Shown here piece after piece: positions 1 through 64,000 of a DNA stretch of 64,000 bases. Under the pieces are notes generated by a model. The model saw nothing but the letters and a program-made list of their open reading frames with translations. It did no database searches and had not been told where the DNA came from. How positions within the stretch are numbered: position 1 is the stretch's first letter; each line of letters starts with the position of its first letter. Location of the stretch: assembly GCA_963831865.1 (NCBI GenBank), contig CAWHSP010000032.1:1395-65394 (forward strand), given 5' to 3'. Origin of the DNA: Candidatus Bathyarchaeota archaeon. GTDB taxonomy: Archaea > Thermoproteota > Bathyarchaeia > Bathyarchaeales > Bathycorpusculaceae. The position numbers were made by a program, and so were the translations under genes.

Positions 1-2544
1 TCAAATGCAGGCACAGGTGCGGGTGCATCGTTATATAAGATAAGAGTCTTACCAGCGAAATTGGTGAAGTCGACAAGTACGTCAGCTCTTTCAGCTGGCC
101 CTAAGAAGCAATCTTTCTCTAAGACGTTCAATACTGTTATGCTTCTGCGGTTGTAGTCGTAGCCTACTGGTCTGTTGGTGATTAATGCTGGTGCCGGTAG
201 GAATCCGCCTTCTGTTCCAATTTGGATCATGGCTGGACCTCTAAGTGCTGGATCTGGGAAACCGCCTGCTCTAGCCGTCTGCTGTTGGATAGTCCGCTGG
301 CCAGGAGCCTGGACTTTGCAGGAAGCATACCAACTTCAGTTAGACGCAGTGTAAATTGTTGCTGTTGCAGTTGCAGTTACGCCGCCTATACCTGTGGGTG
401 GTGAAATAGTGACTGCTGGAACTGTAGTGTAGCCGCTGCCTACGCTTAAAAGCGTAATTGCTGTTACAGCTCCACCTGTCACGGTTGCTGTTGCAAGTGC
501 ACCCGTTCCTCCGCCGCCTGTAATCGTTACAGAAGGAGCATGATGAGTATCCACTTCCGCCTCCAGTAATGTTGATGTCGTTAACGATGCTGGTGGCTTC
601 GATAGATTTGCAGGTTAAGGAAACGGTCGTTGCATGCGTTTAGGATGCGGAATCTGTAGAGTCTTGGTTGAACTATGAGGTAGGGATAGGCATTTCCGTT
701 AACTAAAGGTGTGTCCATGAAAGATTCAGGTACACCTGACGGATTAGGAGTTCCAGGAATAACGTGGTTTTCCCAAGGCGCAGTACCGACGTAGGGGTTA
801 GGTCGTGGTAAGATTTGCACTGTCCATGGAGGGAAGAACCATGGACCATAATCCCATCTGCCACACGCATTCGCACCCGTCACGTCTTTAGGATTCTGGT
901 TTGGCATGTATACATGTGGCCACCAGAGGTCACCTGTAATCGGAGGTCTGAAGCCAGTTAAGGGGCGGTGTGCCGGTTCCCCAGTTCCATGTTGGATCTT
1001 GCAATAAAATGTGGTGGCGTCCACAAACGTTTTGTCTTGAATTATCAGTGGAATTCCAACGTCAAGTCCATTGACGCCAGGAAGAATTTTTGCGTGTGTT
1101 GGGTTTGCACCGGAGTTGTTAGTTTGGTTAATGAAATCTTGTTCCACTGCGTCAGTTAGTACGTAGCCTGCTGCTTCTCCTGCGTAAACATTGAGGCGTG
1201 TTATTCCGTAGGCGTGATCGTGGTAGAACATTAGTCGAGCACTTTGTTGGTTGCTGTAGAAAAATGTTAATGCTCCCTGAGGTTCTGATCCACCATCCAT
1301 GTCAGGTACATACTGTACTGAGACGCCTTTGGGATAAGAGGTGGTTTCTCCCGCAGGAGTAGTCCATTGATGTGGTGTTCCATCGCTGATCCAAATTGTG
1401 TTACCACCGTGAAGATGCAAAGTGGCACGATTCTCGGTGTAGCTACCTCCTGCAGGTCCTGCACCAGCACCCATGTACGTTGTGTCGACTGGTATGAATA
1501 GATTCCCTCCAGTGCCCGTTGGGAGTTTGTTTCTAAATTTAACTCGAACGGGGCGGTTTCTTGAGGCAACAATTATTGGTCCAAGATAATGAATCGGAGC
1601 AACTCGGGCACCGGTACTATCAACCTGAACATAGCCACGCAATTTGGTGAGAGGCAAGTCTGAGTGCATTTTCTCAAAGTATTCCCATAGCTCTATTATG
1701 TAATAGTCAGATCCGGGGTATGTAGTTGTGTCTGCAACGGCAACTGGGATGTACTTCCCAAGATTGTTTTGCCCCGCTGGTCCAAGACCAGGCAGAGAAT
1801 CTACGAATTTGCGGATTCCACCTGTAATCACTGGTGTTCCAGCATTGCTGATGAAAGTTGCAGCTACAACTGCACCTTTGGCTCTTGGACTAGGATCCCT
1901 GAGGGCAACAGTTGGTGCAGAAGTATACCCTGTACCTGCATTCGTAAGTACTAGGGCTATTACAGCTCCTTGCGAAACTCTTGCCGTGGCTGAAGCGCCT
2001 GTTCCACCCCCTCCTCCTGAAAGAATAACAGCTGGAGTCGTGTATCCCGATCCCCCACTTGTAACAGAAAAACCATTAAGAGTAATTCCAGTTCCAAAAC
2101 CACCTGTAACTGTGGGAAGTGGGCTGTTGGCGTAATTGGGAGTATTGCCAAAATAGTCAGGCGTACCGCCTTGAGCTGGAATTACAGTAGGCGCAATAAC
2201 TATTGATTTATCCCTAGCAGCCGCAGCTGCCAATCTATCGGCAGGTGTTACTTTGCCTTTGTAATTCAATTTGGGCTCATCCGAAGAATCAGCTCTTGTG
2301 TTAATACCAGACTTAGAAACTGCAAACGCCACTCCAATAACTGCCGCTCCGCCTGCTGCTACCTTGACAAAACTGCGTCGGGACATTGAGTGAGATGTTG
2401 AATTGTGTCGTCCTAATACTCTTTTGGTTGGTGGTTTTTGTGTTAATTCACGAATTGGAGCACCTGCTGCTGCAGCGCCGCGTTTGAAGAATTCCCTTCT
2501 GAAACATTTTTTTCAGTTTTGTCGGATTCTTGGGGGTTCGACAT
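1..2544 (-). CDS. Tat-exported multicopper oxidase (CotA/FtsP-like) with inserted GSGYT beta-repeat domains; runs off the window at its 3' end; several frameshifts
   Basis: Copper motifs TLHLHGG and MFYHDHAYG; [11 protein letters not shown]; 1-290 reads [12 protein letters not shown]...[14 protein letters not shown]; twin-arginine motif SRRSFVK; upstream ATG at 2544. Confidence 0.85.
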
Positions 2545-2594
2545 GAAAAGTATCCTCTAACTTAGATTCTTTTCCCGTTACGTATTTTAAAATA

Positions 2595-2618
2595 TGTGAC
2601 TGTCAAGTGACACCCACA
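2595..2618. promoter_or_regulatory. 24-bp regulon palindrome upstream of the multicopper oxidase TATA box
   Basis: TGTGACTG-tcaagtga-CACCCACA next to TTTTAAAA. Confidence 0.65.
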
Positions 2619-2887
2619 ACCAAGCAAGGCATCTCTGCACTAAAGGTAGTCAAAAGGGCGCAAGTCACTAACAAATCATGTTTTCGCAAGTTGAATAACA
2701 AAATAATCAGAATAAGCCGATTCAGCTAGTGGCCTAACTTTAACCCATATTAAAATGTTGCTTACCCATGCCCTAAAATAATCATTCACTCCATATTTGT
2801 CTTTACGCCTGATTTGGGGCTTCTTTAGACTTTTTTAGATGTAATTGTTAGTCCGCTGTTATTTGCGGGTGCTGACAATTTAGGTAA

Positions 2888-4628
2888 TTAGGTTCTTTCC
2901 TCATGTTGACGATAGTACTGCGTGGCAGCAGCGCCTTTGGCTCTTGGACTAGGATCTCTAATGCTAACTGTAGGAGATGAAGTATAACCGCTGCCCGGAT
3001 TCGTAAGCACTATGCCAAAGATTACGCCATTTGAAACTCTTGCAGTAGCCGTAGCGCCTGATCCGCCTCCGCCCGTAATGATTACAGCAGGAGTAGTGTA
3101 ACCACTACCACCACTCTGAACATTGAAACCCGTGATTGAAGTTGTTCCAGTCGTAATGTTTACTGTTAATGACGCATTATGATTTAGTGAGCCGTAAGAG
3201 CCTACTATGGTGACGTTGTATGTTCCTGCTTTAGCCCCAGAGGATGTAGTCACGGAAAGCACAGATTTATTTGAACCACCTAAAGGAACAACAACCGAAG
3301 ATGAATTGAGTGATGCAGTCCAACCTGAAGGAGGGTACGCTGAAAGAGAAACTTTGCCAGCGAAACCGTTAACAGATGTGACTGTGATGTTGGAATTACC
3401 CAAAGACCCATTCCGCACTGATATTGTAGATGGGGATGATGAAATAGAAAAGTCAGAGCCGATTCCGGTTGTAAAGTTCCAGGTCATGGGGCTGCCTAAG
3501 CCAGTCACTAGGTCGTAGCCTGGAGCTGCTAAGTATGCACCGTTTGATCCTGAAGTGATGTCTCTGAAGTATGTTGGGCTGTTCCATTTTGCATCTTGGT
3601 ACAGGTTGTTGCTTGACACTGAAAGTCCAAGAGAATGTATAGCTGCCCATTGCGGAGCGCCTGCGCTTGTTCCGCCAACTTGGAACCAGCCGGTTTGCCC
3701 ATTGTAAGCAGTTGTGTCATATACCGGGAAGCCTGATGCTGGATCTGCGTCGTAAGAAACATCGGGAATGCCCCGTTTGCCATTTACTCCTGAGATGTTA
3801 TAGGTTATTTGATATTGAGGTTCTGATTCGTAAGCACTTATGCCGCCGCCGCTGCCGCTCCAAGCCGTTTCTGAAGAAACTGTTCCATCAGGGTTAAGCC
3901 TTAGGGATGTCCCGCCAACTGCGACTACATTCGATGAAGAGGAAGGCCAGATTACACCAGATCCGCTGTCTCCTGAAGAGGAAAAGAAGACAACGCCATG
4001 ATTGCTGGTAAAATAGGAATTCAAAGTGCTTTCACCTATAAACTCAGGTCCACCCCAACTCATAGATACTGCAACCACATCAGCGCGATTTGTGGCGTAA
4101 CTAACTGCCGCAAGAAGATCAGCCAATGAGTTACTTTGGGCCTCCACCAGAAGTATTGTTGCGTTTGGAGCTATCGCGTGAGCCCACTGCACGTCAAGCG
4201 ATATCTCAAGTGCCCAACCAGCATCCACTGCAATGTTTGGGGTCATTTTGTGTACTTGAAAGTTTGTGGTCGGTAACCCGAATTGGTTACTGAATGTGAT
4301 AAAGTCATTTTGAACTGTTGGGCAATCGTAGGCATCGACTAATAGCAATTGTTCCGTTGCCGCCTTTCGCAGGAAGGTTGTAGACTTTCCGAATCTGGGT
4401 TGGAGTTAAACCTGTTGGACTTATAGTTGCGAGGGTTACGCCTTCTGGGGTTTTTCCCGCAGGTGAGTAAAGGTGAAACCACGTGTTTGCTGTCCAGCTG
4501 TCAGCGGGAGATGTTGACGCTACCGGGGATATTTCTGGAAAGGTTACGGCAAGTATAAGCGCAACAAGAAGAATAACTACGCAGGTTTGGGTTCTCTTTG
4601 TCAAAAGCAACATATTTTCAACTCTCAA
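2888..4628 (-). CDS. Secreted S53 (sedolisin/kumamolisin-like) serine peptidase with C-terminal Ig-like and GSGYT domains; frameshift near 4340
   Basis: EISLDVQW (Glu/Asp), SSGDSG oxyanion motif, GGTSAGAP catalytic Ser, [10 protein letters not shown]; signal peptide in the 4305..4628 ORF. Confidence 0.9.
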
Positions 4629-5116
4629 TAGTTTCTGTTAACCTCGAATTAACTTTTCAGATTCCAAGTAATTTCTTGTAACCAAAGTCTTGAGTCTCCA
4701 TGTAATAAAACCTTCTATAGCTTCTTTATGCAATTTAATCATTAAGCTTAGATCTACTTCATCAATCAGCTATATCCAGGACAAAATACTGCGCCATGAT
4801 CAACCAGGAATTTCTGAAACCTACAAGCAGATTCTGAAAAATAAAGATGCACTAAAGGCGTTGTTCCGATGCTTTGTACTTCTTTTCTTGTTTTGCGAGT
4901 TCTAGCAATTCGTCTAGCAAATTAGGTTGCGGTTTCAAAGACAAAAACAAATGGTGCCAACATGATTAATCCCGTAACAGGAGCGGATCAGGCCCAAAAA
5001 TCCAAAATACCAGCAAGATCAATACATAAGCTATAATTTTGTATGCAAGGTCTCTCACACTTAGACTCGCTCCACTTCGAAAAAATTGAAGCGAAAGAAG
5101 TCTTATTGTTCGGCGC

Positions 5117-5439
5117 CTAGGCAGTTTTACTTTGACGGATATTTCTTCGGATATTTGCTCTCTAGTTTTGCCATCGGTAGGTATTCCAAGCCGCTGAGCA
5201 GTCTCAAGCAACATCTCATCCTTACTCTTTATTGCAGGAGCAGATCGCTGTTCAACAACAACAGAGCTAGTCATAGCAGCAGACGAAGTTGCAGCATCAG
5301 TAAACTCTTTCTGCGCCTTACTAAACTCACCCTTAGCCCTACCTAAAGACTTAGCAAACTCTGGAATCTTCGCAGGACCCCACATAATAATAACAATCGC
5401 AACAACACCGATGATAATCCATTCCCATCCTTCAAGCAT
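5117..5439 (-). CDS. tatA: Twin-arginine translocase TatA/E subunit; true stop probably near 5117 after a frameshift
   Basis: GWEWIII...MWGPAKIPEFAKSLGRAKGEF. Confidence 0.9.
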
Positions 5440-5507
5440 TCTTAAACAGATACTCCTTGAATTGTTTGTTTAGCTTATTTCTTACCCCGTATTTTAATAA
5501 ATAGCTT

Positions 5508-5531
5508 TGTTGTTGTGCGCTACCAGTCACA
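5508..5531. promoter_or_regulatory. 24-bp regulon palindrome upstream of the tatA TATA box
   Basis: TGTTGTTG-tgcgctac-CAGTCACA, 4 nt from TATTTATT on the minus strand. Confidence 0.65.
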
Positions 5532-5790
5532 ATCGCTTGTCAACTTGTTAATTACAGAAGTTGGAAAACGTGAAACGCCCAAAATAATATTGTAAAGCAT
5601 CACCAAATTCGCTTACACAAGTTTTTACGCTTATTATTCAGACTCTACCCAATGCGCCACAGGAGCAGAGCTTTCTGCCTTGCTGTCCAACCATATCGTC
5701 AGTAGCTTTTCTTTACTCACAGCAAAGGAAAAATTTACTCAAAACTTATAAGCAATTTTGAGGCAAATAGCTCCGTGAGCAATACAATAC

Positions 5791-8437
5791 TTGCTCAAAA
5801 TCAAATATGGAGAGAGAAAATTGAATATTTCAAGAAAAAAAGCAAACTTTGCAGTAATATCCCTTTTGATATTCTTAATGGCTTCAACCGCAATATTTAC
5901 ATCACCAACTAAAGCAGCAGGAATAACCGCCGGCAACCCTCAAGGAATAGTTGTTACCGGCACAACGGGACCTTTACCCAGCGGAATCATACCAGACGGA
6001 ACAGCCGCAACAACATCCTATCTAAGTGTTAGTCCCTCTAAAATAGGCTTAACTCAACCAATACTAGTCAACATGTGGATTCAGCCCCCACCAAACGCAG
6101 TCAGATCACTCAAAGACTACACTGTAACCCTTAACAAAACCAGATAAAACCACCGAAACAATTGGCCCGCTAAACTCATACCCAGCCGACTCAACAGCAT
6201 GGTTCACCTATGAACCTGACCAGATAGGCAATTGGTCTGCATCCTTCACCTTCCCAGGACAATACCTACCAGCCGGATTCTACCTTGCAGGAGTACTAGT
6301 CGCATACCCCAATGGAACAAGGCTCGCAGGAGCCCCAGCAACCGGAGGAACAAACCTTACCTCAACCTACTATCAAGCCTCAACAAGCAAAACAATAAAC
6401 TTTGAAGTACAAACTGACCTAGTTGCCTCATGGCCAACAGCACCACTCCCAACAAGCTATTGGGCACGACCAATTTCAGTCAACTTCCGAGAATGGTGGC
6501 AGATCGCAGGAAGTTATCCATGGGGATACGCCAACAACTACAGATTCCAAGGACCATACGTTACAGCACCAAACACAGCACACGTTATTTGGAGACGCGC
6601 AGGTGAACTAGGCGGCATTGTAGGCGGCGACGTAGCAGAAAGAGGAGGCGGAGGCGTTCAAACATCAATCTACAGCGGAGGAGGATTCGGCATGGACACA
6701 AACTTCCCAAGCATAATCTTCATGGGCAGATGCTACCAAACAATAACAAAACCAATGATGCAATTAGTAAACGGCTCAGAAGTAATGTTACCTACAAGCG
6801 TTTGGCAATGCTATGATTTACGAACAGGACAAATCTACTGGGAACAAACAGGCATAACGATGGTACCAACTAGAATCATGTGGGAAGCAGCCACTCCAGA
6901 AGTAGCAGGAGCAGAATCCGACTGGAGATCAGCACCAGCACTAGTTTACATTAGCGCTAACCGATTAGTAAAGTACAATCCATTCACAGGCGCTGCAAGC
7001 ACAAACGTATCCATTCCTTTCACGGGCACGGTGTGGGGAAACGAGAAAGTCTACAGTGTACAAACCACAGGGGTAACAGCTGATCCATACCGCTTAGTTA
7101 TCTGGAACCTAACTGGAAGCAGCACAGACTTTAGCACCAGAGTAATGAGCAACGTAAGCTATCCATTCGCCAGCTTAGGCACTGCCGATTTCAACACTGG
7201 CATAGCAGTTACAAGAGGCACAGTTTCAACCGCAGGCACACAAATTTCAACATTCCTACAGGGCGTCGATCTAACAACAGGAAAACTACTTTGGAACGTA
7301 ACTTCAAGTCTCACATACTTTGAAGACCAAATGGCTGACAACGGAATGTACGCAGCATCAACGCAGACAGAGAGGCAATGGGCAGCATGGGACCTTAGAA
7401 CAGGCAAACAAGCATGGGTAAGTGAGCAAACAGGAGATCCATGGGGATGCTTCTGGTCATACTCTGCTGAATCAGGCTACGGCTTAATATACACACAAAC
7501 CTACGACGGAGTCTACGCCATAGACTGGAAAACGGGAAAAATAGCTTGGCACTTCATATCACCAACACCCTACGCATTCGAAACACCGTACACAACTGAC
7601 GGCATCAACCAATACTCATTCTTCGGATCAGCAGGCGTTAGCGTCGGAGACGGAAAAATCTTCGTGTTCAGCAACGAACACACCCCCTCACAACCCATGA
7701 CCAGAGGCTGGAAAATGTACGCACTTAACGCTACCACTGGCACAAACATATGGAACATAACCGGATACATGACCCCAGGAGCATTCGCCGACGGCTATCT
7801 AACAGCTGGCAGCGGATACGACGGCTTTACGTACGTTTTCGGCCCAAGCAAAAGCGCAACAACCGTAACAGCACCACAAACCGAAGTAACAGCCGGAACA
7901 AGCGTATTAATCCAAGGAACCGTAATGGATCAATCCCCAGGCACACTTCCATCCACCACTTCACCAGCAGGCACAGCTTCAGAAGCAGAGCCAAAACTTG
8001 CATGTGTATCTGATGAATCAATGAGCGCATACATGGAATACATTTACATGCAAATGCCAATCCCAACTAACGTCACAGTAACTGGAGTCCCAGTTAACTT
8101 GGTAGCCACAGACCCAAATGGAAACAGCGTTAACATAGGCACCGCAACAAGCGATATGACCGGCACCTTCCAATACGCATGGACACCAACAACAGCAGGA
8201 CTTTACAAAATCACAGCCGTTTTCGCAGGAACACCATCCTACGGTAGCTCAGTCGCAACGACAGGTTTGACAGTCGGCTCGGCAGCCGCAGCACCAACAC
8301 CAGCGACTACAACAACTGTAAGTGCGGTGGCAACAGAAGCCTCATTGATGACTTACATAGCGATAGCAGCAGTTGCAATAATCATTACAATCATTGCAGC
8401 CACAGTTGTTATGCTCAAATTCGGCAGACAAAAATAA
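5791..8437 (+). CDS. Membrane-anchored PQQ-binding-like beta-propeller surface protein (Bathyarchaeia-typical); frameshift near 6135
   Basis: Signal peptide; repeats such as YALNATTGTNIW and AIDWKTGKIAW; CVSDESMSAYMEYIYMQ and DPNGN motifs; C-terminal TM helix. Confidence 0.85.
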
Positions 8438-8709
8438 TCGCATAAAAAACCAACTATCTTTCTTCTTTTTTTGTTCAAAATAGATACATAACTTTACTGA
8501 CAGTTGCCTGATAACGCAAATCCTCTTTTGTACAAAAAAATCTTCAGAAAGGCTTTCTACAAACAAAGGTAAACGCAAGAAATATTTGAGTTTCAGTTTA
8601 ACCAGTAAGCAAATAAACTTATGACTACAATATCTTCTGAAAACAAAGAAAAACCTACATCAGATATTGAGCATTAATCTGACTAAGAAACAACTCGGGA
8701 GTTAATTAA

Positions 8710-9924
8710 ATGAAGTTTATACTCGTTGTTGGAGACGGAATGGCTGATTACCCGGTTCCTGAATTGGGAAACAAAACTCCGCTTCAAGCAGCATACAAAC
8801 CAAACATGGATTCAATCGCAGCCCAAGGCAGAAGCGGTCTAATCAAAACGGTTCCTAACGAGTTAAATCCAGGTTCAGACGCCGCCATATGCTCAGTTCT
8901 AGGTTACGACCCCCGCATATACTGCACTGGCAGAGGCCCACTCGAAGCACCTTCCAGAGGCATAAAACTTGCAGAAAAGGACGCGGCATACCGATGTAAC
9001 TTGATAACTGAGAAAGATGGAGCCATCCTTGATTACTCTGCTGGACACATAACAACTGAAGAATCATCTAAACTCATAGGTGCTGTAAATGACGCTTTTG
9101 GGAAAAAGGGCGAAATTGAATTCTACACAGGTCTTGATTACAGACACTTTTTGATACTGCGAGACTTTCAAAACCCCGAGCTTATCGTTTGCACTCCGCC
9201 ACATGACGCTACAGGAATAAGTGTTTCAGCGGTACTGCCAAAAGCCAAGTCGCCAGAAGCAGAAAAAACCGCGCAATTACTAAGAGATTTAGTTAACGGT
9301 TCCCGCAATATTCTGCAGTCTCATGCTGTAAACATTGCACGGGAGAAAGCGGGCAAACGACCAGGTAACTTAATTTGGCCTTGGGGCGGAGGCAAAAAGC
9401 CATCCATGCCGACTCTGAAAGAAAAGTATGGGTTGAAATCTGCAGTTATATCTGCGGTTGATTTGGTGAAGGGAATCGGCACTTACGCCGGAATGGAAAT
9501 CATCAATGTCCCCGGAGCCACAGGAATGTATGACACTAACTATGAGGGCAAAGCAGACGCCGCATTGAAAGCTCTTCAAAGCAATGATTTGGTTTTTGTT
9601 CATGTGGAAGCGCCAGACGAAGCCGGACACTGCAAAGACTACACATTAAAAGTAAAAACCATCGAAGACCTAGACAAAAGACTGCTCGGCAGAATTCTTA
9701 ACGGCATAAGTGAGCCATACGCAATTGCAATACTGCCTGATCATCCCACACCGATAAAAATCGGAACCCACTCAAGAGACCCAGTGCCCTTCGCAATCAA
9801 ATCGCCAAATCTAAAACCTGACGGAGTCAAAAAGTTTGATGAGTTCTCTGCAAGAAAAGGAGCGTACGGACTAGTCGAAAATGATTACCTAATTTCTCTT
9901 CTTATTTCTTCTTTCAAACGTTAA
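8710..9924 (+). CDS. apgM: Cofactor-independent phosphoglycerate mutase
   Basis: GDGMAD, PGSD, HVEAPDEAGH, PDHPTP, HSRDPVP motifs. Confidence 0.92.
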   Translation: MKFILVVGDGMADYPVPELGNKTPLQAAYKPNMDSIAAQGRSGLIKTVPNELNPGSDAAICSVLGYDPRIYCTGRGPLEAPSRGIKLAEKDAAYRCNLITEKDGAILDYSAGHITTEESSKLIGAVNDAFGKKGEIEFYTGLDYRHFLILRDFQNPELIVCTPPHDATGISVSAVLPKAKSPEAEKTAQLLRDLVNGSRNILQSHAVNIAREKAGKRPGNLIWPWGGGKKPSMPTLKEKYGLKSAVISAVDLVKGIGTYAGMEIINVPGATGMYDTNYEGKADAALKALQSNDLVFVHVEAPDEAGHCKDYTLKVKTIEDLDKRLLGRILNGISEPYAIAILPDHPTPIKIGTHSRDPVPFAIKSPNLKPDGVKKFDEFSARKGAYGLVENDYLISLLISSFKR

Positions 9925-10112
9925 ATCAAAGTGCTACTTAGTCACTTAATCAGATTTTCTTGTTTGAGTCATTAAGCTGCACCTATTTGTCAACTTTTTT
10001 CCCTATTCAAGAGAAAACAACGGAGCAATACGTCAAATCAATCAGGCAAAATTATGAGGCTTTTATTCTAAAGAGTTAAAGCACTCCTTTTGCAGCTATC
10101 TAAATAAAGAAA

Positions 10113-13008
10113 ATGCAGATTGACAAGTCAACTTCTGTTTTCGAATTACTCGCTAAACCTGTCCAAAAAGCACTAGCAAAGCTTGGCTTTTCTGAGCCAA
10201 CATTACCCCAGACTCTGGCGTTTCCTCCAATTCTTGAGGGAAAGAATGTTCTTTTGATTGCGCCAACTGGCACTGGGAAAACAGAAGCTGTGCTTCTCCC
10301 CGTATTCTCCCGTCTAATTGAAGAGAAAAATCAAGAGCAAACCGGTATACAGGTAATTTATATCACGCCGCTTCGTGCGTTGAACCGTGACATGTTCAAG
10401 CGATTAACACTTTGGAGCGAACAATTAGGCATTACCATTGAAGTACGGCATGGCGACACAGAAATGAAAATCCGAAGAAAACAAGCACGTCAACCTCCAC
10501 AAATGCTAGTTACTACCCCTGAAACACTGCAGGCAATTCTTCCTGGGTCTCAAATGCGCCGTCACCTAAGTAATGTGCAATACGTAATAATTGATGAAGT
10601 TCATGATTTAGCTGAAAGCAAACGAGGAGCGCAGTTGGCAATAGCGCTTGAACGCGTCTTTGAAGTAACAGGTAAAGAGTTTCAAAGAATTGGCTTATCA
10701 GCAACTGTAGGCAATCCTGAAGAAGTGGCAAAGTTTATTGCAGGAACTCACAGGGAAATCGACATTGTACAAGCTGTTTTAGCCAAGAACTACCGCTACC
10801 GAGTAGAATATTTAACGCCAACAGAAAAAGACTACGAGCTAGCGGCTAAACTGGAAACAACTCCTGAAGCCTCAGCTAGAATCCGTCGATTAACCGAGCT
10901 CATAGACAACCATAAATCCACTCTGGTTTTTGTGAACAGCCGAACAATCGCCGAGTTGCTCGGGCACAGATTTGACCAACTAAACCGAAATGACGTATCC
11001 GTGCATCATGGTTCGCTTTCGAAAGGAAGAACGCACTAGCATAGAGGACGCTTTCAAGGCTGGAACACTCAAGGCAATTATCTGCACAAGCACATTAGAG
11101 CTGGGCATTGACATTGGCAATGTAGATTTAGTTATTCAATACATGTCGCCAAGGCAAGTCAGCAGCTTAATCCAACGGGTCGGTAGAAGCGGCCACAGTC
11201 TTGAACGGCTCTCAGAAGGAGTCATCCTCACTGCTTACCCCGATGACACATTAGAATCCATAGCAGCTGTAGAAAACGCCACCAAAATCAGGCTTGAACC
11301 AGTGCTGATACACAAAAACGCCCTGGACGTTTTGGCTCATCAAATTGCAGGCATCCTTATGGATAAACAAAGCATAAGCCAAACTGAACTTTTTAAAATA
11401 ATCAATCGAGCTTACCCATACAGCACCCTAAGTACTAAGCAGCTTGAGGATGTAATTGGTTTTTTAGAGAGCCTACGCAACCTTAGATTGGAAGAAGAAG
11501 ACAAAGTCTTGAAGAAAACAGGAAGAACCCGCGAATACTATTACAGCAACCTATCAATGATACCTGACGAGAAACGCTACCCCGTAATCAACGTTCTAAC
11601 TGACAGAAAAATCGGCACTTTAGGCGACGAATTCATGACCCTGCACGCACGAGTAGGACTGCATTTTATTATGCGGGGAAAAGTCTGGCGCATAGTCCAG
11701 ATAATTGATGAAACAGGAACAGTACATGTTATTCCAGCGGAAGATCCATCAGCCGCAATTCCAGGGTGGGATGGAGAAATCCTACCGGTGCCTTTTGGTT
11801 TAGCGCAGCAGACAGGGGAAATGCGAGAGAAAATCGGGAAATTGACTTAAGGAGGGCAAGAAACCTGAGGATGCAGCTGACGATATTGGCTGTTGAATTG
11901 AAGACTGACAAAGCAACACTTCTGGAAGCTGCACTGGAAATTGACGAACACCTCAAAACAGGAACACCGTTGCCTACGCAAAACCGCATAGTTATAGAAA
12001 CATTGGATCGATATGTTGTTGTTCACGCATGTTTCGGCGAGCTTGTTAACCGAACACTAGGCGGAATCTTTGATTCAGTTCTGTCTGAACGCGAGGCAAT
12101 CACCGGATGGTGGACAGACGGATACCGGATCCTGCTAGAAACCACTCATAAACTTTCTAAACTAGAAGCTGAAGGCTTGCCAAGAGAACTCTTCGATTTA
12201 ACTGACCAGCGAATTGATGAAGCTTTTTTGAATTATGTTAACTCCAAATTTCCATTCGTGGCAAGGATGAAAGCTATTGCTGAAAGATTCGGAGCTATTC
12301 CGAGGGGAAAAACTTTAGCTATGTCTGAGCGGGGAGAAAAGCTTAAGGCGGCTTTCGAGGGCACACCGATTTATGATGAAACTTTGCGAGAAGCCATGAT
12401 GGACAAAGTGGATCTGCCAAAAGTCAAAGAAATAATACAAGAAATAAAAAATGGAAAAGTAAATGTAAGCGCAGTTGTGCATGAAAAGCCGTCGCCTCTT
12501 GCATATCACATTTTGATGCAGTACGCTGACACTGCAGAGTTGATGGCGCCCGAACATGTAGTTCCTAAGCAACATTGACAGAATGAAACACTCAATTGAA
12601 GTTCGAAGCGCAAAGCTGCTATGCATGAACTGCGGAACATGGACAACACAGATGCGAATAAAAGACCTGCCTGATGAACCGCAATGCAAAAACTGCAATT
12701 CACGTTTGCTCACACTCCTTTATCCAAGCCAAGACGTAGAAAAGTTGAAGGGAGATTTGAGGAAACGTCGTGAAGACAAGGAACTAACTCCTGAAGAACT
12801 AAAAGAACTAAGCAACGCCAGACGCAAAGCTGACTTAGTGCTTAGCTATGGTAAACAGGCAATTCGAGCATTGCAGGTGAAAGGGGTTGGCCCTGAAACG
12901 GCTTCGCGGATTTTAGGTAGGATGCATCCGCAGGAGGAGCAGTTTTATTTAGATTTGCTTAAGGCGAAGATTCAGTATTTACGCACAAGAGAATTCTGGG
13001 ACAAATAG
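10113..13008 (+). CDS. lhr: Lhr-family SF2 helicase with C-terminal Cys-rich zinc ribbon; split into four ORFs by frameshifts
   Basis: APTGTGKT, TPLRALNRD, DEVH, LSAT, HHGSLS, LELGIDIG, QRVGRSGH, CMNC..CKNC. Confidence 0.9.
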
Positions 13009-13073
13009 GGTTTTGGTGATTGTAAGGTTTTATATGTCATTTGTTTGAATGTTTCGTTTAGCTGTGGTCACAG

Positions 13074-14360
13074 GTGGAAACGCAAGAACCAAGAAAGTTG
13101 AAGTGTTCAATCGGTTTATGGAGTGCAGTTGCCATCAGCGTTGGCGCAATTATAGGCGGCGGCATATTCGTTGTCATCGGCATCTTGGCAGGTTACGCAG
13201 GCTCCGGACTTATCATTTCCATGATTATTGCAGGAATCATCGCTTTTATCACAGCAACAAGTTTTGCAAAACTAACAGCATGGCAACCCGTTGAAGGAAG
13301 CGTTTACGAGTATGGACGCCAACTGATCTCACCTTTCTCAGGTTTCTTGGCAGGCTGGATGTGGCTGGTGGCTAACACCTTCACAGGAGCCGCAGTTGCT
13401 CTAGGATTCGCCTACTATTTATCAGCAGCATTTCCAAGTTTGCCAACCAATTTAGTTGCTGCCGGTTTGTGCCTTGCTTTTACTGGTTTGAATTTAATTG
13501 GTGCTAAAGAATCAACAAGAGTCAACAATATTTTAGTCGCCATTAAGCTGACAGTTTTGGCGTTCTTTGTAGCTTTTGGCGCATTACATTTTAACGGGAG
13601 CAACTTCTTGCCATTTAATCCATTAACTAGCGGCGTGCTTTACGGATCATTTTTCATCTTCTTTGCTTACGGTGGCTTTGCACGGGTTGCGGTTGTTGCG
13701 GAGGAGGTCAAGGATGCTAAGAGAAATGTGCCCAAAGCTCTAGTTTTGTCTCTTGCTATTGCGATGGTGGTTTACGTTTTAGTTGGGGTAGTAGCCATTG
13801 GATTGTTGAAGCCCGCTGGGTTGGCGGCTTCTGGTTCACCTTTGGATTCAGCTATGAGAGTGTCGGGTAATTCACTTGCAGTTCAAATTATTTCGGTTGG
13901 CGGTTTAGTTGCTACAGCAAGTGTTTTGTTAACAGCTATTTTGGGAGTTTCAAGAATGGCTTATTCGATGGCTCGAGGAAATGATTTGCCCTCTTTCTTG
14001 GCCCGGGTGCATCACAGGTTTTTCACACCGTATTATGCTATTTTGTTGGCAGGTATTTTGATGGCGGGTTTGGTCTTTTTGGATTTAACAAGTGTTGTAG
14101 CAGTTAGCACATTTGCTCTTCTGTTTTCTTATTGCGTATGTAATATCGCTGCATTCAAACTCAAAGGCGCTGGCAAACTCAATAAGATTTTGCCTTTGCT
14201 GGGACTGGCGACTTGCATAATGCTCTTAGCATTTATTCTTTTCGCGTCAACACAAGCATCGATAATTGGCGTTGTCTTCCTTCTTGCAGGATCAGTTTAC
14301 TATGTTATACACAAAAAGTTGAACCAATCAAACCAAAAAAGTCCTTTTACGTTGCGATAA
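13074..14360 (+). CDS. APC-family amino acid permease
   Basis: GAIIGGGIF, FFAYGGF..VAEEVKD, about 12 TM helices. Confidence 0.88.
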   Translation: METQEPRKLKCSIGLWSAVAISVGAIIGGGIFVVIGILAGYAGSGLIISMIIAGIIAFITATSFAKLTAWQPVEGSVYEYGRQLISPFSGFLAGWMWLVANTFTGAAVALGFAYYLSAAFPSLPTNLVAAGLCLAFTGLNLIGAKESTRVNNILVAIKLTVLAFFVAFGALHFNGSNFLPFNPLTSGVLYGSFFIFFAYGGFARVAVVAEEVKDAKRNVPKALVLSLAIAMVVYVLVGVVAIGLLKPAGLAASGSPLDSAMRVSGNSLAVQIISVGGLVATASVLLTAILGVSRMAYSMARGNDLPSFLARVHHRFFTPYYAILLAGILMAGLVFLDLTSVVAVSTFALLFSYCVCNIAAFKLKGAGKLNKILPLLGLATCIMLLAFILFASTQASIIGVVFLLAGSVYYVIHKKLNQSNQKSPFTLR

Positions 14361-14405
14361 GAATTTTAAGCTTTAGTAAAGCTTACTGATAGGATAAATA
14401 CAGAG

Positions 14406-15124
14406 ATGACGATCAAAGCTGTCTTATTTGATATGTTCGATACTCTTGTGATGATTAGGAAAAACCATGATCTTTACAGTCCCGCGTTAATGAAAATGTA
14501 CAATTTCCTAAATAAAAACGGCGTAGACGTCTCCTTTGACACATTTCAAGAAGCATATGTAAAGAGTCGCGACGAGCTCTACGTAAAGCGAACGCTAACC
14601 TTGAAGAACCTCACTTTAATATTCGGGTTTCTGAAACGCTCAAAAGCTTAGGCTACAACTACGGCATTTCCAGCTCATTAGTAACAGAGGCGTCTGAAGA
14701 GTTTTGTAACGAATTTATGACATTTGCTTATTTAGACAAAGATGCGGAAGCTTTGTTACGGGAATTACATGGAAAATATAAACTTGGAATAATCTCAAAT
14801 TTTGCAATTCCTGAATGCGTGGATAAACTGCTTAAAGCTCACGGGTTAGTCTCATTGCTTGATGCGGTTGTCGTGTCTGGAGCCGTTAACAAACGTAAGC
14901 CTAGTCCAGAAATCTTCAAGAGAACACTTCAGGCGCTTGGTGTCGACGCTTCTGAAACGGTTTTTGTTGGGGATACTTTGGATGCTGATGTTGAAGGAGC
15001 CAAAGCGGTTGGAATGAAATCAGTTTATGTTCAGAGGCGTGTTGAGAAAGATGTTGAGAATGTTCACCCAGACATAGTTATTAAGAATTTAAGTGAGCTT
15101 CCGTTGGTGCTTCAGGATTTATAA
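14406..15124 (+). CDS. HAD-superfamily hydrolase; frameshift near 14590
   Basis: FDMFDTL, ISN, KPSPEIF, VGDTLDADV. Confidence 0.88.
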
Positions 15125-15249
15125 TCAAAAATACTTGACCGAAACAAAAAATTAAGAAACCAATTTCCCGGTTTTCTTAAAAGCTTGATTTCCTTACATA
15201 AATCTATTAATTCATGAATCTTAAACTCAACGGTTTTTTTTGGAGCCTG

Positions 15250-15400
15250 TTAGGGCTTACTTTGGATTGCGGAGTTTTCTGGCAAGCGAACCAGCTCAGT
15301 GTGTTTTTGAAGGAAATCCATGCCTCTTTCTTTGACCTTGAAAAGTTTTTTGCCGGCACCGTGGGTTTGGATTATTAAATTGTTATTTAAGAAATAAAAA
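15250..15400 (-). pseudogene. C-terminal fragment of a small winged-helix protein (HTH_45-like)
   Basis: Manual translation FLNNNLIIQTHGAGKKLFKVKERGMDFLQKH resembles the wing and C-terminal helix. Confidence 0.4.
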
Positions 15401-15427
15401 TCACATGTTTAGTAAATACTTGGGATC

Positions 15428-15469
15428 GGGCGGGGAGGATTTGATCCTACGCCCTGCAAGAGATTTCAC
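15428..15469 (-). repeat. tRNA-3'-end-derived att-like scar A
   Basis: Reverse complement GGATCAAATCCTCCCCGCCC; shares tacgccctgc..gagatttcac with copy B. Confidence 0.6.
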
Positions 15470-15921
15470 CCACATTTCCTTTTTTCTATTTTAGCCTAAA
15501 AAACTAGTTACAATGAGAACACAAATATGGCAAATGTTATTCTCTCTCATCATTTGTCTAATCCTTTTATGGCACAACGTGCGCGATTATTTTTATTTAA
15601 CAGCCTGCATTAGAGCATGTTGCCTGTGAAGATAAACACGTCAGTCGGAGAAAGGATTGGTAGTCCTATCGATGATGTCAGTTATACGAATTCTGAGGCA
15701 CACGAAAACAATAAACAAAGCACGCATTGACTTGATCAGCAAGTCACAGAAAATCGAAAGCCGAATTAATCAGATTCACTATGAGAAATTCGGTTAAGAA
15801 TATTCTATAAATCGGTCTGCTGTAGATGGCCCAATCCTCGAATTCTCTAAATGAATGTCTCAGAAGTGCATTCCCTGATGTGCTGTCTAAGTTAGAGTTG
15901 AAACTCTATGTGCGCAGACAT

Positions 15922-15967
15922 TGGAGCTGGGGAGGGATTTGATCCTACGCCCTGCTGGAGATTTCAC
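15922..15967 (-). repeat. tRNA-3'-end-derived att-like scar B
   Basis: Reverse complement GGATCAAATCCCTCCCCAGCTCCA ending in CCA, plus the shared arm. Confidence 0.65.
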
Positions 15968-16045
15968 TCGCAAAAACTCTTATTTTCTTTGTAATTTATG
16001 GCCGAGGTGAGAAAAAAATGAGTACCGTAAAAAAAAGGCGCCCAG

Positions 16046-17000
16046 TTATAGACCGAGCGACTGGTTGATTTCCTTGACGGTCTCAGCAGACTTTCGGAAT
16101 GCTTCTTCTTCTTTTTCATTAAGCGGCAGATCGATTATTTTCTTCACGCCATCTTTGTTGACCACAGCAGGTACGCTTAGGCACACATCCTCCTATTCCG
16201 TGATAGTTCTCAAGGTAACAAGAAACGGTTAAAATAGAATTCTCGTTGCGGACTATGCTTTCAACTATCTTTGTCAAGCTCAAACCGATGCTGTAGTTTG
16301 TTCTGCCTTTACGTCTTATGATTTCTTTCCCGGCATCGCGCACTTTCACGAAAAGTTCATCGAAAACACTTTTTTTGTACGGCACACTGCAAAGAGGGCA
16401 GTACTCTTTCAGCCGGATTCCAGCAACGTTCGCAAGGCTCCAAACTGGCACTTCGCTGTCTCCGTGTTCACCAATTATGTAAGAATGGACGTTTCTTGAA
16501 TCAACCCCCAAGTATTCTCCAAGCAAATACCGAAGTCTAGCGGTATCCAAGACTGTTCCGCTCCCAATCACCTTTGTTTTCGAGAAATCCGAAAGCTTCA
16601 AGGCGGCATATGTCATGACATCGAGCGGGTTTGTAACCATCAACAAGATACATTTTTTATTGTACTCAGTGATTTTCGAGATTACCTCCCTCATGAGGGT
16701 GAAGTTTTCTTTTGCCAATTCTAGACGAGACTGCCCGCTTTTTCTAGCACCTCCAGCGGTGACAACAACTATGTCTGAATCCTCACAGTCCTGGTAGTCA
16801 CCTGCTCGAACATCCACAGGCTCCAAGAAAGGTAACCCATGGCTCAAATCCATAGCCTCTCCTTCTGCCCTTTCTCTATCTGTATCAATCAAAACAATCT
16901 CAGAAACTAAACTGCGTATCAACAGTGAATAGGCAAATGTTGTACCCACAAAGCCAGCACCAACAATCGCAACTTTCGTTCCGCTCTTTTTCTTAATCAA
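16046..17000 (-). CDS. ldh: L-lactate/malate dehydrogenase family enzyme with an LDH-like backbone and Arg at position 102; frameshift near 16190
   Basis: GAGFVG, DLSHG, TAGGARKSGQSRLEL, TNPLD, GTVLDTAR, GEHGDSE, KGRTNYSI; the C-terminus continues in another frame to the stop at 16046. Confidence 0.85.
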
Positions 17001-17110
17001 TCAAACGCCTCCAAAAAACATAAAGAAAAAGAATAAACGGGGAGAATTAAATATATCCAAACCATAGAAGAGATCGCTGAAGACAAACACCCCTACAGTT
17101 TTGCTTATAT

Positions 17111-17155
17111 TGGTGCAGGGTGGGATTCGAACCCTAAGGCTGGGGAGGTTTCAAC
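17111..17155 (-). repeat. tRNA-3'-end-derived att-like scar C (tRNA-Leu-like)
   Basis: Reverse complement GGGTTCGAATCCCACCCTGCACCA, then a degenerate arm gctggggaggtttcaac. Confidence 0.65.
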
Positions 17156-17270
17156 CGTAAATTCTCTTTTTTTCCTTTAAAAACGAGGTTATTGAATTAC
17201 GCGCCTGATAGTCTTGCAATGATTAGAGCCAACTTCTTAAATACGCCTTAATTAATCATTTTTTAGGGGA

Positions 17271-17471
17271 GTGCTAATTTTGGTTACAGAAAAGAAGGTT
17301 GGAGATAGAACAGTTTTTCTCTGTGATATTTGTGGTCTTGGATACTCAGAAAGGAGCATAGCTCAAGACTGTGAAGACTACTGCAAAGCTCACCCTGGTT
17401 CTTGTAGCGTAGAGATATCCCAGAAAGCTGTTTATTTTCCAGAGAACCCGTTATTGCCAAAGAAAAAATAG
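17271..17471 (+). CDS. Small Cys-rich zinc-binding protein
   Basis: CDICGLGY...AQDCEDYC...SCS. Confidence 0.7.
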   Translation: MLILVTEKKVGDRTVFLCDICGLGYSERSIAQDCEDYCKAHPGSCSVEISQKAVYFPENPLLPKKK

Positions 17472-17499
17472 CTATTTTGGAACGGTGCACAGATTCAGC

Positions 17500-17760
17500 T
17501 TTAACTTGTGCCGTGACTGTAGCAACCGTTTTTCATAACCCGAACGCAATATCTTCTCTTCTTTATCGCCCTGAAGCACGTACTTGTACTCAGTGAATTG
17601 TTGTTTAGCTAAACGCTAGATAATCGCTTAGTTGGGCAAAGCTAGGTTTGCTTTGTACATGATTTGGATCTTTAAAGCGCTTTCCTTAGCTATCTCTAGT
17701 ATGTCTGACATGATGTCAAGATGGCTTCTTCTCGACTTAGCGTTTGACGTTGTCTTTCAC
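17500..17760 (-). pseudogene. Winged-helix regulator (HTH_45-like), frameshifted
   Basis: Manual translation RRSHLDIMSDILEIAKESALKIQIMYKANL..FAQLSDYL. Confidence 0.65.
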
Positions 17761-17920
17761 TTAGTACTCATTAGTGCAGTTTGCTTTTAGATTTTTAATC
17801 TCTGACGTTGGTTGGTTGTTTAGAGTTAACATTATAGTTTCGTGATTTTTTCAAAAAGCTGTGTCCTAAAGAGAGAAAACTTTTAGTGAGCCAGCGTGAA
17901 AAACACCAAGGTGAAAAAAG

Positions 17921-18418
17921 ATGTTGATAGGCTTGATATCTGATACGCATGACAATTTGCCCCAAATAGAAAAAGCCGTAAAATATCTAAACGACCAAAA
18001 AGTAGGCTTGGTGCTTCACGCGGGCGATTACGTTGCAGGTTTTGTTATCCCAAAATTCAAAGTGCTTAATTGCAAACTAATCGGTGTGTTTGGAAACAAC
18101 GACGGAGACCACGAACTCCTAAAAAAACGCTTCAACGAAACCACCAACTGCACAATCCACGACCAGTTCGCATCTATTGAAGTGGAAAGCTACAAAATCG
18201 CGCTGCTGCATGGAACAGAAACCGAACTGCTCAACTCCATAATAGACAGCGGATACTTTGACGCCGTCATCCACGGACACTCACACAACAAAAGCATCGA
18301 GCGCAAAGACAAAACCTTAGCAATTAACCCGGGAGAACTCTGTGGGTACCTGACGGGAAAATCCACAATTGCAGTGCTAGACACCGCTAAACATGAAGCA
18401 AAAATAATTGAATTATAA
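17921..18418 (+). CDS. YfcE/MJ0936-family metallophosphoesterase
   Basis: SDTHD, HAGD, GNND, HG, GHSH, NPG. Confidence 0.9.
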   Translation: MLIGLISDTHDNLPQIEKAVKYLNDQKVGLVLHAGDYVAGFVIPKFKVLNCKLIGVFGNNDGDHELLKKRFNETTNCTIHDQFASIEVESYKIALLHGTETELLNSIIDSGYFDAVIHGHSHNKSIERKDKTLAINPGELCGYLTGKSTIAVLDTAKHEAKIIEL

Positions 18419-18536
18419 GTCGCAGAACTATTGTTTAAGACCAAGGACCCATTTAGGCCGTTTAAAGGGTGAAAAATGGTCTTGAATTGAACTATTTATT
18501 AGACAGACTTAATTGGTTTGAAATTGATGCAGTGAT

Positions 18537-19885
18537 ATGCTACGTTTGTGGTTTGACAGGGGCACCCTACTTTTGAAGGGCGAAGTGGGAACTCCTTATG
18601 GTAAATGGGACCCAAGAGTTGGCTGCTATAGAATTAAAGCTTACCATTACAGAGATGTTTTGGAGTACTTGGCCGAGAGCAGAATTAAGGTTGAAGATGA
18701 TACTCTTGATTTGCCTCCCCTCGAACAAATTAAGAGCAATGTTGCACTCAGGGATTACCAGAACGAAGCTTTGGACAATTGGTACAGAGCCCGCAACAGA
18801 GGGGTTCTGATATTGCCCACTGCAGCTGGAAAGACTTTCATCGCATTAAAAGCAATTGAACGATTGAAAATACAGACGTTGATTGTTGTTCCAACTTTAG
18901 ATCTGATTGATCAATGGAGAAAACGCATTAAAGACGACCTTAACTTGGAAACCGGCGCTATTGGCGGGGGCGAAAACACTGTTCGGATGGTTACGGTTAC
19001 AACTTATGATTCAGCTTACATACATGCGGAACAGCTTGGCAACAAATTTATGTTATTAGTGTTCGACGAGGTGCATCATTTAGCCTCTATAGGCTACATG
19101 CAGATAGCCGAGATGTATATCGCCCCATACCGCATGGGCTTAACTGCAACTTATGAAAGAAGCGATCAGAGGCATTCTCTTCTTCCCCAACTTGTCGGCG
19201 ACCCAGTCTATTCAGTCGGCATCGAAGAACTTTCAGGGGAGCACCTTTCACCATACACATACGAAAAAATATTAGTTGAACTAACACCTAAAGAGCAGCA
19301 AATCTACGAGTCCCAGATGGGGATTTTTAGAAGCTTTCTCAGACAACGGAAAATCACTTTGAGAGGTGCTGCAGACTTTCGAAAGTTCATAATGACCACT
19401 GGAAGAGACCCCAAAGCACGCGAAGCATTACTCGCAAGAAACCGAGCGGTTAAGGTTGCTGTTAACTCAGAAGCTAAGCTAAACCTGCTATCTCAGAAGC
19501 TAGAGGCTTACAAAAATGAGAAAACCCTGATTTTCACTCTCTTTAACGACTTGGTTTATACGATTAGTTTGCGCTTTCTAGTCCCCAGCGATTACATGTC
19601 AGACTCCTAGAAGAACGCCGAGAAATATTATCAAACTTCGGAAACGGGAAATACCCTGTTGTTGTGACTTCTCAGGTTTTGGATGAGGGTTTAGATGTGC
19701 CCGACGCATCAGTAGGCTTAGTTCTGGGAGGAACGGGAAGCAACAGAGAATATGTCCAAAGACTCGGACGACTGCTCAGGAAGAAAGAAGGCAAAATAGC
19801 CCGGCTAATCGAGATAATCTCTAAAGAAACCATGGAAGTCGGAACAAGTCGTAGACGTCACCAAAAAACTGGAGACGCAGCATAA
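18537..19885 (+). CDS. xpb: XPB/Rad25 SF2 helicase; frameshifts near 19580-19620
   Basis: LRDYQ, PTAAGKT, DEVHH, GLTAT, LDEGLDVP, QRLGRLLR. Confidence 0.88.
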
Positions 19886-21442
19886 TGTTTCCAAGCGACT
19901 TGCTTTCAGTTTGGAAGAGGAAAGGCGAGATTCTTCCCCGCTACGCTAAACCTTCCAGCAGTAACGATGATGCCGCAAACCTTCTTGTCGAAGCTTACAA
20001 GGTACATGTTGGAGAAAAAAAGAAAGTTCTAAAAGCCTTAGTCGCTGAGCTTGAAGACAAAGGCTACGAATATCGCTTTGTCAGAGCTTTGTCTTTACTC
20101 CTTGATCGGAAAAGCACATTTGTCTGCCAAAGCAAAATTAACCCAGTTGATTTGCGTAGAAAAATATTTCAAGTCACAGAAAATTTTGGGGTACCTTTCA
20201 CTTCTGAAAAAAGACGAAAAATACTAGCGACCGTAGCTTCCGAGATGGCTCTATCAATAGGGGATGTTGAAGAGAATTTTTACTCTGATTTAGATAGCGA
20301 ATTAGTTCTTGAAAAGTTTACCCCACCTTCAGCCTCTGAGTTACTGGGTGAGTATAATTTAGGTTTGACGCAGACATTACTTTTTGATGCCACAGAGCTA
20401 AGTTTCACAGCTTCAGGCAACTGGCAAGACCTTTTTCATGCGATAAAGAAATTTGGGTTAATCTATGAAGTCTACAGAGATAATGATCTGTGGGTTAAAA
20501 TAGACGGCCCAGGCAGCCTGTTTAAGCTAACTCGAAGATACGGAGTGGGAATAGCCAAGCTGTTGCCAATAATCGTCGCGAACCCCGAATGGACGGTTAA
20601 GGCAAAGGTTCTTTGGAAGTTTACAAACGAAATCTTCGACTTCAAAATTGAAAGCCAAAAATACGCCTCACTGTTGAAGAAAACACGGTTGCCGACTTTG
20701 ACTTATGATAGCTCTATCGAATCGGATTTCGCGACCCAATTTCAAGCATTGACTTCTGGCTGGATATTAAAAAGAGAACCTGAACCTGTAACTGCTGGAA
20801 AAAATGTAATTATTCCCGATTTCTCCCTTGAAAAAGCCGGCCTCAAAATCTATTTAGAAATCGTGGGATTCTGGACAGAAGAGTACTTAATGAGGAAAAT
20901 AGAGAAACTAAAGTTAGTGAAGGCAAAGATGCTTCTCCTGGTCAACGAAGCTTTGGCATGCGAAAAACTCTCCGCTTTGGAAAAACGTCCACAGCTTGAC
21001 TTAATTTATTACCGCAACAAAATTCCTCTTGCCCCGATTCTGAGGTATTTGGGAACCAAGTTTGAAGAAGTCAAGTCTAAGGAGATTAATCTTCTATGAG
21101 GGTTTGCAGATTAGATTTACTGAACCAGTAGTTTCTTTTAGGGACTTCGCGTGTAGAATTGGCGTTTCAACAGAAGCAGCAAGAGCTTTCTTAGTGGGCA
21201 ATCCACCTTCCGGCTACGTTGCGATTGCTGATATTTTGATCAGCAATAAAATACTCTTACAAATCGACGCAAAAATTAAAGAAGCCATCAGCCAATCGGG
21301 AAAAATGCCCCTAAATGAAGCATCAAAAATCGTCGAAGAAGAAGGTGCAGATGACCCATCTAACGTTTTAGCATCGCTCGGCTACAAGATTATATGGCGA
21401 GGAATCAACAGTGACCAAGCTGAAGTTTCTAAAAAAAACTGA
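19885..21442 (+). CDS. bax1: Bax1/DUF790 nuclease, partner of XPB; frameshift near 21095
   Basis: YNLGLTQTLL, DGPGSLF..TRRYG, REPEP..IPDF..EIVGFWT; directly follows xpb. Confidence 0.88.
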
Positions 21443-21734
21443 CAATCATCGCGATTAAAAAAGCAATTTGCAAATTTCGATGGGGAATTCAATCAAATGA
21501 ATATCTTAATTATATGTTAGTCTCGATAAATTTTCTAATTAGCACGCTTCCTTAACAGAAAAAAGGATCGGCAACAAGAATCATTAGACCTTAGGCGTAA
21601 TTAGGTGTTGCAAGGTTCATAAACGATTTACCTTTTCTAATGCAATGTCTTCTTGAGATTTAAAACAAGAAGTGAACAATTGGGATACAAGAATTTAGCA
21701 AATCTAACAGCCAAATAATAACGCCTAAGGTCTA

Positions 21735-22664
21735 TTAACTTTTATTGTATGGTTCTCTTAGCAAGTTAGCTTTTGCGAATAGCTGTTTTAACTGTTCGTC
21801 GCTTGCACCATTACGTATTGGGGTTAGAATGTCAATTAGATTGTCGTTTCTCATGAGGCAGGGTTTTAGTTTGCCGTCGCTTGTGACGCGCAAACGTGTA
21901 CAGTGCATGCAGAAGTCGCTATTCTCAATTGGGTGTACTACTTCGACAGTTGCCTTTGGCAGGTGGTAGATTAGGCGGTTGTGCATTAAGGGTCTTTTCT
22001 CAATTGTTACCGCTTTCTTACGTAACATTTCTTCTTGCTCATCTAAGTTTTTGTAATATGTTGAATAGTAGGTGTCGGTTACATTTATTGGGTCAAGCTC
22101 TATAAGTTGCAGTATAGTGCCCGTTTGACTAGTGTACTCTATCATTTCTGGCACATCGCCTACGTTCATCCCTCTTAGGAGAACCATATTCAGCTTAACC
22201 GGGCAGAATCCGACTTCAATTGCCGCTTTGACTCCGGCTAACGCTTTTTGCAGGTTTCCTCCTGTTAATTTTCTGTAAGTCTCTTCGTTCAAAGAGGGCA
22301 AACTAATGTTTACGCGTCTTAATCCTTTTTCGCGTAACACCTTAGCCACGCCATCCAACAAAAGACCGTTGGTGGTTAAAGACAGATCCCTCAAGTCTGG
22401 CACCTTAGCTATGCCTCCGACAATTTCTGGAAGGTCTTTGCGCATGAGCGGTTCTCCGCCAGTTAACTTTATCCTCGAAATGCCAAGGCTAATGGCGATT
22501 TTTGCTATGCGCACGATTTCGTCAACAGACATTAATTCAGCCGAAGCGTTTGCCCTTTGCACTTCGCCTTCCCTGTGACAGTACAAACAGCGATTGTTGC
22601 ATCGTTGAGTAATCGAAATCCTCAAGTTAAGAAGAGGTCTGCCGCAGTTGTCTGTTAAATTCAT
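21735..22664 (-). CDS. moaA: GTP 3',8-cyclase
   Basis: CNNRCLYC, TGGEPL, FCMHCTRLR..LKPCL. Confidence 0.95.
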   Translation of the reverse strand: MNLTDNCGRPLLNLRISITQRCNNRCLYCHREGEVQRANASAELMSVDEIVRIAKIAISLGISRIKLTGGEPLMRKDLPEIVGGIAKVPDLRDLSLTTNGLLLDGVAKVLREKGLRRVNISLPSLNEETYRKLTGGNLQKALAGVKAAIEVGFCPVKLNMVLLRGMNVGDVPEMIEYTSQTGTILQLIELDPINVTDTYYSTYYKNLDEQEEMLRKKAVTIEKRPLMHNRLIYHLPKATVEVVHPIENSDFCMHCTRLRVTSDGKLKPCLMRNDNLIDILTPIRNGASDEQLKQLFAKANLLREPYNKS

Positions 22665-22667
22665 ACG

Positions 22668-23201
22668 TTATTCCCGTGCGTGCTTAACGATGTGAGACGC
22701 CTCGGGCAAAATAAGCATTTCTACCGCGACACGCACAGCGTCAGGGGAGCCAGGTATACAAAACAAAGCCTTGCCTTTTGCCACTCCAGCTACTGCACGG
22801 GACAAAACCGCGGCTGAACCAACTCGATCAAAGCTTATGCGTCTAAAAAATTCGCCGAATCCCGGCAGGGTCTTCTCAAAAAACGGCGAAACCGTCTCGA
22901 TCGTGACATCGGTTGGTGTAATGCCTGTACCTCCAGAAAACATAATTACATCCAAATCAGGCATTTCCAACGCTTGCTGTACTGCATCGGCAATTAATGC
23001 TTTGTCGTCGGCAACTATTTTTTTGAAGAGTACGTTTTGCCCAGCGTTTTTGAGCAATTCAACCATAGTGTCGCCGCCCACGTCACTAATTTCTTTCTCG
23101 CCTGATTGTATCAGCTTGTAGCGAGAAGTGCTGCAGATGTAAACGCCAAAATTCAAAATCTTAGGCGACTTTGCCTTATGCATCTTCGAGCTTTCACTCA
23201 A
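22668..23201 (-). CDS. moaB: Molybdopterin adenylyltransferase (MoaB/MogA family)
   Basis: GGTGITPTDVTIE, LPGFGE, SRAVAG, PGSP. Confidence 0.92.
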   Translation of the reverse strand: MSESSKMHKAKSPKILNFGVYICSTSRYKLIQSGEKEISDVGGDTMVELLKNAGQNVLFKKIVADDKALIADAVQQALEMPDLDVIMFSGGTGITPTDVTIETVSPFFEKTLPGFGEFFRRISFDRVGSAAVLSRAVAGVAKGKALFCIPGSPDAVRVAVEMLILPEASHIVKHARE

Positions 23202-23205
23202 TCAT

Positions 23206-23643
23206 CTACACCTGTTTGAACTTGCGCACAACATGAATATTCTCAATCGCAGTGGACGGATACTGCCCAGCAGCATCTTTTTCGTACTGCTTAGTCATGT
23301 CCCAAACCGTCAACAACCCCATCGAAACCGCCGCGAGCGCTTCCATTTCCACACCTGTTTGCGCTCTAGCTTTAACTGTTGCAGAAACTTCAACAGTGAA
23401 TTCGTTGGGGATTTCAACGTCAATTTGCACATTTGTCAAAGGCAACGGGTGGCAGAGCGGAATTAAGGTGCTTGTCTTTTTAGCCGCAAGTATAGCCGCA
23501 ATCTTAGCCGTACAGATGGGGTCGCCTTTTGCGATTTTTCCAGTTTTGATTAACTTGATTGTTTCCGGTTTGAGCTTTATGCTTCCTGATGCGGTTGCTT
23601 CTCGGAAAATTTCCGCCTTATCTGAAACATCAACCATCGCCAT
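23206..23643 (-). CDS. moaC: Cyclic pyranopterin monophosphate synthase
   Basis: MVDVSDK, LIPLCHP, TGVEMEAL, WDMTK. Confidence 0.95.
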   Translation of the reverse strand: MAMVDVSDKAEIFREATASGSIKLKPETIKLIKTGKIAKGDPICTAKIAAILAAKKTSTLIPLCHPLPLTNVQIDVEIPNEFTVEVSATVKARAQTGVEMEALAAVSMGLLTVWDMTKQYEKDAAGQYPSTAIENIHVVRKFKQV

Positions 23644-23655
23644 AATTCATTCGCC

Positions 23656-23922
23656 TCATTTACTTTGTTCCCACGCGTCTATTAGGTTTTGTACAGCTTT
23701 CGCCTTAGCTGTGCGCTCGTTAAACCTGTACATATGCACTCTACCGTAAAACCGCTCTTGCAAAATCCCCTCAGATTCCAAAAGTTTTAGGTGCTCAGCA
23801 GTTACAGTAAAGTTTGCGTGAATTTGTCTAGAAATATCTGAAATGTTTGGTGAGCCCAACTTGTAAATTAGCTTCAAAATTTTCATGCGGGTTTTAGATG
23901 AAAAAACCTCTTCAAGTTCCAT
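23656..23922 (-). CDS. Small ArsR-like winged-helix protein
   Basis: FSSKTRMKIL...HLKLLESEGIL. Confidence 0.8.
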   Translation of the reverse strand: MELEEVFSSKTRMKILKLIYKLGSPNISDISRQIHANFTVTAEHLKLLESEGILQERFYGRVHMYRFNERTAKAKAVQNLIDAWEQSK

Positions 23923-23928
23923 AGAGCT

Positions 23929-25113
23929 TCACGTTCTTCCTTCTTCTAAGCTGGCGCTCAATTCTTTTTCCAATTCGATTGCTGGAATAGAAAGCAGGGA
24001 AACCTGCGTTGACCTACCACGAACAGATGAGGACGTCACTTCAGTTTTCAAAATCCCAATCGATGAAAGAAACTGCGCATAATTCCACACTTGCGTATGA
24101 CCGCTCGGTGTCTCCCCGAATTCTTCGCAGATGACACCGTAGGTTTTCTCGACTTCGCTCAGTGAAGCATAAGCCTGCTCGTTCTCTTTAAAATATCGCG
24201 CTATTGCCAGCAGAAACATTTTCTCATGTAAACTCAGCCTTACCAAATCGCTTCGCTTCACGCCCGGAATAATATTTGATATCGCTATACGTACGCATTC
24301 AGCGGCAACTTGTTCAGAGTCTTGTGCGTCAGCATATTTTCCTGCACGCCATAACAATTCAATGCCGAAGCGGGCATTTCCAGTTTCCTTAAAGGCAAGT
24401 TCGGCAATCAAGTCAACAACATCTTCTTCTACAGTTCCAAGTTCGAATGCCATAGAAACACGGTCGTTTAAGATATCAAAGAGTTGTTGTTTGCCATAGC
24501 GTTCTAGAATTATGATACTACGTTGAAGGGTGCTTCTTGCACTAGCATCCAATTGCTCGAGGGCTTTTAAATCACGCATAATGAAAATAAAGGAGATCCG
24601 CTGAGGTTTGCCCTGCCGCGTTTCCTGGAGTCTCGTGAGTTTGTATACGGCGTCTGAGCCTTCTTTTTCAATGAGGCTGTCAAATTCATCCAAAGTCAGT
24701 ATCATTGAGGCTTTTTCTTCGTCTAAAATCTGCATGAGTGCGGTGAGGACTTCTTCCGAAGAGTAACCACGCATTGGATAATTGGGGCGAAAAGCAGTTA
24801 AGGCTTGATGCAGAATCGGGCTCAGGCTTCCCCGATATTCACGGCAATTAACGTGAACATAGCGGAATTTCATGCCTCTCTTGTTGGCATCTGAGGTTAG
24901 GTTTGCTCCAAAGTGCTGGGCTAGAGCCGTTTTTCCTGTGCCGACATCACCAGTCATAATGACTCTCTGAGACATCCTTTCGGGGCAGCTCAGAATAAAA
25001 CTGAAGAATTCCGTTAACAAACGATGTTCTTTTTCTCTGTGAGGCAGCTTTTGCGGAATGTAATTTATGTCAAGCTTTGATTCATCTTTGAACACGCTTT
25101 GGCGCAACCGCAA
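23929..25113 (-). CDS. cdc6: Orc1/Cdc6 replication initiator family AAA+ ATPase
   Basis: YIPQKLPHRE, GDVGTGKT, VNC, LDEFD, GNARFGI, C-terminal winged helix. Confidence 0.92.
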   Translation of the reverse strand: MRLRQSVFKDESKLDINYIPQKLPHREKEHRLLTEFFSFILSCPERMSQRVIMTGDVGTGKTALAQHFGANLTSDANKRGMKFRYVHVNCREYRGSLSPILHQALTAFRPNYPMRGYSSEEVLTALMQILDEEKASMILTLDEFDSLIEKEGSDAVYKLTRLQETRQGKPQRISFIFIMRDLKALEQLDASARSTLQRSIIILERYGKQQLFDILNDRVSMAFELGTVEEDVVDLIAELAFKETGNARFGIELLWRAGKYADAQDSEQVAAECVRIAISNIIPGVKRSDLVRLSLHEKMFLLAIARYFKENEQAYASLSEVEKTYGVICEEFGETPSGHTQVWNYAQFLSSIGILKTEVTSSSVRGRSTQVSLLSIPAIELEKELSASLEEGRT

Positions 25114-25216
25114 ATCTATTCCTCAATAAACCAATTCTACTGTTTTCACGATAATACTACGTTTTAAAACAAAAGCCTAATAAATGCATTCTGTAATCAT
25201 TGTTTTCCGAAATCAA

Positions 25217-25780
25217 ATGATACCGAAATACTTCTTTCTAACGAAGGGAGTTGGCAAACATAAAGAGCAACTCCAATCTTTTGAACTGGCCCTCAGAGAC
25301 GCAGGCATACAATTTTGCAACTTAGTCAGCGTTTCAAGCATCGTTCCTCCTGGATGCGAGCAGCTTACACGGGAAAAAGGCTTAAAACTGGTGCAGCCAG
25401 GCGAAATTACTTTTGTGGTTATCGCCCGCAACTCAACCAATGAACCTCACAGACTCGTCGCGTCATCAATCGGCGTAGCAATTCCGTCAGGTAAAAACCA
25501 GTACGGCTACCTGTCAGAACACCATTCTTATGGACAGACAGATGAGTCAGCAGGTAACTACGCGGAAGACTTGGCGGCAACAATGCTTGCAACAACCATG
25601 GGCATTCAATTTGATCCAGAAACAGCTTGGGACGAACGAAAACAACTCTTCAAAACCACAGGTTTAATCATCAAAACAGCCAACATAACTCAGTCTGCAG
25701 CAGGAGACAAAAACGGGTTATGGACAACAACCGTTGCCGCAGCAGTCTTCTGTCGAGAAGACAACAGACCAAAAAAATAA
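25217..25780 (+). CDS. pdaD: Pyruvoyl-dependent arginine decarboxylase
   Basis: [22 protein letters not shown] cleavage site, GYLSEHH. Confidence 0.92.
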
Positions 25781-25827
25781 GCTAGTTAATCAGCCCAATT
25801 TTTAGGGCTTTTATATTTCTTGAATCT

Positions 25828-26364
25828 TCATTTAAGTTCTTGGTAGCGTTCCATCGCCGCCAACACAACCTGTTTAGCTTCTTGCGGTTTCTTCCAGCCC
25901 TTAACTTTAGCCCACTTGCAAGGCTCCAGCCGCTTATATGTTGTGAAGAACTCTTGAATCTCTTTCAGCTGATATTCGGGAACATCAGTCAAGTCCTTGT
26001 AACCTTCAAAACGCAAGTCATTTAATAGAACCGACAAAATCTTGTTATCCAAACCCTTCTCATCCTCCATCACTAGCAAGCCAATTACTCGGACCTTAGC
26101 AACTGTACCAACTTCCAACGGCTCATAAGTCAACGCCATTATGTCTAGTGGGTCGCCATCTTCAGAGAATGTTTGAGGCACAAACCCGTACTCAACTGGA
26201 AAAACCACTGATGAAGGAATAATGCGGTTTAGAACGAAGGCTTCCCACTCGGATTTGTACTCAAACTTGTCTCTTGAGCCACTGTTCACTTCAATAACCA
26301 TGTTTAAAAATTCCGGCGGATTATCGCCTGCAGGAATTTGCTTCCAAAAATTCAAGCTTTTCAC
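25828..26364 (-). CDS. ppa: Family I inorganic pyrophosphatase
   Basis: YGFVPQT..DGDPLD, DEKGLDNK, FFTTYKRLE. Confidence 0.95.
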   Translation of the reverse strand: MKSLNFWKQIPAGDNPPEFLNMVIEVNSGSRDKFEYKSEWEAFVLNRIIPSSVVFPVEYGFVPQTFSEDGDPLDIMALTYEPLEVGTVAKVRVIGLLVMEDEKGLDNKILSVLLNDLRFEGYKDLTDVPEYQLKEIQEFFTTYKRLEPCKWAKVKGWKKPQEAKQVVLAAMERYQELK

Positions 26365-26517
26365 TTCGTTTACGCAGAAGAAAAACGTTTCATTTAAGCC
26401 TTCTCAAATTTTTAACTTTCAAGTTCGGTTTGGTGGGCTCTAAACCTGACGCTTAAGACTTTAAGCTGGAAACTTCTTATCCCTCAGCTAACAATAACAC
26501 CTGACGGGGAAACGAAA

Positions 26518-26964
26518 ATCAGCGAAACCATAGAGTTCCCAAAAACCTTTACAATATTAGGAAACCTTGCCCTTGCGCTATGGATTACTCTCGATATCAT
26601 TGCTTTCCTACTCATCAACTTGGCAGCTGGAGTAGTATTCCTATTGGTTGCACTCATCGGCATCTATGGCGTACTCAAGTTTTTAGGCTGCCTGAGACCC
26701 TGCTACAACTGCACAAAATGCACCTTTGGCTTAGGCAGGCTATCTGCCTTGTATTTTGGAAAGCGCAACCTCAAAGACTATAAACAAACCTACGGCATAG
26801 CCACAGCCATATTTTTCTACGCCCTAATCGGTCCATTTCCAGCCGCAATTCTGCTGATATCAACAATCCAAACGTTTTCAATAATCAAAATTGCCTTTTT
26901 GCTTTCTCTCATTATAATTTTGGTTTATAGCGGAATGACTTGGCGCCCAAATGGAAAATCGTAA
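26518..26964 (+). CDS. Small membrane protein with a CxxCxxCxxC motif; the frame extends upstream to an ATC at 26518
   Basis: Four hydrophobic segments; CLRPCYNCTKC. Confidence 0.65.
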   Translation: MSETIEFPKTFTILGNLALALWITLDIIAFLLINLAAGVVFLLVALIGIYGVLKFLGCLRPCYNCTKCTFGLGRLSALYFGKRNLKDYKQTYGIATAIFFYALIGPFPAAILLISTIQTFSIIKIAFLLSLIIILVYSGMTWRPNGKS

Positions 26965-26986
26965 TATTAATAATTGCAAACCCAAA

Positions 26987-27778
26987 TCATTGTTCTTTAG
27001 GGTTAAAGAACGATTCTAACTTTGAATTTTCAGTCTTCTTAAGAACTTCAGCACAAATTTTGGGGTCTAGCGCCTTGAACTCCAATCCAAGAGTAACCAA
27101 CAATCTTTGCACGTCTTTACCAAGGCTAGGGGCAACCAGCACCGCTCGGACCTCACGGTTCACCTTGGCCTTAATGGGTTCAATGTACTTTGCCAATTGC
27201 AGAGCAGCTTCTTTAGAAGCGGTTTTGCGTTTAACTTCAACTATAACTAGTCTGCCGTTTTTGTCTTCGCCGTAGATGTCTACGAAGCCTGGCTCAACTT
27301 TCTTCTCCCAGCTGATCGGCTTAAATCCCTCTTCAAGAAGTTCAGGCTTAAGAAGAATGGCACGGTGCATGTCATCTTCGCTTGCATGTAAAAGAAAATC
27401 TCCTGAATCTGATAAGTTAAGTGAGGAAGCCATGTAGATGTTGTTGAAGGTTACTCGGACGCTTTCACGTGGCTTCTGGCGGATTCCATGAACTTCGAGC
27501 TCATCGTCTTTGATTTGGACATGGAAGACACTACCTGCTGGTTGCCAGTTGACAGGTTCATAGCCGACTGGACGGTGGACAAGAAGCGACCCATCCGATT
27601 TGATAATTAAGACGCGCTCGCCGCTTTCAAGATTTGAACTTGCTCTACCAACGTAATGGACGCGACATGTACCAACAACGATAAGAGTTCTTCTTTGAGC
27701 GAAAGCTTTCTCAATTAGCGTGACGGCTTCCGCAAGTGTTGGTTGGGTTAGAACTGAGATCTTATTGGATTGCAGCAT
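26987..27778 (-). CDS. nucS: Endonuclease NucS/EndoMS
   Basis: YVGRA, KSDGSLLVH, PVNWQP, VDIYGED..EVKR..QLAKY. Confidence 0.95.
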   Translation of the reverse strand: MLQSNKISVLTQPTLAEAVTLIEKAFAQRRTLIVVGTCRVHYVGRASSNLESGERVLIIKSDGSLLVHRPVGYEPVNWQPAGSVFHVQIKDDELEVHGIRQKPRESVRVTFNNIYMASSLNLSDSGDFLLHASEDDMHRAILLKPELLEEGFKPISWEKKVEPGFVDIYGEDKNGRLVIVEVKRKTASKEAALQLAKYIEPIKAKVNREVRAVLVAPSLGKDVQRLLVTLGLEFKALDPKICAEVLKKTENSKLESFFNPKEQ

Positions 27779-27826
27779 TTGTTTTCAGCCAACTATTTTA
27801 GTCAGAGCTTAGGTACATAAGAATTC

Positions 27827-28399
27827 TTGAAGGACTTGGCATTGACAGGTTGGAAAGACAAACGCACAGTAATGCAACGCTACAATTTGACAGCGGAAAT
27901 GTACGAGGGACGCTATGCAAAAGAACAGAAGCCAAAATACGTGGCAGCGCTGGAAAACGTTGCCGTCGCCGATGAAGTGGTTCTAGATGTCGGTTGCGGA
28001 AGCGGCTTATTTTTCAGAGAAATCGCTGCCAAAGCGAAAATGGTAATAGGCTTAGATATTTCACATAAGCTACTGCTACAAGCCAAACATCATGCGGCTG
28101 CCTTTGGAAATGTTTTTGTTTTGCAGGCTGACGCTGACTATTTACCTTTTAGAGACGGCGTCTTTGATTTGGTTTTTGCGTTTACATTGCTTCAGAATAT
28201 GCCTAAACCTTCAGCAACGTTAAAGGAGTTAAAGTCTGTTGCTAAGCCTGCTGGAAGGGTTGTGGTGACTGGATTAAAGAGGTTTTTTTCGCTTACTGCT
28301 TTTATGAATTTCCTTGAAGCGTCGGGTTTGACGTTGGTTACTTTTGTTGACCGGGAAGATTTGAAGTGTTATGTTTCTGTGCTGACGCTTAGCAATTGA
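27827..28399 (+). CDS. Class I SAM-dependent methyltransferase
   Basis: VLDVGCGSG, GLDIS, ADADYLPF..FDLV. Confidence 0.88.
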   Translation: MKDLALTGWKDKRTVMQRYNLTAEMYEGRYAKEQKPKYVAALENVAVADEVVLDVGCGSGLFFREIAAKAKMVIGLDISHKLLLQAKHHAAAFGNVFVLQADADYLPFRDGVFDLVFAFTLLQNMPKPSATLKELKSVAKPAGRVVVTGLKRFFSLTAFMNFLEASGLTLVTFVDREDLKCYVSVLTLSN

Positions 28400-29655
28400 A
28401 CGTCTGCAACTTGACCTGTGTCTGCGTAGATTCCGACAGCTACTTCATTTTTGCCTCCTGCATAAATCCGATCTAAGCTCATTTCTACGTACCAATATGG
28501 AATCAGAGCTATTGAATTGCCGCGTGTATGCGGGACAAGCTGAGTGGACAAGGGATCACCTTTTACTTTGAAATTGCTTACTTGTTGGCCTTCAATCGTG
28601 TATGTTAGAGTGCCAACGTAGTTTTTGGCAATAGTTACTGCTTGGTTTTGGGAAATCAATAGGTCGGTGCTGCCGACTGTAAATAACCAATAACCATCGG
28701 TCATTATAGTTAAAGTGCTGCCTTGAAAAGTCATCTGCAAACCTTTACTTTGGAAATCAATCCCACCTTGATGGCACATCCAATAGAACACGACATTACC
28801 GCCTGTATTAGTTATTTGCAGTGCCATGTCACCTTGTATTAATTCTTGATTCGAAGTGTTGGTCACTGCGGCGAGCAAATTAACCATTTGAGTTATGTAT
28901 GCATCGCCTGAGTATGCCTGATACCGTATGAGTGTAGAATTTGCATTTTGAAGAACAGCGGTTGGTTGAGGCTGCGAAAAGATTGGTGAACTTTCAATCA
29001 TATTAAGTTCATAACGTGAGAAGTGAGTGCCTCTAAAGCGCAGGTTGACATCTATATTGCTTTCTGGACTAGTTAATGAGCACTTTATGACGTCTTCAGA
29101 AATGTTGAAGTCAGTGCGGTACGTAATAGTATTACCCAAATTTATCGTGTAATTTCTAACATCGATTTGAGAAACATTTGCGAGAAAAGCAGCCACTTTG
29201 TCAGATCCCATACCCCAAGACATCAACTGCTGGTTCTCAGCGGAAAGCGACCTCTGACTGGCGGATAACTGATTTACCGACATAAATTGAAAAGTAGACG
29301 TCCCAGCCAAAAGAACGACTGCAATGAGCAGCGATCCAAAAATTGCTTTCCATTTCAAATTCAGTTTTATTCGGCGCTTTGTTTCTGTCTGTGGCGCTTC
29401 TTCTACACCATTCATCGCGCTTACTGTGGCTAAGCCGAAGGTGGAAAGCTTGTACTGGCCATTGTCCAGTTTAGAAACCAGTTCACCAAGACTTTCAAGA
29501 TGATAAGTTAAATGTGAAGTGGAAACTCCAAGGTGTTCGACCATCTCCATAAATGTCATAGGTTTGTTGGCAAGCATTCGAAGAATTTTGCGACGAACAG
29601 GATGCTTAAGTGAAGTGAACATGATCGAGTAGATTTCTTCTTCAGAGACAGCCAT
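28369..29655 (-). CDS. Membrane-anchored transcription regulator: N-terminal ArsR-like wHTH, TM helix and large extracellular domain
   Basis: LKHPVRRKILRML..SHLTYHLESL; hydrophobic helix near aa 105-125. Confidence 0.8.
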   Translation of the reverse strand: MAVSEEEIYSIMFTSLKHPVRRKILRMLANKPMTFMEMVEHLGVSTSHLTYHLESLGELVSKLDNGQYKLSTFGLATVSAMNGVEEAPQTETKRRIKLNLKWKAIFGSLLIAVVLLAGTSTFQFMSVNQLSASQRSLSAENQQLMSWGMGSDKVAAFLANVSQIDVRNYTINLGNTITYRTDFNISEDVIKCSLTSPESNIDVNLRFRGTHFSRYELNMIESSPIFSQPQPTAVLQNANSTLIRYQAYSGDAYITQMVNLLAAVTNTSNQELIQGDMALQITNTGGNVVFYWMCHQGGIDFQSKGLQMTFQGSTLTIMTDGYWLFTVGSTDLLISQNQAVTIAKNYVGTLTYTIEGQQVSNFKVKGDPLSTQLVPHTRGNSIALIPYWYVEMSLDRIYAGGKNEVAVGIYADTGQVADVQLLSVSTET

Positions 29656-29799
29656 GCAATCCCCTGCTGAAGTATACGATGATTAAGGCTATAAGATTTA
29701 CATAAAACCGCCGATATTCAACCAAATAGTTAGTCAAGAGAGGAGACCGTGTGAAAAGTCGCCTCTTTTTTGCTTGAAGTATGGTAAAGCTTAAATGCT

Positions 29800-29820
29800 T
29801 ATAGCTCTAATAGAGCTATA
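29800..29820. promoter_or_regulatory. Perfect 21-bp palindrome, a probable operator of the IS promoter
   Basis: TATAGCTCTA-A-TAGAGCTATA between TTAAAT (29791) and the ATG (29831). Confidence 0.6.
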
Positions 29821-29830
29821 TGTGATTTGC

Positions 29831-30007
29831 ATGCCTAAAAAAGTCAACTTTCAAACAACAAACGAACTCAAACTAAACGGAATAGTAGGCTTTGTAAAAA
29901 GAAAAGTCACCCCCCACGGCACAGGCGCCAAAGTAACCTGCCCAAAAGAGTACCTTGGCAAAACAGCCTACCTAGTCATAACAGACGAACCATACACTGA
30001 GGAATAG
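29831..30007 (+). CDS. DUF2080 family transposon-associated protein
   Basis: RKVTPHGTGAKVTCPKEYLGKTAYLVI. Confidence 0.8.
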   Translation: MPKKVNFQTTNELKLNGIVGFVKRKVTPHGTGAKVTCPKEYLGKTAYLVITDEPYTEE

Positions 30008-30011
30008 CAAA

Positions 30012-31500
30012 ATGAGCCAAACACCAGACGACTACGTAGAAGGCCTAAACAGAAAACAAACATTCCTACTGCCCAAAACAATAGAAGAATACGTAGAAAC
30101 GGACAATCCAGTCAGGTTCATAGATGCATACGTAAACACGCTTGACATGGAAAAGTTAGGCTTCACCCACTCAACGCCGCAAGATCTTGGAAGACCATCA
30201 TACAACCCAAAGGACCTGTGCAAACTCTACCTCTACGGAGGCCTAAACCACATCCGATCAAGCAGAAAGCTTGAGCGAGAATGCAAAACAAACCTTGAAG
30301 CCATGTGGCTTCTCAAAGGCTTAGCGCCTGACTTTAAGACTATAGCGGATTTTAGAAAAGACAACCCAGCAGCCATAGGCGCCTTATTCAAGGATTTTGT
30401 AGCTTTCTTAAAAGATCTCAGCCTCTATGGAGCAAAACAAGTAACCGTAGATGGCACCAAACTGCGGGCTGTCAATTCCAACTATAAAGCCTTCACCCAA
30501 AGAGCACTGGCAAAGAGAATAAAAGTCATGGAAAAATCGGTAACACATTACCTTGAAGAGTTGGATGCTGCAGATAAGCAGGAAGCATCTGATGAGCAAC
30601 AAGCCAATGGCGAAGTAAGTGAAGACGCAAAGGCTTTTGAAGTAGACAAACTGGCTGCTTTGCTTGAGAAAAAGCAGAAATCTGAAGAAATTCTTGATAA
30701 AATGGAAAAGAGCGGCCAAACAGAGGTTGCTCTTAACTGATCCGGATTGTCGGCAGATGATGAATCATGGCAGAGTAGAATCCTGCTATAATATGCAGGC
30801 AGCTGTGGATTCTAAAAACCATCTTATCGTTAATTATTTGGTGACTAACGAGGCTTCAGATCTAAATCAACTCAGCGGCGTAGCGATAAGCGCTAAAGAA
30901 ACACTTGGTGTTGAGCAGATTGATTGTATTTCTGATAAGGGGTATTTTGATTTTATGCAAATCAAGCAATGTGTCGACAATGGAGTTACTCCTTATGTTG
31001 CGGTAAAGAGGTCAGGAAGCGGCGGCAGTATTGTATCGCCAGAGTTTACTGCTGACAAATTTCGCTATGACAAGGATGCGGATGTGTATGTTTGTCCGGC
31101 TGGACAGCGTCTTTTCTTTCACTTCTGTACGTTTCAGGATGGGATGGATAGGCGAGTTTACAAGTGCCAGAAGGGTGTTTGTTCTTCATGCCAGTTTTTT
31201 ATGACTAAATGTACAGGCAATAAGACTGGACGGTTGATTTGGCGTTGGGTCCATGAGGAGGTTGTGGATGATTTGAGAGAGCGTATGAAGTTGCATCCTG
31301 AGGTTATGGATGAGCGCAAAAAGGTGGTTGAGCATACGTTTGGGACTTTGAAGAGGGCGTTTGGTGCTCCTTATTTGTTGCTTAAAGGTCTTAGGAAGGT
31401 TAGTGGAGAGGTCGGGTTGCTTTTGTTGTCTTATAATTTGAGGAGAGTTTTGAACATTCTTGGAGTCGAAGCGCTAATTGGTGCGCTTGTTAAGAAATAA
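30012..31500 (+). CDS. IS1182-family DDE transposase; frameshift near 30730
   Basis: GRPSYNP, SSRKLE, PDFKTIADFR, DGTK, TDPD, YNMQ, DKGY, VEHTFGTLK. Confidence 0.92.
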
Positions 31501-31629
31501 AGAGTAAGAGAAGAATAAAATCAAGAAGAGAAAATGGTAATTCCTCAAGCTTTCAACCGGTCATTATGTTGATTTTTTACACGGTCTCAAAGTTTGACTT
31601 AAAATCGTCCAAGTTAGGTACGAACTCTT

Positions 31630-31940
31630 TCATGGTTTTAAACTGCGATTCATGTGAACACTCTACAGCTCATTATATTTTGTCCATTCTTCATGTCCAA
31701 GTCTTTCCACTTCTTCTACCGTTGTCGCTCTCGCCGTCTCGCAGTCGTTTTAATTGAAAACAACAACCTGTTGGTGTATCTGTCCGTACTTGATAGCGAT
31801 TTATGTCCAAGTTCTTGTTGTACTTCCTTCTTGTGTTCCTCCATTTTATCAACCTATACGCGAAATTGTAGCAGAAAAGTATGAAGATGTATCTGTTTTA
31901 GATGCGGGGGTTCAAAAGAGAGTTTGCGAACCGAACTAGT
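31630..31940 (-). pseudogene. C-terminal remnant of a tyrosine integrase
   Basis: Manual translation across frameshifts: LNPRI..QIHLHTF(R)YNFAYRL..VQQELGHKSLSSTDRY..ARATTVEEVERL, giving the HxxR and LGH..T..Y catalytic motifs. Confidence 0.75.
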
Positions 31941-32132
31941 AAGAGAGCAAAGTAACCCCAACCTTCCGGTTTTCACTAGAAATTTCAACGATCTCTAAAC
32001 CGACATACTTGGTTTTAGAATTGAGGATAAAATTACAAAAGATAAGTCGTTTTTGATTTTGGTAGACAGATTGATTAAGAACATTGAAGAATAAAAAAAC
32101 CAATTAACAAAAGAGTAGCTAAAGAGCAGGTG

Positions 32133-33667
32133 ATGATCGGTTCCCAGTATAGAGATAGTAATTGCGGCGTTTCTGCTGATAGCTTTCTTAGCCGCGGTCC
32201 TATCACACAAGCTTAAGGTACCTTATACACTAGTTTTGGTCTTAGAAGGAGTTATAATAACCGTTGTCCTCTTCTTGCTTGAATCACAAGGGCTAGATCC
32301 TGGCTTCTCAATTGAGATCACTCTACAGTCAGCTTCTCGCAGGTGGTCTTTTCGTGGGATTAGTGGTTCCACCTTTGATTTTCGAGGCAATGATTCATCT
32401 TCGTGCAAGTGACCTGCGAGCGGTAATCAAGCCTTCGTTAACCTTGGCAACCGTCGGCGTCTTGATAGCGACTGTTGTTGGAGGGCTTATTTTGTGGAAA
32501 ATCTTTGGTCTATCTCCGTATGTTTCTTTTCTTTTCGCTGCGCTAATTGCTCCCACAGATACGGTTACGGTTTTAGAAGTTTTTCGACGTGTAAGTGTTC
32601 CCTCTAAACTTTCAACGCTGCTTGATACAGAAGCGGCTTTCAACGACGCAACGGGCATTGTTATTTTTACATTAATTCTTTCCGCTATTAGTCTTCACGA
32701 GTTCTCTTTAACGCAAACGTTGTTCAGCTTTAGCTTTACTCTAGGTGCAGGTGTCTTCATTGGGCTGGTAGTTGCATTCATAGGTGAATTACTGTCAAGC
32801 TTGATAGAGGACCGAGTGGCTGAAACCATCTTAGCGATAGCAGTTGTTTACGGGTCATATGCTTTAGCAAATGGAATAGGCGCTTCCGGGCTAATTGCAG
32901 TCGCAGTTGCAGGGTTATACTTTGGCAACTACACAATGCGATCTGCCATGGAACCCGCTTCGAGAGAAGCGGTAACGACCTTTTGGGCTATAGCTGCCTT
33001 CCTTGGCAACACCATAGCCTTTCTGATCATCGGCTTCCAGACAAATATTTTCACTCTTTCACAATCAATTCTGCTCATTATTGCTGCCTTCGCCGCCGTA
33101 ACCGTAGCCAGAGCTGCCACAGTTTATCCAATCCTCGGGGTCTTTAACAAATTTGGAAATAAGATATCCGCAGTATGGTATAATGTAGCCATGCTTAGCG
33201 GAGTTAAAGGTGCCTTGTCAATAGCTCTAGCGGCCACGATAACAACTTCAGCTGTCATTACCCTGAGCGATATTCAAACCATAAACGCAATGGTGTTGGG
33301 TGTAGCATTTATCTCAATCGTGCTTCAGGTGCCTTTGCTGTTTCGATATGTTAGGAAAAGAATGCCCCAAACTGACATTGTTTCAGATATAGTAATTGAG
33401 GAACAATTTGAGTTGATGGCTTCGCATATTGAACAATTAAGAAAGCTGAAATCAGAGGGTGAAATATCCAGCGAAGAATTCACAGAAAGTATCGAAGAGA
33501 ACAAGAAGAAACTTGATGACCTTATTGCAAAATCTCCCGTTACGATTGAAACCAAAAAAATTATTCGTGCAAGAGCATCAGCATTATATGCTTCTTTCCC
33601 AAAAATTCCCAAACGCAAAACCAAAGATAAAAACGAAAAAGCAAAAACCAAAAAAACAGAAAAATAA
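32133..33667 (+). CDS. CPA1/NhaP Na+/H+ antiporter; N-terminus frameshifted
   Basis: KLKVPYT, PPLIFEA, APTDTV, EAAFNDATGI, GVKGALS. Confidence 0.88.
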
Positions 33668-33699
33668 CTTGTGTTTTTTAATTTTAGAAAATGCGAAAG

Positions 33700-34118
33700 C
33701 TATTTTGAACGAATTGCCCTTAGTACCGTTAACGCTGCGTCATTCTCTAACTCGTTTATTATGTCGTTGATATTTTCTGCGTTCAGTGCCAGTGCCAATT
33801 GAGCTCTCTGGGTTATTTCTTAAAGGAATGTTTCGCCGCCTTGTTTGGTATCTCTTTTGCCTGTTCTTCTGAGGTAACCTTTGGCTTCAAGGGCTTTTAT
33901 TCGAAGGTAATAACTGCATATTCTTTTCGCGTGAAGCCTCTTATCTTAGTTATTTGCTTCAAAATACCCCATATCGTTTCAGAAGCCCCATTGTCGAGAG
34001 TTTGGAATATGGCGCGGTTTAGTTTAGCCTCTCTTCCACTAAACAAAAGTTCTGTACCCTTGCTCTTCTTCCGAGCAAAAGTTTTCTGCTTTCCCCTTAA
34101 CTCAAGAAGATCAAGCAT
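33700..34118 (-). pseudogene. Winged-helix DNA-binding protein of the integrated element, disrupted
   Basis: LFSGREAKLNRAIFQTL..TIWGI continues after a break as KALEAKGYLRRTG..ITQRAQLAL. Confidence 0.55.
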
Positions 34119-34182
34119 AGCGCTGGATGCTACTTATTAAATTGACCTAACCTTTTTCGGCGGTTTTTTGCGAGGCAAAATC

Positions 34183-34356
34183 TTTCTACGGTAGAAACGT
34201 CTTGAACAAAATTATTTCAGCGACCTTAGTTAAACAAAAATATAGGTCAACGAAGAAGATTAAGCCTAAAAGCGATTCTCTTTGTTTTTTGCTGCGTTTT
34301 GTCGGGGTCATTTCCACGGTGGAAACGTTTTTGTAATAACATTTTTACAGTAGAAG
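34183..34356. promoter_or_regulatory. Three 15-bp palindromic operator-like sites
   Basis: TTTCTAC-G-GTAGAAA (34183), TTTCCAC-G-GTGGAAA (34311), TTTTTAC-A-GTAGAAG (34342). Confidence 0.6.
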
Positions 34357-34743
34357 GCCAAAAGAGCCAAACCAGATTCTGTTAGCGGGGGCAAAATCAA
34401 CAAACAAAATGAAAGAAAAAACAACAACACAACAATTCACCTTAGGGTCTTGTCTTTCGCCAAGTATGAAAGTTGTTAGGGTTATCCATAGGCTATATTA
34501 GTCTAAATAAGACGAAAATCGAGTCAGAGAAATTATAAGCTTTTTCCTATCCGTATCATTAAGGAAATCTAATTCGGCAAGTTTTTCAAACAGCCCGTTA
34601 TGGGAGAAAAATTGTACCCCAAAAAAGTGAGAGCCTACCCCCTACAACCAAGCGGATTTGTGCCCCTGCAAGATATTAGAGATTCAAACTCAATATGCTA
34701 ATACTCTAAAGTTGCCTAAAAAGAGATTTATGATAGTTCTATT

Positions 34744-34971
34744 TCACATAATTGAACCTGCGAAGCTAAGAACGATTAGAATAATGCCAATCATTACAAA
34801 AAATAGGCTAATAGCCCTGTCGCGTGTTACATGTTGGTTTGTCGGTTGATTTGTTTGATTTCTTTTACGGTTCGAAATATTTTCCCAAAGCATATGAATT
34901 TGACAAGAGAAACAAAATGGCAAACCTATGATAATAAGAATTACTCCCAACACAAAAAGAATGATTTCCAT
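34744..34971 (-). CDS. Small two-TM hypothetical protein
   Basis: Two hydrophobic helices; ATG start. Confidence 0.55.
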   Translation of the reverse strand: MEIILFVLGVILIIIGLPFCFSCQIHMLWENISNRKRNQTNQPTNQHVTRDRAISLFFVMIGIILIVLSFAGSIM

Positions 34972-35283
34972 GTTTTATTAACGAGCGTCTCGCAAATAAA
35001 AAAGTTACTTAAAAAGTGTTACTCTTCTTTCGGTGAACTAATATGTAAAAAGCAAAGTCCCCTTCTCTAGCAGCGTTATTATTCGCGGATATTTCGTGTC
35101 TACGGCTTAATGTACTTAAAACGATTTGTATTCAGAGGAACGAATATGTTGAGGTAACCGTGTTCTTTTTTGAAAAGATGCCAATTAGCATGTTGGTGAT
35201 TGCTAAGCAGCTTCTATGTTAAGAAAAAGACGGATTTGGCAAAGCTTAAGTTAATGTGCGTACAATAGCGGGTTACCCCTTGA

Positions 35284-35532
35284 GTGTTAAATATGAACAG
35301 ACATGACGCTATAACCGTGCTAAGAAAAATAATGGCTAGTTGCGCTTCATTCTATGATGCACAAGCGGTAATCATATCACAAAATAAAGAAACAGAAAGT
35401 TGGGTTCTGGGCGTTAGTTGGACTCCTTCCCCAGATGAAGACGGATGCTTAGACAAAATCCTTGATGAATACAATTTAGAATCAGTAACTATAAACGGGC
35501 ACATAGTTTTCCGCTCAATTCAAGAATCCTAA
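35284..35532 (+). CDS. Hypothetical protein
   Basis: 82-aa ORF with an upstream TATA-like CTTAAG. Confidence 0.6.
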   Translation: MLNMNRHDAITVLRKIMASCASFYDAQAVIISQNKETESWVLGVSWTPSPDEDGCLDKILDEYNLESVTINGHIVFRSIQES

Positions 35533-35551
35533 TTTGATATAGCCCAAGAAA

Positions 35552-35788
35552 TTAACAGCGTGTGGAAATCATCAAATAATCCTTAACATTGTCTGTTCTT
35601 AATTTGTGGCTCTTAACATAATTGTCTAACTCATTAGAACATGATTCTTTAACTGAAACTGCATCAGTTAGAACTACGTAATTCCCTGTTTCAGTATCCC
35701 AAATACCCCACTCAAGGAAACCTTTGAATATTTTTGGATGACGGGCGGGGAATTTCTTTGAGAACTCTATAGCTTCGGCAAAATCCAT
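35552..35788 (-). CDS. Hypothetical protein (regulon member)
   Basis: 78-aa ORF; regulon palindrome at 35840-35863 next to TTTAAGTA. Confidence 0.65.
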   Translation of the reverse strand: MDFAEAIEFSKKFPARHPKIFKGFLEWGIWDTETGNYVVLTDAVSVKESCSNELDNYVKSHKLRTDNVKDYLMISTRC

Positions 35789-35996
35789 GCAAATTTACCC
35801 AATTTACTTAACATTTGTTTCATAAAATACTTAAAGAGTTGTGATTGCAAATAAGTAGCAACAATACATTTTGTTGTGTTTTTACCATTCAAAAGAACTA
35901 AAAAAATAAATGTAGCTGTTTGTTATTACTTCCCTTTAGCGCTTGGTTGAAAAACCTAATACTCGTTTGACATCAAAGAATAAACAGGCAGCACTT

Positions 35997-36300
35997 ATGT
36001 TTGAACCCCATCAAGGAAATGTAAGATTAGATTGCGATTTTGATAAAGTTTGGGATTCTTTGAAGATTAAAGGTGAACTTCCTTTGCAGACTGAGAATAG
36101 AAGGGAAACCATTTATTGCGAAGGCAACCTTCGCTACAAAAGGACTTCATTCAGATGAAAAAGTAATAGTTTTTCTTCACCAAAAGAGTGGGAAGCGAAT
36201 TGAATCTGCAAGAGGTATGAATGCTGCTGGGGCATTACTATAGCTGTTGTGGAACTATAATTGGAATGTACTTTGAAGCATTGGTAGTTGATTATTCAAA
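35997..36300 (+). pseudogene. Frameshifted hypothetical protein with a Cys-rich C-terminus
   Basis: MFEPHQG..FDKVW..; other frames give KPFIAKA and YECCWGHYYSCCGT. Confidence 0.4.
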
Positions 36301-36395
36301 GTTGCTTTTGGCACACCATCTCATTCCAGAGAAATAATTTGAGCCGGGAATGTCGAAGGCGAAAAGTGCTTTTCGATTAGCGCTCACATAGCTTT

Positions 36396-36635
36396 TTATT
36401 TACGATTAGCTGCTAAACCATAAATTGTTACGGCCAAGCCGATGATTGCCGCGAATCCCCCGCCAACCGCCATAAACTGATCTTGAGCAACCTTATTTCG
36501 AACTTCCGCAGAAAGGGACTGCGATATTTGACCCAGCAAACCGCCGTACTGCTGCAAATCGGAATAGCCAATCCAGAAAATCACAACACCGATAACCAAC
36601 AGAAAAACGCCCACCGCCAATGCTCCAGCTCTCAT
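36396..36635 (-). CDS. Small two-TM protein, copy 1
   Basis: Nearly identical to 43988..44230; regulon palindrome at 36680-36703. Confidence 0.75.
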   Translation of the reverse strand: MRAGALAVGVFLLVIGVVIFWIGYSDLQQYGGLLGQISQSLSAEVRNKVAQDQFMAVGGGFAAIIGLAVTIYGLAANRK

Positions 36636-36770
36636 TTTTTTGCCTCGCACTAAAATTACCATTTATACATATATAACTTTGTGACTGAGCGGTCACAGTG
36701 ACAAATGCGCTAATTTGTTTAGAACATTCATTGGTTAGTATCATTCAGATGGAAACGAAATTTTCCAGCA

Positions 36771-36803
36771 GAATCCCAACAGCTTCAGCCGTGGGAATGT
36801 CAA
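36771..36803 (+). mobile_element. Orphan IS200/IS605/IS607-type right end (omegaRNA 3' hairpin)
   Basis: GAATCCCAACAGCTTCAGCCGTGGGAATGTCAA matches the typical CCCACGGCTTTAGCCGTGGG..GTCAA end. Confidence 0.65.
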
Positions 36804-36835
36804 TGATGCGCAATAAAGAGTTACTTAACACATAT

Positions 36836-36944
36836 GGGTGAGAACGAAACACCCTTTTTCGCGAAGAACGCTAACACCCTGACAGATTTTTTCATGAGTG
36901 GTGGCTTAACCGTTCTTGTCCTCTAATACATTTTTGTAGGCGCT
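36836..36944 (+). repeat. Non-coding repeat of about 110 bp, copy 1 (copy 2 at 51650-51757)
   Basis: Shared gggtgag..cttttcgc.aagaa..ccc..attttttcat.agtgg.ggctta..tttttgtaggc.ct. Confidence 0.7.
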
Positions 36945-37131
36945 GGTTGAAGCAAAAGTTCTAAAGAAATAATAGGACGTAATAGTTTGTCCCTTGTTTA
37001 GATCGTTTTAACCCTTCTCCCAGGTGAGGCTTAAAGCGGAATGGTTCAAGATTGCCTATACAAAGTTCAAATGGTTCGAACGAATTATATTAATCAGTTT
37101 TTCCTATTAAGATTAACATTCGCCTAGATGA

Positions 37132-38022
37132 TTGATTGGAGACATTTTGATAATGCGAAAGCGCGAGCCCATAGAAGATGCTAGAGCGGATTGGACCTTC
37201 CGCATGCGAAGAGGCTTGCAAAAAATGATGTCACGATCTTCTAGATTGTTTGGCCAGAGGTTTAGCCCTAGCGATTTCGAGATCGTGAAAATTGAAATAA
37301 ATATTCCCACACTTCCGACCCCCTTCGAAGGCTACCGGATAGTGCACATCAGCGACATACATTACGGGCAATGGATTTCCCTGGATAGGCTGATAGGTGT
37401 GGTTGGTTTGATTAACCAGCAGGAGCCAGATATCGTCGCGATCACGGGGGATTTTGTGTCCTACTCACAAGAGAATGTCGAAGAACTCATACAAGCGCTC
37501 AAGGAAATACGTGCGCGAGACACGACGGTGGCAGTGCTAGGCAACCACGATTATTGGGTCGGCGCGGAGAGGGTCCGCTCGATACTGAGAGAAAGCAAAA
37601 TAATGGAGCTGAACAACAATGTCTTTACTGTCACTCGAAAAGGATATGCGTTGCATTTTGCAGGAGTCGACGGCATCACTTTGAAGAAGAACCAGTTGGA
37701 AGAGGTCCTGCAGAAGCTGCCGCCCAACGGACCAGCTATTCTCTTGGCTCATGAACCTGACTTCGCCGACATCAGCGCAAAAACCAATAGGTTCAGTCTC
37801 CAGCTCTCCGGGCATTCCCACGGGGGTCAATTCGTGATACCCAAGTTCGGGACGCCTTTCCGCGTTGACGGTTTCAGGAAGTACCCCCTCGGAAGGTATC
37901 AGGTAGGGGAAATGGTCCAGTACACCAACCGAGGCATTGGCACAAACGCGTTCTGGATACGTATTAACTGTGCACCCGAGATTACGGTCATTGATCTACA
38001 ATCTGGAGAGAAGAAAATTTGA
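37132..38022 (+). CDS. YkuE/YaeI-like metallophosphoesterase
   Basis: SDIH, TGDF, GNHD, HEPD, SGHSHGGQ, NRGIG, PEI. Confidence 0.9.
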   Translation: MIGDILIMRKREPIEDARADWTFRMRRGLQKMMSRSSRLFGQRFSPSDFEIVKIEINIPTLPTPFEGYRIVHISDIHYGQWISLDRLIGVVGLINQQEPDIVAITGDFVSYSQENVEELIQALKEIRARDTTVAVLGNHDYWVGAERVRSILRESKIMELNNNVFTVTRKGYALHFAGVDGITLKKNQLEEVLQKLPPNGPAILLAHEPDFADISAKTNRFSLQLSGHSHGGQFVIPKFGTPFRVDGFRKYPLGRYQVGEMVQYTNRGIGTNAFWIRINCAPEITVIDLQSGEKKI

Positions 38023-39987
38023 CAAAAGACATTTTCGCGCGGGCATTAATTGTGTGGTTTTTAATATCTTTAGATATCTTCCTTACAGGCATCCTGATTG
38101 GATTTTACTCCCGCAATCTTGTTGTCGCTGTGATTGCGACTGCCGGGCTCGGGTTAGGTAATGCATTGCTTTGGCCCTTCTTAGCGAGGTTAGGACTCGC
38201 ACGCTCGGTGATAACGTTCGGGTTGAGCGCACTACTATTGAATGGCATAATACTCTGGTCACTGGCTTTCTTCACTTCAGAAATTGAGGCCTCTGGCTGG
38301 AGTTTGGTTTTGCTCCCTGTGAACATATCGATAATCAACACCTTGATTTCAGGAATGCTAGAAATCGATGACGATGCATCATTCTACCGTGAGGTTGTGA
38401 AAAGAATAAAGGGACGCGCAAAGAAGGCAGCGGAAAATAAGGATGAACCAGGTTTCATCTTTCTGGAAATCGACGGATTGGCCGAGACGATTCTTCGTAA
38501 AGCGATAGAGAACGGAACTATGCCGACCTTGGCAGAGTGGGTCAGCAGCGGAACGCACAAGATTAAGGAATGGGAAACGGACTTTTCGTCGCAGACTGGC
38601 GCTAGCCAAGCGGGAATATTGCATGGGAATAACAAAGACATTCCTGCTTTCCGATGGGTGGAAAAAGCGAAGGGCAACAAAGTCGTGTCAACCATTGGAT
38701 TGGGCGATGCACCAGTGATCGAGACACGCATCTCTGACGGGAAAGGTTTGCTTGCGAATAATGGGCGCGCGATAGCTAATCTCTATTCTGGTGACGCCAA
38801 AGACAATGTTTTCGTATACAGCAAGCTTAGCAAGATAGGCGAATTGTATCGCCAGTCGTGGAATACTTTCTATGCCGTTTCCAATAATCTTGTCCACACG
38901 ATTGCATACACTCTCTGGGAGTTAGTGCTGGAGACTCGGTCCAGGTACAGGCAGTGGCGAAGAAATACTCTGCCCAGATTGCGTCACCGCGGACGCGTGT
39001 ATTACTTTACACGGGTAGTGGCGGATGTCTTCCTGCGGGAGTTGAGTACTTACACGATCATTGGCGACATTATCTCAGGTGACAAGAATGCGATATATAC
39101 CACTTTCATGGGGTATGATGAGGTGGCACATCACTGCGGCATCTCGGACGATGAGGCTTTCTACGTTCTTAAAAAACTGGACAGGTGTATAAAAAGAATC
39201 GACAGAGCAAAGGCATATGCTCAACGACCGTATTACCTCTGTGTTCTTTCAGACCACGGTCAGACCAATGGCGCCACCTTCAAGCAACGTAATGGTTACA
39301 CCTTAGCAGATCTTGTAGAGAAGCTTCTCCCTGAGGGACACAGGATGTCCTTTGAGCTCGACTCCAACCAAGATCACTTCGGACAGATGGTGACGATTCC
39401 TTTGCAGAACGTTAGAAGCAGAGTTGCTCGGAAGTCGAAGAAAAAGGGGGATGAAAAAATAGATTCTATCGTGTTGGCTTCGGGAAACATGGGCCTGATA
39501 TACTTCACTCAATGGGCGGATCGGGTAAGCCTGGAGGATATCAATAAGACCTATCCAGCGATGGTGGAAGGTTTGTCGCATCACGAGGGGGTAAGTTTCG
39601 TTTTGATCCGCTCGAAAGAACAGGGGGCAGTCGTGATAGGCGCAAGGGGCAAGTATTACCTCACGAATGATAAGATAGAGGGTGAGAACCCGCATAGCTA
39701 AATTCGGGAAGCGGGCTGCAGAACACTTGCGGAGAACAGACAGCTTCAACTGCGTTCCGGACATTCTCGTCATGAGCATGTACGACGCGGAGAAGGATGA
39801 AGTGGCCGCGTTTGAGGAGCTGATAGGTAGCCACGGGGGTTTAGGCGGCAGCCAATCGAAGCCCTTCATACTGCATCCTTCTGAATGGAACCTTGAGAAT
39901 GAGGAAATCGTTGGCGCTGAGAACGTTTGTCGGCTATTTAAAAGAGAGATGACGAGTATTTCCACAAAGAAGCTCATAAAATCATAG
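38019..39987 (+). CDS. 4-TM phage-holin-like (YvlD/DUF360) domain fused to an alkaline-phosphatase-superfamily domain; frameshift near 39695
   Basis: N-terminal TM helices; EIDGL, SQTGASQAGILHG, YDEVAHH, SDHGQ, SHGGLGG. Confidence 0.82.
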
Positions 39988-40237
39988 CAGCACTTAGTTT
40001 AGTTTGCTTTTTCTTAACTTTGAAGCTTTTTTCGAGAAAATCTTAGCAATTGGTAGTCTTTATGCCAGAAAAAGGCGTAGGCATTGCCCAACGTAGTAAG
40101 TAATAAGTGATTGATTATGAAGAATGAGAAAAAGGAGACAAGCTATTCGCTTAATATTTGGCTGAAGTAGTTTTTCGACTTCTTGAAAAACTTTTTAGAC
40201 CGATAATTGAAGCGTTGAATAGCTGGTCTTATTTTTG

Positions 40238-40402
40238 TTAGAGTTTTCTTTTGGCTTTGCCGACGTCTTCTTGGATTTTACCTTTAACTTTTTCAGCTTC
40301 GCCTTTAATTATTTGACCTGTGTTGCCAGTAACTTTGCCCGCGCCTACGCGGATTTTGCCTTCATCCTTTTTGAGTTTTCCTTTAACTTCATCTTCACTC
40401 AT
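40238..40402 (-). CDS. CsbD-family stress protein, copy 1 (missing from the ORF track)
   Basis: MSEDEVKGKLKKDEGKIRVGAGKVTGNTGQIIKGEAEKVKGKIQEDVGKAKRKL; palindrome at 40449-40472. Confidence 0.85.
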   Translation of the reverse strand: MSEDEVKGKLKKDEGKIRVGAGKVTGNTGQIIKGEAEKVKGKIQEDVGKAKRKL

Positions 40403-40598
40403 AAAATTTCACTATAAACGTAGTACCTCTGAGATTTAATTAAACGTGTGTGACTGTTATCTCGCACCAACAATAAGCCGTTGCTTTAAAGAGAGCTTAT
40501 TTTGTCTCGTGAGTTGAATCTTTTGAACAAATATGACTTCACGTTTACAAAAAAGTTGGGAAGCAGCTTTTGGTGCTGCTATCATGTTTTGGTTGCTG

Positions 40599-40757
40599 TT
40601 ATATTCTGCGTCCTGTAAGCAGTCGAGCAAGTATTATGATGATGGCGATGACAAGCAGAACCCATATGATAGTGCCAAGGTTGAAGATGAAAAAGCCCAA
40701 AAGCCACAATACAATAAGAATCACACCAACAACGAAAAGAAAATCAAGTGCTCCCAT
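40599..40757 (-). CDS. lmo0937/DUF5670-like small membrane protein, copy 1
   Basis: MGALDFLFVVGVILIVLWLLGFFIFNLGTIIWVLLVIAIIIILARLLTGRRI; palindrome at 40807-40830. Confidence 0.85.
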   Translation of the reverse strand: MGALDFLFVVGVILIVLWLLGFFIFNLGTIIWVLLVIAIIIILARLLTGRRI

Positions 40758-41084
40758 TTTCAAAAACCTTCACTTACCCTTAACTTGACTGCTTTATTTT
40801 AATATGTGTGACTGTGAACAAACAGTTACAACTTCATCAGCCTTTCTTTTTAGTCTTTTTGGAAGTGCATATGAATGTTTCTTAATTTTCTTTAGTTTCA
40901 GTTTCCTTTGAATCGTCAGGGTACCAATTTGTTTATTAGCCATTGTGAGAGCTGATTTTTTGAGGATTTTTAAGTGAGTGACGAAGAAGCAAAGGGCAAG
41001 ATCCAGAAAACAATAGACAAACCACATGAATGCCACCAAAACTAAGAACACATGGGTAACGGCTGGCAGTTTGGCCATAAAAAA

Positions 41085-41235
41085 GGTCAGAGGCACAGGA
41101 AACGTTGCTTCATACGCTCTTAACAGTTTGTTGTGCCTGATTCTGAATAGAGAAGCAGCTGAGAACCTTGGAAATCAGACAAAGGAGCTCACCAAAACTC
41201 TTCAATACATAATATCGGGACAAGCAGCCCGTTAA
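41085..41235 (+). pseudogene. Transposase C-terminal remnant
   Basis: VRGTGNVASYALNSLLCLILNREAAENLG resembles DDE transposase C-termini. Confidence 0.5.
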
Positions 41236-41297
41236 GAGTATTCGGCTTTACCTCTCAGAAGCTATTCTTACTTGTTCTCAAAAAAAAGAAAAGATGT

Positions 41298-41480
41298 TTA
41301 AAGGGATTCTGGGGCGCAGAGGTTTTCTGCTTTGGCAGCTGTACGCATACAGCTTTTGCAGATGTATTTCGCGTCTTTCACAAATGGCTTTATCTTTTCT
41401 ATTGGTACTTTATCCTCTACCATTTTGCAGAGGTGTTTTTCATGACCTGGATGAGGTTGGGCTTTTGACAAAACTTTCAC
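41298..41480 (-). CDS. Small Cys/His metal-binding protein
   Basis: HEKHLC...YICKSCMRTA..ENLCAP; palindrome at 41516-41539. Confidence 0.75.
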   Translation of the reverse strand: MKVLSKAQPHPGHEKHLCKMVEDKVPIEKIKPFVKDAKYICKSCMRTAAKAENLCAPESL

Positions 41481-41613
41481 TTAAACAAGTGAATGAATAA
41501 TACTACATATAGTATTGTGATTGTGCTGTCACAACTACATAATATTATGTTTCCCATCACAGAATTGTTTGGGAGAATCAACAACTATTGAATAAATTAG
41601 GGCGTTTTGAGTT

Positions 41614-41853
41614 TTAAATTTTCTTCTTGGGGGTTTGATGCTCAGTTTCCAAGTGCATGGTTAATTCTTCTTTAGTATTGAAAACTTTACCACATATTTG
41701 GCAAGTAACCTTGTTTGGCGTTGGATTACTAATTCGAGGAAAGGAAGGCTGCTGATCTGGGGATTCAAAAGAGCCATCTGGTGGGGATGGTGCAATCAAA
41801 TCATTGAATGATTCATTTGGCTTCTTTTCGTAAGGAAAATCAGGCTCAGTCAA
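41614..41853 (-). CDS. C2H2 zinc-finger protein
   Basis: CQICGKVFNTKEELTMHLETEH; palindrome at 41898-41921. Confidence 0.8.
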   Translation of the reverse strand: MTEPDFPYEKKPNESFNDLIAPSPPDGSFESPDQQPSFPRISNPTPNKVTCQICGKVFNTKEELTMHLETEHQTPKKKI

Positions 41854-42311
41854 AATCTTACCTATAATACAAGTGGTTTATGCTTTTCTTAAACATTTGT
41901 GACTGTCTAACGACAATAACGTAAAAGTAAGTCTCAGTTAAGCAAACACTTTACTCGTTTCTTTCTCTCATTTTTTTTCACGAGAATTTTCTTACAATGC
42001 AAGTTGAACCTTTCTTCTCTCTGTCCTTCTACTATACTCGATGTCCTCGCCCAAAAGCCTATCCAGCAACGATTGCGAAGTAGATATTGTGTTTCTAAAG
42101 CTGTAGGCAGGCTCTGTTTGAACTGAATAGGCAGTGCGTGTGGAGATTTTTGGTTTTATTGGTTGGTTTTATTGGTTACCCTCTTAATTTTTTTACTGCA
42201 ACTGAAAAATTGGGAAAACTATTTTATTTGTTGCTTTAGATGTTTTTCAAAGCTAAGTAACGCGTTTTTCCCTTTTCAAACTTAATCAAAACTCTTTTTG
42301 TTGAATAAACC

Positions 42312-42662
42312 TTATGTATTCTCTCTAAATGTGTATCCGCAATTTGTGCATCTTAGAAATTGGGTGGATGATTCATCTGCGCCTCTTGTTTGAACTTGCC
42401 AGGCGTACGCATTGTTGTTTCCACATCTTGAGCACGTAACCTGTATGGTTGGCAGAGTACTTAGCTGAATTTCTTTACCTAACACTGAAACTAATTGCTT
42501 TGGACTGTGGTCTATAGTTTTGCCGTTGATTTTTATGTTTTCACTTGATTCTTTTTGTTTGTGCCCACATTTGGTACATACAAGCACGAGTGTAGTTTGT
42601 TTTCCTGTTTTGACCTTTTTAGTTACAAGACGGGAACCGCATTCTGAACAAAAATCCACCAA
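42312..42662 (-). CDS. tfs: Transcription factor S (TFS/RpoM) family protein
   Basis: FCSECGS..CTKC; CSRCG..QTRGADESSTQFLRCTNC with the acidic DE hairpin; palindrome at 42712-42735. Confidence 0.9.
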   Translation of the reverse strand: MVDFCSECGSRLVTKKVKTGKQTTLVLVCTKCGHKQKESSENIKINGKTIDHSPKQLVSVLGKEIQLSTLPTIQVTCSRCGNNNAYAWQVQTRGADESSTQFLRCTNCGYTFRENT

Positions 42663-42840
42663 GAAACAACTCCTTTTTCAACATAGAAGAATATTGAAGC
42701 ATAAATAGTCATGTTACTGTGTCAGATATATAACAAAGTACAAAGTTCAGTAACGCTAAAACGATTGCAGTAACTTAGCGGTTGTTGTTTCAATTTGTAA
42801 CAGCATCATTTTATATTTGTTATAATTGTGAGTATCTAAT

Positions 42841-42969
42841 TAGAAAGTGGAAGTAGCTTAGAACCAAGTTGAGCGGGTCTGGCTACTAACAGATGATAAG
42901 GTATTTCGCAGTATTTTTGGCGCCTTGTCAATGTTAGCGCTTGGCTAAATCCGCTTAATCCCCTTTCTA
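42841..42969 (+). ncRNA. Putative rod-shaped structured ncRNA, about 130 nt
   Basis: Nested helices with six G-U pairs; TATA TTTATATT at 42810; no ORF. Confidence 0.6.
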
Positions 42970-43045
42970 CCCCATCAAAACCACAAGAATTTGTTGTTTA
43001 TCACTTCTTCTTTCAGATTTACAACGAGGTTAGCTTGATAGAATG

Positions 43046-43280
43046 TTACAGTTTTTCAGGCGGCATCCAAACTGCTTTGCCGTCCACTATCTCCCGCTCA
43101 ACAGGCAACGGATAGGGCAATCCTAACGCTTCAAACACGCTCTGCTCAGTTTCTCAGGCGACTGCCACACCGTCCTTGATTAGGCCTTCGCTGTATTTGA
43201 TTCGCATTCCTTTGGAAATGGCGTACCTGCAAGCCACATATTATGGTCTGCTGATCCAGTGCGGACAAGTAGGTAGGTTT
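43046..43280 (-). pseudogene. DNA polymerase X (beta) thumb-domain remnant
   Basis: YLLVRTGSADHN..AISKGMRI..EGL..ETEQSVFEALGLPYPLPVERE with an internal stop and a frameshift. Confidence 0.7.
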
Positions 43281-43570
43281 GATTCAAAAAAGGGATCGCC
43301 CTGCATTTCATACGCAGGACGTTTATTCGCTTGGTTTCTCTTCGGCGGGTGCAGGTGCTTCAACTGGTGCCTCAGCGATTCTATTAACATATGTAACTGC
43401 TATTAAGCACCAACAAACAACAAGCCATTGCTCTAAGGACATATTAGGTTATACAAATTGAAACAGCTTGTTTTGTCAAGAACTGTTAGCACCATTGTAA
43501 CTGTCGAAACCCAACAACAAACGGATATAGAGTAGCCTCAACAAAGTTTAGTGTATCAAGGCGATTAGAA

Positions 43571-43960
43571 ATGAGTAAAACTCTTACAAATCAAGATGCT
43601 TCAAAAATCCTGTCCCCTGTGCCTTCAAAGAACGCTTTTTATTTTTGCACTGCAGAGGGACTCTACACAAAAGTTTCAGCAATCAGTCTGGAAGATTTTG
43701 CAGCCAAATTGGATGGCATAGATAATAGCTCTATTTTGTTTCATTATCCACGGGGCGATTTTCAAGCTTGGATAAGAGACACTTTAAAAGACGATGTATT
43801 AGCCGGCAGAATGTGTTTTATTCAGCGGGATATTTCGGGAGAGCAGCTTAGGAAAGAACTGTTAAAGATGGTGCAAAATAGAATAAGTGAACTCAAAGCC
43901 TCAAAGCAAGAAATATTTCCCCCAAGCCTATGTAATAAGGACGGCTTATGCCTATCTTGA
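43571..43960 (+). CDS. DUF5752-family protein
   Basis: AFYFC..SLEDF..SILFHYPRGDFQAWIRDTL; palindrome at 43496-43519. Confidence 0.8.
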   Translation: MSKTLTNQDASKILSPVPSKNAFYFCTAEGLYTKVSAISLEDFAAKLDGIDNSSILFHYPRGDFQAWIRDTLKDDVLAGRMCFIQRDISGEQLRKELLKMVQNRISELKASKQEIFPPSLCNKDGLCLS

Positions 43961-43987
43961 AACTAATGTGGGTGCGAGGTAGAAAAA

Positions 43988-44230
43988 ATGAGAGCTGGAG
44001 CATTAGGAGTCGGCGTTTTCCTGTTGGCTATCGGTATTGTGATTTTCTGGCTTGGCTATTCCGATTTGCAGCAGTACGGCGGTTTGTTTGGTCAAATATC
44101 GCAGTCTCTTTCTGCGGAGGTTCGAAATAAGGTTGCTCAAGATCAGTTTATGGCGGTTGGCGGGGGATTCGCGGCAATCATCGGCTTGGCCGTAACAATT
44201 TATGGTTTAGCAGCTAATCGAAAAAATTAG
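43988..44230 (+). CDS. Small two-TM protein, copy 2
   Basis: Near-identical inverted duplicate of 36396..36635. Confidence 0.75.
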   Translation: MRAGALGVGVFLLAIGIVIFWLGYSDLQQYGGLFGQISQSLSAEVRNKVAQDQFMAVGGGFAAIIGLAVTIYGLAANRKN

Positions 44231-44323
44231 AGGTTAAGTGAACTTTAATTGATAAGTAACTCCTTCACAAAACGCATTGGTACAATAAACTCTAATCAGT
44301 AAAAGCCTCACAATCTACAGGAG

Positions 44324-45721
44324 TCAGAGGTCATATTCTTCTAAGTACACTGGGGCGGTCACTTCCCATCCGCCCTTTGAATGCAGATAATTCTCTAAGC
44401 TCAAGATCGATCCTTCTTCGCCATGAGTCAAGAAAACATGCTTCGGCGGAGCTTTGAAGTTGTTAAGCCAGCGCTGCAAATCATTCATGCCAGCATGCGC
44501 AGATAAACCATTAATGTTCTCGATCCTCATCCGCACGGGATAGGATTGACCGAGAATACTGACGGGGGAAACACCGTCCAAGATTTGTCGTCCCAGTGTT
44601 CCAACCGCTTGGTATCCCACGAAAATAAGTGTGGATTCAGGACGAGTTATCTCTCTGACCAGATGATGCTTAATTCGTCCTCCTGTAATCATCCCCGAGC
44701 CAGCCATAATGATTGTAGAGCCTTTGATTAGGTTGATCGCCTTAGATCCTTCAACAGATTCGACAAGTTTCAATCCTGGAAAGTCAAAGGGGGTTTGACC
44801 ATCCTTGAAGAGTTCCAGAGTTTGTTTGTCAAAATACTTCTTGCTTTGTTCAAAGACCTTCGTGATTTCGACGGCCATAGGGCTATCAAGAAACGTAACA
44901 ATGTAGGGAATTCTTTTTGCTCGCGCTAACAAGCTAATATGGTATAAGAGTTCTTGGGCTCGCTCAATAGCAAAGGTGGGGACGATGACGTTTCCGCCAG
45001 CTTTTACTGTGTCATTGATAGTCTTGCTGAGTTTATCATCAATATCTTGTAGGTTATCGTGATTTCGATCTCCGTATGTGGACTCCATAACCACGTAATC
45101 TGCTCGATCAAATACAGTTGGGTTGCTGAGTAGAGGCGTGTCAAACTGGCCGATATCGCCAGAGAAGATGATGTTTCGCGACCCGTTGTCGTCTTCGAAA
45201 ATGATCTCAATCATGGCCGAGCCAAGGATGTGACCGGCATCGTGGAAACAAACCTTGACTTGATCGTTTAGTGGCAAAAATTCTTCATAGGGAACAGCTT
45301 TCAGGAGCGGAAAACATTTTTCTGCATCTTGGACTGTATATAAAGGGGTTTCTGGAAAAGGTTCCTTTTGTTCTTCGTTATCACGGCGGTTTTTCTCGAA
45401 GGCAGCATCTTCTTCTTGTATTCGGGCAGAATCCAAAATCACTATCGGAAACAACTCTTTAGACGCAGAGGTGAGCAGAATATCTCCGTGAAACCCTTCT
45501 TTAACAAGCTTAGGAATAAGCCCAGCGTGATCTTGGTGAACATGGGTGAGGATGAGATACTGGATCTGGTCTGGAGGAACAGGGAACGCCTCCCAGTTTC
45601 TGTGGGAATAATCCCGTTCCTGAAACATGCCGCAATCCACGAGGATTTTCAATTCGGCAGTTTCGAACATGTAGCTTGATCCTGTCACTTGACGTGTTGC
45701 GCCTAGGAATTTTATTTTCAT
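44324..45721 (-). CDS. MBL-fold beta-CASP ribonuclease (CPSF73/YSH1-like)
   Basis: VTGS, DCGMFQ, THVHQDH, AGHILG, SGDIG, MESTYG, SAHA, THGE. Confidence 0.9.
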   Translation of the reverse strand: MKIKFLGATRQVTGSSYMFETAELKILVDCGMFQERDYSHRNWEAFPVPPDQIQYLILTHVHQDHAGLIPKLVKEGFHGDILLTSASKELFPIVILDSARIQEEDAAFEKNRRDNEEQKEPFPETPLYTVQDAEKCFPLLKAVPYEEFLPLNDQVKVCFHDAGHILGSAMIEIIFEDDNGSRNIIFSGDIGQFDTPLLSNPTVFDRADYVVMESTYGDRNHDNLQDIDDKLSKTINDTVKAGGNVIVPTFAIERAQELLYHISLLARAKRIPYIVTFLDSPMAVEITKVFEQSKKYFDKQTLELFKDGQTPFDFPGLKLVESVEGSKAINLIKGSTIIMAGSGMITGGRIKHHLVREITRPESTLIFVGYQAVGTLGRQILDGVSPVSILGQSYPVRMRIENINGLSAHAGMNDLQRWLNNFKAPPKHVFLTHGEEGSILSLENYLHSKGGWEVTAPVYLEEYDL

Positions 45722-45863
45722 GAATCTTCCCCTGAATTGTAATTTTTCAAGATATTTAGAGTACGTAACTGAGATGACTAGTGAAGCTGAATAAACCTAA
45801 AGAACTTTTTTATAATCATTTTTTCTAAAACCACTTTCGGAACCATTCATCAAACAATCGATA

Positions 45864-46142
45864 TCACTCTTTATGCCACTCCTCTTCATTTGCTTCTTTT
45901 CGTAAGCAATCAACCATTTTCAAGTGATTAGTTATTTCTTTGGAAGCCTCAACCAAGCTAATCCTAACTATATCTATTGGAACACAGAGGTCTTTAACGT
46001 TGATTTTTCCATCTGAGCCTTTAACTTCAACCTCTAGTCGTTTTAGTACATCTAAACCTGTAGCTTCAGCTTTTATTAGTTTTAGAAGTTCTCCTTTATT
46101 GTTGGTTTCTTCCAAGAATTGCACCCACAGAAAACGAGTCAA
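45864..46142 (-). CDS. Hypothetical protein; start uncertain
   Basis: 92-aa ORF; degenerate palindrome near 46157-46179. Confidence 0.45.
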   Translation of the reverse strand: MTRFLWVQFLEETNNKGELLKLIKAEATGLDVLKRLEVEVKGSDGKINVKDLCVPIDIVRISLVEASKEITNHLKMVDCLRKEANEEEWHKE

Positions 46143-46228
46143 TTTCTAATAAAAAGAGTGACTGGAACCTGCAATGACAAGATATCGTTTGAATGTGCTG
46201 ATTTTGTTGGGTTTGAACTTAGTGGTTA

Positions 46229-46412
46229 TTACTCGTGTCCTTTTGTTTCGTGGTGCGTTGTATCTCTGTGTCTCTCCATTTCTGAGTGGGTCTTGAAGGT
46301 TTTTCCGCAGTCTGGACAAGGAATCTGGCTTGGTTCTATTCCACTAATTGGTATCTCTTGGGACTGACGCCGCTCCCGACGTGTGAGGTTGCTGTGTTTC
46401 TTTTTTACGCAT
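46229..46412 (-). CDS. C2H2 zinc-finger protein; probable ATG at 46412 plus a frameshift
   Basis: CPDCGKTFKTHSEMERHRDTTH; palindrome at 46462-46485. Confidence 0.7.
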
Positions 46413-46635
46413 GAGTTACACCTAAACAATCTATTAGCGGGGTCAAGCTTTCTTAAGTATATGTGACTGTGACAAGACGACAACAAAGTCACTCTTATTT
46501 CAAAAATCCAATCTTTGTTGGTTAGAAACAAAACTCAGGAAATCAACAAGCAGAAGACCTAGTAACTTAATTATTTTTCCAAAATGAAATAAACAAGGAG
46601 GAACCTTAAAGAAGAAAGAAGAAATTTGGCGCCTG

Positions 46636-47034
46636 CTACTCCGTAGGTTTACCGTTGTAATCTTCCGGCGAAGTTTCGGCTTCTGCTTTGGTGTGGCGAA
46701 CGACCTTGTCTTGATGCTCTGGTGGTGAATAGATTGTATAGAGTTTGAGCTCCAAGTTTTTGGAGGTGTTGATAACGTTATGCTGCGTTCCCGCAGGCAC
46801 TATGATTGCGTCGCCGTCTTTGACTGTGTGCTCGATCCCGTCAATGAAAACTTTGCCTTCACCTTCTTCGAATCTGAAGAACTGGTCTGTTTCTGTGTGG
46901 GTTTCCAAGCCTATTCCTTCCAAAGGTTTGAGGTTCATCAAAACAAGCTGGCTATACTTGCCTGTGTAAAGCACTCTTCTGAAGTCAGAGTTTTTCCTGG
47001 TCTCTTCTTCGATTGATGTTGAATATCCCTTCAC
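46636..47034 (-). CDS. Cupin domain protein (ManC-like)
   Basis: FRRVLYTG..QLVLM..ETH..DQFF..VPAGTQHN..YSPPEH. Confidence 0.9.
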   Translation of the reverse strand: MKGYSTSIEEETRKNSDFRRVLYTGKYSQLVLMNLKPLEGIGLETHTETDQFFRFEEGEGKVFIDGIEHTVKDGDAIIVPAGTQHNVINTSKNLELKLYTIYSPPEHQDKVVRHTKAEAETSPEDYNGKPTE

Positions 47035-47172
47035 ACTTAATCACCTTCACTAACAGTATTGGAGCTCTCATTTATCAATTTGAGTTTAAGGCCTTAAGAT
47101 TCAGATTTGCCCAATTGAGGATAAAAATAAGTCTTCATCGTTTCTGTAATCTTTCAAAGGCTTTGTTTTTAG

Positions 47173-47499
47173 CTAGCCTTTTCGCCTAATAACTGTGATG
47201 GTGCATCTTGTTGCTAAAGCTGCTATTGCGCCCAAAGCTCCTAGCCAAGGAGCTAATATTGTTCCTACAATGCCAGCCCAAACTGGTATTTCTAAAAGAA
47301 TCTTGCTGTTCTCGTCTTTCACGATGATTCTTGATACGTCGCCCTCATGAATAAGTTCCTTGATTTTCGCTACAAGATCCTCTGAGCGGACAGTAAACTC
47401 CTCTTTTACGCCTACGGGAGCCCCACAATTTGAACAGAATTTGGACCCTTCAGACAGGTCAGCTCCACAACTTTCACACTTAATCATTTTATTCTCCAA
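47173..47499 (-). CDS. Zinc ribbon plus DUF4342 protein
   Basis: CESCG..FCSNCG; LVAKIKELIHEGDVSRIIVK..LLEIPV. Confidence 0.85.
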   Translation of the reverse strand: MENKMIKCESCGADLSEGSKFCSNCGAPVGVKEEFTVRSEDLVAKIKELIHEGDVSRIIVKDENSKILLEIPVWAGIVGTILAPWLGALGAIAALATRCTITVIRRKG

Positions 47500-47614
47500 C
47501 TAAAGCATTAATGTGGTTATTTAATTTCAAGTTTTCTACGATTATTTTTTTAAATAGGGGTGAAAAACGTTTTTGCCTACTCTGTCTAAAACGTTGAGTT
47601 CCCAATCGTTATTC

Positions 47615-47765
47615 TTAGGCTTTTTTCTTAGCCTTTCTTACTTCTTTTTGGACCTTGCCTTTCACTTGTTCTACTTTACCCTTAACCTGCTCGCTCTTAT
47701 CGCCCGTATTTTCCAATTTTACCTTTTGATTTCTCAATTTTACCCCTTGTTTCATTGTTGTTCAT
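47615..47765 (-). CDS. CsbD-family protein, copy 3 (frameshifted or shortened)
   Basis: MNNNETRGKIEKSKGKIGK / TGDKSEQVKGKVEQVKGKVQKEVRKAKKKA. Confidence 0.7.
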
Positions 47766-48026
47766 GAAAAACCACCAAAATACTATTCTCGTAGCAACTA
47801 GTAAACAAAGTGGTACCCTTACGTTTCGAAGGAACTGAACCTAAAAATAATTCAAAAACCCGCATATTCATTTCTAAAGAGACTAAATGGAAAAGGATGG
47901 TGAGTTGTAACTGTTTATTGACAGTCACACACCTTAAAATACAGATGTCCCAACTTAAGTAAAAGAGTTCAGGACCAGAGTATAGCATATTTGGAATTTT
48001 AAATCAGCGATATGAGGTAAGAATAG

Positions 48027-48353
48027 ATGCCAATTGGAAAAGATGAATGGAACAAAGGAAAAAAGAACAGAACAATTGAAGGAAGAATCTTGTCTTTCTT
48101 AAATCAAGATCAATTGTATGCATTCACAGCAGACGAGATAATGGCAAAAATAGGCGATACTATTAAAAAAGTTGGAAAGGGCACAGAAAGTAAAGCGGTT
48201 GATATTGTTCTGGAAGACTATGTGAAGGCTTTGGAGAATCTCTTACAGGAAGGAGCTATTGAGTCAAAGATGATTGAAACTGAAACCTATTATCGCGCTA
48301 CTGAAAATAGAACACTCTCTAATGCAGCACATGAAAATAAGGAGCCACTTTGA
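48027..48353 (+). CDS. Winged-helix-like hypothetical protein
   Basis: ILSFL..AFTADEI..LENLLQEGAIE..YY; palindrome at 47906-47929. Confidence 0.7.
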   Translation: MPIGKDEWNKGKKNRTIEGRILSFLNQDQLYAFTADEIMAKIGDTIKKVGKGTESKAVDIVLEDYVKALENLLQEGAIESKMIETETYYRATENRTLSNAAHENKEPL

Positions 48354-48554
48354 CAACCTATCAAATCATGGTAAACGGGTAATTGCTAAATTTGTAAGAA
48401 ATATCTCCTTTTTTGGATCTTACGTTTTTAATAATGCATATTATAGACTGGGTCCCACAAATCGCGACCAGATCTTGGATGATCAGAAAATCTCCGGATC
48501 TTAGAAAAAATTCTCACAGTCGTTACTCGCATCAACAAGAACTAATAAATTCCA

Positions 48555-48923
48555 ATGAACTGCCCTGCAGATCAGATTATAATAACATGCGCTATCGATC
48601 ATGGCAACTTCACATACAACCGAATGAGGCAGGGCCAGTACACAAATAGAAGCTTCTTCTACGGAACAACAAATCTGAGCACCTATCTTGGGAATGAAGA
48701 CTTTAAGAGAACTCCTGGATTCTGCAGAATACTTGCTAAGGACTTCATCATTCCACCAAATATGTTAAATCAGACTCCTGGAAATTACTTCACAAAAGTA
48801 AGATTACTGCGGTACAATTGGATGCTTAACGACTTGAGGACCTTAGAGCGGTTCAAGAAGCGGTTGAGGGTTAAAACACTTGCCCTTGCCCTCAATTTGG
48901 TCTATGGTACATTCGTTTGGTGA
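48555..48923 (+). pseudogene. Fragment of a hypothetical gene
   Basis: 122-aa ORF whose frame continues upstream past stop codons. Confidence 0.3.
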
Positions 48924-50117
48924 CACATCAGGGGCAGCTCCAAAAACTGAACCCATCTCAATGACCCTGTTGAAGAGATTAACGTACTCTTGAGCTATAT
49001 TTGCCCAAACGAAACGCCTACTGTACTTGTATATTCTTTTTTGCATAGCTTTTCGCACTTTGGCATTTAATAGTTCAATGATACCCTCTGCTAACGAAAT
49101 TGAGTCTTTGAATTTGCAAAATACGCCTCGATTATCAGCTAATATGTCTTGGGCGTGAAAGTATGGTGTGGATACTACCGCTTTTCCAGCCCCCGCAGCA
49201 TATGTAAGTGTGCCACTGCTTATCTGGTAAGGAGAAATATACGGTGTTAAGTAGATGTCTGTAGCTTGCAGATACTTGATTAGTTCGAGTTTAGAAAGGA
49301 ACCTGTTGATAAATCTAACATTCGCCTCTAACCCCAGTTCACTAACTAGCTGTTGTAGACTATTTCTGTACTTTTCACCCTCCTGCTTTATCACTTCAGG
49401 ATGAGTTTGCCCTATTATCAAATATAATATTCTGGGTTCCTTCTTCACAACGTGTGAGAGAGCGCGAATTGCGTACTCTATGCCTTTGCCGCTGCTAATC
49501 AGCCCGAAAGTGGAAGCGACCAGCCGATTTTTCAGACCTAAGGCGATTTTAGCTTGTTCAGTATCTACGAATTCTATGTTTGGGCAACCGTGTGGTATGA
49601 CCTTGATGTTTCTGCAATTTATTCCCTGATTTTTCAGCATTTCAATTGCCGAGTATGAGATAACGACGGTTGAAGCGCTAGCCTCAGTTATACATTTTAA
49701 GACCTCCAAAGCTTTTGGGCTGAAATCAGGCAGAACAGTGTGAAGAGTCGTTACAACCGGCTTTTTGAGGGTCTCGAGAAAGAATTTTATGTATTCACCG
49801 CATTCTCCTCCGAAAAGTCCAAATTCATGCTGAAGATTAACAAGGTCAATATTTGATGAGTTAATGTATTGTGCCGCTTGGATGTAGTTTTCCTTGTATT
49901 CGCGCTTAATTTCAATTTTTACTCTGTCTTCGTAATCGTAAATTGCACCCTTTTGGTTTATCGCCAGAACCGATGGATTAAACCCGCACAATTCTTCAAT
50001 AGTATCTATCAAATCCTTTGTAAAGGTGGCTATTCCGCATTCTCTTGGAGGATAACTACTGAGATAAGCTATCTGTTTGTAGCTACCACTGCCAGATTGA
50101 TTGTTCATTTTGTGCAA
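48843..50117 (-). CDS. GT4-family glycosyltransferase
   Basis: YPPRECGIATF, QHEFGLF, TTLHT, IPHG, FGLI..KGIE, SSGTL, STP. Confidence 0.9.
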   Translation of the reverse strand: MHKMNNQSGSGSYKQIAYLSSYPPRECGIATFTKDLIDTIEELCGFNPSVLAINQKGAIYDYEDRVKIEIKREYKENYIQAAQYINSSNIDLVNLQHEFGLFGGECGEYIKFFLETLKKPVVTTLHTVLPDFSPKALEVLKCITEASASTVVISYSAIEMLKNQGINCRNIKVIPHGCPNIEFVDTEQAKIALGLKNRLVASTFGLISSGKGIEYAIRALSHVVKKEPRILYLIIGQTHPEVIKQEGEKYRNSLQQLVSELGLEANVRFINRFLSKLELIKYLQATDIYLTPYISPYQISSGTLTYAAGAGKAVVSTPYFHAQDILADNRGVFCKFKDSISLAEGIIELLNAKVRKAMQKRIYKYSRRFVWANIAQEYVNLFNRVIEMGSVFGAAPDVSPNECTIDQIEGKGKCFNPQPLLEPL

Positions 50118-50272
50118 TTCGTTTGTTTGTATGTAATCACCCCAAAACTTGCGAAAAAAACCCCAAAAGGGGGTAAAGCTATCTGCTTAACAATTGACAG
50201 TATTTTTCCGATTTCTTGAAAATCTTATTTTGGCTGATTATTGAAGCGTTGAATAGTTGGTTTTAAGTTTTA

Positions 50273-50437
50273 TTAGGCTTTTCTTTTTGCTTTGCCTACT
50301 TCTTCTTGGATTTTTCCTTTGACTTGTTCCACTTTGCCCTTAATCTGTTCACTATCGTCGCCAGTCATTTTGCCTAAACCTTCGCGGACTTTGCCTTTTC
50401 CCTGTTTAATTTTACCTTCAGTTTCGTCTTTGCTCAT
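50273..50437 (-). CDS. CsbD-family stress protein, copy 2
   Basis: MSKDETEGKIKQGKGKVREGLGKMTGDDSEQIKGKVEQVKGKIQEEVGKAKRKA; palindrome at 50482-50505. Confidence 0.88.
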   Translation of the reverse strand: MSKDETEGKIKQGKGKVREGLGKMTGDDSEQIKGKVEQVKGKIQEEVGKAKRKA

Positions 50438-50689
50438 AAAAATTCACTATAAAATAATGTCTTGCGCTTTTATTAAACATCTGTGACTGCTATCAGGCAC
50501 CAACAAGCGATAAGCCATTGCTTTCAAAGAAATAAAAATGGCAATATAGAAAAACTTAGGATAGTGCATACTGGTAGATAATTATCAAACGTGGTGAATG
50601 ACCTAACCTACCTATACAAGTGCGATTTCTTTGTTTACAAAAAAGTTGGGAAGCAGCTTTTGGCGCTGCTATCATATTTTTGGTTGCTG

Positions 50690-50849
50690 TTATACTCTGC
50701 GTCCTGTAAGCAGTCGGTACAAGTATTATGATGACAGCGATGACGAGCAGTACCCAAATGATGGTTCCAAGGTTGAAGATGAAAAAGCCCAGAAGCCACA
50801 GCAAGACAAGAATCACAGCAACGACGAAAAGAAAATCAAGTGCGCCCAT
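50690..50849 (-). CDS. lmo0937/DUF5670-like membrane protein, copy 2; frameshift near the 3' end
   Basis: Paralog of 40599..40757; palindrome at 50897-50920. Confidence 0.82.
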
Positions 50850-51100
50850 TTTGAAAAACCTTACTTACCTTTAACTTGCCAGTCTATTTTAAGATGTGTG
50901 ACTGTCAATAAACAGTAACAGCTTGTTTGCTTCTTTATTTAACTTCTTTTTTTCTCTAAGTAACGTTTTTTCAATCTTGTTTGGACGATAATGACTTACA
51001 TCTGTAGTTGCAGCTTCACAGTCACACACACTTAAACCAACCAATGACTAGCTTATACAGAAGCTTACAGACTAGGCATTAAAAGGAGGGATAGATAAGT

Positions 51101-51391
51101 ATGAAAAGTAAAGAGTATATTGATAAAGATGTTTTTGCAATGGATGAAAAAATTGGCAAAATTAAAGAAATAGAAGTAGATCCACAAGAATACAAAGTAA
51201 CTCATTTTGAAGTCGAATTGGATAAGAACGTAGCTGAATCAGTGCTTGGTGCAAAGAAAGGCGGAGTTCGAAACATGCTAAACGTAGAAGCTTTAGAGAA
51301 AGGAACAGGCATGTGGACAGAGGATGGATTGCACTTAAAAGTTGCAAAAGACAAACTCCACATGTACTTAAGACCAGTAGTTAAAACTTAG
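51101..51391 (+). CDS. PRC-barrel domain protein
   Basis: IDKDVF..EKIGKIKEIEVD..KVTHF; GGAGG RBS; palindrome at 51003-51026. Confidence 0.85.
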   Translation: MKSKEYIDKDVFAMDEKIGKIKEIEVDPQEYKVTHFEVELDKNVAESVLGAKKGGVRNMLNVEALEKGTGMWTEDGLHLKVAKDKLHMYLRPVVKT

Positions 51392-51434
51392 GCTTTCTCA
51401 ATTTTTTAGCGTATTTTAGGAGGTGTAACAAATT

Positions 51435-51632
51435 ATGACAGAACAAAAAATAGACGTCAAGGAACAAATAGAGAAAATGGGCGAGAAGTGGAACGAATTC
51501 CAGAAAACCTGGGTTTCCCACTTCAAAGACATGGAAGTGGATGTATTAGAATGGAACTTTGGTGTTGGAAAAACCGGGGAAGACACTATCTTTGAAATGA
51601 AAGCAAAGGTCGCTGTAAGACAAAAGAAGTAG
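51435..51632 (+). CDS. Hypothetical protein
   Basis: GGAGGTG RBS; 65 aa; likely co-transcribed with the PRC gene. Confidence 0.75.
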   Translation: MTEQKIDVKEQIEKMGEKWNEFQKTWVSHFKDMEVDVLEWNFGVGKTGEDTIFEMKAKVAVRQKK

Positions 51633-51649
51633 TGATCCTTAAAGAACGG

Positions 51650-51757
51650 GGGTGAGTAAAAACATCTTTTCGCTAAGAAACGTTACCGCCCGATCACATT
51701 TTTTCATTAGTGGAGGCTTAGCTGTTTTTGCCATACAACTAATTTTTTGTAGGCACT
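51650..51757 (+). repeat. Non-coding repeat of about 110 bp, copy 2
   Basis: Matches 36836-36944. Confidence 0.7.
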
Positions 51758-51861
51758 CGTATATGAAAACGAGAAAAATAGGATATCCGTTTCATTTGTG
51801 ACTGTTAATACGCAATAGCAAATGTATAATATTGACATTTGGCTGTCTTGTTTGAAGCTCA

Positions 51862-52062
51862 ATGGGTCAATGGGTTATTAGAAAATTAATCGAACTCTCT
51901 CCAAAACAGATCGTTCAGAATTCAGTCCTTCTACCTTTCGAGAAGTGTTCCGCATTTGCACTACTACAAAATGGAGATTGCCTAAATAGCTACCAGACTC
52001 AAGACGCGCTGACAAATTCGAAAGTGACCTTTGATGACATTGGGGATCGCATTGACGGTTAA
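51862..52062 (+). CDS. Hypothetical protein
   Basis: 66 aa; palindrome at 51797-51820 next to TATAATAT. Confidence 0.5.
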   Translation: MGQWVIRKLIELSPKQIVQNSVLLPFEKCSAFALLQNGDCLNSYQTQDALTNSKVTFDDIGDRIDG

Positions 52063-52105
52063 GTTTATGATCAGGTTGCTTTTTTGACGAAGGAGTAATG
52101 ATTAA

Positions 52106-52984
52106 ATGCCCACAATAAAGGAAATTATCGAAGCATTGTTCAATGAGATAAAAGCCTTTTTGAAAGAATACCTAAATGAAACAGGGACTGCTATTAAGAA
52201 ACGCCTCAAAAAGCTTTTAATCACAAGCATAATTTTCAGCGTTTTGACTGCTCTTGGAATTTCATTCATTGGGTCTGCTTCTCTCTTTATCCTCATAGGG
52301 TCGCTGAAGTACCTCATGACTTTGATGCCAGCGTGGAAAGCTTGGTATGTAACAGGCATCTCTTCAGGCGTTATTGGTGCACTGATTCTTTTAGCGCTTC
52401 TCTTAATTATAAGGAAGCAATTGAGATCTTCCCAGCGCCCAGCTACCTCGAAACCAGAGAAAAGCATTGTTGCGGGTACTATGGTAACTAAAGATGCCAA
52501 AATAGAGAGAGTAGATGCTGAAATAGATGAAATATCGCAAAGGATTTTGTTAGAGCTTGAATCTGCAAGTTCCGCAGATTTGTCAGATGCTCGTTATGCT
52601 AAAATGATGTTGCGTTTGTCAGATGTTCATTATGCAAAAGGGGTATTGCAAAAGATAAGCGGTGAAAAATCTGGGGCTGAAAATGAGTTAGAGAAAAGAG
52701 CCGTGATCAAGGTTCTGTTGTTTTCTACGTGGTTGCAGCGACTTTATTTTATTATAAGATCTTTTCTCATGGGGCTCATAAGTGCGGCGGTTACATATCT
52801 CATCGTATGGTATCTTGGTTCAATAAATGTTATTGAAAGTATAATAATCGGCACGTTTGTGTTTGTTTTTTCCCTGGCTATAACAAGATTATTTGATACT
52901 CAAATAACGCAAGTTACAAAAAAGATAGTTGAACTCATGGCTAGTCATAGAGCCATTAGGGATTTTATCATGAAACACTTCTAA
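52106..52984 (+). CDS. Membrane protein with an N-terminal YqjE/holin-like domain
   Basis: Amphipathic N-terminus, two TM pairs, GGAG RBS. Confidence 0.6.
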   Translation: MPTIKEIIEALFNEIKAFLKEYLNETGTAIKKRLKKLLITSIIFSVLTALGISFIGSASLFILIGSLKYLMTLMPAWKAWYVTGISSGVIGALILLALLLIIRKQLRSSQRPATSKPEKSIVAGTMVTKDAKIERVDAEIDEISQRILLELESASSADLSDARYAKMMLRLSDVHYAKGVLQKISGEKSGAENELEKRAVIKVLLFSTWLQRLYFIIRSFLMGLISAAVTYLIVWYLGSINVIESIIIGTFVFVFSLAITRLFDTQITQVTKKIVELMASHRAIRDFIMKHF

Positions 52985-53099
52985 CTTAGAGTGTGTTCAT
53001 CCTGCATTGTCAATGTTAAAGCAATGTGTTCTTTAGCTGGTGGTGTCTCCTCTCTCAATGAATATCTACGGGAAAGTATTGATCTTGAGAGGGCTGATT

Positions 53100-54190
53100 C
53101 TAAGGGTTTAAAGGCGGTGGCTTTCTGTTGGGTGAATTGGAAAAAGGCTTTTTCTGTAATCGGTCAGTTCCAAGAAGCATCACCCAATCTAGGTATGTGC
53201 GAAAATCTCCTGAAAGCACAAGAGACGGCTCTACGTAACAATGCAGATTACAGTTTTGGCAGTTTTGTGTTTCACTCCAGTCAAATTTGGAGATTGCAGT
53301 TTTAATACTGGTTTCTAAAACAGAAACGCTATTTGCATATTCATTCCGAACATAACAGGGCAGAACCAAATGGCCCTCTGGACCAACGTTAACTATCGCC
53401 CAAGGTTTGCAGCTCCATGTTTTCTCTTTTCCAATGACTTTTAAATAGCTGGCTGAATTTACAAGCGGGTACCCCTTTTTTTTCATCTCGACTAGTTTTC
53501 CAGCTATCTCTTTGATTTCTTGACTTTTAGCTGCGGACGCCTTGGCGTAGTAGTAATCATGCGCTGTAGCCACGGATATTTTTACATCCAATTCCTTTGC
53601 CAACTTCACTAAATCTTCAATCTCATAAATATTCTCAGCCATTATCGTAGTGTTGATTGTCACAGAAACTTTGGCTATAGATGCAGTTATGCCTTCTACA
53701 GCTTTTCTAAAACAACCATTAACGCCTCTAATTGTGTCATGAGTTTTTTCTAGACCATCTAATGAAACATAGAGGGCGCCATTGATGTATTGTGCTATTT
53801 CGTCTATTTTGGATTCTAGGAGAGTTCCATTAGTTATGAGGCTTGTGTGCAAAGGCAGAGATTAGAAAAAGCAAGAATTTCGACCAAGTCCTTTCTCAGG
53901 AGCGGTTCTCCGCCTTCAAAGGCAATCGCACAAACACCTGAATCATGAATTTGCCTAAGAATCATTTTTTCTTGCGCTGTACTGGAATCTTTGGCGGACC
54001 TTTTCCAGAAGGGGCACATTTTGCATCGAAGATTGCAGTTGTATGTTAATTTGCGCCCACAAAACATTGGCACCTTAACTCCGAGTAAGTTTGAAAATAG
54101 CCCTCGATAGATACGCAACCCCAACCAGAATGTCTCACGTCTTCGGCGAGTCGTTTTTTCTCCATTCATTGATTTGGAATCCCCTCCCAT
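53100..54190 (-). CDS. Radical SAM/SPASM protein (PTO1314-like); frameshift near 53860
   Basis: CNLRCKMC, GGEPLLR, TNG, SLDG..HD.IRG, C-terminal Cys cluster. Confidence 0.88.
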
Positions 54191-54860
54191 CTTTGATAAT
54201 GCCTGTGAAAGTAATCTATGATACGCGTGTTAACTTAATAATAAGGATTTTTTTGAATTGTTGAGGTTTTTCTATCCACTAACTAGCAAAAACAGGAAGA
54301 AGCTAAAAAATAAGTTGGCTGAAGCCCTAAATGAAAACACCGAAACCCCTCAGCTGGAATGCAAGACATACTTTTAGATGATCTCCTTACAGCATTCGAA
54401 AGCAGATTTGAAGTATTAAACCAGACACAGTTAAACCTGTATTGCTTTACAAACATAGAAATGAAAGTTCCCCAACAAGACGTTCTAAACTTAAATGTAC
54501 ATAGACGTCCTCAAAGTACTAGCCTTCAAAAGATAGAATGCGCCCTTGCTGCAACCATCTTCGCGATTACATGATTCAGGAACACCCATAATCATATTCC
54601 CTTTAGGCAGCCCCGGTATACGCAGAGAAATCAAGACTTGACAGCGCTTCTTATCGCAAAAAGTCTCCACTGCTTCAACGTAAAATTCGCTCAAGAAGAA
54701 ACCTCCAGACTGCTCAAATTAACGTAGAGAAGAAGACAACAGGCGAAAACATCAGAAAAAGGGGAAGATGTGCGGGAGATATCTCCATTTTGGTTGATAT
54801 TGTTTTAATAAGGCGTTTTTCCATAGATAGGACGCTCGAATTAGAGGCTAAGAATCTTTA

Positions 54861-56786
54861 ATGTTAATCCAAGAAGTTATACTCGAAAATTTCATGAGTT
54901 ATGAGTACGCTAGGGTGCCGCTTAAACAAGGAGTAAATGTGATTGGTGGACCAAATGGCGCTGGAAAATCCTCTCTCCTTTTGGCAATATCAGTTGCTTT
55001 AGGTCAATCGTACACGGAGCGCTCACGAAAACTCAGCGACTTAATTCGATGGGGAAAAGACCAAGCACGAGTCACATTAATTTTAGATAACAGCAAGCAA
55101 GGCAACAAACGTCCCGTGCCGAAATACTCCAAGGACCAACTTTTCCTAACCCGTGTTTTACGGCGAGACGGAAAATACTACTTTGACTTGGAAAATAAAG
55201 CTGTGGGCAAACAAGATGTTGATAGGTTGCTTGGAAGGTTTGGTGTTGACCCGGACAACATGCTAATTATCATGCATCAGAACATGGTCGAGCAATTTAC
55301 AGTTCTCAGCAATACTGAGAAACTGCGCATGGTTGAAGCAGCGGTTGGGCTAGAGCCTTTTCGCGAAAACGTACTTCAGGCAAAAACAAAACTAATGCGA
55401 ATACTCACACAAGAAGAATCCGTAACCAAACTCTTAGAACAAGCACAACAAACACTCAATTACTGGCGTGAACAATATGAAAAATACCAAGAGAAAAAGC
55501 AGCTTCTGATAAAACGGCGTTTTTTGGAGCGAGAGTTAGCCTGGGCAGAAGTTGAAAAACGCGAAAACACTCTAAAAAGCTTACAAACTAACTTAAACAA
55601 AAACAAGGATGGGCTGGCAAAAATTGAAGAAGAAAAACAAGCTACATCCAACCGATTAAGTAGTCAGCAGAACAAGCAAGAAACACTCAAAAAAGAAAAT
55701 AGGACAGCTTTTGACGAACGTTTAAGCCTTGAACGTGAAATCGCTCAAAATCAATCCATACAATCACTAATTGGACAGCTGCTTGAAGAGACACAAGCGC
55801 TGGAGCAAATTACACAAGGTAGCCAAAGCCAACTTAAGCTCCTTAGAAATGAAAACCTTAAAGAAATCCTCGAAAAAGCTCAGCTGCAAATCGGTAAGGT
55901 AAGCGAGCAAATTAAGGATAATCAAACAAAAATGCTGAATTTGGAGGACTCTGTCACCAAACTTACTGAGGAGGTTTTGGACAAACGAGTGCATTTTGCG
56001 CTTTTGGAGTTTAAGCGGGCAAACGCAATTATTAATTTGAAAGATATTGAAAAGTCATTAAAGGAAATTCAAGAGAACCTGAAGGTAACAATTCAAAAAG
56101 CCGAGTTGTCAGGTGAACGTATAGCAGTTATTAAGAGTGCGAATGACATTCAGGATGAAATCCGCCTGACAGATGGACATTTGGCGGCGCTTTCTGATGT
56201 TTCAGAAGATATCGAACGCCAGTATGAATCTTATTCTAAACTTTATTTGGAACTTAAAGACAAAGCCCAACTTGTAGCTGATAACCGAGAAAAAACCCTT
56301 GAAGAAGTCAAAATACGAATGCAATCCTGGAAAACAGTCATGGAAAATCTGCTTGAACGCGTTAACTTAGAGTATCAGCGAATTATGAGCCAGACCTTTG
56401 CAACCGGCGAAGTGCAACTCTCAAACGCTCAAGATATTGAAACAGCAGGTTTAGAAATATTAGTTGGCTTCAAAGGAGGAAAACCCGTTGCGCTTGACGC
56501 GCACACACAAAGCGGGGGCGAACGGACTACAGCCACAATGAGTTTCCTATTAGCCCTCCAACAACACGTGCGCTCTCCATTCCGGGCAGTTGACGAATAT
56601 GACATTCATATGGACCCTAAAAATCGCGAAATGATTGCTAAAATCTTGCTTTCTATAATTAAAGACGCGAATGCTCAGTACGTCGTTATTACTCCAAGCC
56701 AAATCACCTTCGCTCAACAGGACGCTAACATCATTACGGTTCAGAATGTTGAGGGAAAATCCGTGGTTCGTGAGGTGGCTGTCTAA
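54861..56786 (+). CDS. Short SMC-family ATPase of SMC5/6-ClsN type
   Basis: LENFMSY, GPNGAGKSS, Q-loop, coiled coils, QSGGER, PFRAVDEYDIHMD. Confidence 0.9.
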   Translation: MLIQEVILENFMSYEYARVPLKQGVNVIGGPNGAGKSSLLLAISVALGQSYTERSRKLSDLIRWGKDQARVTLILDNSKQGNKRPVPKYSKDQLFLTRVLRRDGKYYFDLENKAVGKQDVDRLLGRFGVDPDNMLIIMHQNMVEQFTVLSNTEKLRMVEAAVGLEPFRENVLQAKTKLMRILTQEESVTKLLEQAQQTLNYWREQYEKYQEKKQLLIKRRFLERELAWAEVEKRENTLKSLQTNLNKNKDGLAKIEEEKQATSNRLSSQQNKQETLKKENRTAFDERLSLEREIAQNQSIQSLIGQLLEETQALEQITQGSQSQLKLLRNENLKEILEKAQLQIGKVSEQIKDNQTKMLNLEDSVTKLTEEVLDKRVHFALLEFKRANAIINLKDIEKSLKEIQENLKVTIQKAELSGERIAVIKSANDIQDEIRLTDGHLAALSDVSEDIERQYESYSKLYLELKDKAQLVADNREKTLEEVKIRMQSWKTVMENLLERVNLEYQRIMSQTFATGEVQLSNAQDIETAGLEILVGFKGGKPVALDAHTQSGGERTTATMSFLLALQQHVRSPFRAVDEYDIHMDPKNREMIAKILLSIIKDANAQYVVITPSQITFAQQDANIITVQNVEGKSVVREVAV

Positions 56787-57613
56787 TGCAGAAGATAAAG
56801 CAACATAAATCATTAGGTAAGGAAAAGCTTGAGCGCATAATTGAAATGTGCGTTACTATAGAAAACCGCATGGTTGAGCCCTTCACATTTAACGTTGACG
56901 AAATAATTAAAGTCGTGAAAGAGTATTTTCCACATTGGGAAAATCCTGAGGAACTAAAACTTGATGCTGAGGCGCTCCACCATTTAGCTACAGTCATTAA
57001 ATTACAAAGTGAATGGGTAAAACAAAGGTCAAATTTGCTCTACACAGACCCGTTTTTGCTGGAAGAAAAAATCCTGCAGATGGGTAAACAAGAAATGGTT
57101 GAAGTTTTTCTAAGGGCATGGAATCCGTTAATTGAGTTTGAACAAATAAGTCTAAACACATTAGCGCAGGGCTTGCTTTATTGGGATGCATTAGCGCCTA
57201 TTAGCGAAAGATGGAAAGATCTGCCACCCAGTGAAGTCTTAATGGGGTTCGCAAGTAGAGAAGAACTAATCAAGCAGAGAGTTTTAAGTGATATAGAATT
57301 TTCTGATGAATTGAGCCATTATTGGCAAGAACTCAAAAACTGCGTTGCCAAGAGAGGCCAAAACGGCAAAGTTCTCTACTGGGATTTCATAGGTGCTGAA
57401 ACCTACGAAAAAACAGTGCAAAGAGCCTTCTTAACCAGCTTTCTAGTTACGTATGGCTATGCTACTTTAGAAATTGACAGGTTAGAAGAAACGATTTTCA
57501 TAAAAGCCTTCGACAAACCCCGAACGGAGCCTTTAACATTGCAGTCAACATCTGTTCCAATTGCCATTTCAAGTGAAGATTGGCAGAAATGGAAAAGAGG
57601 AGAATTAGATTGA
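56786..57613 (+). CDS. Kleisin-like subunit (ScpA/Nse4-like)
   Basis: N-terminal EPFTFNV..LATVIKLQSE; C-terminal YWDFI..TVQRAFLTSFLVTYG winged helix; overlaps the SMC stop. Confidence 0.7.
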   Translation: MQKIKQHKSLGKEKLERIIEMCVTIENRMVEPFTFNVDEIIKVVKEYFPHWENPEELKLDAEALHHLATVIKLQSEWVKQRSNLLYTDPFLLEEKILQMGKQEMVEVFLRAWNPLIEFEQISLNTLAQGLLYWDALAPISERWKDLPPSEVLMGFASREELIKQRVLSDIEFSDELSHYWQELKNCVAKRGQNGKVLYWDFIGAETYEKTVQRAFLTSFLVTYGYATLEIDRLEETIFIKAFDKPRTEPLTLQSTSVPIAISSEDWQKWKRGELD

Positions 57614-58221
57614 GCAAGAAGAAAGGAACTTACGGAGGCAAAATCAAGAAAGCAACCCAGATGCTCTTCTACAAACGACACCAGAAACCAGGAGTAAGAG
57701 GCTTTGAGTTGCACAAAGCATTAGGTGCAAACTACCCCAAAGTACTCGATTTACTCGACGATTATCTGAAACCGTTGGAACTGCATGTTAAAACAGTTTT
57801 TGAAGAAGAAAAAACCCCAGAAAAGCCTACAGTCGAGGAGTTGGATAAAGCAAGATTCTACGTCGCACTGAGCGGCGACTTGCAGACTAAAGATAAACTG
57901 ATTGGCTGGCGCATCGACGATTTAGCAGGCCTTGCCATATCAATTTCTTATATCATCAGCAAAAAAGGGCAAATACCACGAAAAGACATTGAAAAACTTC
58001 TGAGCGAGAAAATGCCAAATTGGAAAATCGGCTTAAACATCGACCGCTACATCCGCTACGGCTACCTTGGGCAAGATGATAATGGAATCCTATTCTTGGA
58101 TTGGCGGACAAGAGCTGAAGTTGATCAGAAAGCACTAATCAACATGCTTTTGTTAAGTGACCCCAAAAAGGCTGAAATTGCTGAACCCAAAGAAGCAGAA
58201 CAAGAAGATGAAAACGATTAG
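57610..58221 (+). CDS. KITE tandem winged-helix subunit (ScpB/Nse1/Nse3-MAGE-like)
   Basis: MLFYKRHQKP..YPKVL; LAGLAISISYIISKKG; YGYL..FLDWRTRAEVD. Confidence 0.7.
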   Translation: MSKKKGTYGGKIKKATQMLFYKRHQKPGVRGFELHKALGANYPKVLDLLDDYLKPLELHVKTVFEEEKTPEKPTVEELDKARFYVALSGDLQTKDKLIGWRIDDLAGLAISISYIISKKGQIPRKDIEKLLSEKMPNWKIGLNIDRYIRYGYLGQDDNGILFLDWRTRAEVDQKALINMLLLSDPKKAEIAEPKEAEQEDEND

Positions 58222-58421
58222 ACTATCGTTAGCTCAAAAATAAACCTTAAATCAAGCAAGCCTTCTGCTTTTCAAGAGAGCTTTGCTAAATATATTGTAA
58301 TAGCTTGTTCTGAATTAAGCAACAAATGCTTTGATTCTCAGTTTTGGCATCTCAAAAATTTAAGCTTAACAATATACGATGAAGCAGTTACGTTTCATCG
58401 CCTAATATCCGAAAGGACAGT

Positions 58422-58859
58422 TTAGGTGATGCTTACGTTCTGAATATCGAAATACCGTTTTGCTAAAAATCGCAGACGTTCGGCGTTTTTGCCGTTCTTG
58501 CCTATTGCGACGCCCTTATCTTTGGGGTTGACTGTTATGACTGCCATCTTCTTGCCATCAGTTCTTTCTGTTACGCGCACTTCTCTTACTGCTGCTGGTT
58601 TTAAGGCGTTTTTCATGAATGTAACTGGGTCTTCGCTGTACTCGATGATTTCGTGTTTTTTGCCTGTCATTCGTTCAAGTGTGTGGATGTTTCTACCGCC
58701 TTTTCCAATGGCTACGCCTACTTGGCCTTGGTTTACGATGAATATTGCCCGTTGTTCTACTTCGTCAACAATACAATCTTTAACGCTGGCGCCGCTTATG
58801 CTTTCAAACAAAGCGATGTAACGCATTTCGTCGCATGTGATTTTTATGCCGGTTGTCAG
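58422..58859 (-). CDS. nusA: Archaeal NusA (KH domains); probable CTG start at 58859
   Basis: GVAIGKGG and GVAIGKNG KH motifs; position in the rpo operon. Confidence 0.93.
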   Translation of the reverse strand: MTTGIKITCDEMRYIALFESISGASVKDCIVDEVEQRAIFIVNQGQVGVAIGKGGRNIHTLERMTGKKHEIIEYSEDPVTFMKNALKPAAVREVRVTERTDGKKMAVITVNPKDKGVAIGKNGKNAERLRFLAKRYFDIQNVSIT

Positions 58860-58876
58860 TTTTTTTCCTCCATTTT

Positions 58877-59191
58877 TTATTCTATTTTAGGATCTTCGGT
58901 TATTTTAAGAATGTCTGAGTCCCCTGTTTCCCTGATGCTTAAGGCTGAAATAATGAAGAGTTTTTTGCATACTTCCGCTAAATCCATTGAGCCACCTTTG
59001 TATGTTACCACGGGGACTTTAGAGATTTCTCCATAGTATTCTATCTGTTCTTTTATGTCTTTTGGACAATTAGAGGCTAAAACAATCATCTTAGCCTTGC
59101 CTGTTTTAGCGTTTTGTAATGCGACATTAGATCCAAAGGATACTTTGCCAGTTTTCACTACCGTCGCCAACGCCTTATCTATATCTATCAT
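58877..59191 (-). CDS. rpl30e: Ribosomal protein L30e
   Basis: KTGKVSFG..LASNCP..GDSDIL. Confidence 0.95.
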   Translation of the reverse strand: MIDIDKALATVVKTGKVSFGSNVALQNAKTGKAKMIVLASNCPKDIKEQIEYYGEISKVPVVTYKGGSMDLAEVCKKLFIISALSIRETGDSDILKITEDPKIE

Positions 59192-62100
59192 GCTTCTGTC
59201 TTTCCTCCCTGTTTTGCTTGTTTATCAAATGTTGACATGTACAGTTCAACTAAGCCAGTGCCGATTGGAATCGACTGCCCGACTATAACGTTTTCTGTTA
59301 CTCCTGCCAAAGGATCACTTTCACCTTTCACTGCCGCTTCAACAATGTTAGGTACAGTAATTTCGAATGCCGCGCGTGCTAAGACACTTGCTTTCTTGCC
59401 GCTGATACCGTGTCTGCCAATCTGTTGCACATCGCCTGTTGTAGTCATCATATCTGCTACAAGCATAACGTGTCGTACATCTACGTCTAAGCCTTGATCT
59501 TCCAAGACACCTTTCGCTTCGTTGACCAATGCGTTTCTTGAGGCTTCTACACCGAGAGTTTTGGCTATTTCGTGAATGTTGTTGGTACTTGTTCGTGATG
59601 TGTCTACGCCTCGAACTTCAAGAACTTTTGAGAGGTTTGAGCCGTCAGTGCGTATTACCCATTCGCCGCTTTCTTCAGTGACCAGAACACGCTTAATGTC
59701 CGGTACACCTTTGACTTGGAAGCTTGGAATCTTGCCTAACATTCGTTTTAGTTGTTCGGCTTTTTTGGGTTTAACCTGAACTGTGTAGTCTGTGATTGTG
59801 ACTGCTGCATTTTGCAGTTCCAGTCGTTCTTTAAGTTCATCCATTGTTATTGCTCTGTCATCCATCATTGACTTGCTTAATTCAATAACGATTTCTTCGC
59901 GCACTGGGTCTTCGTAAATTGCTGAAGCCAAGTTTTCAACTGAAGTGTAAATTATGTTTCTTGCGACTTCAACAGCGCTTTCTTTGCTCTTGGCAGATTC
60001 TGGCATTAGATAAATGGTCATAATAGGTGTTGAAGGAATCCTGCGTGCGTCTACTATTTCGATGAGTCGTGGTAAGCCTAAAGTGACGTTTTGTTCTTTG
60101 ACACCAGCGTAGTGGAAGGTTCTAAGAGTCATCTGGGTGCCTGGTTCACCTATGGATTGAGCAGCAACAATTCCTACTGCCTCACCTGGCTCCATTAAAG
60201 CACGATTATATTGCTCAGCGGTTGAGCTCGTTGCTTTTTCTACTGCTTTCTTGGTAAGTTTATTCTTTGCAAAGCCAATTTTGAGTTGATCCAGCAAAAT
60301 CGGTGTTAGCTGGCCTTCAACGATTTTCAGCTGCTTCTTGATTTCCTCGCTTGATGCTGCTTCGCCTTTAACTTCGCCGATTTTTATTTGGTCAATTAGT
60401 CTGCTTACGTTTACTGCTTTGCCGTGGTCGCTTTTTGCTGGGTCAACACCGTCTTCGCCATACCTGAATTGGATGATGTCGCCTGCTGAATCACGGACTG
60501 TACTGTCGTATTCAAGTCGGATGTGTTCTAAAGCGTTGATTAGTCTTCTTTGCATGTAACCGCTCTGTTGAGTGCGGACAGCTGTGTCAACTAGACCTTC
60601 TCTGCCACCCATAGCGTGGAAGAAGAATTCAATCGCGTCCAAACCTGACTGATAAGAGTTATAGACAAAGCCTCTTGCTCTTGGACTGGGGTCGCCTTCA
60701 ATGAAGTGTGGCAATGCTCTTCCAGCGTAGCCTCGCAAGACACGTTTGCCTCGCACTGATTGTTGCCCAACGCAAGCAGCCATTTGGCCAATATTTAGAC
60801 TTGAACCTCTTGCGCCTGAGCGTGTCATGACGATGCCTGCGTTTTCCAGTGTAAAGTCTTCGTCTGCTATCTTGCCTGATTCATCTCTGGCCACTGCAAG
60901 TTCATGCATGACATATATTTCGAATGATTCCTCTAAGGTTTGACCTGGCAACCGTGGAAGTGTTCCGTTGCGGAAGTTTTCGATGTGTTCATCGATTTTC
61001 TTTTGAATACGTTCCATTGTTTTAGCCATGCGATTGCGGGCTTTTGGCGAGAGAACTAGTTGATCGTAGGTGTAGCTGAAGCCTCGCATTGAAATGTACA
61101 GTTTTAGCAGATGTGTTATATTGTTTAGGAATTCTCGTCCTGCTTGAGTGCCATAGTCCTTGATTATTCTGTGAAGAAGACTTTCTGATTGCTCAGCGCC
61201 GATGGATTTTCTGTCGATGATGCCTGAGACTAGCTGGCCATTTCTAACCACTACGTATGCGTCGTGTTTGCATTCTTCTTCTTCGCATTTAGTGCAGCCT
61301 TGGCAAATGTTGGCTTTGAGAACATAATTCAATGTTTTCGGCAGGAAGAGGCTGAATATTTGTTTGCCTGACCACATGGGTTGGGGTTCTTTAATTTCTG
61401 GGACGGGCATTTCGCCTATGTATCCAGTTGTAGTAAGTAACCGGGTAACTTCGCGATCTGAGTAAGGTAGTTTCCAGTTTTGGTAAAGTAGTATGCGCTT
61501 GTGACGAAGTCTCTGATAGCGCCGATGATTGGTCCGCCGAATCTGGGTGAGAGAATTTGGTCTTGAACCTGCATTAGCAATAGTGCTTCGGTTCTGTGCT
61601 TCTTCGCTTTGTGGAACGTGAAGGTTCATTTCGTCGCCATCAAAGTCAGCGTTGTAGGGTGGGCAAACACACAGGTGTAAACGGAAAGTCTTGTATGGCA
61701 AAACCCGGACGTAATGAGCCATGATGGACATGCGGTGAAGTGAAGGCTGACGATTAAAGATTGCAATGTCACCGTTCTTTAGGTGCCGCTCAACTATGAA
61801 TCCTAATTCAACTGCTTCGGCAATTTTGGTTCTGTCAACAACGAATTCTAGCCTGATACGTTTGCCATCTGGGCGGATAATGTATAATGCGCCAGGATAG
61901 TTTTCTGGACCGTTAATTACAAATTTCTTCATTTCCTCAATGTTCCATGCTGTAACCTTTTCTGGAACAGAAAGCGCATGGCAACATCAACTGGAACACC
62001 GACTTCGTTTATGTCAAGGTTCGGGTCTGGAGAAATGACTGTTCGTGCTGAAAAGTCAACTCGTTTGCCTGAAAGGTTGCTTCTAAAGCGTCCTTCTTTG

Positions 62101-63024
62101 CCTTTTAGCCTCTGCGAGAGAGTCTTTAATGCTCTTCCGCTGCGGTGTCTTGCTGGCGGAATACCTGATGCTTCATTGTTAAAGTAGGTTGTAACGTGAT
62201 ACTGCAACAGCTCGGAGAGGTCTTGAATGATAAGTGTAGGTGCGCCTGCTTCCATGTTTTCCTTCAAACGTTGGTTAATGCGAATAATGTCTACGAGTTT
62301 GTGAGTTAAGTCGTCTTCAGAACGGATACCTGATTCTAAAGTGATTGATGGTCGAACGTAAACTGGTGGAACAGGTAGAACTTGCAGAACCATCCATTCT
62401 GGGCGCGCAACTTTCGGGTTGAATCCCAAAATTTCTAGGTCTTCATCTGAGACGCGTTCAAGCCTTTCGCGAATCATGCTAGGTGTCAGTGGCTCAGAGC
62501 CTAATTCAGTCTGCTCGATAAATTTTGTTGGTTTCTCAAAAGTAATCTTGAATTGGGCTGATGCACAGTAGGGACATTGTTTTGCTTTGATTTCAGTCAT
62601 TATTTCTTTGTAAATTTCGTCTGGAATCGTGCCTAAAAGCTCGTTTAGCCGTTCAATTCGTTGGCTGTGCCTTTTTTGAAGCATCTTCAGATAAGAGTAT
62701 TCGACCGCAGCTGCGGCAGGTTGATTTCAAAAGGTCAAATATGATTTTTGTGAATTCAATGTGAACTATTGGTACGGCTAATTCAATGTGTCCGAAGTGT
62801 CCTGGGCAGCGAATGGCTGTGTTGCCGCAGGTTTTGCAGCGTTGCCTTGGCTCAAGTGTGCCTAATCTGCCATCCATTAAGCCAGCGGTGATAGGTGCGC
62901 CATCTTCGTCATAGGTGTCTGGGGTTTGGATTTCAACGACTGATTGTTTACGCAGGTCTTTAGGTGAGATTAAACCGAATGAGATTTCGTCAACTATTTT
63001 ATGAATTAATTCTTCCTGTGCCAT
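59188..63024 (-). CDS. rpo1: RNA polymerase largest subunit Rpo1, unsplit (A'+A''); several frameshifts
   Basis: [22 protein letters not shown], and [11 protein letters not shown] in the same ORF. Confidence 0.95.
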
Positions 63025-63026
63025 AG

Positions 63027-64000
63027 TTATGCCTTCTCTTTTAGTCTTAATTTTGGAGTGATACACAGGCTTTGAAGCTCTTGCAACAGAAGCTTGAAAG
63101 CGTACGAGACGATTACTGGTGAAATCTTTGCTTTCTCGTCACATATTCTGCAGACATAGCGTCTTTGTTTCATGTCAAAGTAAGCGATTTGTCCACAGTT
63201 CTCGCAAATGTAGAGTGTGTATTTGTCTGACTCTTCAAGCAATCTGTCTCTTAGCAGCATAGCAGCGCCGTGACCGATAAGGCAGTCTCGCTCCATTTCT
63301 CCGAACCTGAGACCACCACCTCTAGCTCTGCCTTCAGTTGGTTGCCTCGTTAACATCTGAACTTGACCTCTGGCTCTTGCGTGAATTTTGTCTGCAACCA
63401 TATGGTGAAGTTTCTGATAGTAAACTACGCCGACGAATACATCTGCAACGAATTTTTCACCTGTTGTACCGCTATAGAAGACTTCGCCTCCAGTGTGGCT
63501 GAAGCCGAGCTTTATGAGTTGCTTGCGTATTTCTTCAGGTCCTTCGTTTGAGAAGGGTGTGCCGTCTGCTGGTTTGCCTCTTGCTGATGCAGCTTTTCCA
63601 GCAAGTGATTCGATGAATTGTCCGATAGTCATTCTTGAGGGGATGGCGTGCGGGTTAATTATCAGGTCTGGAACAATACCTCCGTCTGAGAATGGCAGGT
63701 CTTCTTGAGGAACGATTAAGCCGATAACTCCTTTTTGTCCGTGACGTGAAGCGAATTTGTCTCCAAGTTCGGGTATTCGTTGGTCTCGAACTCTTACTTT
63801 TACCAGTTGGCTACCTTCGCCTGACATAGTTATGAATATGCCATCTACAATGCCTGTTTCGGATGGACGCATGTCTACTGAGGTGTCACGCATTGAAGGT
63901 CCTTTTACTTCAAATTCCTTGTATTCTTCGAGGAATCTTGGAGGGCTAATTCTGCCGATTAAAACGTCTCCGCCGACCACTTGTGATTCTAAACTGATTA
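63027..64000 (-). CDS. rpo2: RNA polymerase subunit Rpo2 (B), 3' part
   Basis: [29 protein letters not shown]. Confidence 0.97.

Follow-up and report, generated by a model that had tools for sequence, protein, structure and literature searches.

Among the closest described systems, TrmB-family proteins bind upstream of BRE/TATA and activate transcription from there (PMC4158304, PMC4706686), and for TrmBL2 a tetramer has been described that spans 25 bp of density (PMC4877046). For a broad archaeal general-stress regulon with a dedicated regulator, we found no description in the literature. Archaeal transcription uses TBP and TFB, and to our knowledge sigma factors are absent from archaea. Peat and soil harbour abundant Bathyarchaeia, most of which have not been cultured. 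Here we analysed a stretch of 64,000 nucleotides from a Candidatus Bathyarchaeota archaeon (the window), the genome to which it belongs, and related genomes.

Results

A conserved palindrome at promoters

The promoter element is a 24-bp palindrome, TGTnryTG(T)-N6-(A)CArynACA (consensus TGTnryTG-N8-CArynACA), of which a literature search returned no published description. With at most two mismatches it occurs 21 times in the window against an expectation of 2.85 ± 1.49, and none of 100 shuffles reached 21; the motif is thus commoner than in shuffled DNA. Exact matches in the genome number 31 with a spacer of 8 bp and 0–1 with any other spacer. We identified 64 strong genome sites from 52 independent contexts, and genome-wide 62 of the 64 sites of at least 17 bits lie outside genes as called in our own analysis. 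The two half-sites carry 10.5 bits (distal) and 11.1 bits (proximal). Sites are unevenly distributed, with none on the 300-kb contig C48 and 16 on contig C32. Window promoters include two duplicated families (40449, 43392 and 50482; 40807, 47906 and 50897; six promoters), and merging them reduces the 16 strong window sites to 12 independent contexts. The 52 contexts have 52 different spacer sequences, which rules out recent duplication of one promoter as the sole origin of the sites. That is, the palindrome is a real conserved motif, and its symmetry supports its reading as a predicted protein-binding site.

The preliminary description had listed 16 sites, and all of them are present where it placed them, each with an 8-bp spacer. 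Its count needs correction, since a 17th site at 43392 had been overlooked and the one at 42712 is weak (9.6 bits). On the minus strand, the site at 2595..2618 (24.8 bits; TATA 3 nt downstream) precedes a gene at 581..2386 (minus), described earlier as a Tat multicopper oxidase; the twin-Arg start stands, and the PhsA/CueO-like multicopper-oxidase matches lie below the cut-offs. The minus-strand site at 5508..5531 (23.6 bits; TATA 6 nt) precedes tatA, which encodes a TatA family protein (4966..5439, minus). Two further minus-strand sites, 35840..35863 (19.5 bits; TATA 4 nt) and 36680..36703 (18.8 bits), are followed by genes on the same strand for a 78-aa protein matching no known family (35552..35788) and a small membrane protein with a weak match to DUF3185 (36396..36662).

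The remaining sites lie between 40 and 52 kb. Still on the minus strand, with the genes in the same orientation, the CsbD-family promoter 40449..40472 (22.8 bits; TATA 4 nt) is followed by CsbD (40238..40402), the lmo0937-family promoter 40807..40830 (24.5 bits) by an lmo0937/DUF5670 membrane protein (40599..40763), 41516..41539 (23.7 bits; weak TATA, 4 nt) by a small Cys-rich protein without a family (41298..41480), and 41898..41921 (21.0 bits; TATA 4 nt) by a C2H2 zinc-finger protein (41614..41853). The weak site 42712..42735 (minus), with a decayed distal half and TATA at 6 nt, precedes a TFS paralog (42312..42662, minus), and the additional site 43392..43415 (minus; 19.6 bits) duplicates the CsbD promoter but lacks a CsbD gene downstream. 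A plus-strand site at 43496..43519 (21.3 bits; weak TATA, 4 nt) leads into a stand-alone DUF5752 protein (43571..43960, plus). Downstream of 46462..46485 (minus; 22.0 bits; TATA 4 nt) lies a C2H2 gene (46229..46413, minus; upper bound approximate) whose reading frame does not match that of its paralogs on C57 and C15. The plus-strand site 47906..47929, TGTAACTG-N8-CAGTCACA (24.5 bits), precedes a 108-aa protein (48027..48353, plus) judged winged-helix-like by eye, with no Pfam match. Second copies of CsbD (50273..50437, minus) and lmo0937/DUF5670 (50556..50849, minus) follow the minus-strand sites 50482..50505 (22.0 bits; TATA 4 nt) and 50897..50920 (25.8 bits). On the plus strand, 51003..51026 (23.5 bits; TATA 4 nt) precedes a PRC-barrel protein (51101..51391, plus), and 51797..51820 (19.8 bits; weak TATA, 5 nt) precedes genes for a 66-aa hypothetical protein and for a membrane protein of 292 aa that weakly matches Phage_holin_3_6 (51862..52984, plus). 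The labels CsbD, DUF5670/lmo0937, PRC, DUF5752, C2H2, TFS and TatA given earlier all hold.

Position relative to TATA and BRE

Window sites have their best TATA start 2–6 nt away, most often at 4 nt (8 of 17). The distance of 2–4 nt claimed previously applies to most of them, with 5508, 42712 and 51797 as exceptions. Among 163 sites pooled across genomes, a TATA of at least 4 bits was located at offset 4 for 19.6% of site ends, whereas none of the 44 other offsets exceeded 3.4%. A first, cruder core-promoter model collapsed onto poly-T (BRE test p=0.098), and bulk promoters aligned by strict TATA displayed little BRE signal; a model with second-order background was the version that gave a usable BRE comparison. 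Here, position -6 is C (0.74) at site promoters and a purine (0.66) at bulk promoters, while A drops from 0.69 in bulk to 0.23 at -4 and from 0.80 to 0.56 at -3. The proximal half of the site covers BRE -7 to -5, and the overlap with a non-consensus BRE noted before is therefore borne out. Together, the fixed position just 5' of TATA and the weak BRE support the geometry of an upstream activating site of the Ptr2/TFB-RF1 type.

Target genes

KGG, PfpI and lmo0937 proteins are members of bacterial general-stress regulons. Site-bearing target families comprise CsbD, lmo0937, KGG, PfpI, PRC and DUF5752 proteins. KGG matches were obtained in 20 of 80 panel genomes, all of them site-rich, with a site at most 400 nt before the gene in 20 of 20, in a Pfam search so insensitive that it missed this genome's own KGG genes. 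CsbD is patchy (three of five site-rich genomes), many targets belong to no family, and tatA, the oxidase, an ABC ATPase and urease are not classic stress genes. In four peat metatranscriptome runs from three studies, contigs of related strains covered CsbD, C2H2, PRC and non-target genes alike; such contigs indicate the presence of RNA, not its start, level or co-expression. In bacteria, csbD is SigB- and EcfG-dependent (PMC2248587, PMC7083833); lmo0937 does not appear in the main text of PMC2248587. The gene set may be the archaeal equivalent of the general stress response of bacteria. Of the SigB-analogous regulon proposed earlier, target identity (CsbD, KGG, PfpI and others) holds up; it is the sole source of the SigB likeness, which is one of analogy, not of membership.

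Candidate regulators

We profiled eight of several dozen DNA-binding proteins and rejected seven, profiled over 61 relatives. A nearby wHTH gene had been suggested as the regulator, which the profile of 48027-48353 (other wHTH genes, at 23656 and 28369, lay outside the profile) argues against: found in only 6 of 36 genus genomes, this winged-helix-like protein is a target and not the master regulator. A wHTH-DUF5752 protein on C21 fits the genus except for G006 and G024 and is conserved in most site-free families. An HTH_45 protein has a site before 16 of 16 orthologs but is missing in G001, G012, G013, G016 and G029, and is therefore a target, not the regulator. The GPLK HTH_45 subfamily is missing in G017, G025 and G032 and occurs in 11 of 24 outgroups. 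A ribbon-helix-helix protein encoded close to the KGG cluster occurs in G006 and in 17 of 24 outgroups, and a triple winged-helix protein is missing in G005, G025 and G032. Also rejected was a TrmB on C42.

The best candidate is RegT, because its presence and absence track the sites across genomes. Orthologs (at least 73% identity over the N-terminal query) are present in 40 of 46 genomes with at least five exact sites and in none of 34 with fewer (80-genome panel). Fisher's p=1.7e-16 overstates this co-occurrence, since the panel was hand-picked after site counts were known, the five-site threshold was set post hoc and related genomes are not independent. Three exceptions, including this genome, stem from assembly gaps. 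In G029, regT lies 1.6 kb outside the point at which contig C51 of this genome starts, the regT neighbours are missing from this genome too, and neighbouring genes are 95–98% identical between the two genomes; G035 and G325 lack the adjacent tpiA as well as regT. The other exceptions, G298 (100% complete, 6 sites), G232 (7 sites) and G120 (54 sites), carry a different TrmB beside sites. Among the low-site genomes that were checked, tpiA is present in the assembly and no trace of regT is found within 1.5 kb (the G211 contig ends there). A TPI tree places at least four independent events in which regT and the sites were lost together. Outside the panel, G011 (58% complete) has regT and one exact site, with nine sites versus none in the control at one mismatch.

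RegT is a TrmB-family protein of about 560 aa with a winged helix, a coiled coil, two PLD-like domains and a CBS pair. Its N-terminal TrmB winged helix matches PF01978 (48.2 bits; cut-off 25.6), followed after the coiled coil by a PF11495 match. The fold model contains a helix at 76-108 and alpha/beta domains at 120-270 and 285-425 (pTM only 0.35), and this model and structure searches matched TrmBL2, PLD and CBS domains. Among 25 homologs, identity is 98% in residues 1-76 as opposed to 65-80% in the other domains, and the recognition helix is invariant; the invariant Y49 aligns with the helix Tyr of TrmBL2, followed by Arg instead of Asp. NCBIfam equivalog scores far below cut-off exclude orthology with TrmBL1/Tgr (25.7 versus 650 bits) or TrmBL2 (38.5 versus 530 bits), and these genomes retain a separate TrmBL2-like gene. 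The gene lies in an rnhB-regT-tpiA region, in some genera back-to-back with a gene for a receiver-domain protein. Of 12 rows inspected, 10 have no site before regT itself; the matches in the remaining two point at a neighbouring gene.

Discussion

We consider it probable that the palindrome is the RegT binding site 4 nt upstream of TATA, from which RegT would activate general-stress genes. The single dimeric activator envisaged before agrees with a symmetric site in activator position beside a weak BRE; its gene would lie elsewhere, as that of the TrmB-CBS candidate. RegT may bind as a dimer of dimers like TrmBL2, its four winged helices reading four TG/CA units over about 24 bp, and, next to a BRE without the -6 purine and -4 adenine, would recruit TFB as TFB-RF1 does. 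Less firmly, regT may be expressed constitutively from the rnhB-regT-tpiA region and RegT switched by an adenine nucleotide on the CBS pair (low energy charge); the receiver-domain protein could be an alternative switch.

The same overlap with BRE -7 to -5 would also fit repression, in which RegT or another TrmB keeps TFB off the BRE until a ligand releases the protein under stress, as P. furiosus TrmB represses at the malE BRE/TATA until sugars release it (PMC4158304). We regard this as unlikely: steric repression would not need a spacing to TATA defined to a single base, the BRE has decayed away from the consensus, and TrmBL1 and OxsR sites 5' of BRE/TATA activate (PMC4706686, PMC9426492). 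A dedicated TFB paralog reading the proximal half as an alternative BRE, in the style of a sigma swap, would fit that overlap and the three near-complete TFB genes plus one fragment in this genome. However, the two halves are equally informative, more than a monomeric TFB would require, and no site above 10.1 bits was found near the TFB loci scanned. Given the symmetry of the site, the earlier idea of a TFB paralog as sequence reader has hardly any chance of being right; such a paralog could be the partner that an activator recruits.

The binder might also belong to a second TrmB subfamily, or to a pool of TrmB paralogs, with RegT merely co-retained. This subfamily, often with a MEDS domain, has the recognition-helix motif RRE[D/E]VYR; it is not sister to RegT and shares the helix only in part. 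A site of at least 16 bits lies within 1.3 kb upstream in 10 of 19 RRE-type rows versus 1 of 50 other non-RegT TrmB rows, most or some sites of the RegT-less G232, G298, G255 and G229 cluster around an RRE-type gene, and the C42 TrmB of this genome is an RRE-type copy downstream of a site. Its scarcity in the genus speaks against it: a full-length query recovered close RRE-type copies from just some 10 of the 36 genus genomes and none from G008 (100% complete, 24 sites), G014 (one contig, 18 sites) or G017, and G024 has a TrmB-MEDS copy yet only 2 sites. We therefore think that this subfamily is quite improbable as the general binder; within the favoured reading, it probably reads the same site and runs small local clusters in RegT-less genomes. 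With only eight candidates profiled, the regulator could instead be an unprofiled protein, winged-helix or not, that was lost together with RegT. This appears slightly more improbable still, as the distribution of RegT follows that of the sites within two genera, even between sister genomes, its DNA-binding helix is invariant, and a second TrmB type adjoins the site in other families.

Building on RegT as the activator, a wider scenario can be put forward tentatively. Soil and peat Bathyarchaeia may possibly possess a sigma-free general stress response, in which an energy-sensing TrmB-CBS tetramer recruits TFB from a 24-bp site and activates at least 60 promoters, those of genes resembling bacterial SigB/RpoS/EcfG targets. 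Its operator would have been taken over from mobile TrmB-MEDS islands for oxygen and light defence that still use it in other Bathyarchaeia, possibly also in Asgard archaea. With a site, a list of targets and a soluble candidate protein in hand, the question becomes accessible in vitro. The motif gives dozens of small proteins of unknown function a likely role and serves as a sequence marker for lineages that retain or lose the response, and its one-base-sharp spacing offers a clean case for studying the contact between an archaeal activator and TFB.

How does this compare with known systems? SigB, EcfG and RpoS regulons share CsbD, KGG, PfpI and lmo0937 targets and many small proteins without known function, but are controlled by alternative sigma factors (with anti-sigma partner switching in the SigB/EcfG type), whereas control here would come from an upstream activator on TBP/TFB promoters. 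TrmBL1/Tgr (PMC4158304, PMC4706686) is likewise a TrmB-family global regulator with a palindrome, secondary regulators among its targets and activation from sites upstream of BRE/TATA. It has a sugar-binding domain and sugar targets, while RegT has two PLD-like domains, a CBS pair and stress-type targets; its activating sites reach as far as 156 bp upstream, with 21 of 28 lying downstream, in contrast to the one fixed spacing seen here. The Thermococcales glycolytic motif, TATCAC-N5-GTGATA, differs from the longer consensus TGTnryTG-N8-CArynACA, and identity with the TrmBL1/TGM regulon was rejected. TrmBL2 (PDB 5BOX/5BPD; PMC4877046), the best solved relative of RegT residues 13-268, places the four winged helices of its tetramer across about 25 bp, but is a non-specific chromatin protein to which RegT scores far below cut-off. 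TFB-RF1 (PF1088, Pyrococcus furiosus; PMC5937170) also uses a palindrome that immediately precedes a weak BRE and TATA, and the model adopted for RegT, in which recruiting TFB activates the promoter, is taken from it; its site is TCTG-N5-CAGA, with two known promoters. OxsR of Haloferax volcanii (PMC9426492) is a TrmB-family stress-response activator with a motif upstream of BRE/TATA, yet single-domain and thiol-switched, with a CG-rich motif and oxidative/thiol targets. What is new against these systems is RegT as the likely candidate regulator of the site-bearing genes.

A conserved palindrome at promoters

The palindrome TGTnryTG-N8-CArynACA is real and conserved. All 16 sites listed in the preliminary description were found in the window, together with a 17th at 43392, and allowing up to two mismatches gave 21 pattern matches (2.85 expected). 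The site attributed to TFS at 42712 is present but weak (9.6 bits). There are five TFS paralogs in the genome (window 42312-42662 and contigs C57, C39, C48 and C24 of the source genome, G000), and two of these have a shared, decayed form of the site (9.6 and 10.1 bits) in which the proximal half is intact. The 8-bp spacer, described as fixed, held across the source assembly (2.18 Mb, 69% complete), with 31 occurrences of the exact pattern versus 0-1 at spacers of 4-7 or 9-13 bp. A weight matrix returned 64 sites of at least 17 bits, 62 of them outside genes called with our own simple gene finder, with 10.5 bits in the distal and 11.1 bits in the proximal half-site. Once duplicated promoters were removed from this genome-wide scan, 52 contexts remained, no two of them with the same spacer. 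The palindrome is almost certainly a protein-binding site.

The window's contig holds the densest cluster of the assembly (16 of the 64 sites on 73 kb). At the left edge of the site-rich island lie a DDE transposase gene, which is split, and a DUF2080 gene (window 29795-31500). Frameshifts split the Lhr helicase and RNA polymerase subunit genes (window 10113-12578, 59188-63980) and many other genes of the assembly, and are probably sequencing errors.

A strict TATA box lay 2-6 nt from 29 of the 64 sites, compared with 461 of 7595 random intergenic positions. We trained a core-promoter model on 445 upstream regions from outside the regulon and scored with it 163 unique sites pooled from the source genome and fetched loci, counting both site ends. 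The described proximity to TATA was borne out: 19.6% of site ends had the box precisely 4 nt away, versus at most 3.4% at each other offset within 0-44 nt. TATA of at least 3 bits at 2-7 nt accompanied 140 of the 163 sites and was lacking in 23. BRE positions -7 to -5 coincide with the final ACA of the site; position -6 is C, whereas bulk promoters mostly have a purine there, and the frequency of A at -4 is 0.23 versus 0.69 in bulk. Because the site overlaps the BRE, repression by the bound protein is possible; we consider an activator very likely.

Target genes and distribution

Targets in the source genome include CsbD, lmo0937/DUF5670 and DUF5752 (three each), KGG proteins (two sites, four genes), C2H2 fingers, a PRC barrel, DUF3303, cupredoxin, DUF996, an F420-type oxidoreductase and an ABC ATPase; PfpI lies a few genes downstream of a site. 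Outside the window, the family scan covered 150 of the 350 listed ORFs near sites, and many first genes behind sites belong to no family. Targets in relatives, labelled partly by eye, comprise KGG clusters, a GT4/hydrolase pair, an HTH_45 regulator and urease subunits. Genome G120, from another order, has sites adjacent to PfpI, lmo0937 and CsbD, and G232 has ferritin, SOD and photolyase among its targets. KGG-family hits came from 20 of 80 genomes, every one of them site-rich, and in all 20 a site with TATA at +4 lay within 400 nt of a KGG motif. Lmo0937, KGG and PfpI are linked to stress, in part through their Pfam descriptions. Excerpts of published work place csbD under SigB in Bacillus/Listeria (PMC2248587) and under EcfG in Sphingopyxis (PMC7083833). 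A general-stress role of the target set is reasonably likely.

Exact sites occurred in 32 of 36 sampled genomes of the genus, which we take to be Ca. Bathycorpusculum (Bathy-6), and once each in two of 24 genomes from other families. Among 301 class genomes 56 had a match, and counts of at least five were confined to five genera of the source family, G232 and G120. When all species genomes were scanned for the site plus TT, record titles give Bathyarchaeia for 73 of the 80 loci listed out of 121; the other seven are three bacteria and one each of Promethearchaeota, Nitrososphaeria, Nanoarchaeia and another archaeon.

RegT as the candidate regulator

Seven earlier candidates were profiled and failed. 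The eighth, RegT (563 aa; TrmB, Regulator_TrmB and CBS domains), was one of the few winged-helix proteins listed for G017, which has eight sites and few regulators. Across 80 hand-picked genomes, orthologs were present in 40 of 46 with at least five exact sites versus none of 34 with fewer; they share 73-99% N-terminal identity, against at most 43% for next-best matches. The pairing also holds within genera: G024, G162 and G006 (2.0-2.3 Mb) lack both, and G032, G180 and G329 (1.7-1.8 Mb) carry the two together. Even with one mismatch allowed, low-site genomes stay close to background (sites versus control: G006 5 vs 5, G162 8 vs 5, G183 1 vs 2, G024 13 vs 8). G011, with a frameshifted regT, has nine one-mismatch sites versus none in the control. 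Losses fall on at least four branches of a single-gene TPI tree. The absence of regT from the source genome is an assembly gap; G035 and G325, without RegT, also lack tpiA. True exceptions are G298, G232 and G120. RegT is likely the main binder of the site.

In G298, G232, G255 and G229, sites are grouped around a TrmB protein with the helix RRE[D/E]VYR, in many cases as a fusion with MEDS. In G120 a 17-bit site precedes the gene of a divergent TrmB. In the tree the G120 protein is a long branch inside the wider group holding RegT, and the RRE proteins fall outside it. The RegT pattern and these genes beside sites are thus two separate ties between TrmB and the site: large regulons go with RegT in trans, small ones with RRE types in cis. 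At G232:C5:22900-33600 (L343-L344), seven to eight sites surround a TrmB-MEDS gene in an island that also encodes a ferritin-like protein, superoxide dismutase, photolyase, methyltransferase and flavoprotein reductase. In the G298:C39 TrmB-MEDS cluster, a membrane protein, heliorhodopsin-like by eye (L518:459-1277), is divergent from a site.

In the RegT structure model (mean pLDDT 75, pTM 0.35), a winged helix and a long helix accompany two PLD-like domains and a CBS pair. Adenosine compounds are the usual ligands of CBS pairs. The CBS part is the least conserved (65%), so the signal to RegT is the weakest step of the mechanism. In most loci regT is flanked by rnhB and tpiA, with rnhB on the upstream side in 28 of 38, and a stand-alone receiver gene is back-to-back with it in nine of 38, from four genera (for example L460:10653-11048). 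No site belonging to regT itself was found, and control is therefore probably post-translational.

Further candidate regulators

All 16 orthologs of an HTH_45 gene (L170:1578-1925; L175-L190) are directly preceded by a site; the gene, present in about half of the genus, encodes a conserved second-tier regulator. A TFB paralog with an internal stop lies between two HTH_45 genes (G000:C9:31636-34401) whose subfamily has many copies in site-rich genomes. DUF5752, which also stands alone (three copies behind sites) or fused to a GH57 enzyme, forms winged-helix fusions at G000:C21:72983-73585 and C9:148432-148899. Across the order, the C21 gene and a GT4 glycosyltransferase gene stand back-to-back; the helix has decayed in the G006 copy, and the C21 product is possibly a glycogen regulator. 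A protein of ~320 aa (G000:C21:80453-81404 and 152802-153740; L296) has four clustered Cys residues at its N-terminus, followed by what look like three winged helices; it adjoins the KGG cluster, is widespread in the genus and may be a metal or Fe-S sensor.

Comparison with known systems

Taken as a whole, the statement that RegT binds the site and activates a general-stress gene set is one we favour on balance. Neither motif nor RegT was found in the open-access literature searched on Bathyarchaeia, TrmB and archaeal general stress; for the lmo0937 claim, supplementary gene lists, such as those of SigB targets, may be relevant. The closest solved sequence to RegT is TrmBL2, whose tetramer, in the excerpted report, places two pairs of winged helices along 25 bp of density (PMC4877046), and this would fit a putative RegT tetramer on the 24-bp site with its four TG/CA units. 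HhpR is reported to be a CBS-only archaeal activator (PMC11705074). The geometry of the site promoters resembles that of TFB-RF1 promoters (PMC5937170). The stress-gene set would represent a variant of the TrmB global regulon, with bacterial-type stress targets.

Follow-up and report, generated by a model that had tools for sequence, protein, structure and literature searches.

A structured RNA at the tfs locus

Peat, sediment, and soil harbor abundant Bathyarchaeia, a group of uncultured archaea. In one of their genomes, a stretch of 64,000 nucleotides (hereafter, the window) carries a palindrome, a TATA element, and a self-complementary region beside a divergent tfs (TFIIS-like) gene (42312..42662, − strand; PF01096), which raises the question of whether an RNA gene lies here and, if so, how it might be controlled and what it might do. 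A preliminary description of this DNA had proposed an unannotated rod-shaped RNA of about 130 nucleotides, with its own promoter, an alternative fold, and RNA-level selection on its stem, and the four helices that it drew were all found, with every position and pair count as given there. RNA folding of 42835-42980 yielded −45.7 kcal/mol on the + strand (z −3.49), a value equaled by 0/200 shuffled sequences, versus a z of −0.73 for the same stretch on the − strand, where 44/200 shuffles were equal or better; together with the covariation described below (reached by 0/500 shuffles), this strand asymmetry upholds the claim that the RNA itself is under selection. The element was also unannotated and non-coding, as had been proposed: no open reading frame of ≥50 amino acids overlapped the RNA body, a tRNA search of the window returned none, and Rfam 15 gave 0 matches in the whole window at gathering score, nor did the element itself match any model at E values up to 10.

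The locus is organized as follows, all on the + strand. A palindromic regulator box (42782..42805) is followed by the TATA element TTTATATT (42810..42817), both as previously noted, and the start site is predicted near 42840 from archaeal spacing after TATA. A purine-rich 5' leader of variable length (42840..42867) contains, at 42863-42865, the position of a family GCC directly before the stem, which reads ACC in the window copy. The 5' arm of the conserved helix (GUUGAGCGGGUCUGGCUACUAACA; 42868..42891) leads into an upper stem and a pyrimidine-rich apical loop (42894..42930) with a U5 tract at 42914-42918, and the 3' arm (42932..42959) includes a 4-nucleotide CNNG bulge, CUUG in this copy. 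In the family register derived from homologues, this bulge occupies 42940-42943 and U42884 pairs with 42939. The 3' tail (42960..42973) consists of a U tract, degenerate here (UUUCU), and then a C run; its U tract is likely the terminator.

Copies and distribution of the RNA family

Four copies were detected in the source genome (69% complete), on contigs C32, C48, C57, and C2. A first covariance model built from 33 sequences recovered 312 matches in 85 of the 101 genomes of the genus, likely Ca. Bathycorpusculum, with 1 to 11 copies per genome (median, 3), and a second one, for which 81 diverse sequences were used, recovered divergent copies in two of five retested negative genomes and none in five other negatives. 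At least five genomes of the genus had no match although listed as 93-97% complete, and the RNA is therefore either dispensable or too diverged there. Outside the genus, model R1 gave one marginal match among 151 genomes of the class (E = 0.027) and model R2 one among 151 genomes of the family (E = 0.053), family features being absent from both on inspection. An exact pattern matched 55 times in a species-genome collection, nearly always under the names Bathyarchaeota or Bathyarchaeia and five times under other or vague names, while the viral contigs searched gave 0 matches. In metagenomes, 100 stretches matched; among the 80 matches listed no contig was transcript-sized, the shortest having 1,020 bases. 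For the locus-level analyses below, a reverse-strand echo and a marginal match were removed from 105 distinct rows, and 104 loci were used.

Comparison with catalogued RNAs placed the family in no group tested. When 20 metagenome loci with homologues were searched against Rfam, the sole match was to a microRNA model and, at 30.9 bits, fell below the gathering score of 82. Derivation from SRP RNA, RNase P RNA, or rRNA was dismissed for lack of any profile match, and both canonical SRP and RNase P RNAs are present and unrelated. Archaeal guide RNAs of the C/D and H/ACA types are recognized by conserved C/D boxes or by a pocket plus kink-turn plus 3' ACA, and inspection of the consensus by eye found neither set. 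The literature examined, from which subscription papers were mostly outside scope and whose supplements could list an unnamed motif, contained no description of this RNA or of any regulatory RNA of Bathyarchaeia. As judged from sequence comparison, this is a real, uncatalogued RNA family.

Several loci were unusual. Two RNA copies lay within ∼700 bp of each other at L073, L142, L154, and L156, the second usually much more diverged, and both arms of a ∼12-kb inverted self-match (93-98%) at L226 (G301:C4:1-13000) contained an RNA copy, a structure that is either a fold-back assembly artifact or a recent inverted duplication.

Covariation and conserved motifs

The rod of the preliminary description stood in its inner part. 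In an unfitted alignment of 81 sequences, 88% of the cells paired (slid controls, 29-45%) and 23 of 31 pairs changed on both sides, which 0/500 shuffles reached; a model-fitted alignment of 105 distinct rows, taking in the two rows later dropped, gave 13 of 20 such pairs and again 0/500, although kinship among copies inflates both counts and overstates the number of independent events. The two helices of the conserved stem were paired in 95% and 90% of the cells and covaried, and the upper stem had double-sided changes at 8/8 pairs with 73.5% pairing. Mutual information over 115 dereplicated sequences ranked three helix pairs first, some unpaired columns being high as well; the column pair 52-106, which flanks the CNNG bulge, was among the top covarying ones, and the same analysis set the 3' bulge at four bases. 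The resulting consensus is a continuous rod interrupted by a 1- to 2-nucleotide loop and the 4-nucleotide bulge. Copy by copy, the + strand folded better than the − strand in 84/104 cases, and z fell below −2 for 51/104 copies on the + strand versus 19 on the − strand. The outer helix (42841-51/42959-69), by contrast, was not conserved across the family: 49.9% of its cells paired versus 50.2% after shuffling (314/500), the low-complexity ends aligning poorly, while a leader-tail pairing of ∼6 pairs on average was still predicted copy by copy.

Sequence conservation was highest in the paired helix interior and at the C and G of the bulge and lowest in the leader and loop. The CNNG motif occurred in 108/115 sequences and its last G in 114/115. 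Single-stranded parts were variable save for the GCC and the U tracts: a U4+ tract was present in the apical loop of 101/115 sequences (mean predicted unpaired probability, 0.82) and in the tail of 104/115, and it was followed by GC in 43/101 internal and 54/104 tail cases, against a genome background of 10%. A conservation peak in a helix and two bulged bases, taken together with trans-type genomic contexts and multiplied copies (see below), points to a protein-binding RNA that would be made in quantity on a signal. We infer that helix and bulge form a surface read by a protein rather than a pairing seed, although the conserved helix could also be explained by its opening to pair with a target.

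That second explanation belongs to an alternative in which the RNA switches conformation or pairs with other RNAs: either the 5' arm would be held by the leader during transcription, or a short form would leave one arm free for target RNAs. The alternative fold claimed earlier does exist as an 11-pair leader:5'-arm helix in the window copy, and nascent chains with ends at 42890-42945 had their lowest predicted energy in this fold; at full length it was 7.5 kcal/mol worse than the rod, with a pair probability of ∼1e-4. Across 81 homologues, 67% of the cells of this helix paired versus 28-43% in slid controls, and the like 3' context of the internal and terminal U tracts would suit a short form that stops at the internal one. 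The covariation of the helix, however, was borderline: it was equaled by 5 and 11 of 500 shuffles, as kinship among copies can bring about by itself. Paralogues within one genome differed in the leader, and a crude duplex screen of 1,724 start regions for antisense targets gave best energies within a few kcal/mol of those of shuffled queries. The sole top match shared in that screen, on contig C8 and at a start of doubtful standing, was dismissed on inspection. We consider a pairing or switching role unlikely; the leader:5'-arm fold is plausible as a transient state.

The promoter box and its regulon

A regulated-type promoter of the RNA's own, as previously proposed, recurred across the family. 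The box, with the consensus TTGTTGYTTCA-N3/4-TGTGACAACA, preceded 86/104 genome copies at ≤6 mismatches, with a conserved TTATAT next to it, and 18/104 copies had no recognizable box. It was also present in 67/76 metagenome copies with full flank, a set that may overlap the genomes, and in 54 of those 67 the TATA element, recognizable by its column conservation, began 4 nucleotides past it, a fixed spacing. In the source genome, box and TATA scores coincided at the four RNA copies only, the matrix having been trained on RNA copies. Box-like sites with weak TATA elements at G000 C25:636 (−) and C8:15733 (+) precede two similar unannotated reading frames, and no RNA copy lies behind the former.

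Exact matches to the box pattern numbered 68 in 43/101 genomes, versus 0 for the reversed pattern; a looser pattern was at chance level (14 versus 8-12). From the 68 sites, 27 were fetched, mostly those away from RNA rows already listed. Among these, 21 preceded full RNA copies, one a degenerate copy, and one a truncated copy; three preceded zinc-ribbon micro-proteins, a label that rests on CPxC motifs, and one a stand-alone Lrp/AsnC-domain gene. The single-domain CPxC micro-proteins behind the RNA's box (46-90 amino acids) were seen at L262, L265, and L280 and at G000 C24:1311 and C48:238611. On these sequence patterns, the box appears to mark a small regulon and is likely an activator site.

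The identity of the regulator can be approached by analogy. Archaeal Lrp dimers bind imperfect inverted repeats of 13-17 bp with AT-rich centers, activation proceeds from sites at a constrained position immediately before the promoter, and stand-alone RAM proteins partner full-length regulators (PMC2995911). The geometry of the box core matches such sites, its length being 24 bp with outer arms versus the 13-17 bp given there (PMC2995911), and an Lrp-type dimer is possibly the regulator. AsnC-domain genes were, however, present in RNA-negative genomes too and are hence not specific, so that this assignment is a guess.

Genomic context and probable spread of the cassette

The RNA occurs independently of its neighbors. 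Crude clustering resolved ∼45 context groups among the 104 loci, including gaps in ribosomal-protein and ilv clusters and rRNA flanks (labels from translations), and the next downstream gene lay on the same strand in 52 loci and on the opposite strand in 51. This strand split and the variety of contexts disfavor a role in cis. A leader or attenuator acting on the next gene would be equipped with a promoter, an alternative fold, and U tracts, all of which are present; with the opposite orientation at 51/104 loci, gaps of ≤106 nucleotides in only 6 of the 52 same-strand cases, and downstream genes unrelated to each other, we regard that explanation as highly improbable. The link to tfs drawn in the preliminary description found no support in the same survey, tfs adjoining the RNA in only 3/104 loci, two of them orthologous.

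Copies appear to spread between loci. In one genome, three copies were 99-100% identical while sharing only 182-242 bp; in another, two near-identical copies shared 293 bp; overall, same-genome copies at separate loci reached 98-100% identity. The shared unit began within a few bases of the left edge of the box in three independent sets, one further junction fell mid-box, and the 3' ends were ragged. Inspection by eye of the junctions of near-identical copies in the three sets found neither terminal inverted repeats nor target duplication, and reading by eye through the 40 largest neighbor clusters revealed no apparent transposase or reverse transcriptase. Box-edge 5' junctions, ragged 3' ends, and missing target duplication favor box-anchored recombination or gene conversion over transposition, and the promoter-plus-RNA cassette was thus likely copied or homogenized by this route rather than by classical transposition.

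The spread raises the alternative that the family is a repeat of the MITE or SINE kind, selfish or nearly neutral, with a structure that furthers the propagation of the repeat itself. Archaeal MITEs are short, non-coding, multicopy elements with terminal inverted repeats and target duplication. The RNA family is likewise short, non-coding, multicopy, and found at varied loci, and the many unrelated insertion contexts, the 98-100% identical copies across the loci of one genome, the common 5' junction at the box edge, and the existence of truncated and degenerate copies would all suit such an element. Unlike MITEs, the family has a promoter and a G-U-rich, strand-asymmetric, covarying stem, and a MITE identity, which the preliminary description had named as grounds for abandoning its proposal, was contradicted by the junctions. 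Low copy number, the lack of viral-contig matches and of an apparent transposase or reverse transcriptase near the copies, and the use of the same box by host protein genes also speak against this reading, which we hold to be quite unlikely.

A tentative model and its relation to known RNAs

In the reading that we prefer, at a probability of roughly 45%, this is a sibling RNA under the control of an inducing regulator; its conserved helix would bind a protein, and promoter and RNA would spread together as one cassette. A dimeric regulator, possibly of the Lrp type, would bind the shared box and activate transcription from ∼42840, producing a free-standing rod of ∼130 nucleotides that would end at the 3' U tract. 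The RNA would then act in trans as a decoy or scaffold for a protein, which would recognize the conserved helix and the CNNG bulge, with an Sm-like protein perhaps seated on the single-stranded U tracts; additional copies may raise the RNA dose, and the cassette would be copied or homogenized through recombination anchored at the box.

Multiple paralogous RNA genes with a common upstream box, the feature by which sibling RNAs are recognized, were found. Qrr and csRNA are further bacterial examples of sibling small RNAs under one regulator, and we know of no archaeal example of dispersed sibling RNA genes under one box. The bacterial CsrB/Rsm RNAs are likewise dispersed paralogous genes that arose by duplication and carry a common upstream regulator box (PMC6262261). 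The RNA family differs from them in being archaeal, in forming one long rod instead of many GGA hairpins, in showing no sequence or Rfam match, and in having a promoter-plus-RNA cassette that moves among many loci. The resemblance thus seems to lie at the level of gene organization, where as many as eleven sibling genes that share a single box would represent a bacterial regulatory design in archaea. A defined family with a covariation-backed structure, a mapped box, and a small regulon offers direct handles, namely, a model for mining small-RNA data, a DNA bait for the regulator, and an RNA bait for the partner.

The previously suggested 6S-like role has lost the argument from tfs, that adjacency being rare, and can be assessed on the RNA alone. 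6S RNA has a central two-sided bubble closed by stems that mimics an open promoter, and it binds RNA polymerase and templates a product RNA. Like 6S, a bacterial protein-binding RNA (PMC3432209), the RNA described here is a free-standing rod, predicted to be plausibly abundant and protein-binding; unlike 6S, it is multicopy and confined to a single genus. Attachment to the archaeal RNA polymerase, so as to dampen transcription in starvation or stress in the manner of 6S or B2 RNA, would be a special case of protein binding. The rod shape, the high copy number, and the common inducible-looking promoter suit an abundant shut-down RNA, as does the likeness of the archaeal polymerase to RNA polymerase II (PMC2995911). 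Against it stand the lack of any Rfam 6S match up to E = 10, the lack of a conserved two-sided bubble, and the non-conservation of the outer helix needed to close such a bubble; moreover, restriction to one genus is atypical of a core-machinery regulator, and we therefore judge this role improbable. Equally doubtful is its boldest form, an archaeal 6S/B2 counterpart in which a signal-induced, self-amplifying cassette would spread by recombining into the promoters of its own regulon, its rod attaching to core transcription or translation machinery and so throttling activity in famine. If the partner did prove to be core machinery, a new mode of archaeal global control would follow.

Other resemblances concern single features. 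The long stem from paired ends, the short 3'-strand bulge, the pyrimidine-rich loop, and the U tail resemble the layout of Y RNAs. The Y RNA comparison fails on the missing Rfam match and on the missing partner, no Ro60/TROVE gene (PF05731) being detected in five of five RNA-bearing genomes tested, four of them ≥90% complete, by a search whose control was positive in 2/14. With the Sm sites of snRNA type (PuAU4-6GPu; PMC3710371) the family shares single-stranded U4-6 tracts beside stems, often followed by G; unlike in that motif, the base after the G is mostly C rather than a purine, one U tract is apical, and the other is maybe just a terminator. Sm-like proteins bind U-rich single strands (PMC3710371), and their (LSM) genes were found in five of five genomes, three of them RNA-negative, and are hence not specific.

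Another candidate came from the neighborhoods. Genes for an unnamed protein family of 70-80 amino acids lay within 1.4 kb of 16/104 RNA copies; this family was found in 92/101 genomes of the genus, with up to 29 matches per genome, and was rare outside it. RNA and protein co-occurred in 83 genomes, with the protein only in 9, the RNA only in 2, and neither in 7, and their copy numbers had a rank correlation of 0.66, which kinship and genome size confound. The protein has a confident alpha/beta structure model (pLDDT 90), no Pfam family, and only unnamed neighbors in the Atlas, and a fold search gave no clear match (best Foldseek E, 0.17; best Z, 6.4, with an rmsd of 2.3 over 65 residues). No box was evident before the seven genes of this family in the genome studied here. 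The co-expanded protein is a weak lead to the partner of the RNA. Members include L042:1794-2012 and relatives and, in G000, proteins on contigs C39, C9, C48, C3, C56, and C32.

Further features around the window locus

Several tfs-like paralogues (five matches) occur in the source genome, at 42312-42662 of the window and on G000 C57, C39, and C48; the duplicate of tfs and the box region on C57 is 90% identical, whereas the RNA copy that follows it has diverged further. Downstream of the RNA, 43049-43270 (−) is a gene remnant with in-frame stops, the last piece of which shows a below-cutoff similarity (E = 7e-4) to the DNA polymerase beta thumb (PF14791), and related stretches lie on C42 and C57. 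In a close relative (L040:861-1348), ∼490 bp are extra just downstream, with a winged-helix gene (PF14947) inside that is flanked by two ∼90-bp copies matching 43046-43135 of the window. The wider surroundings (40238-47499) form a cluster of small genes, general-stress in type, for CsbD, DUF5670, DUF3185, cupin, DUF4342, and beta-CASP metallo-beta-lactamase proteins.
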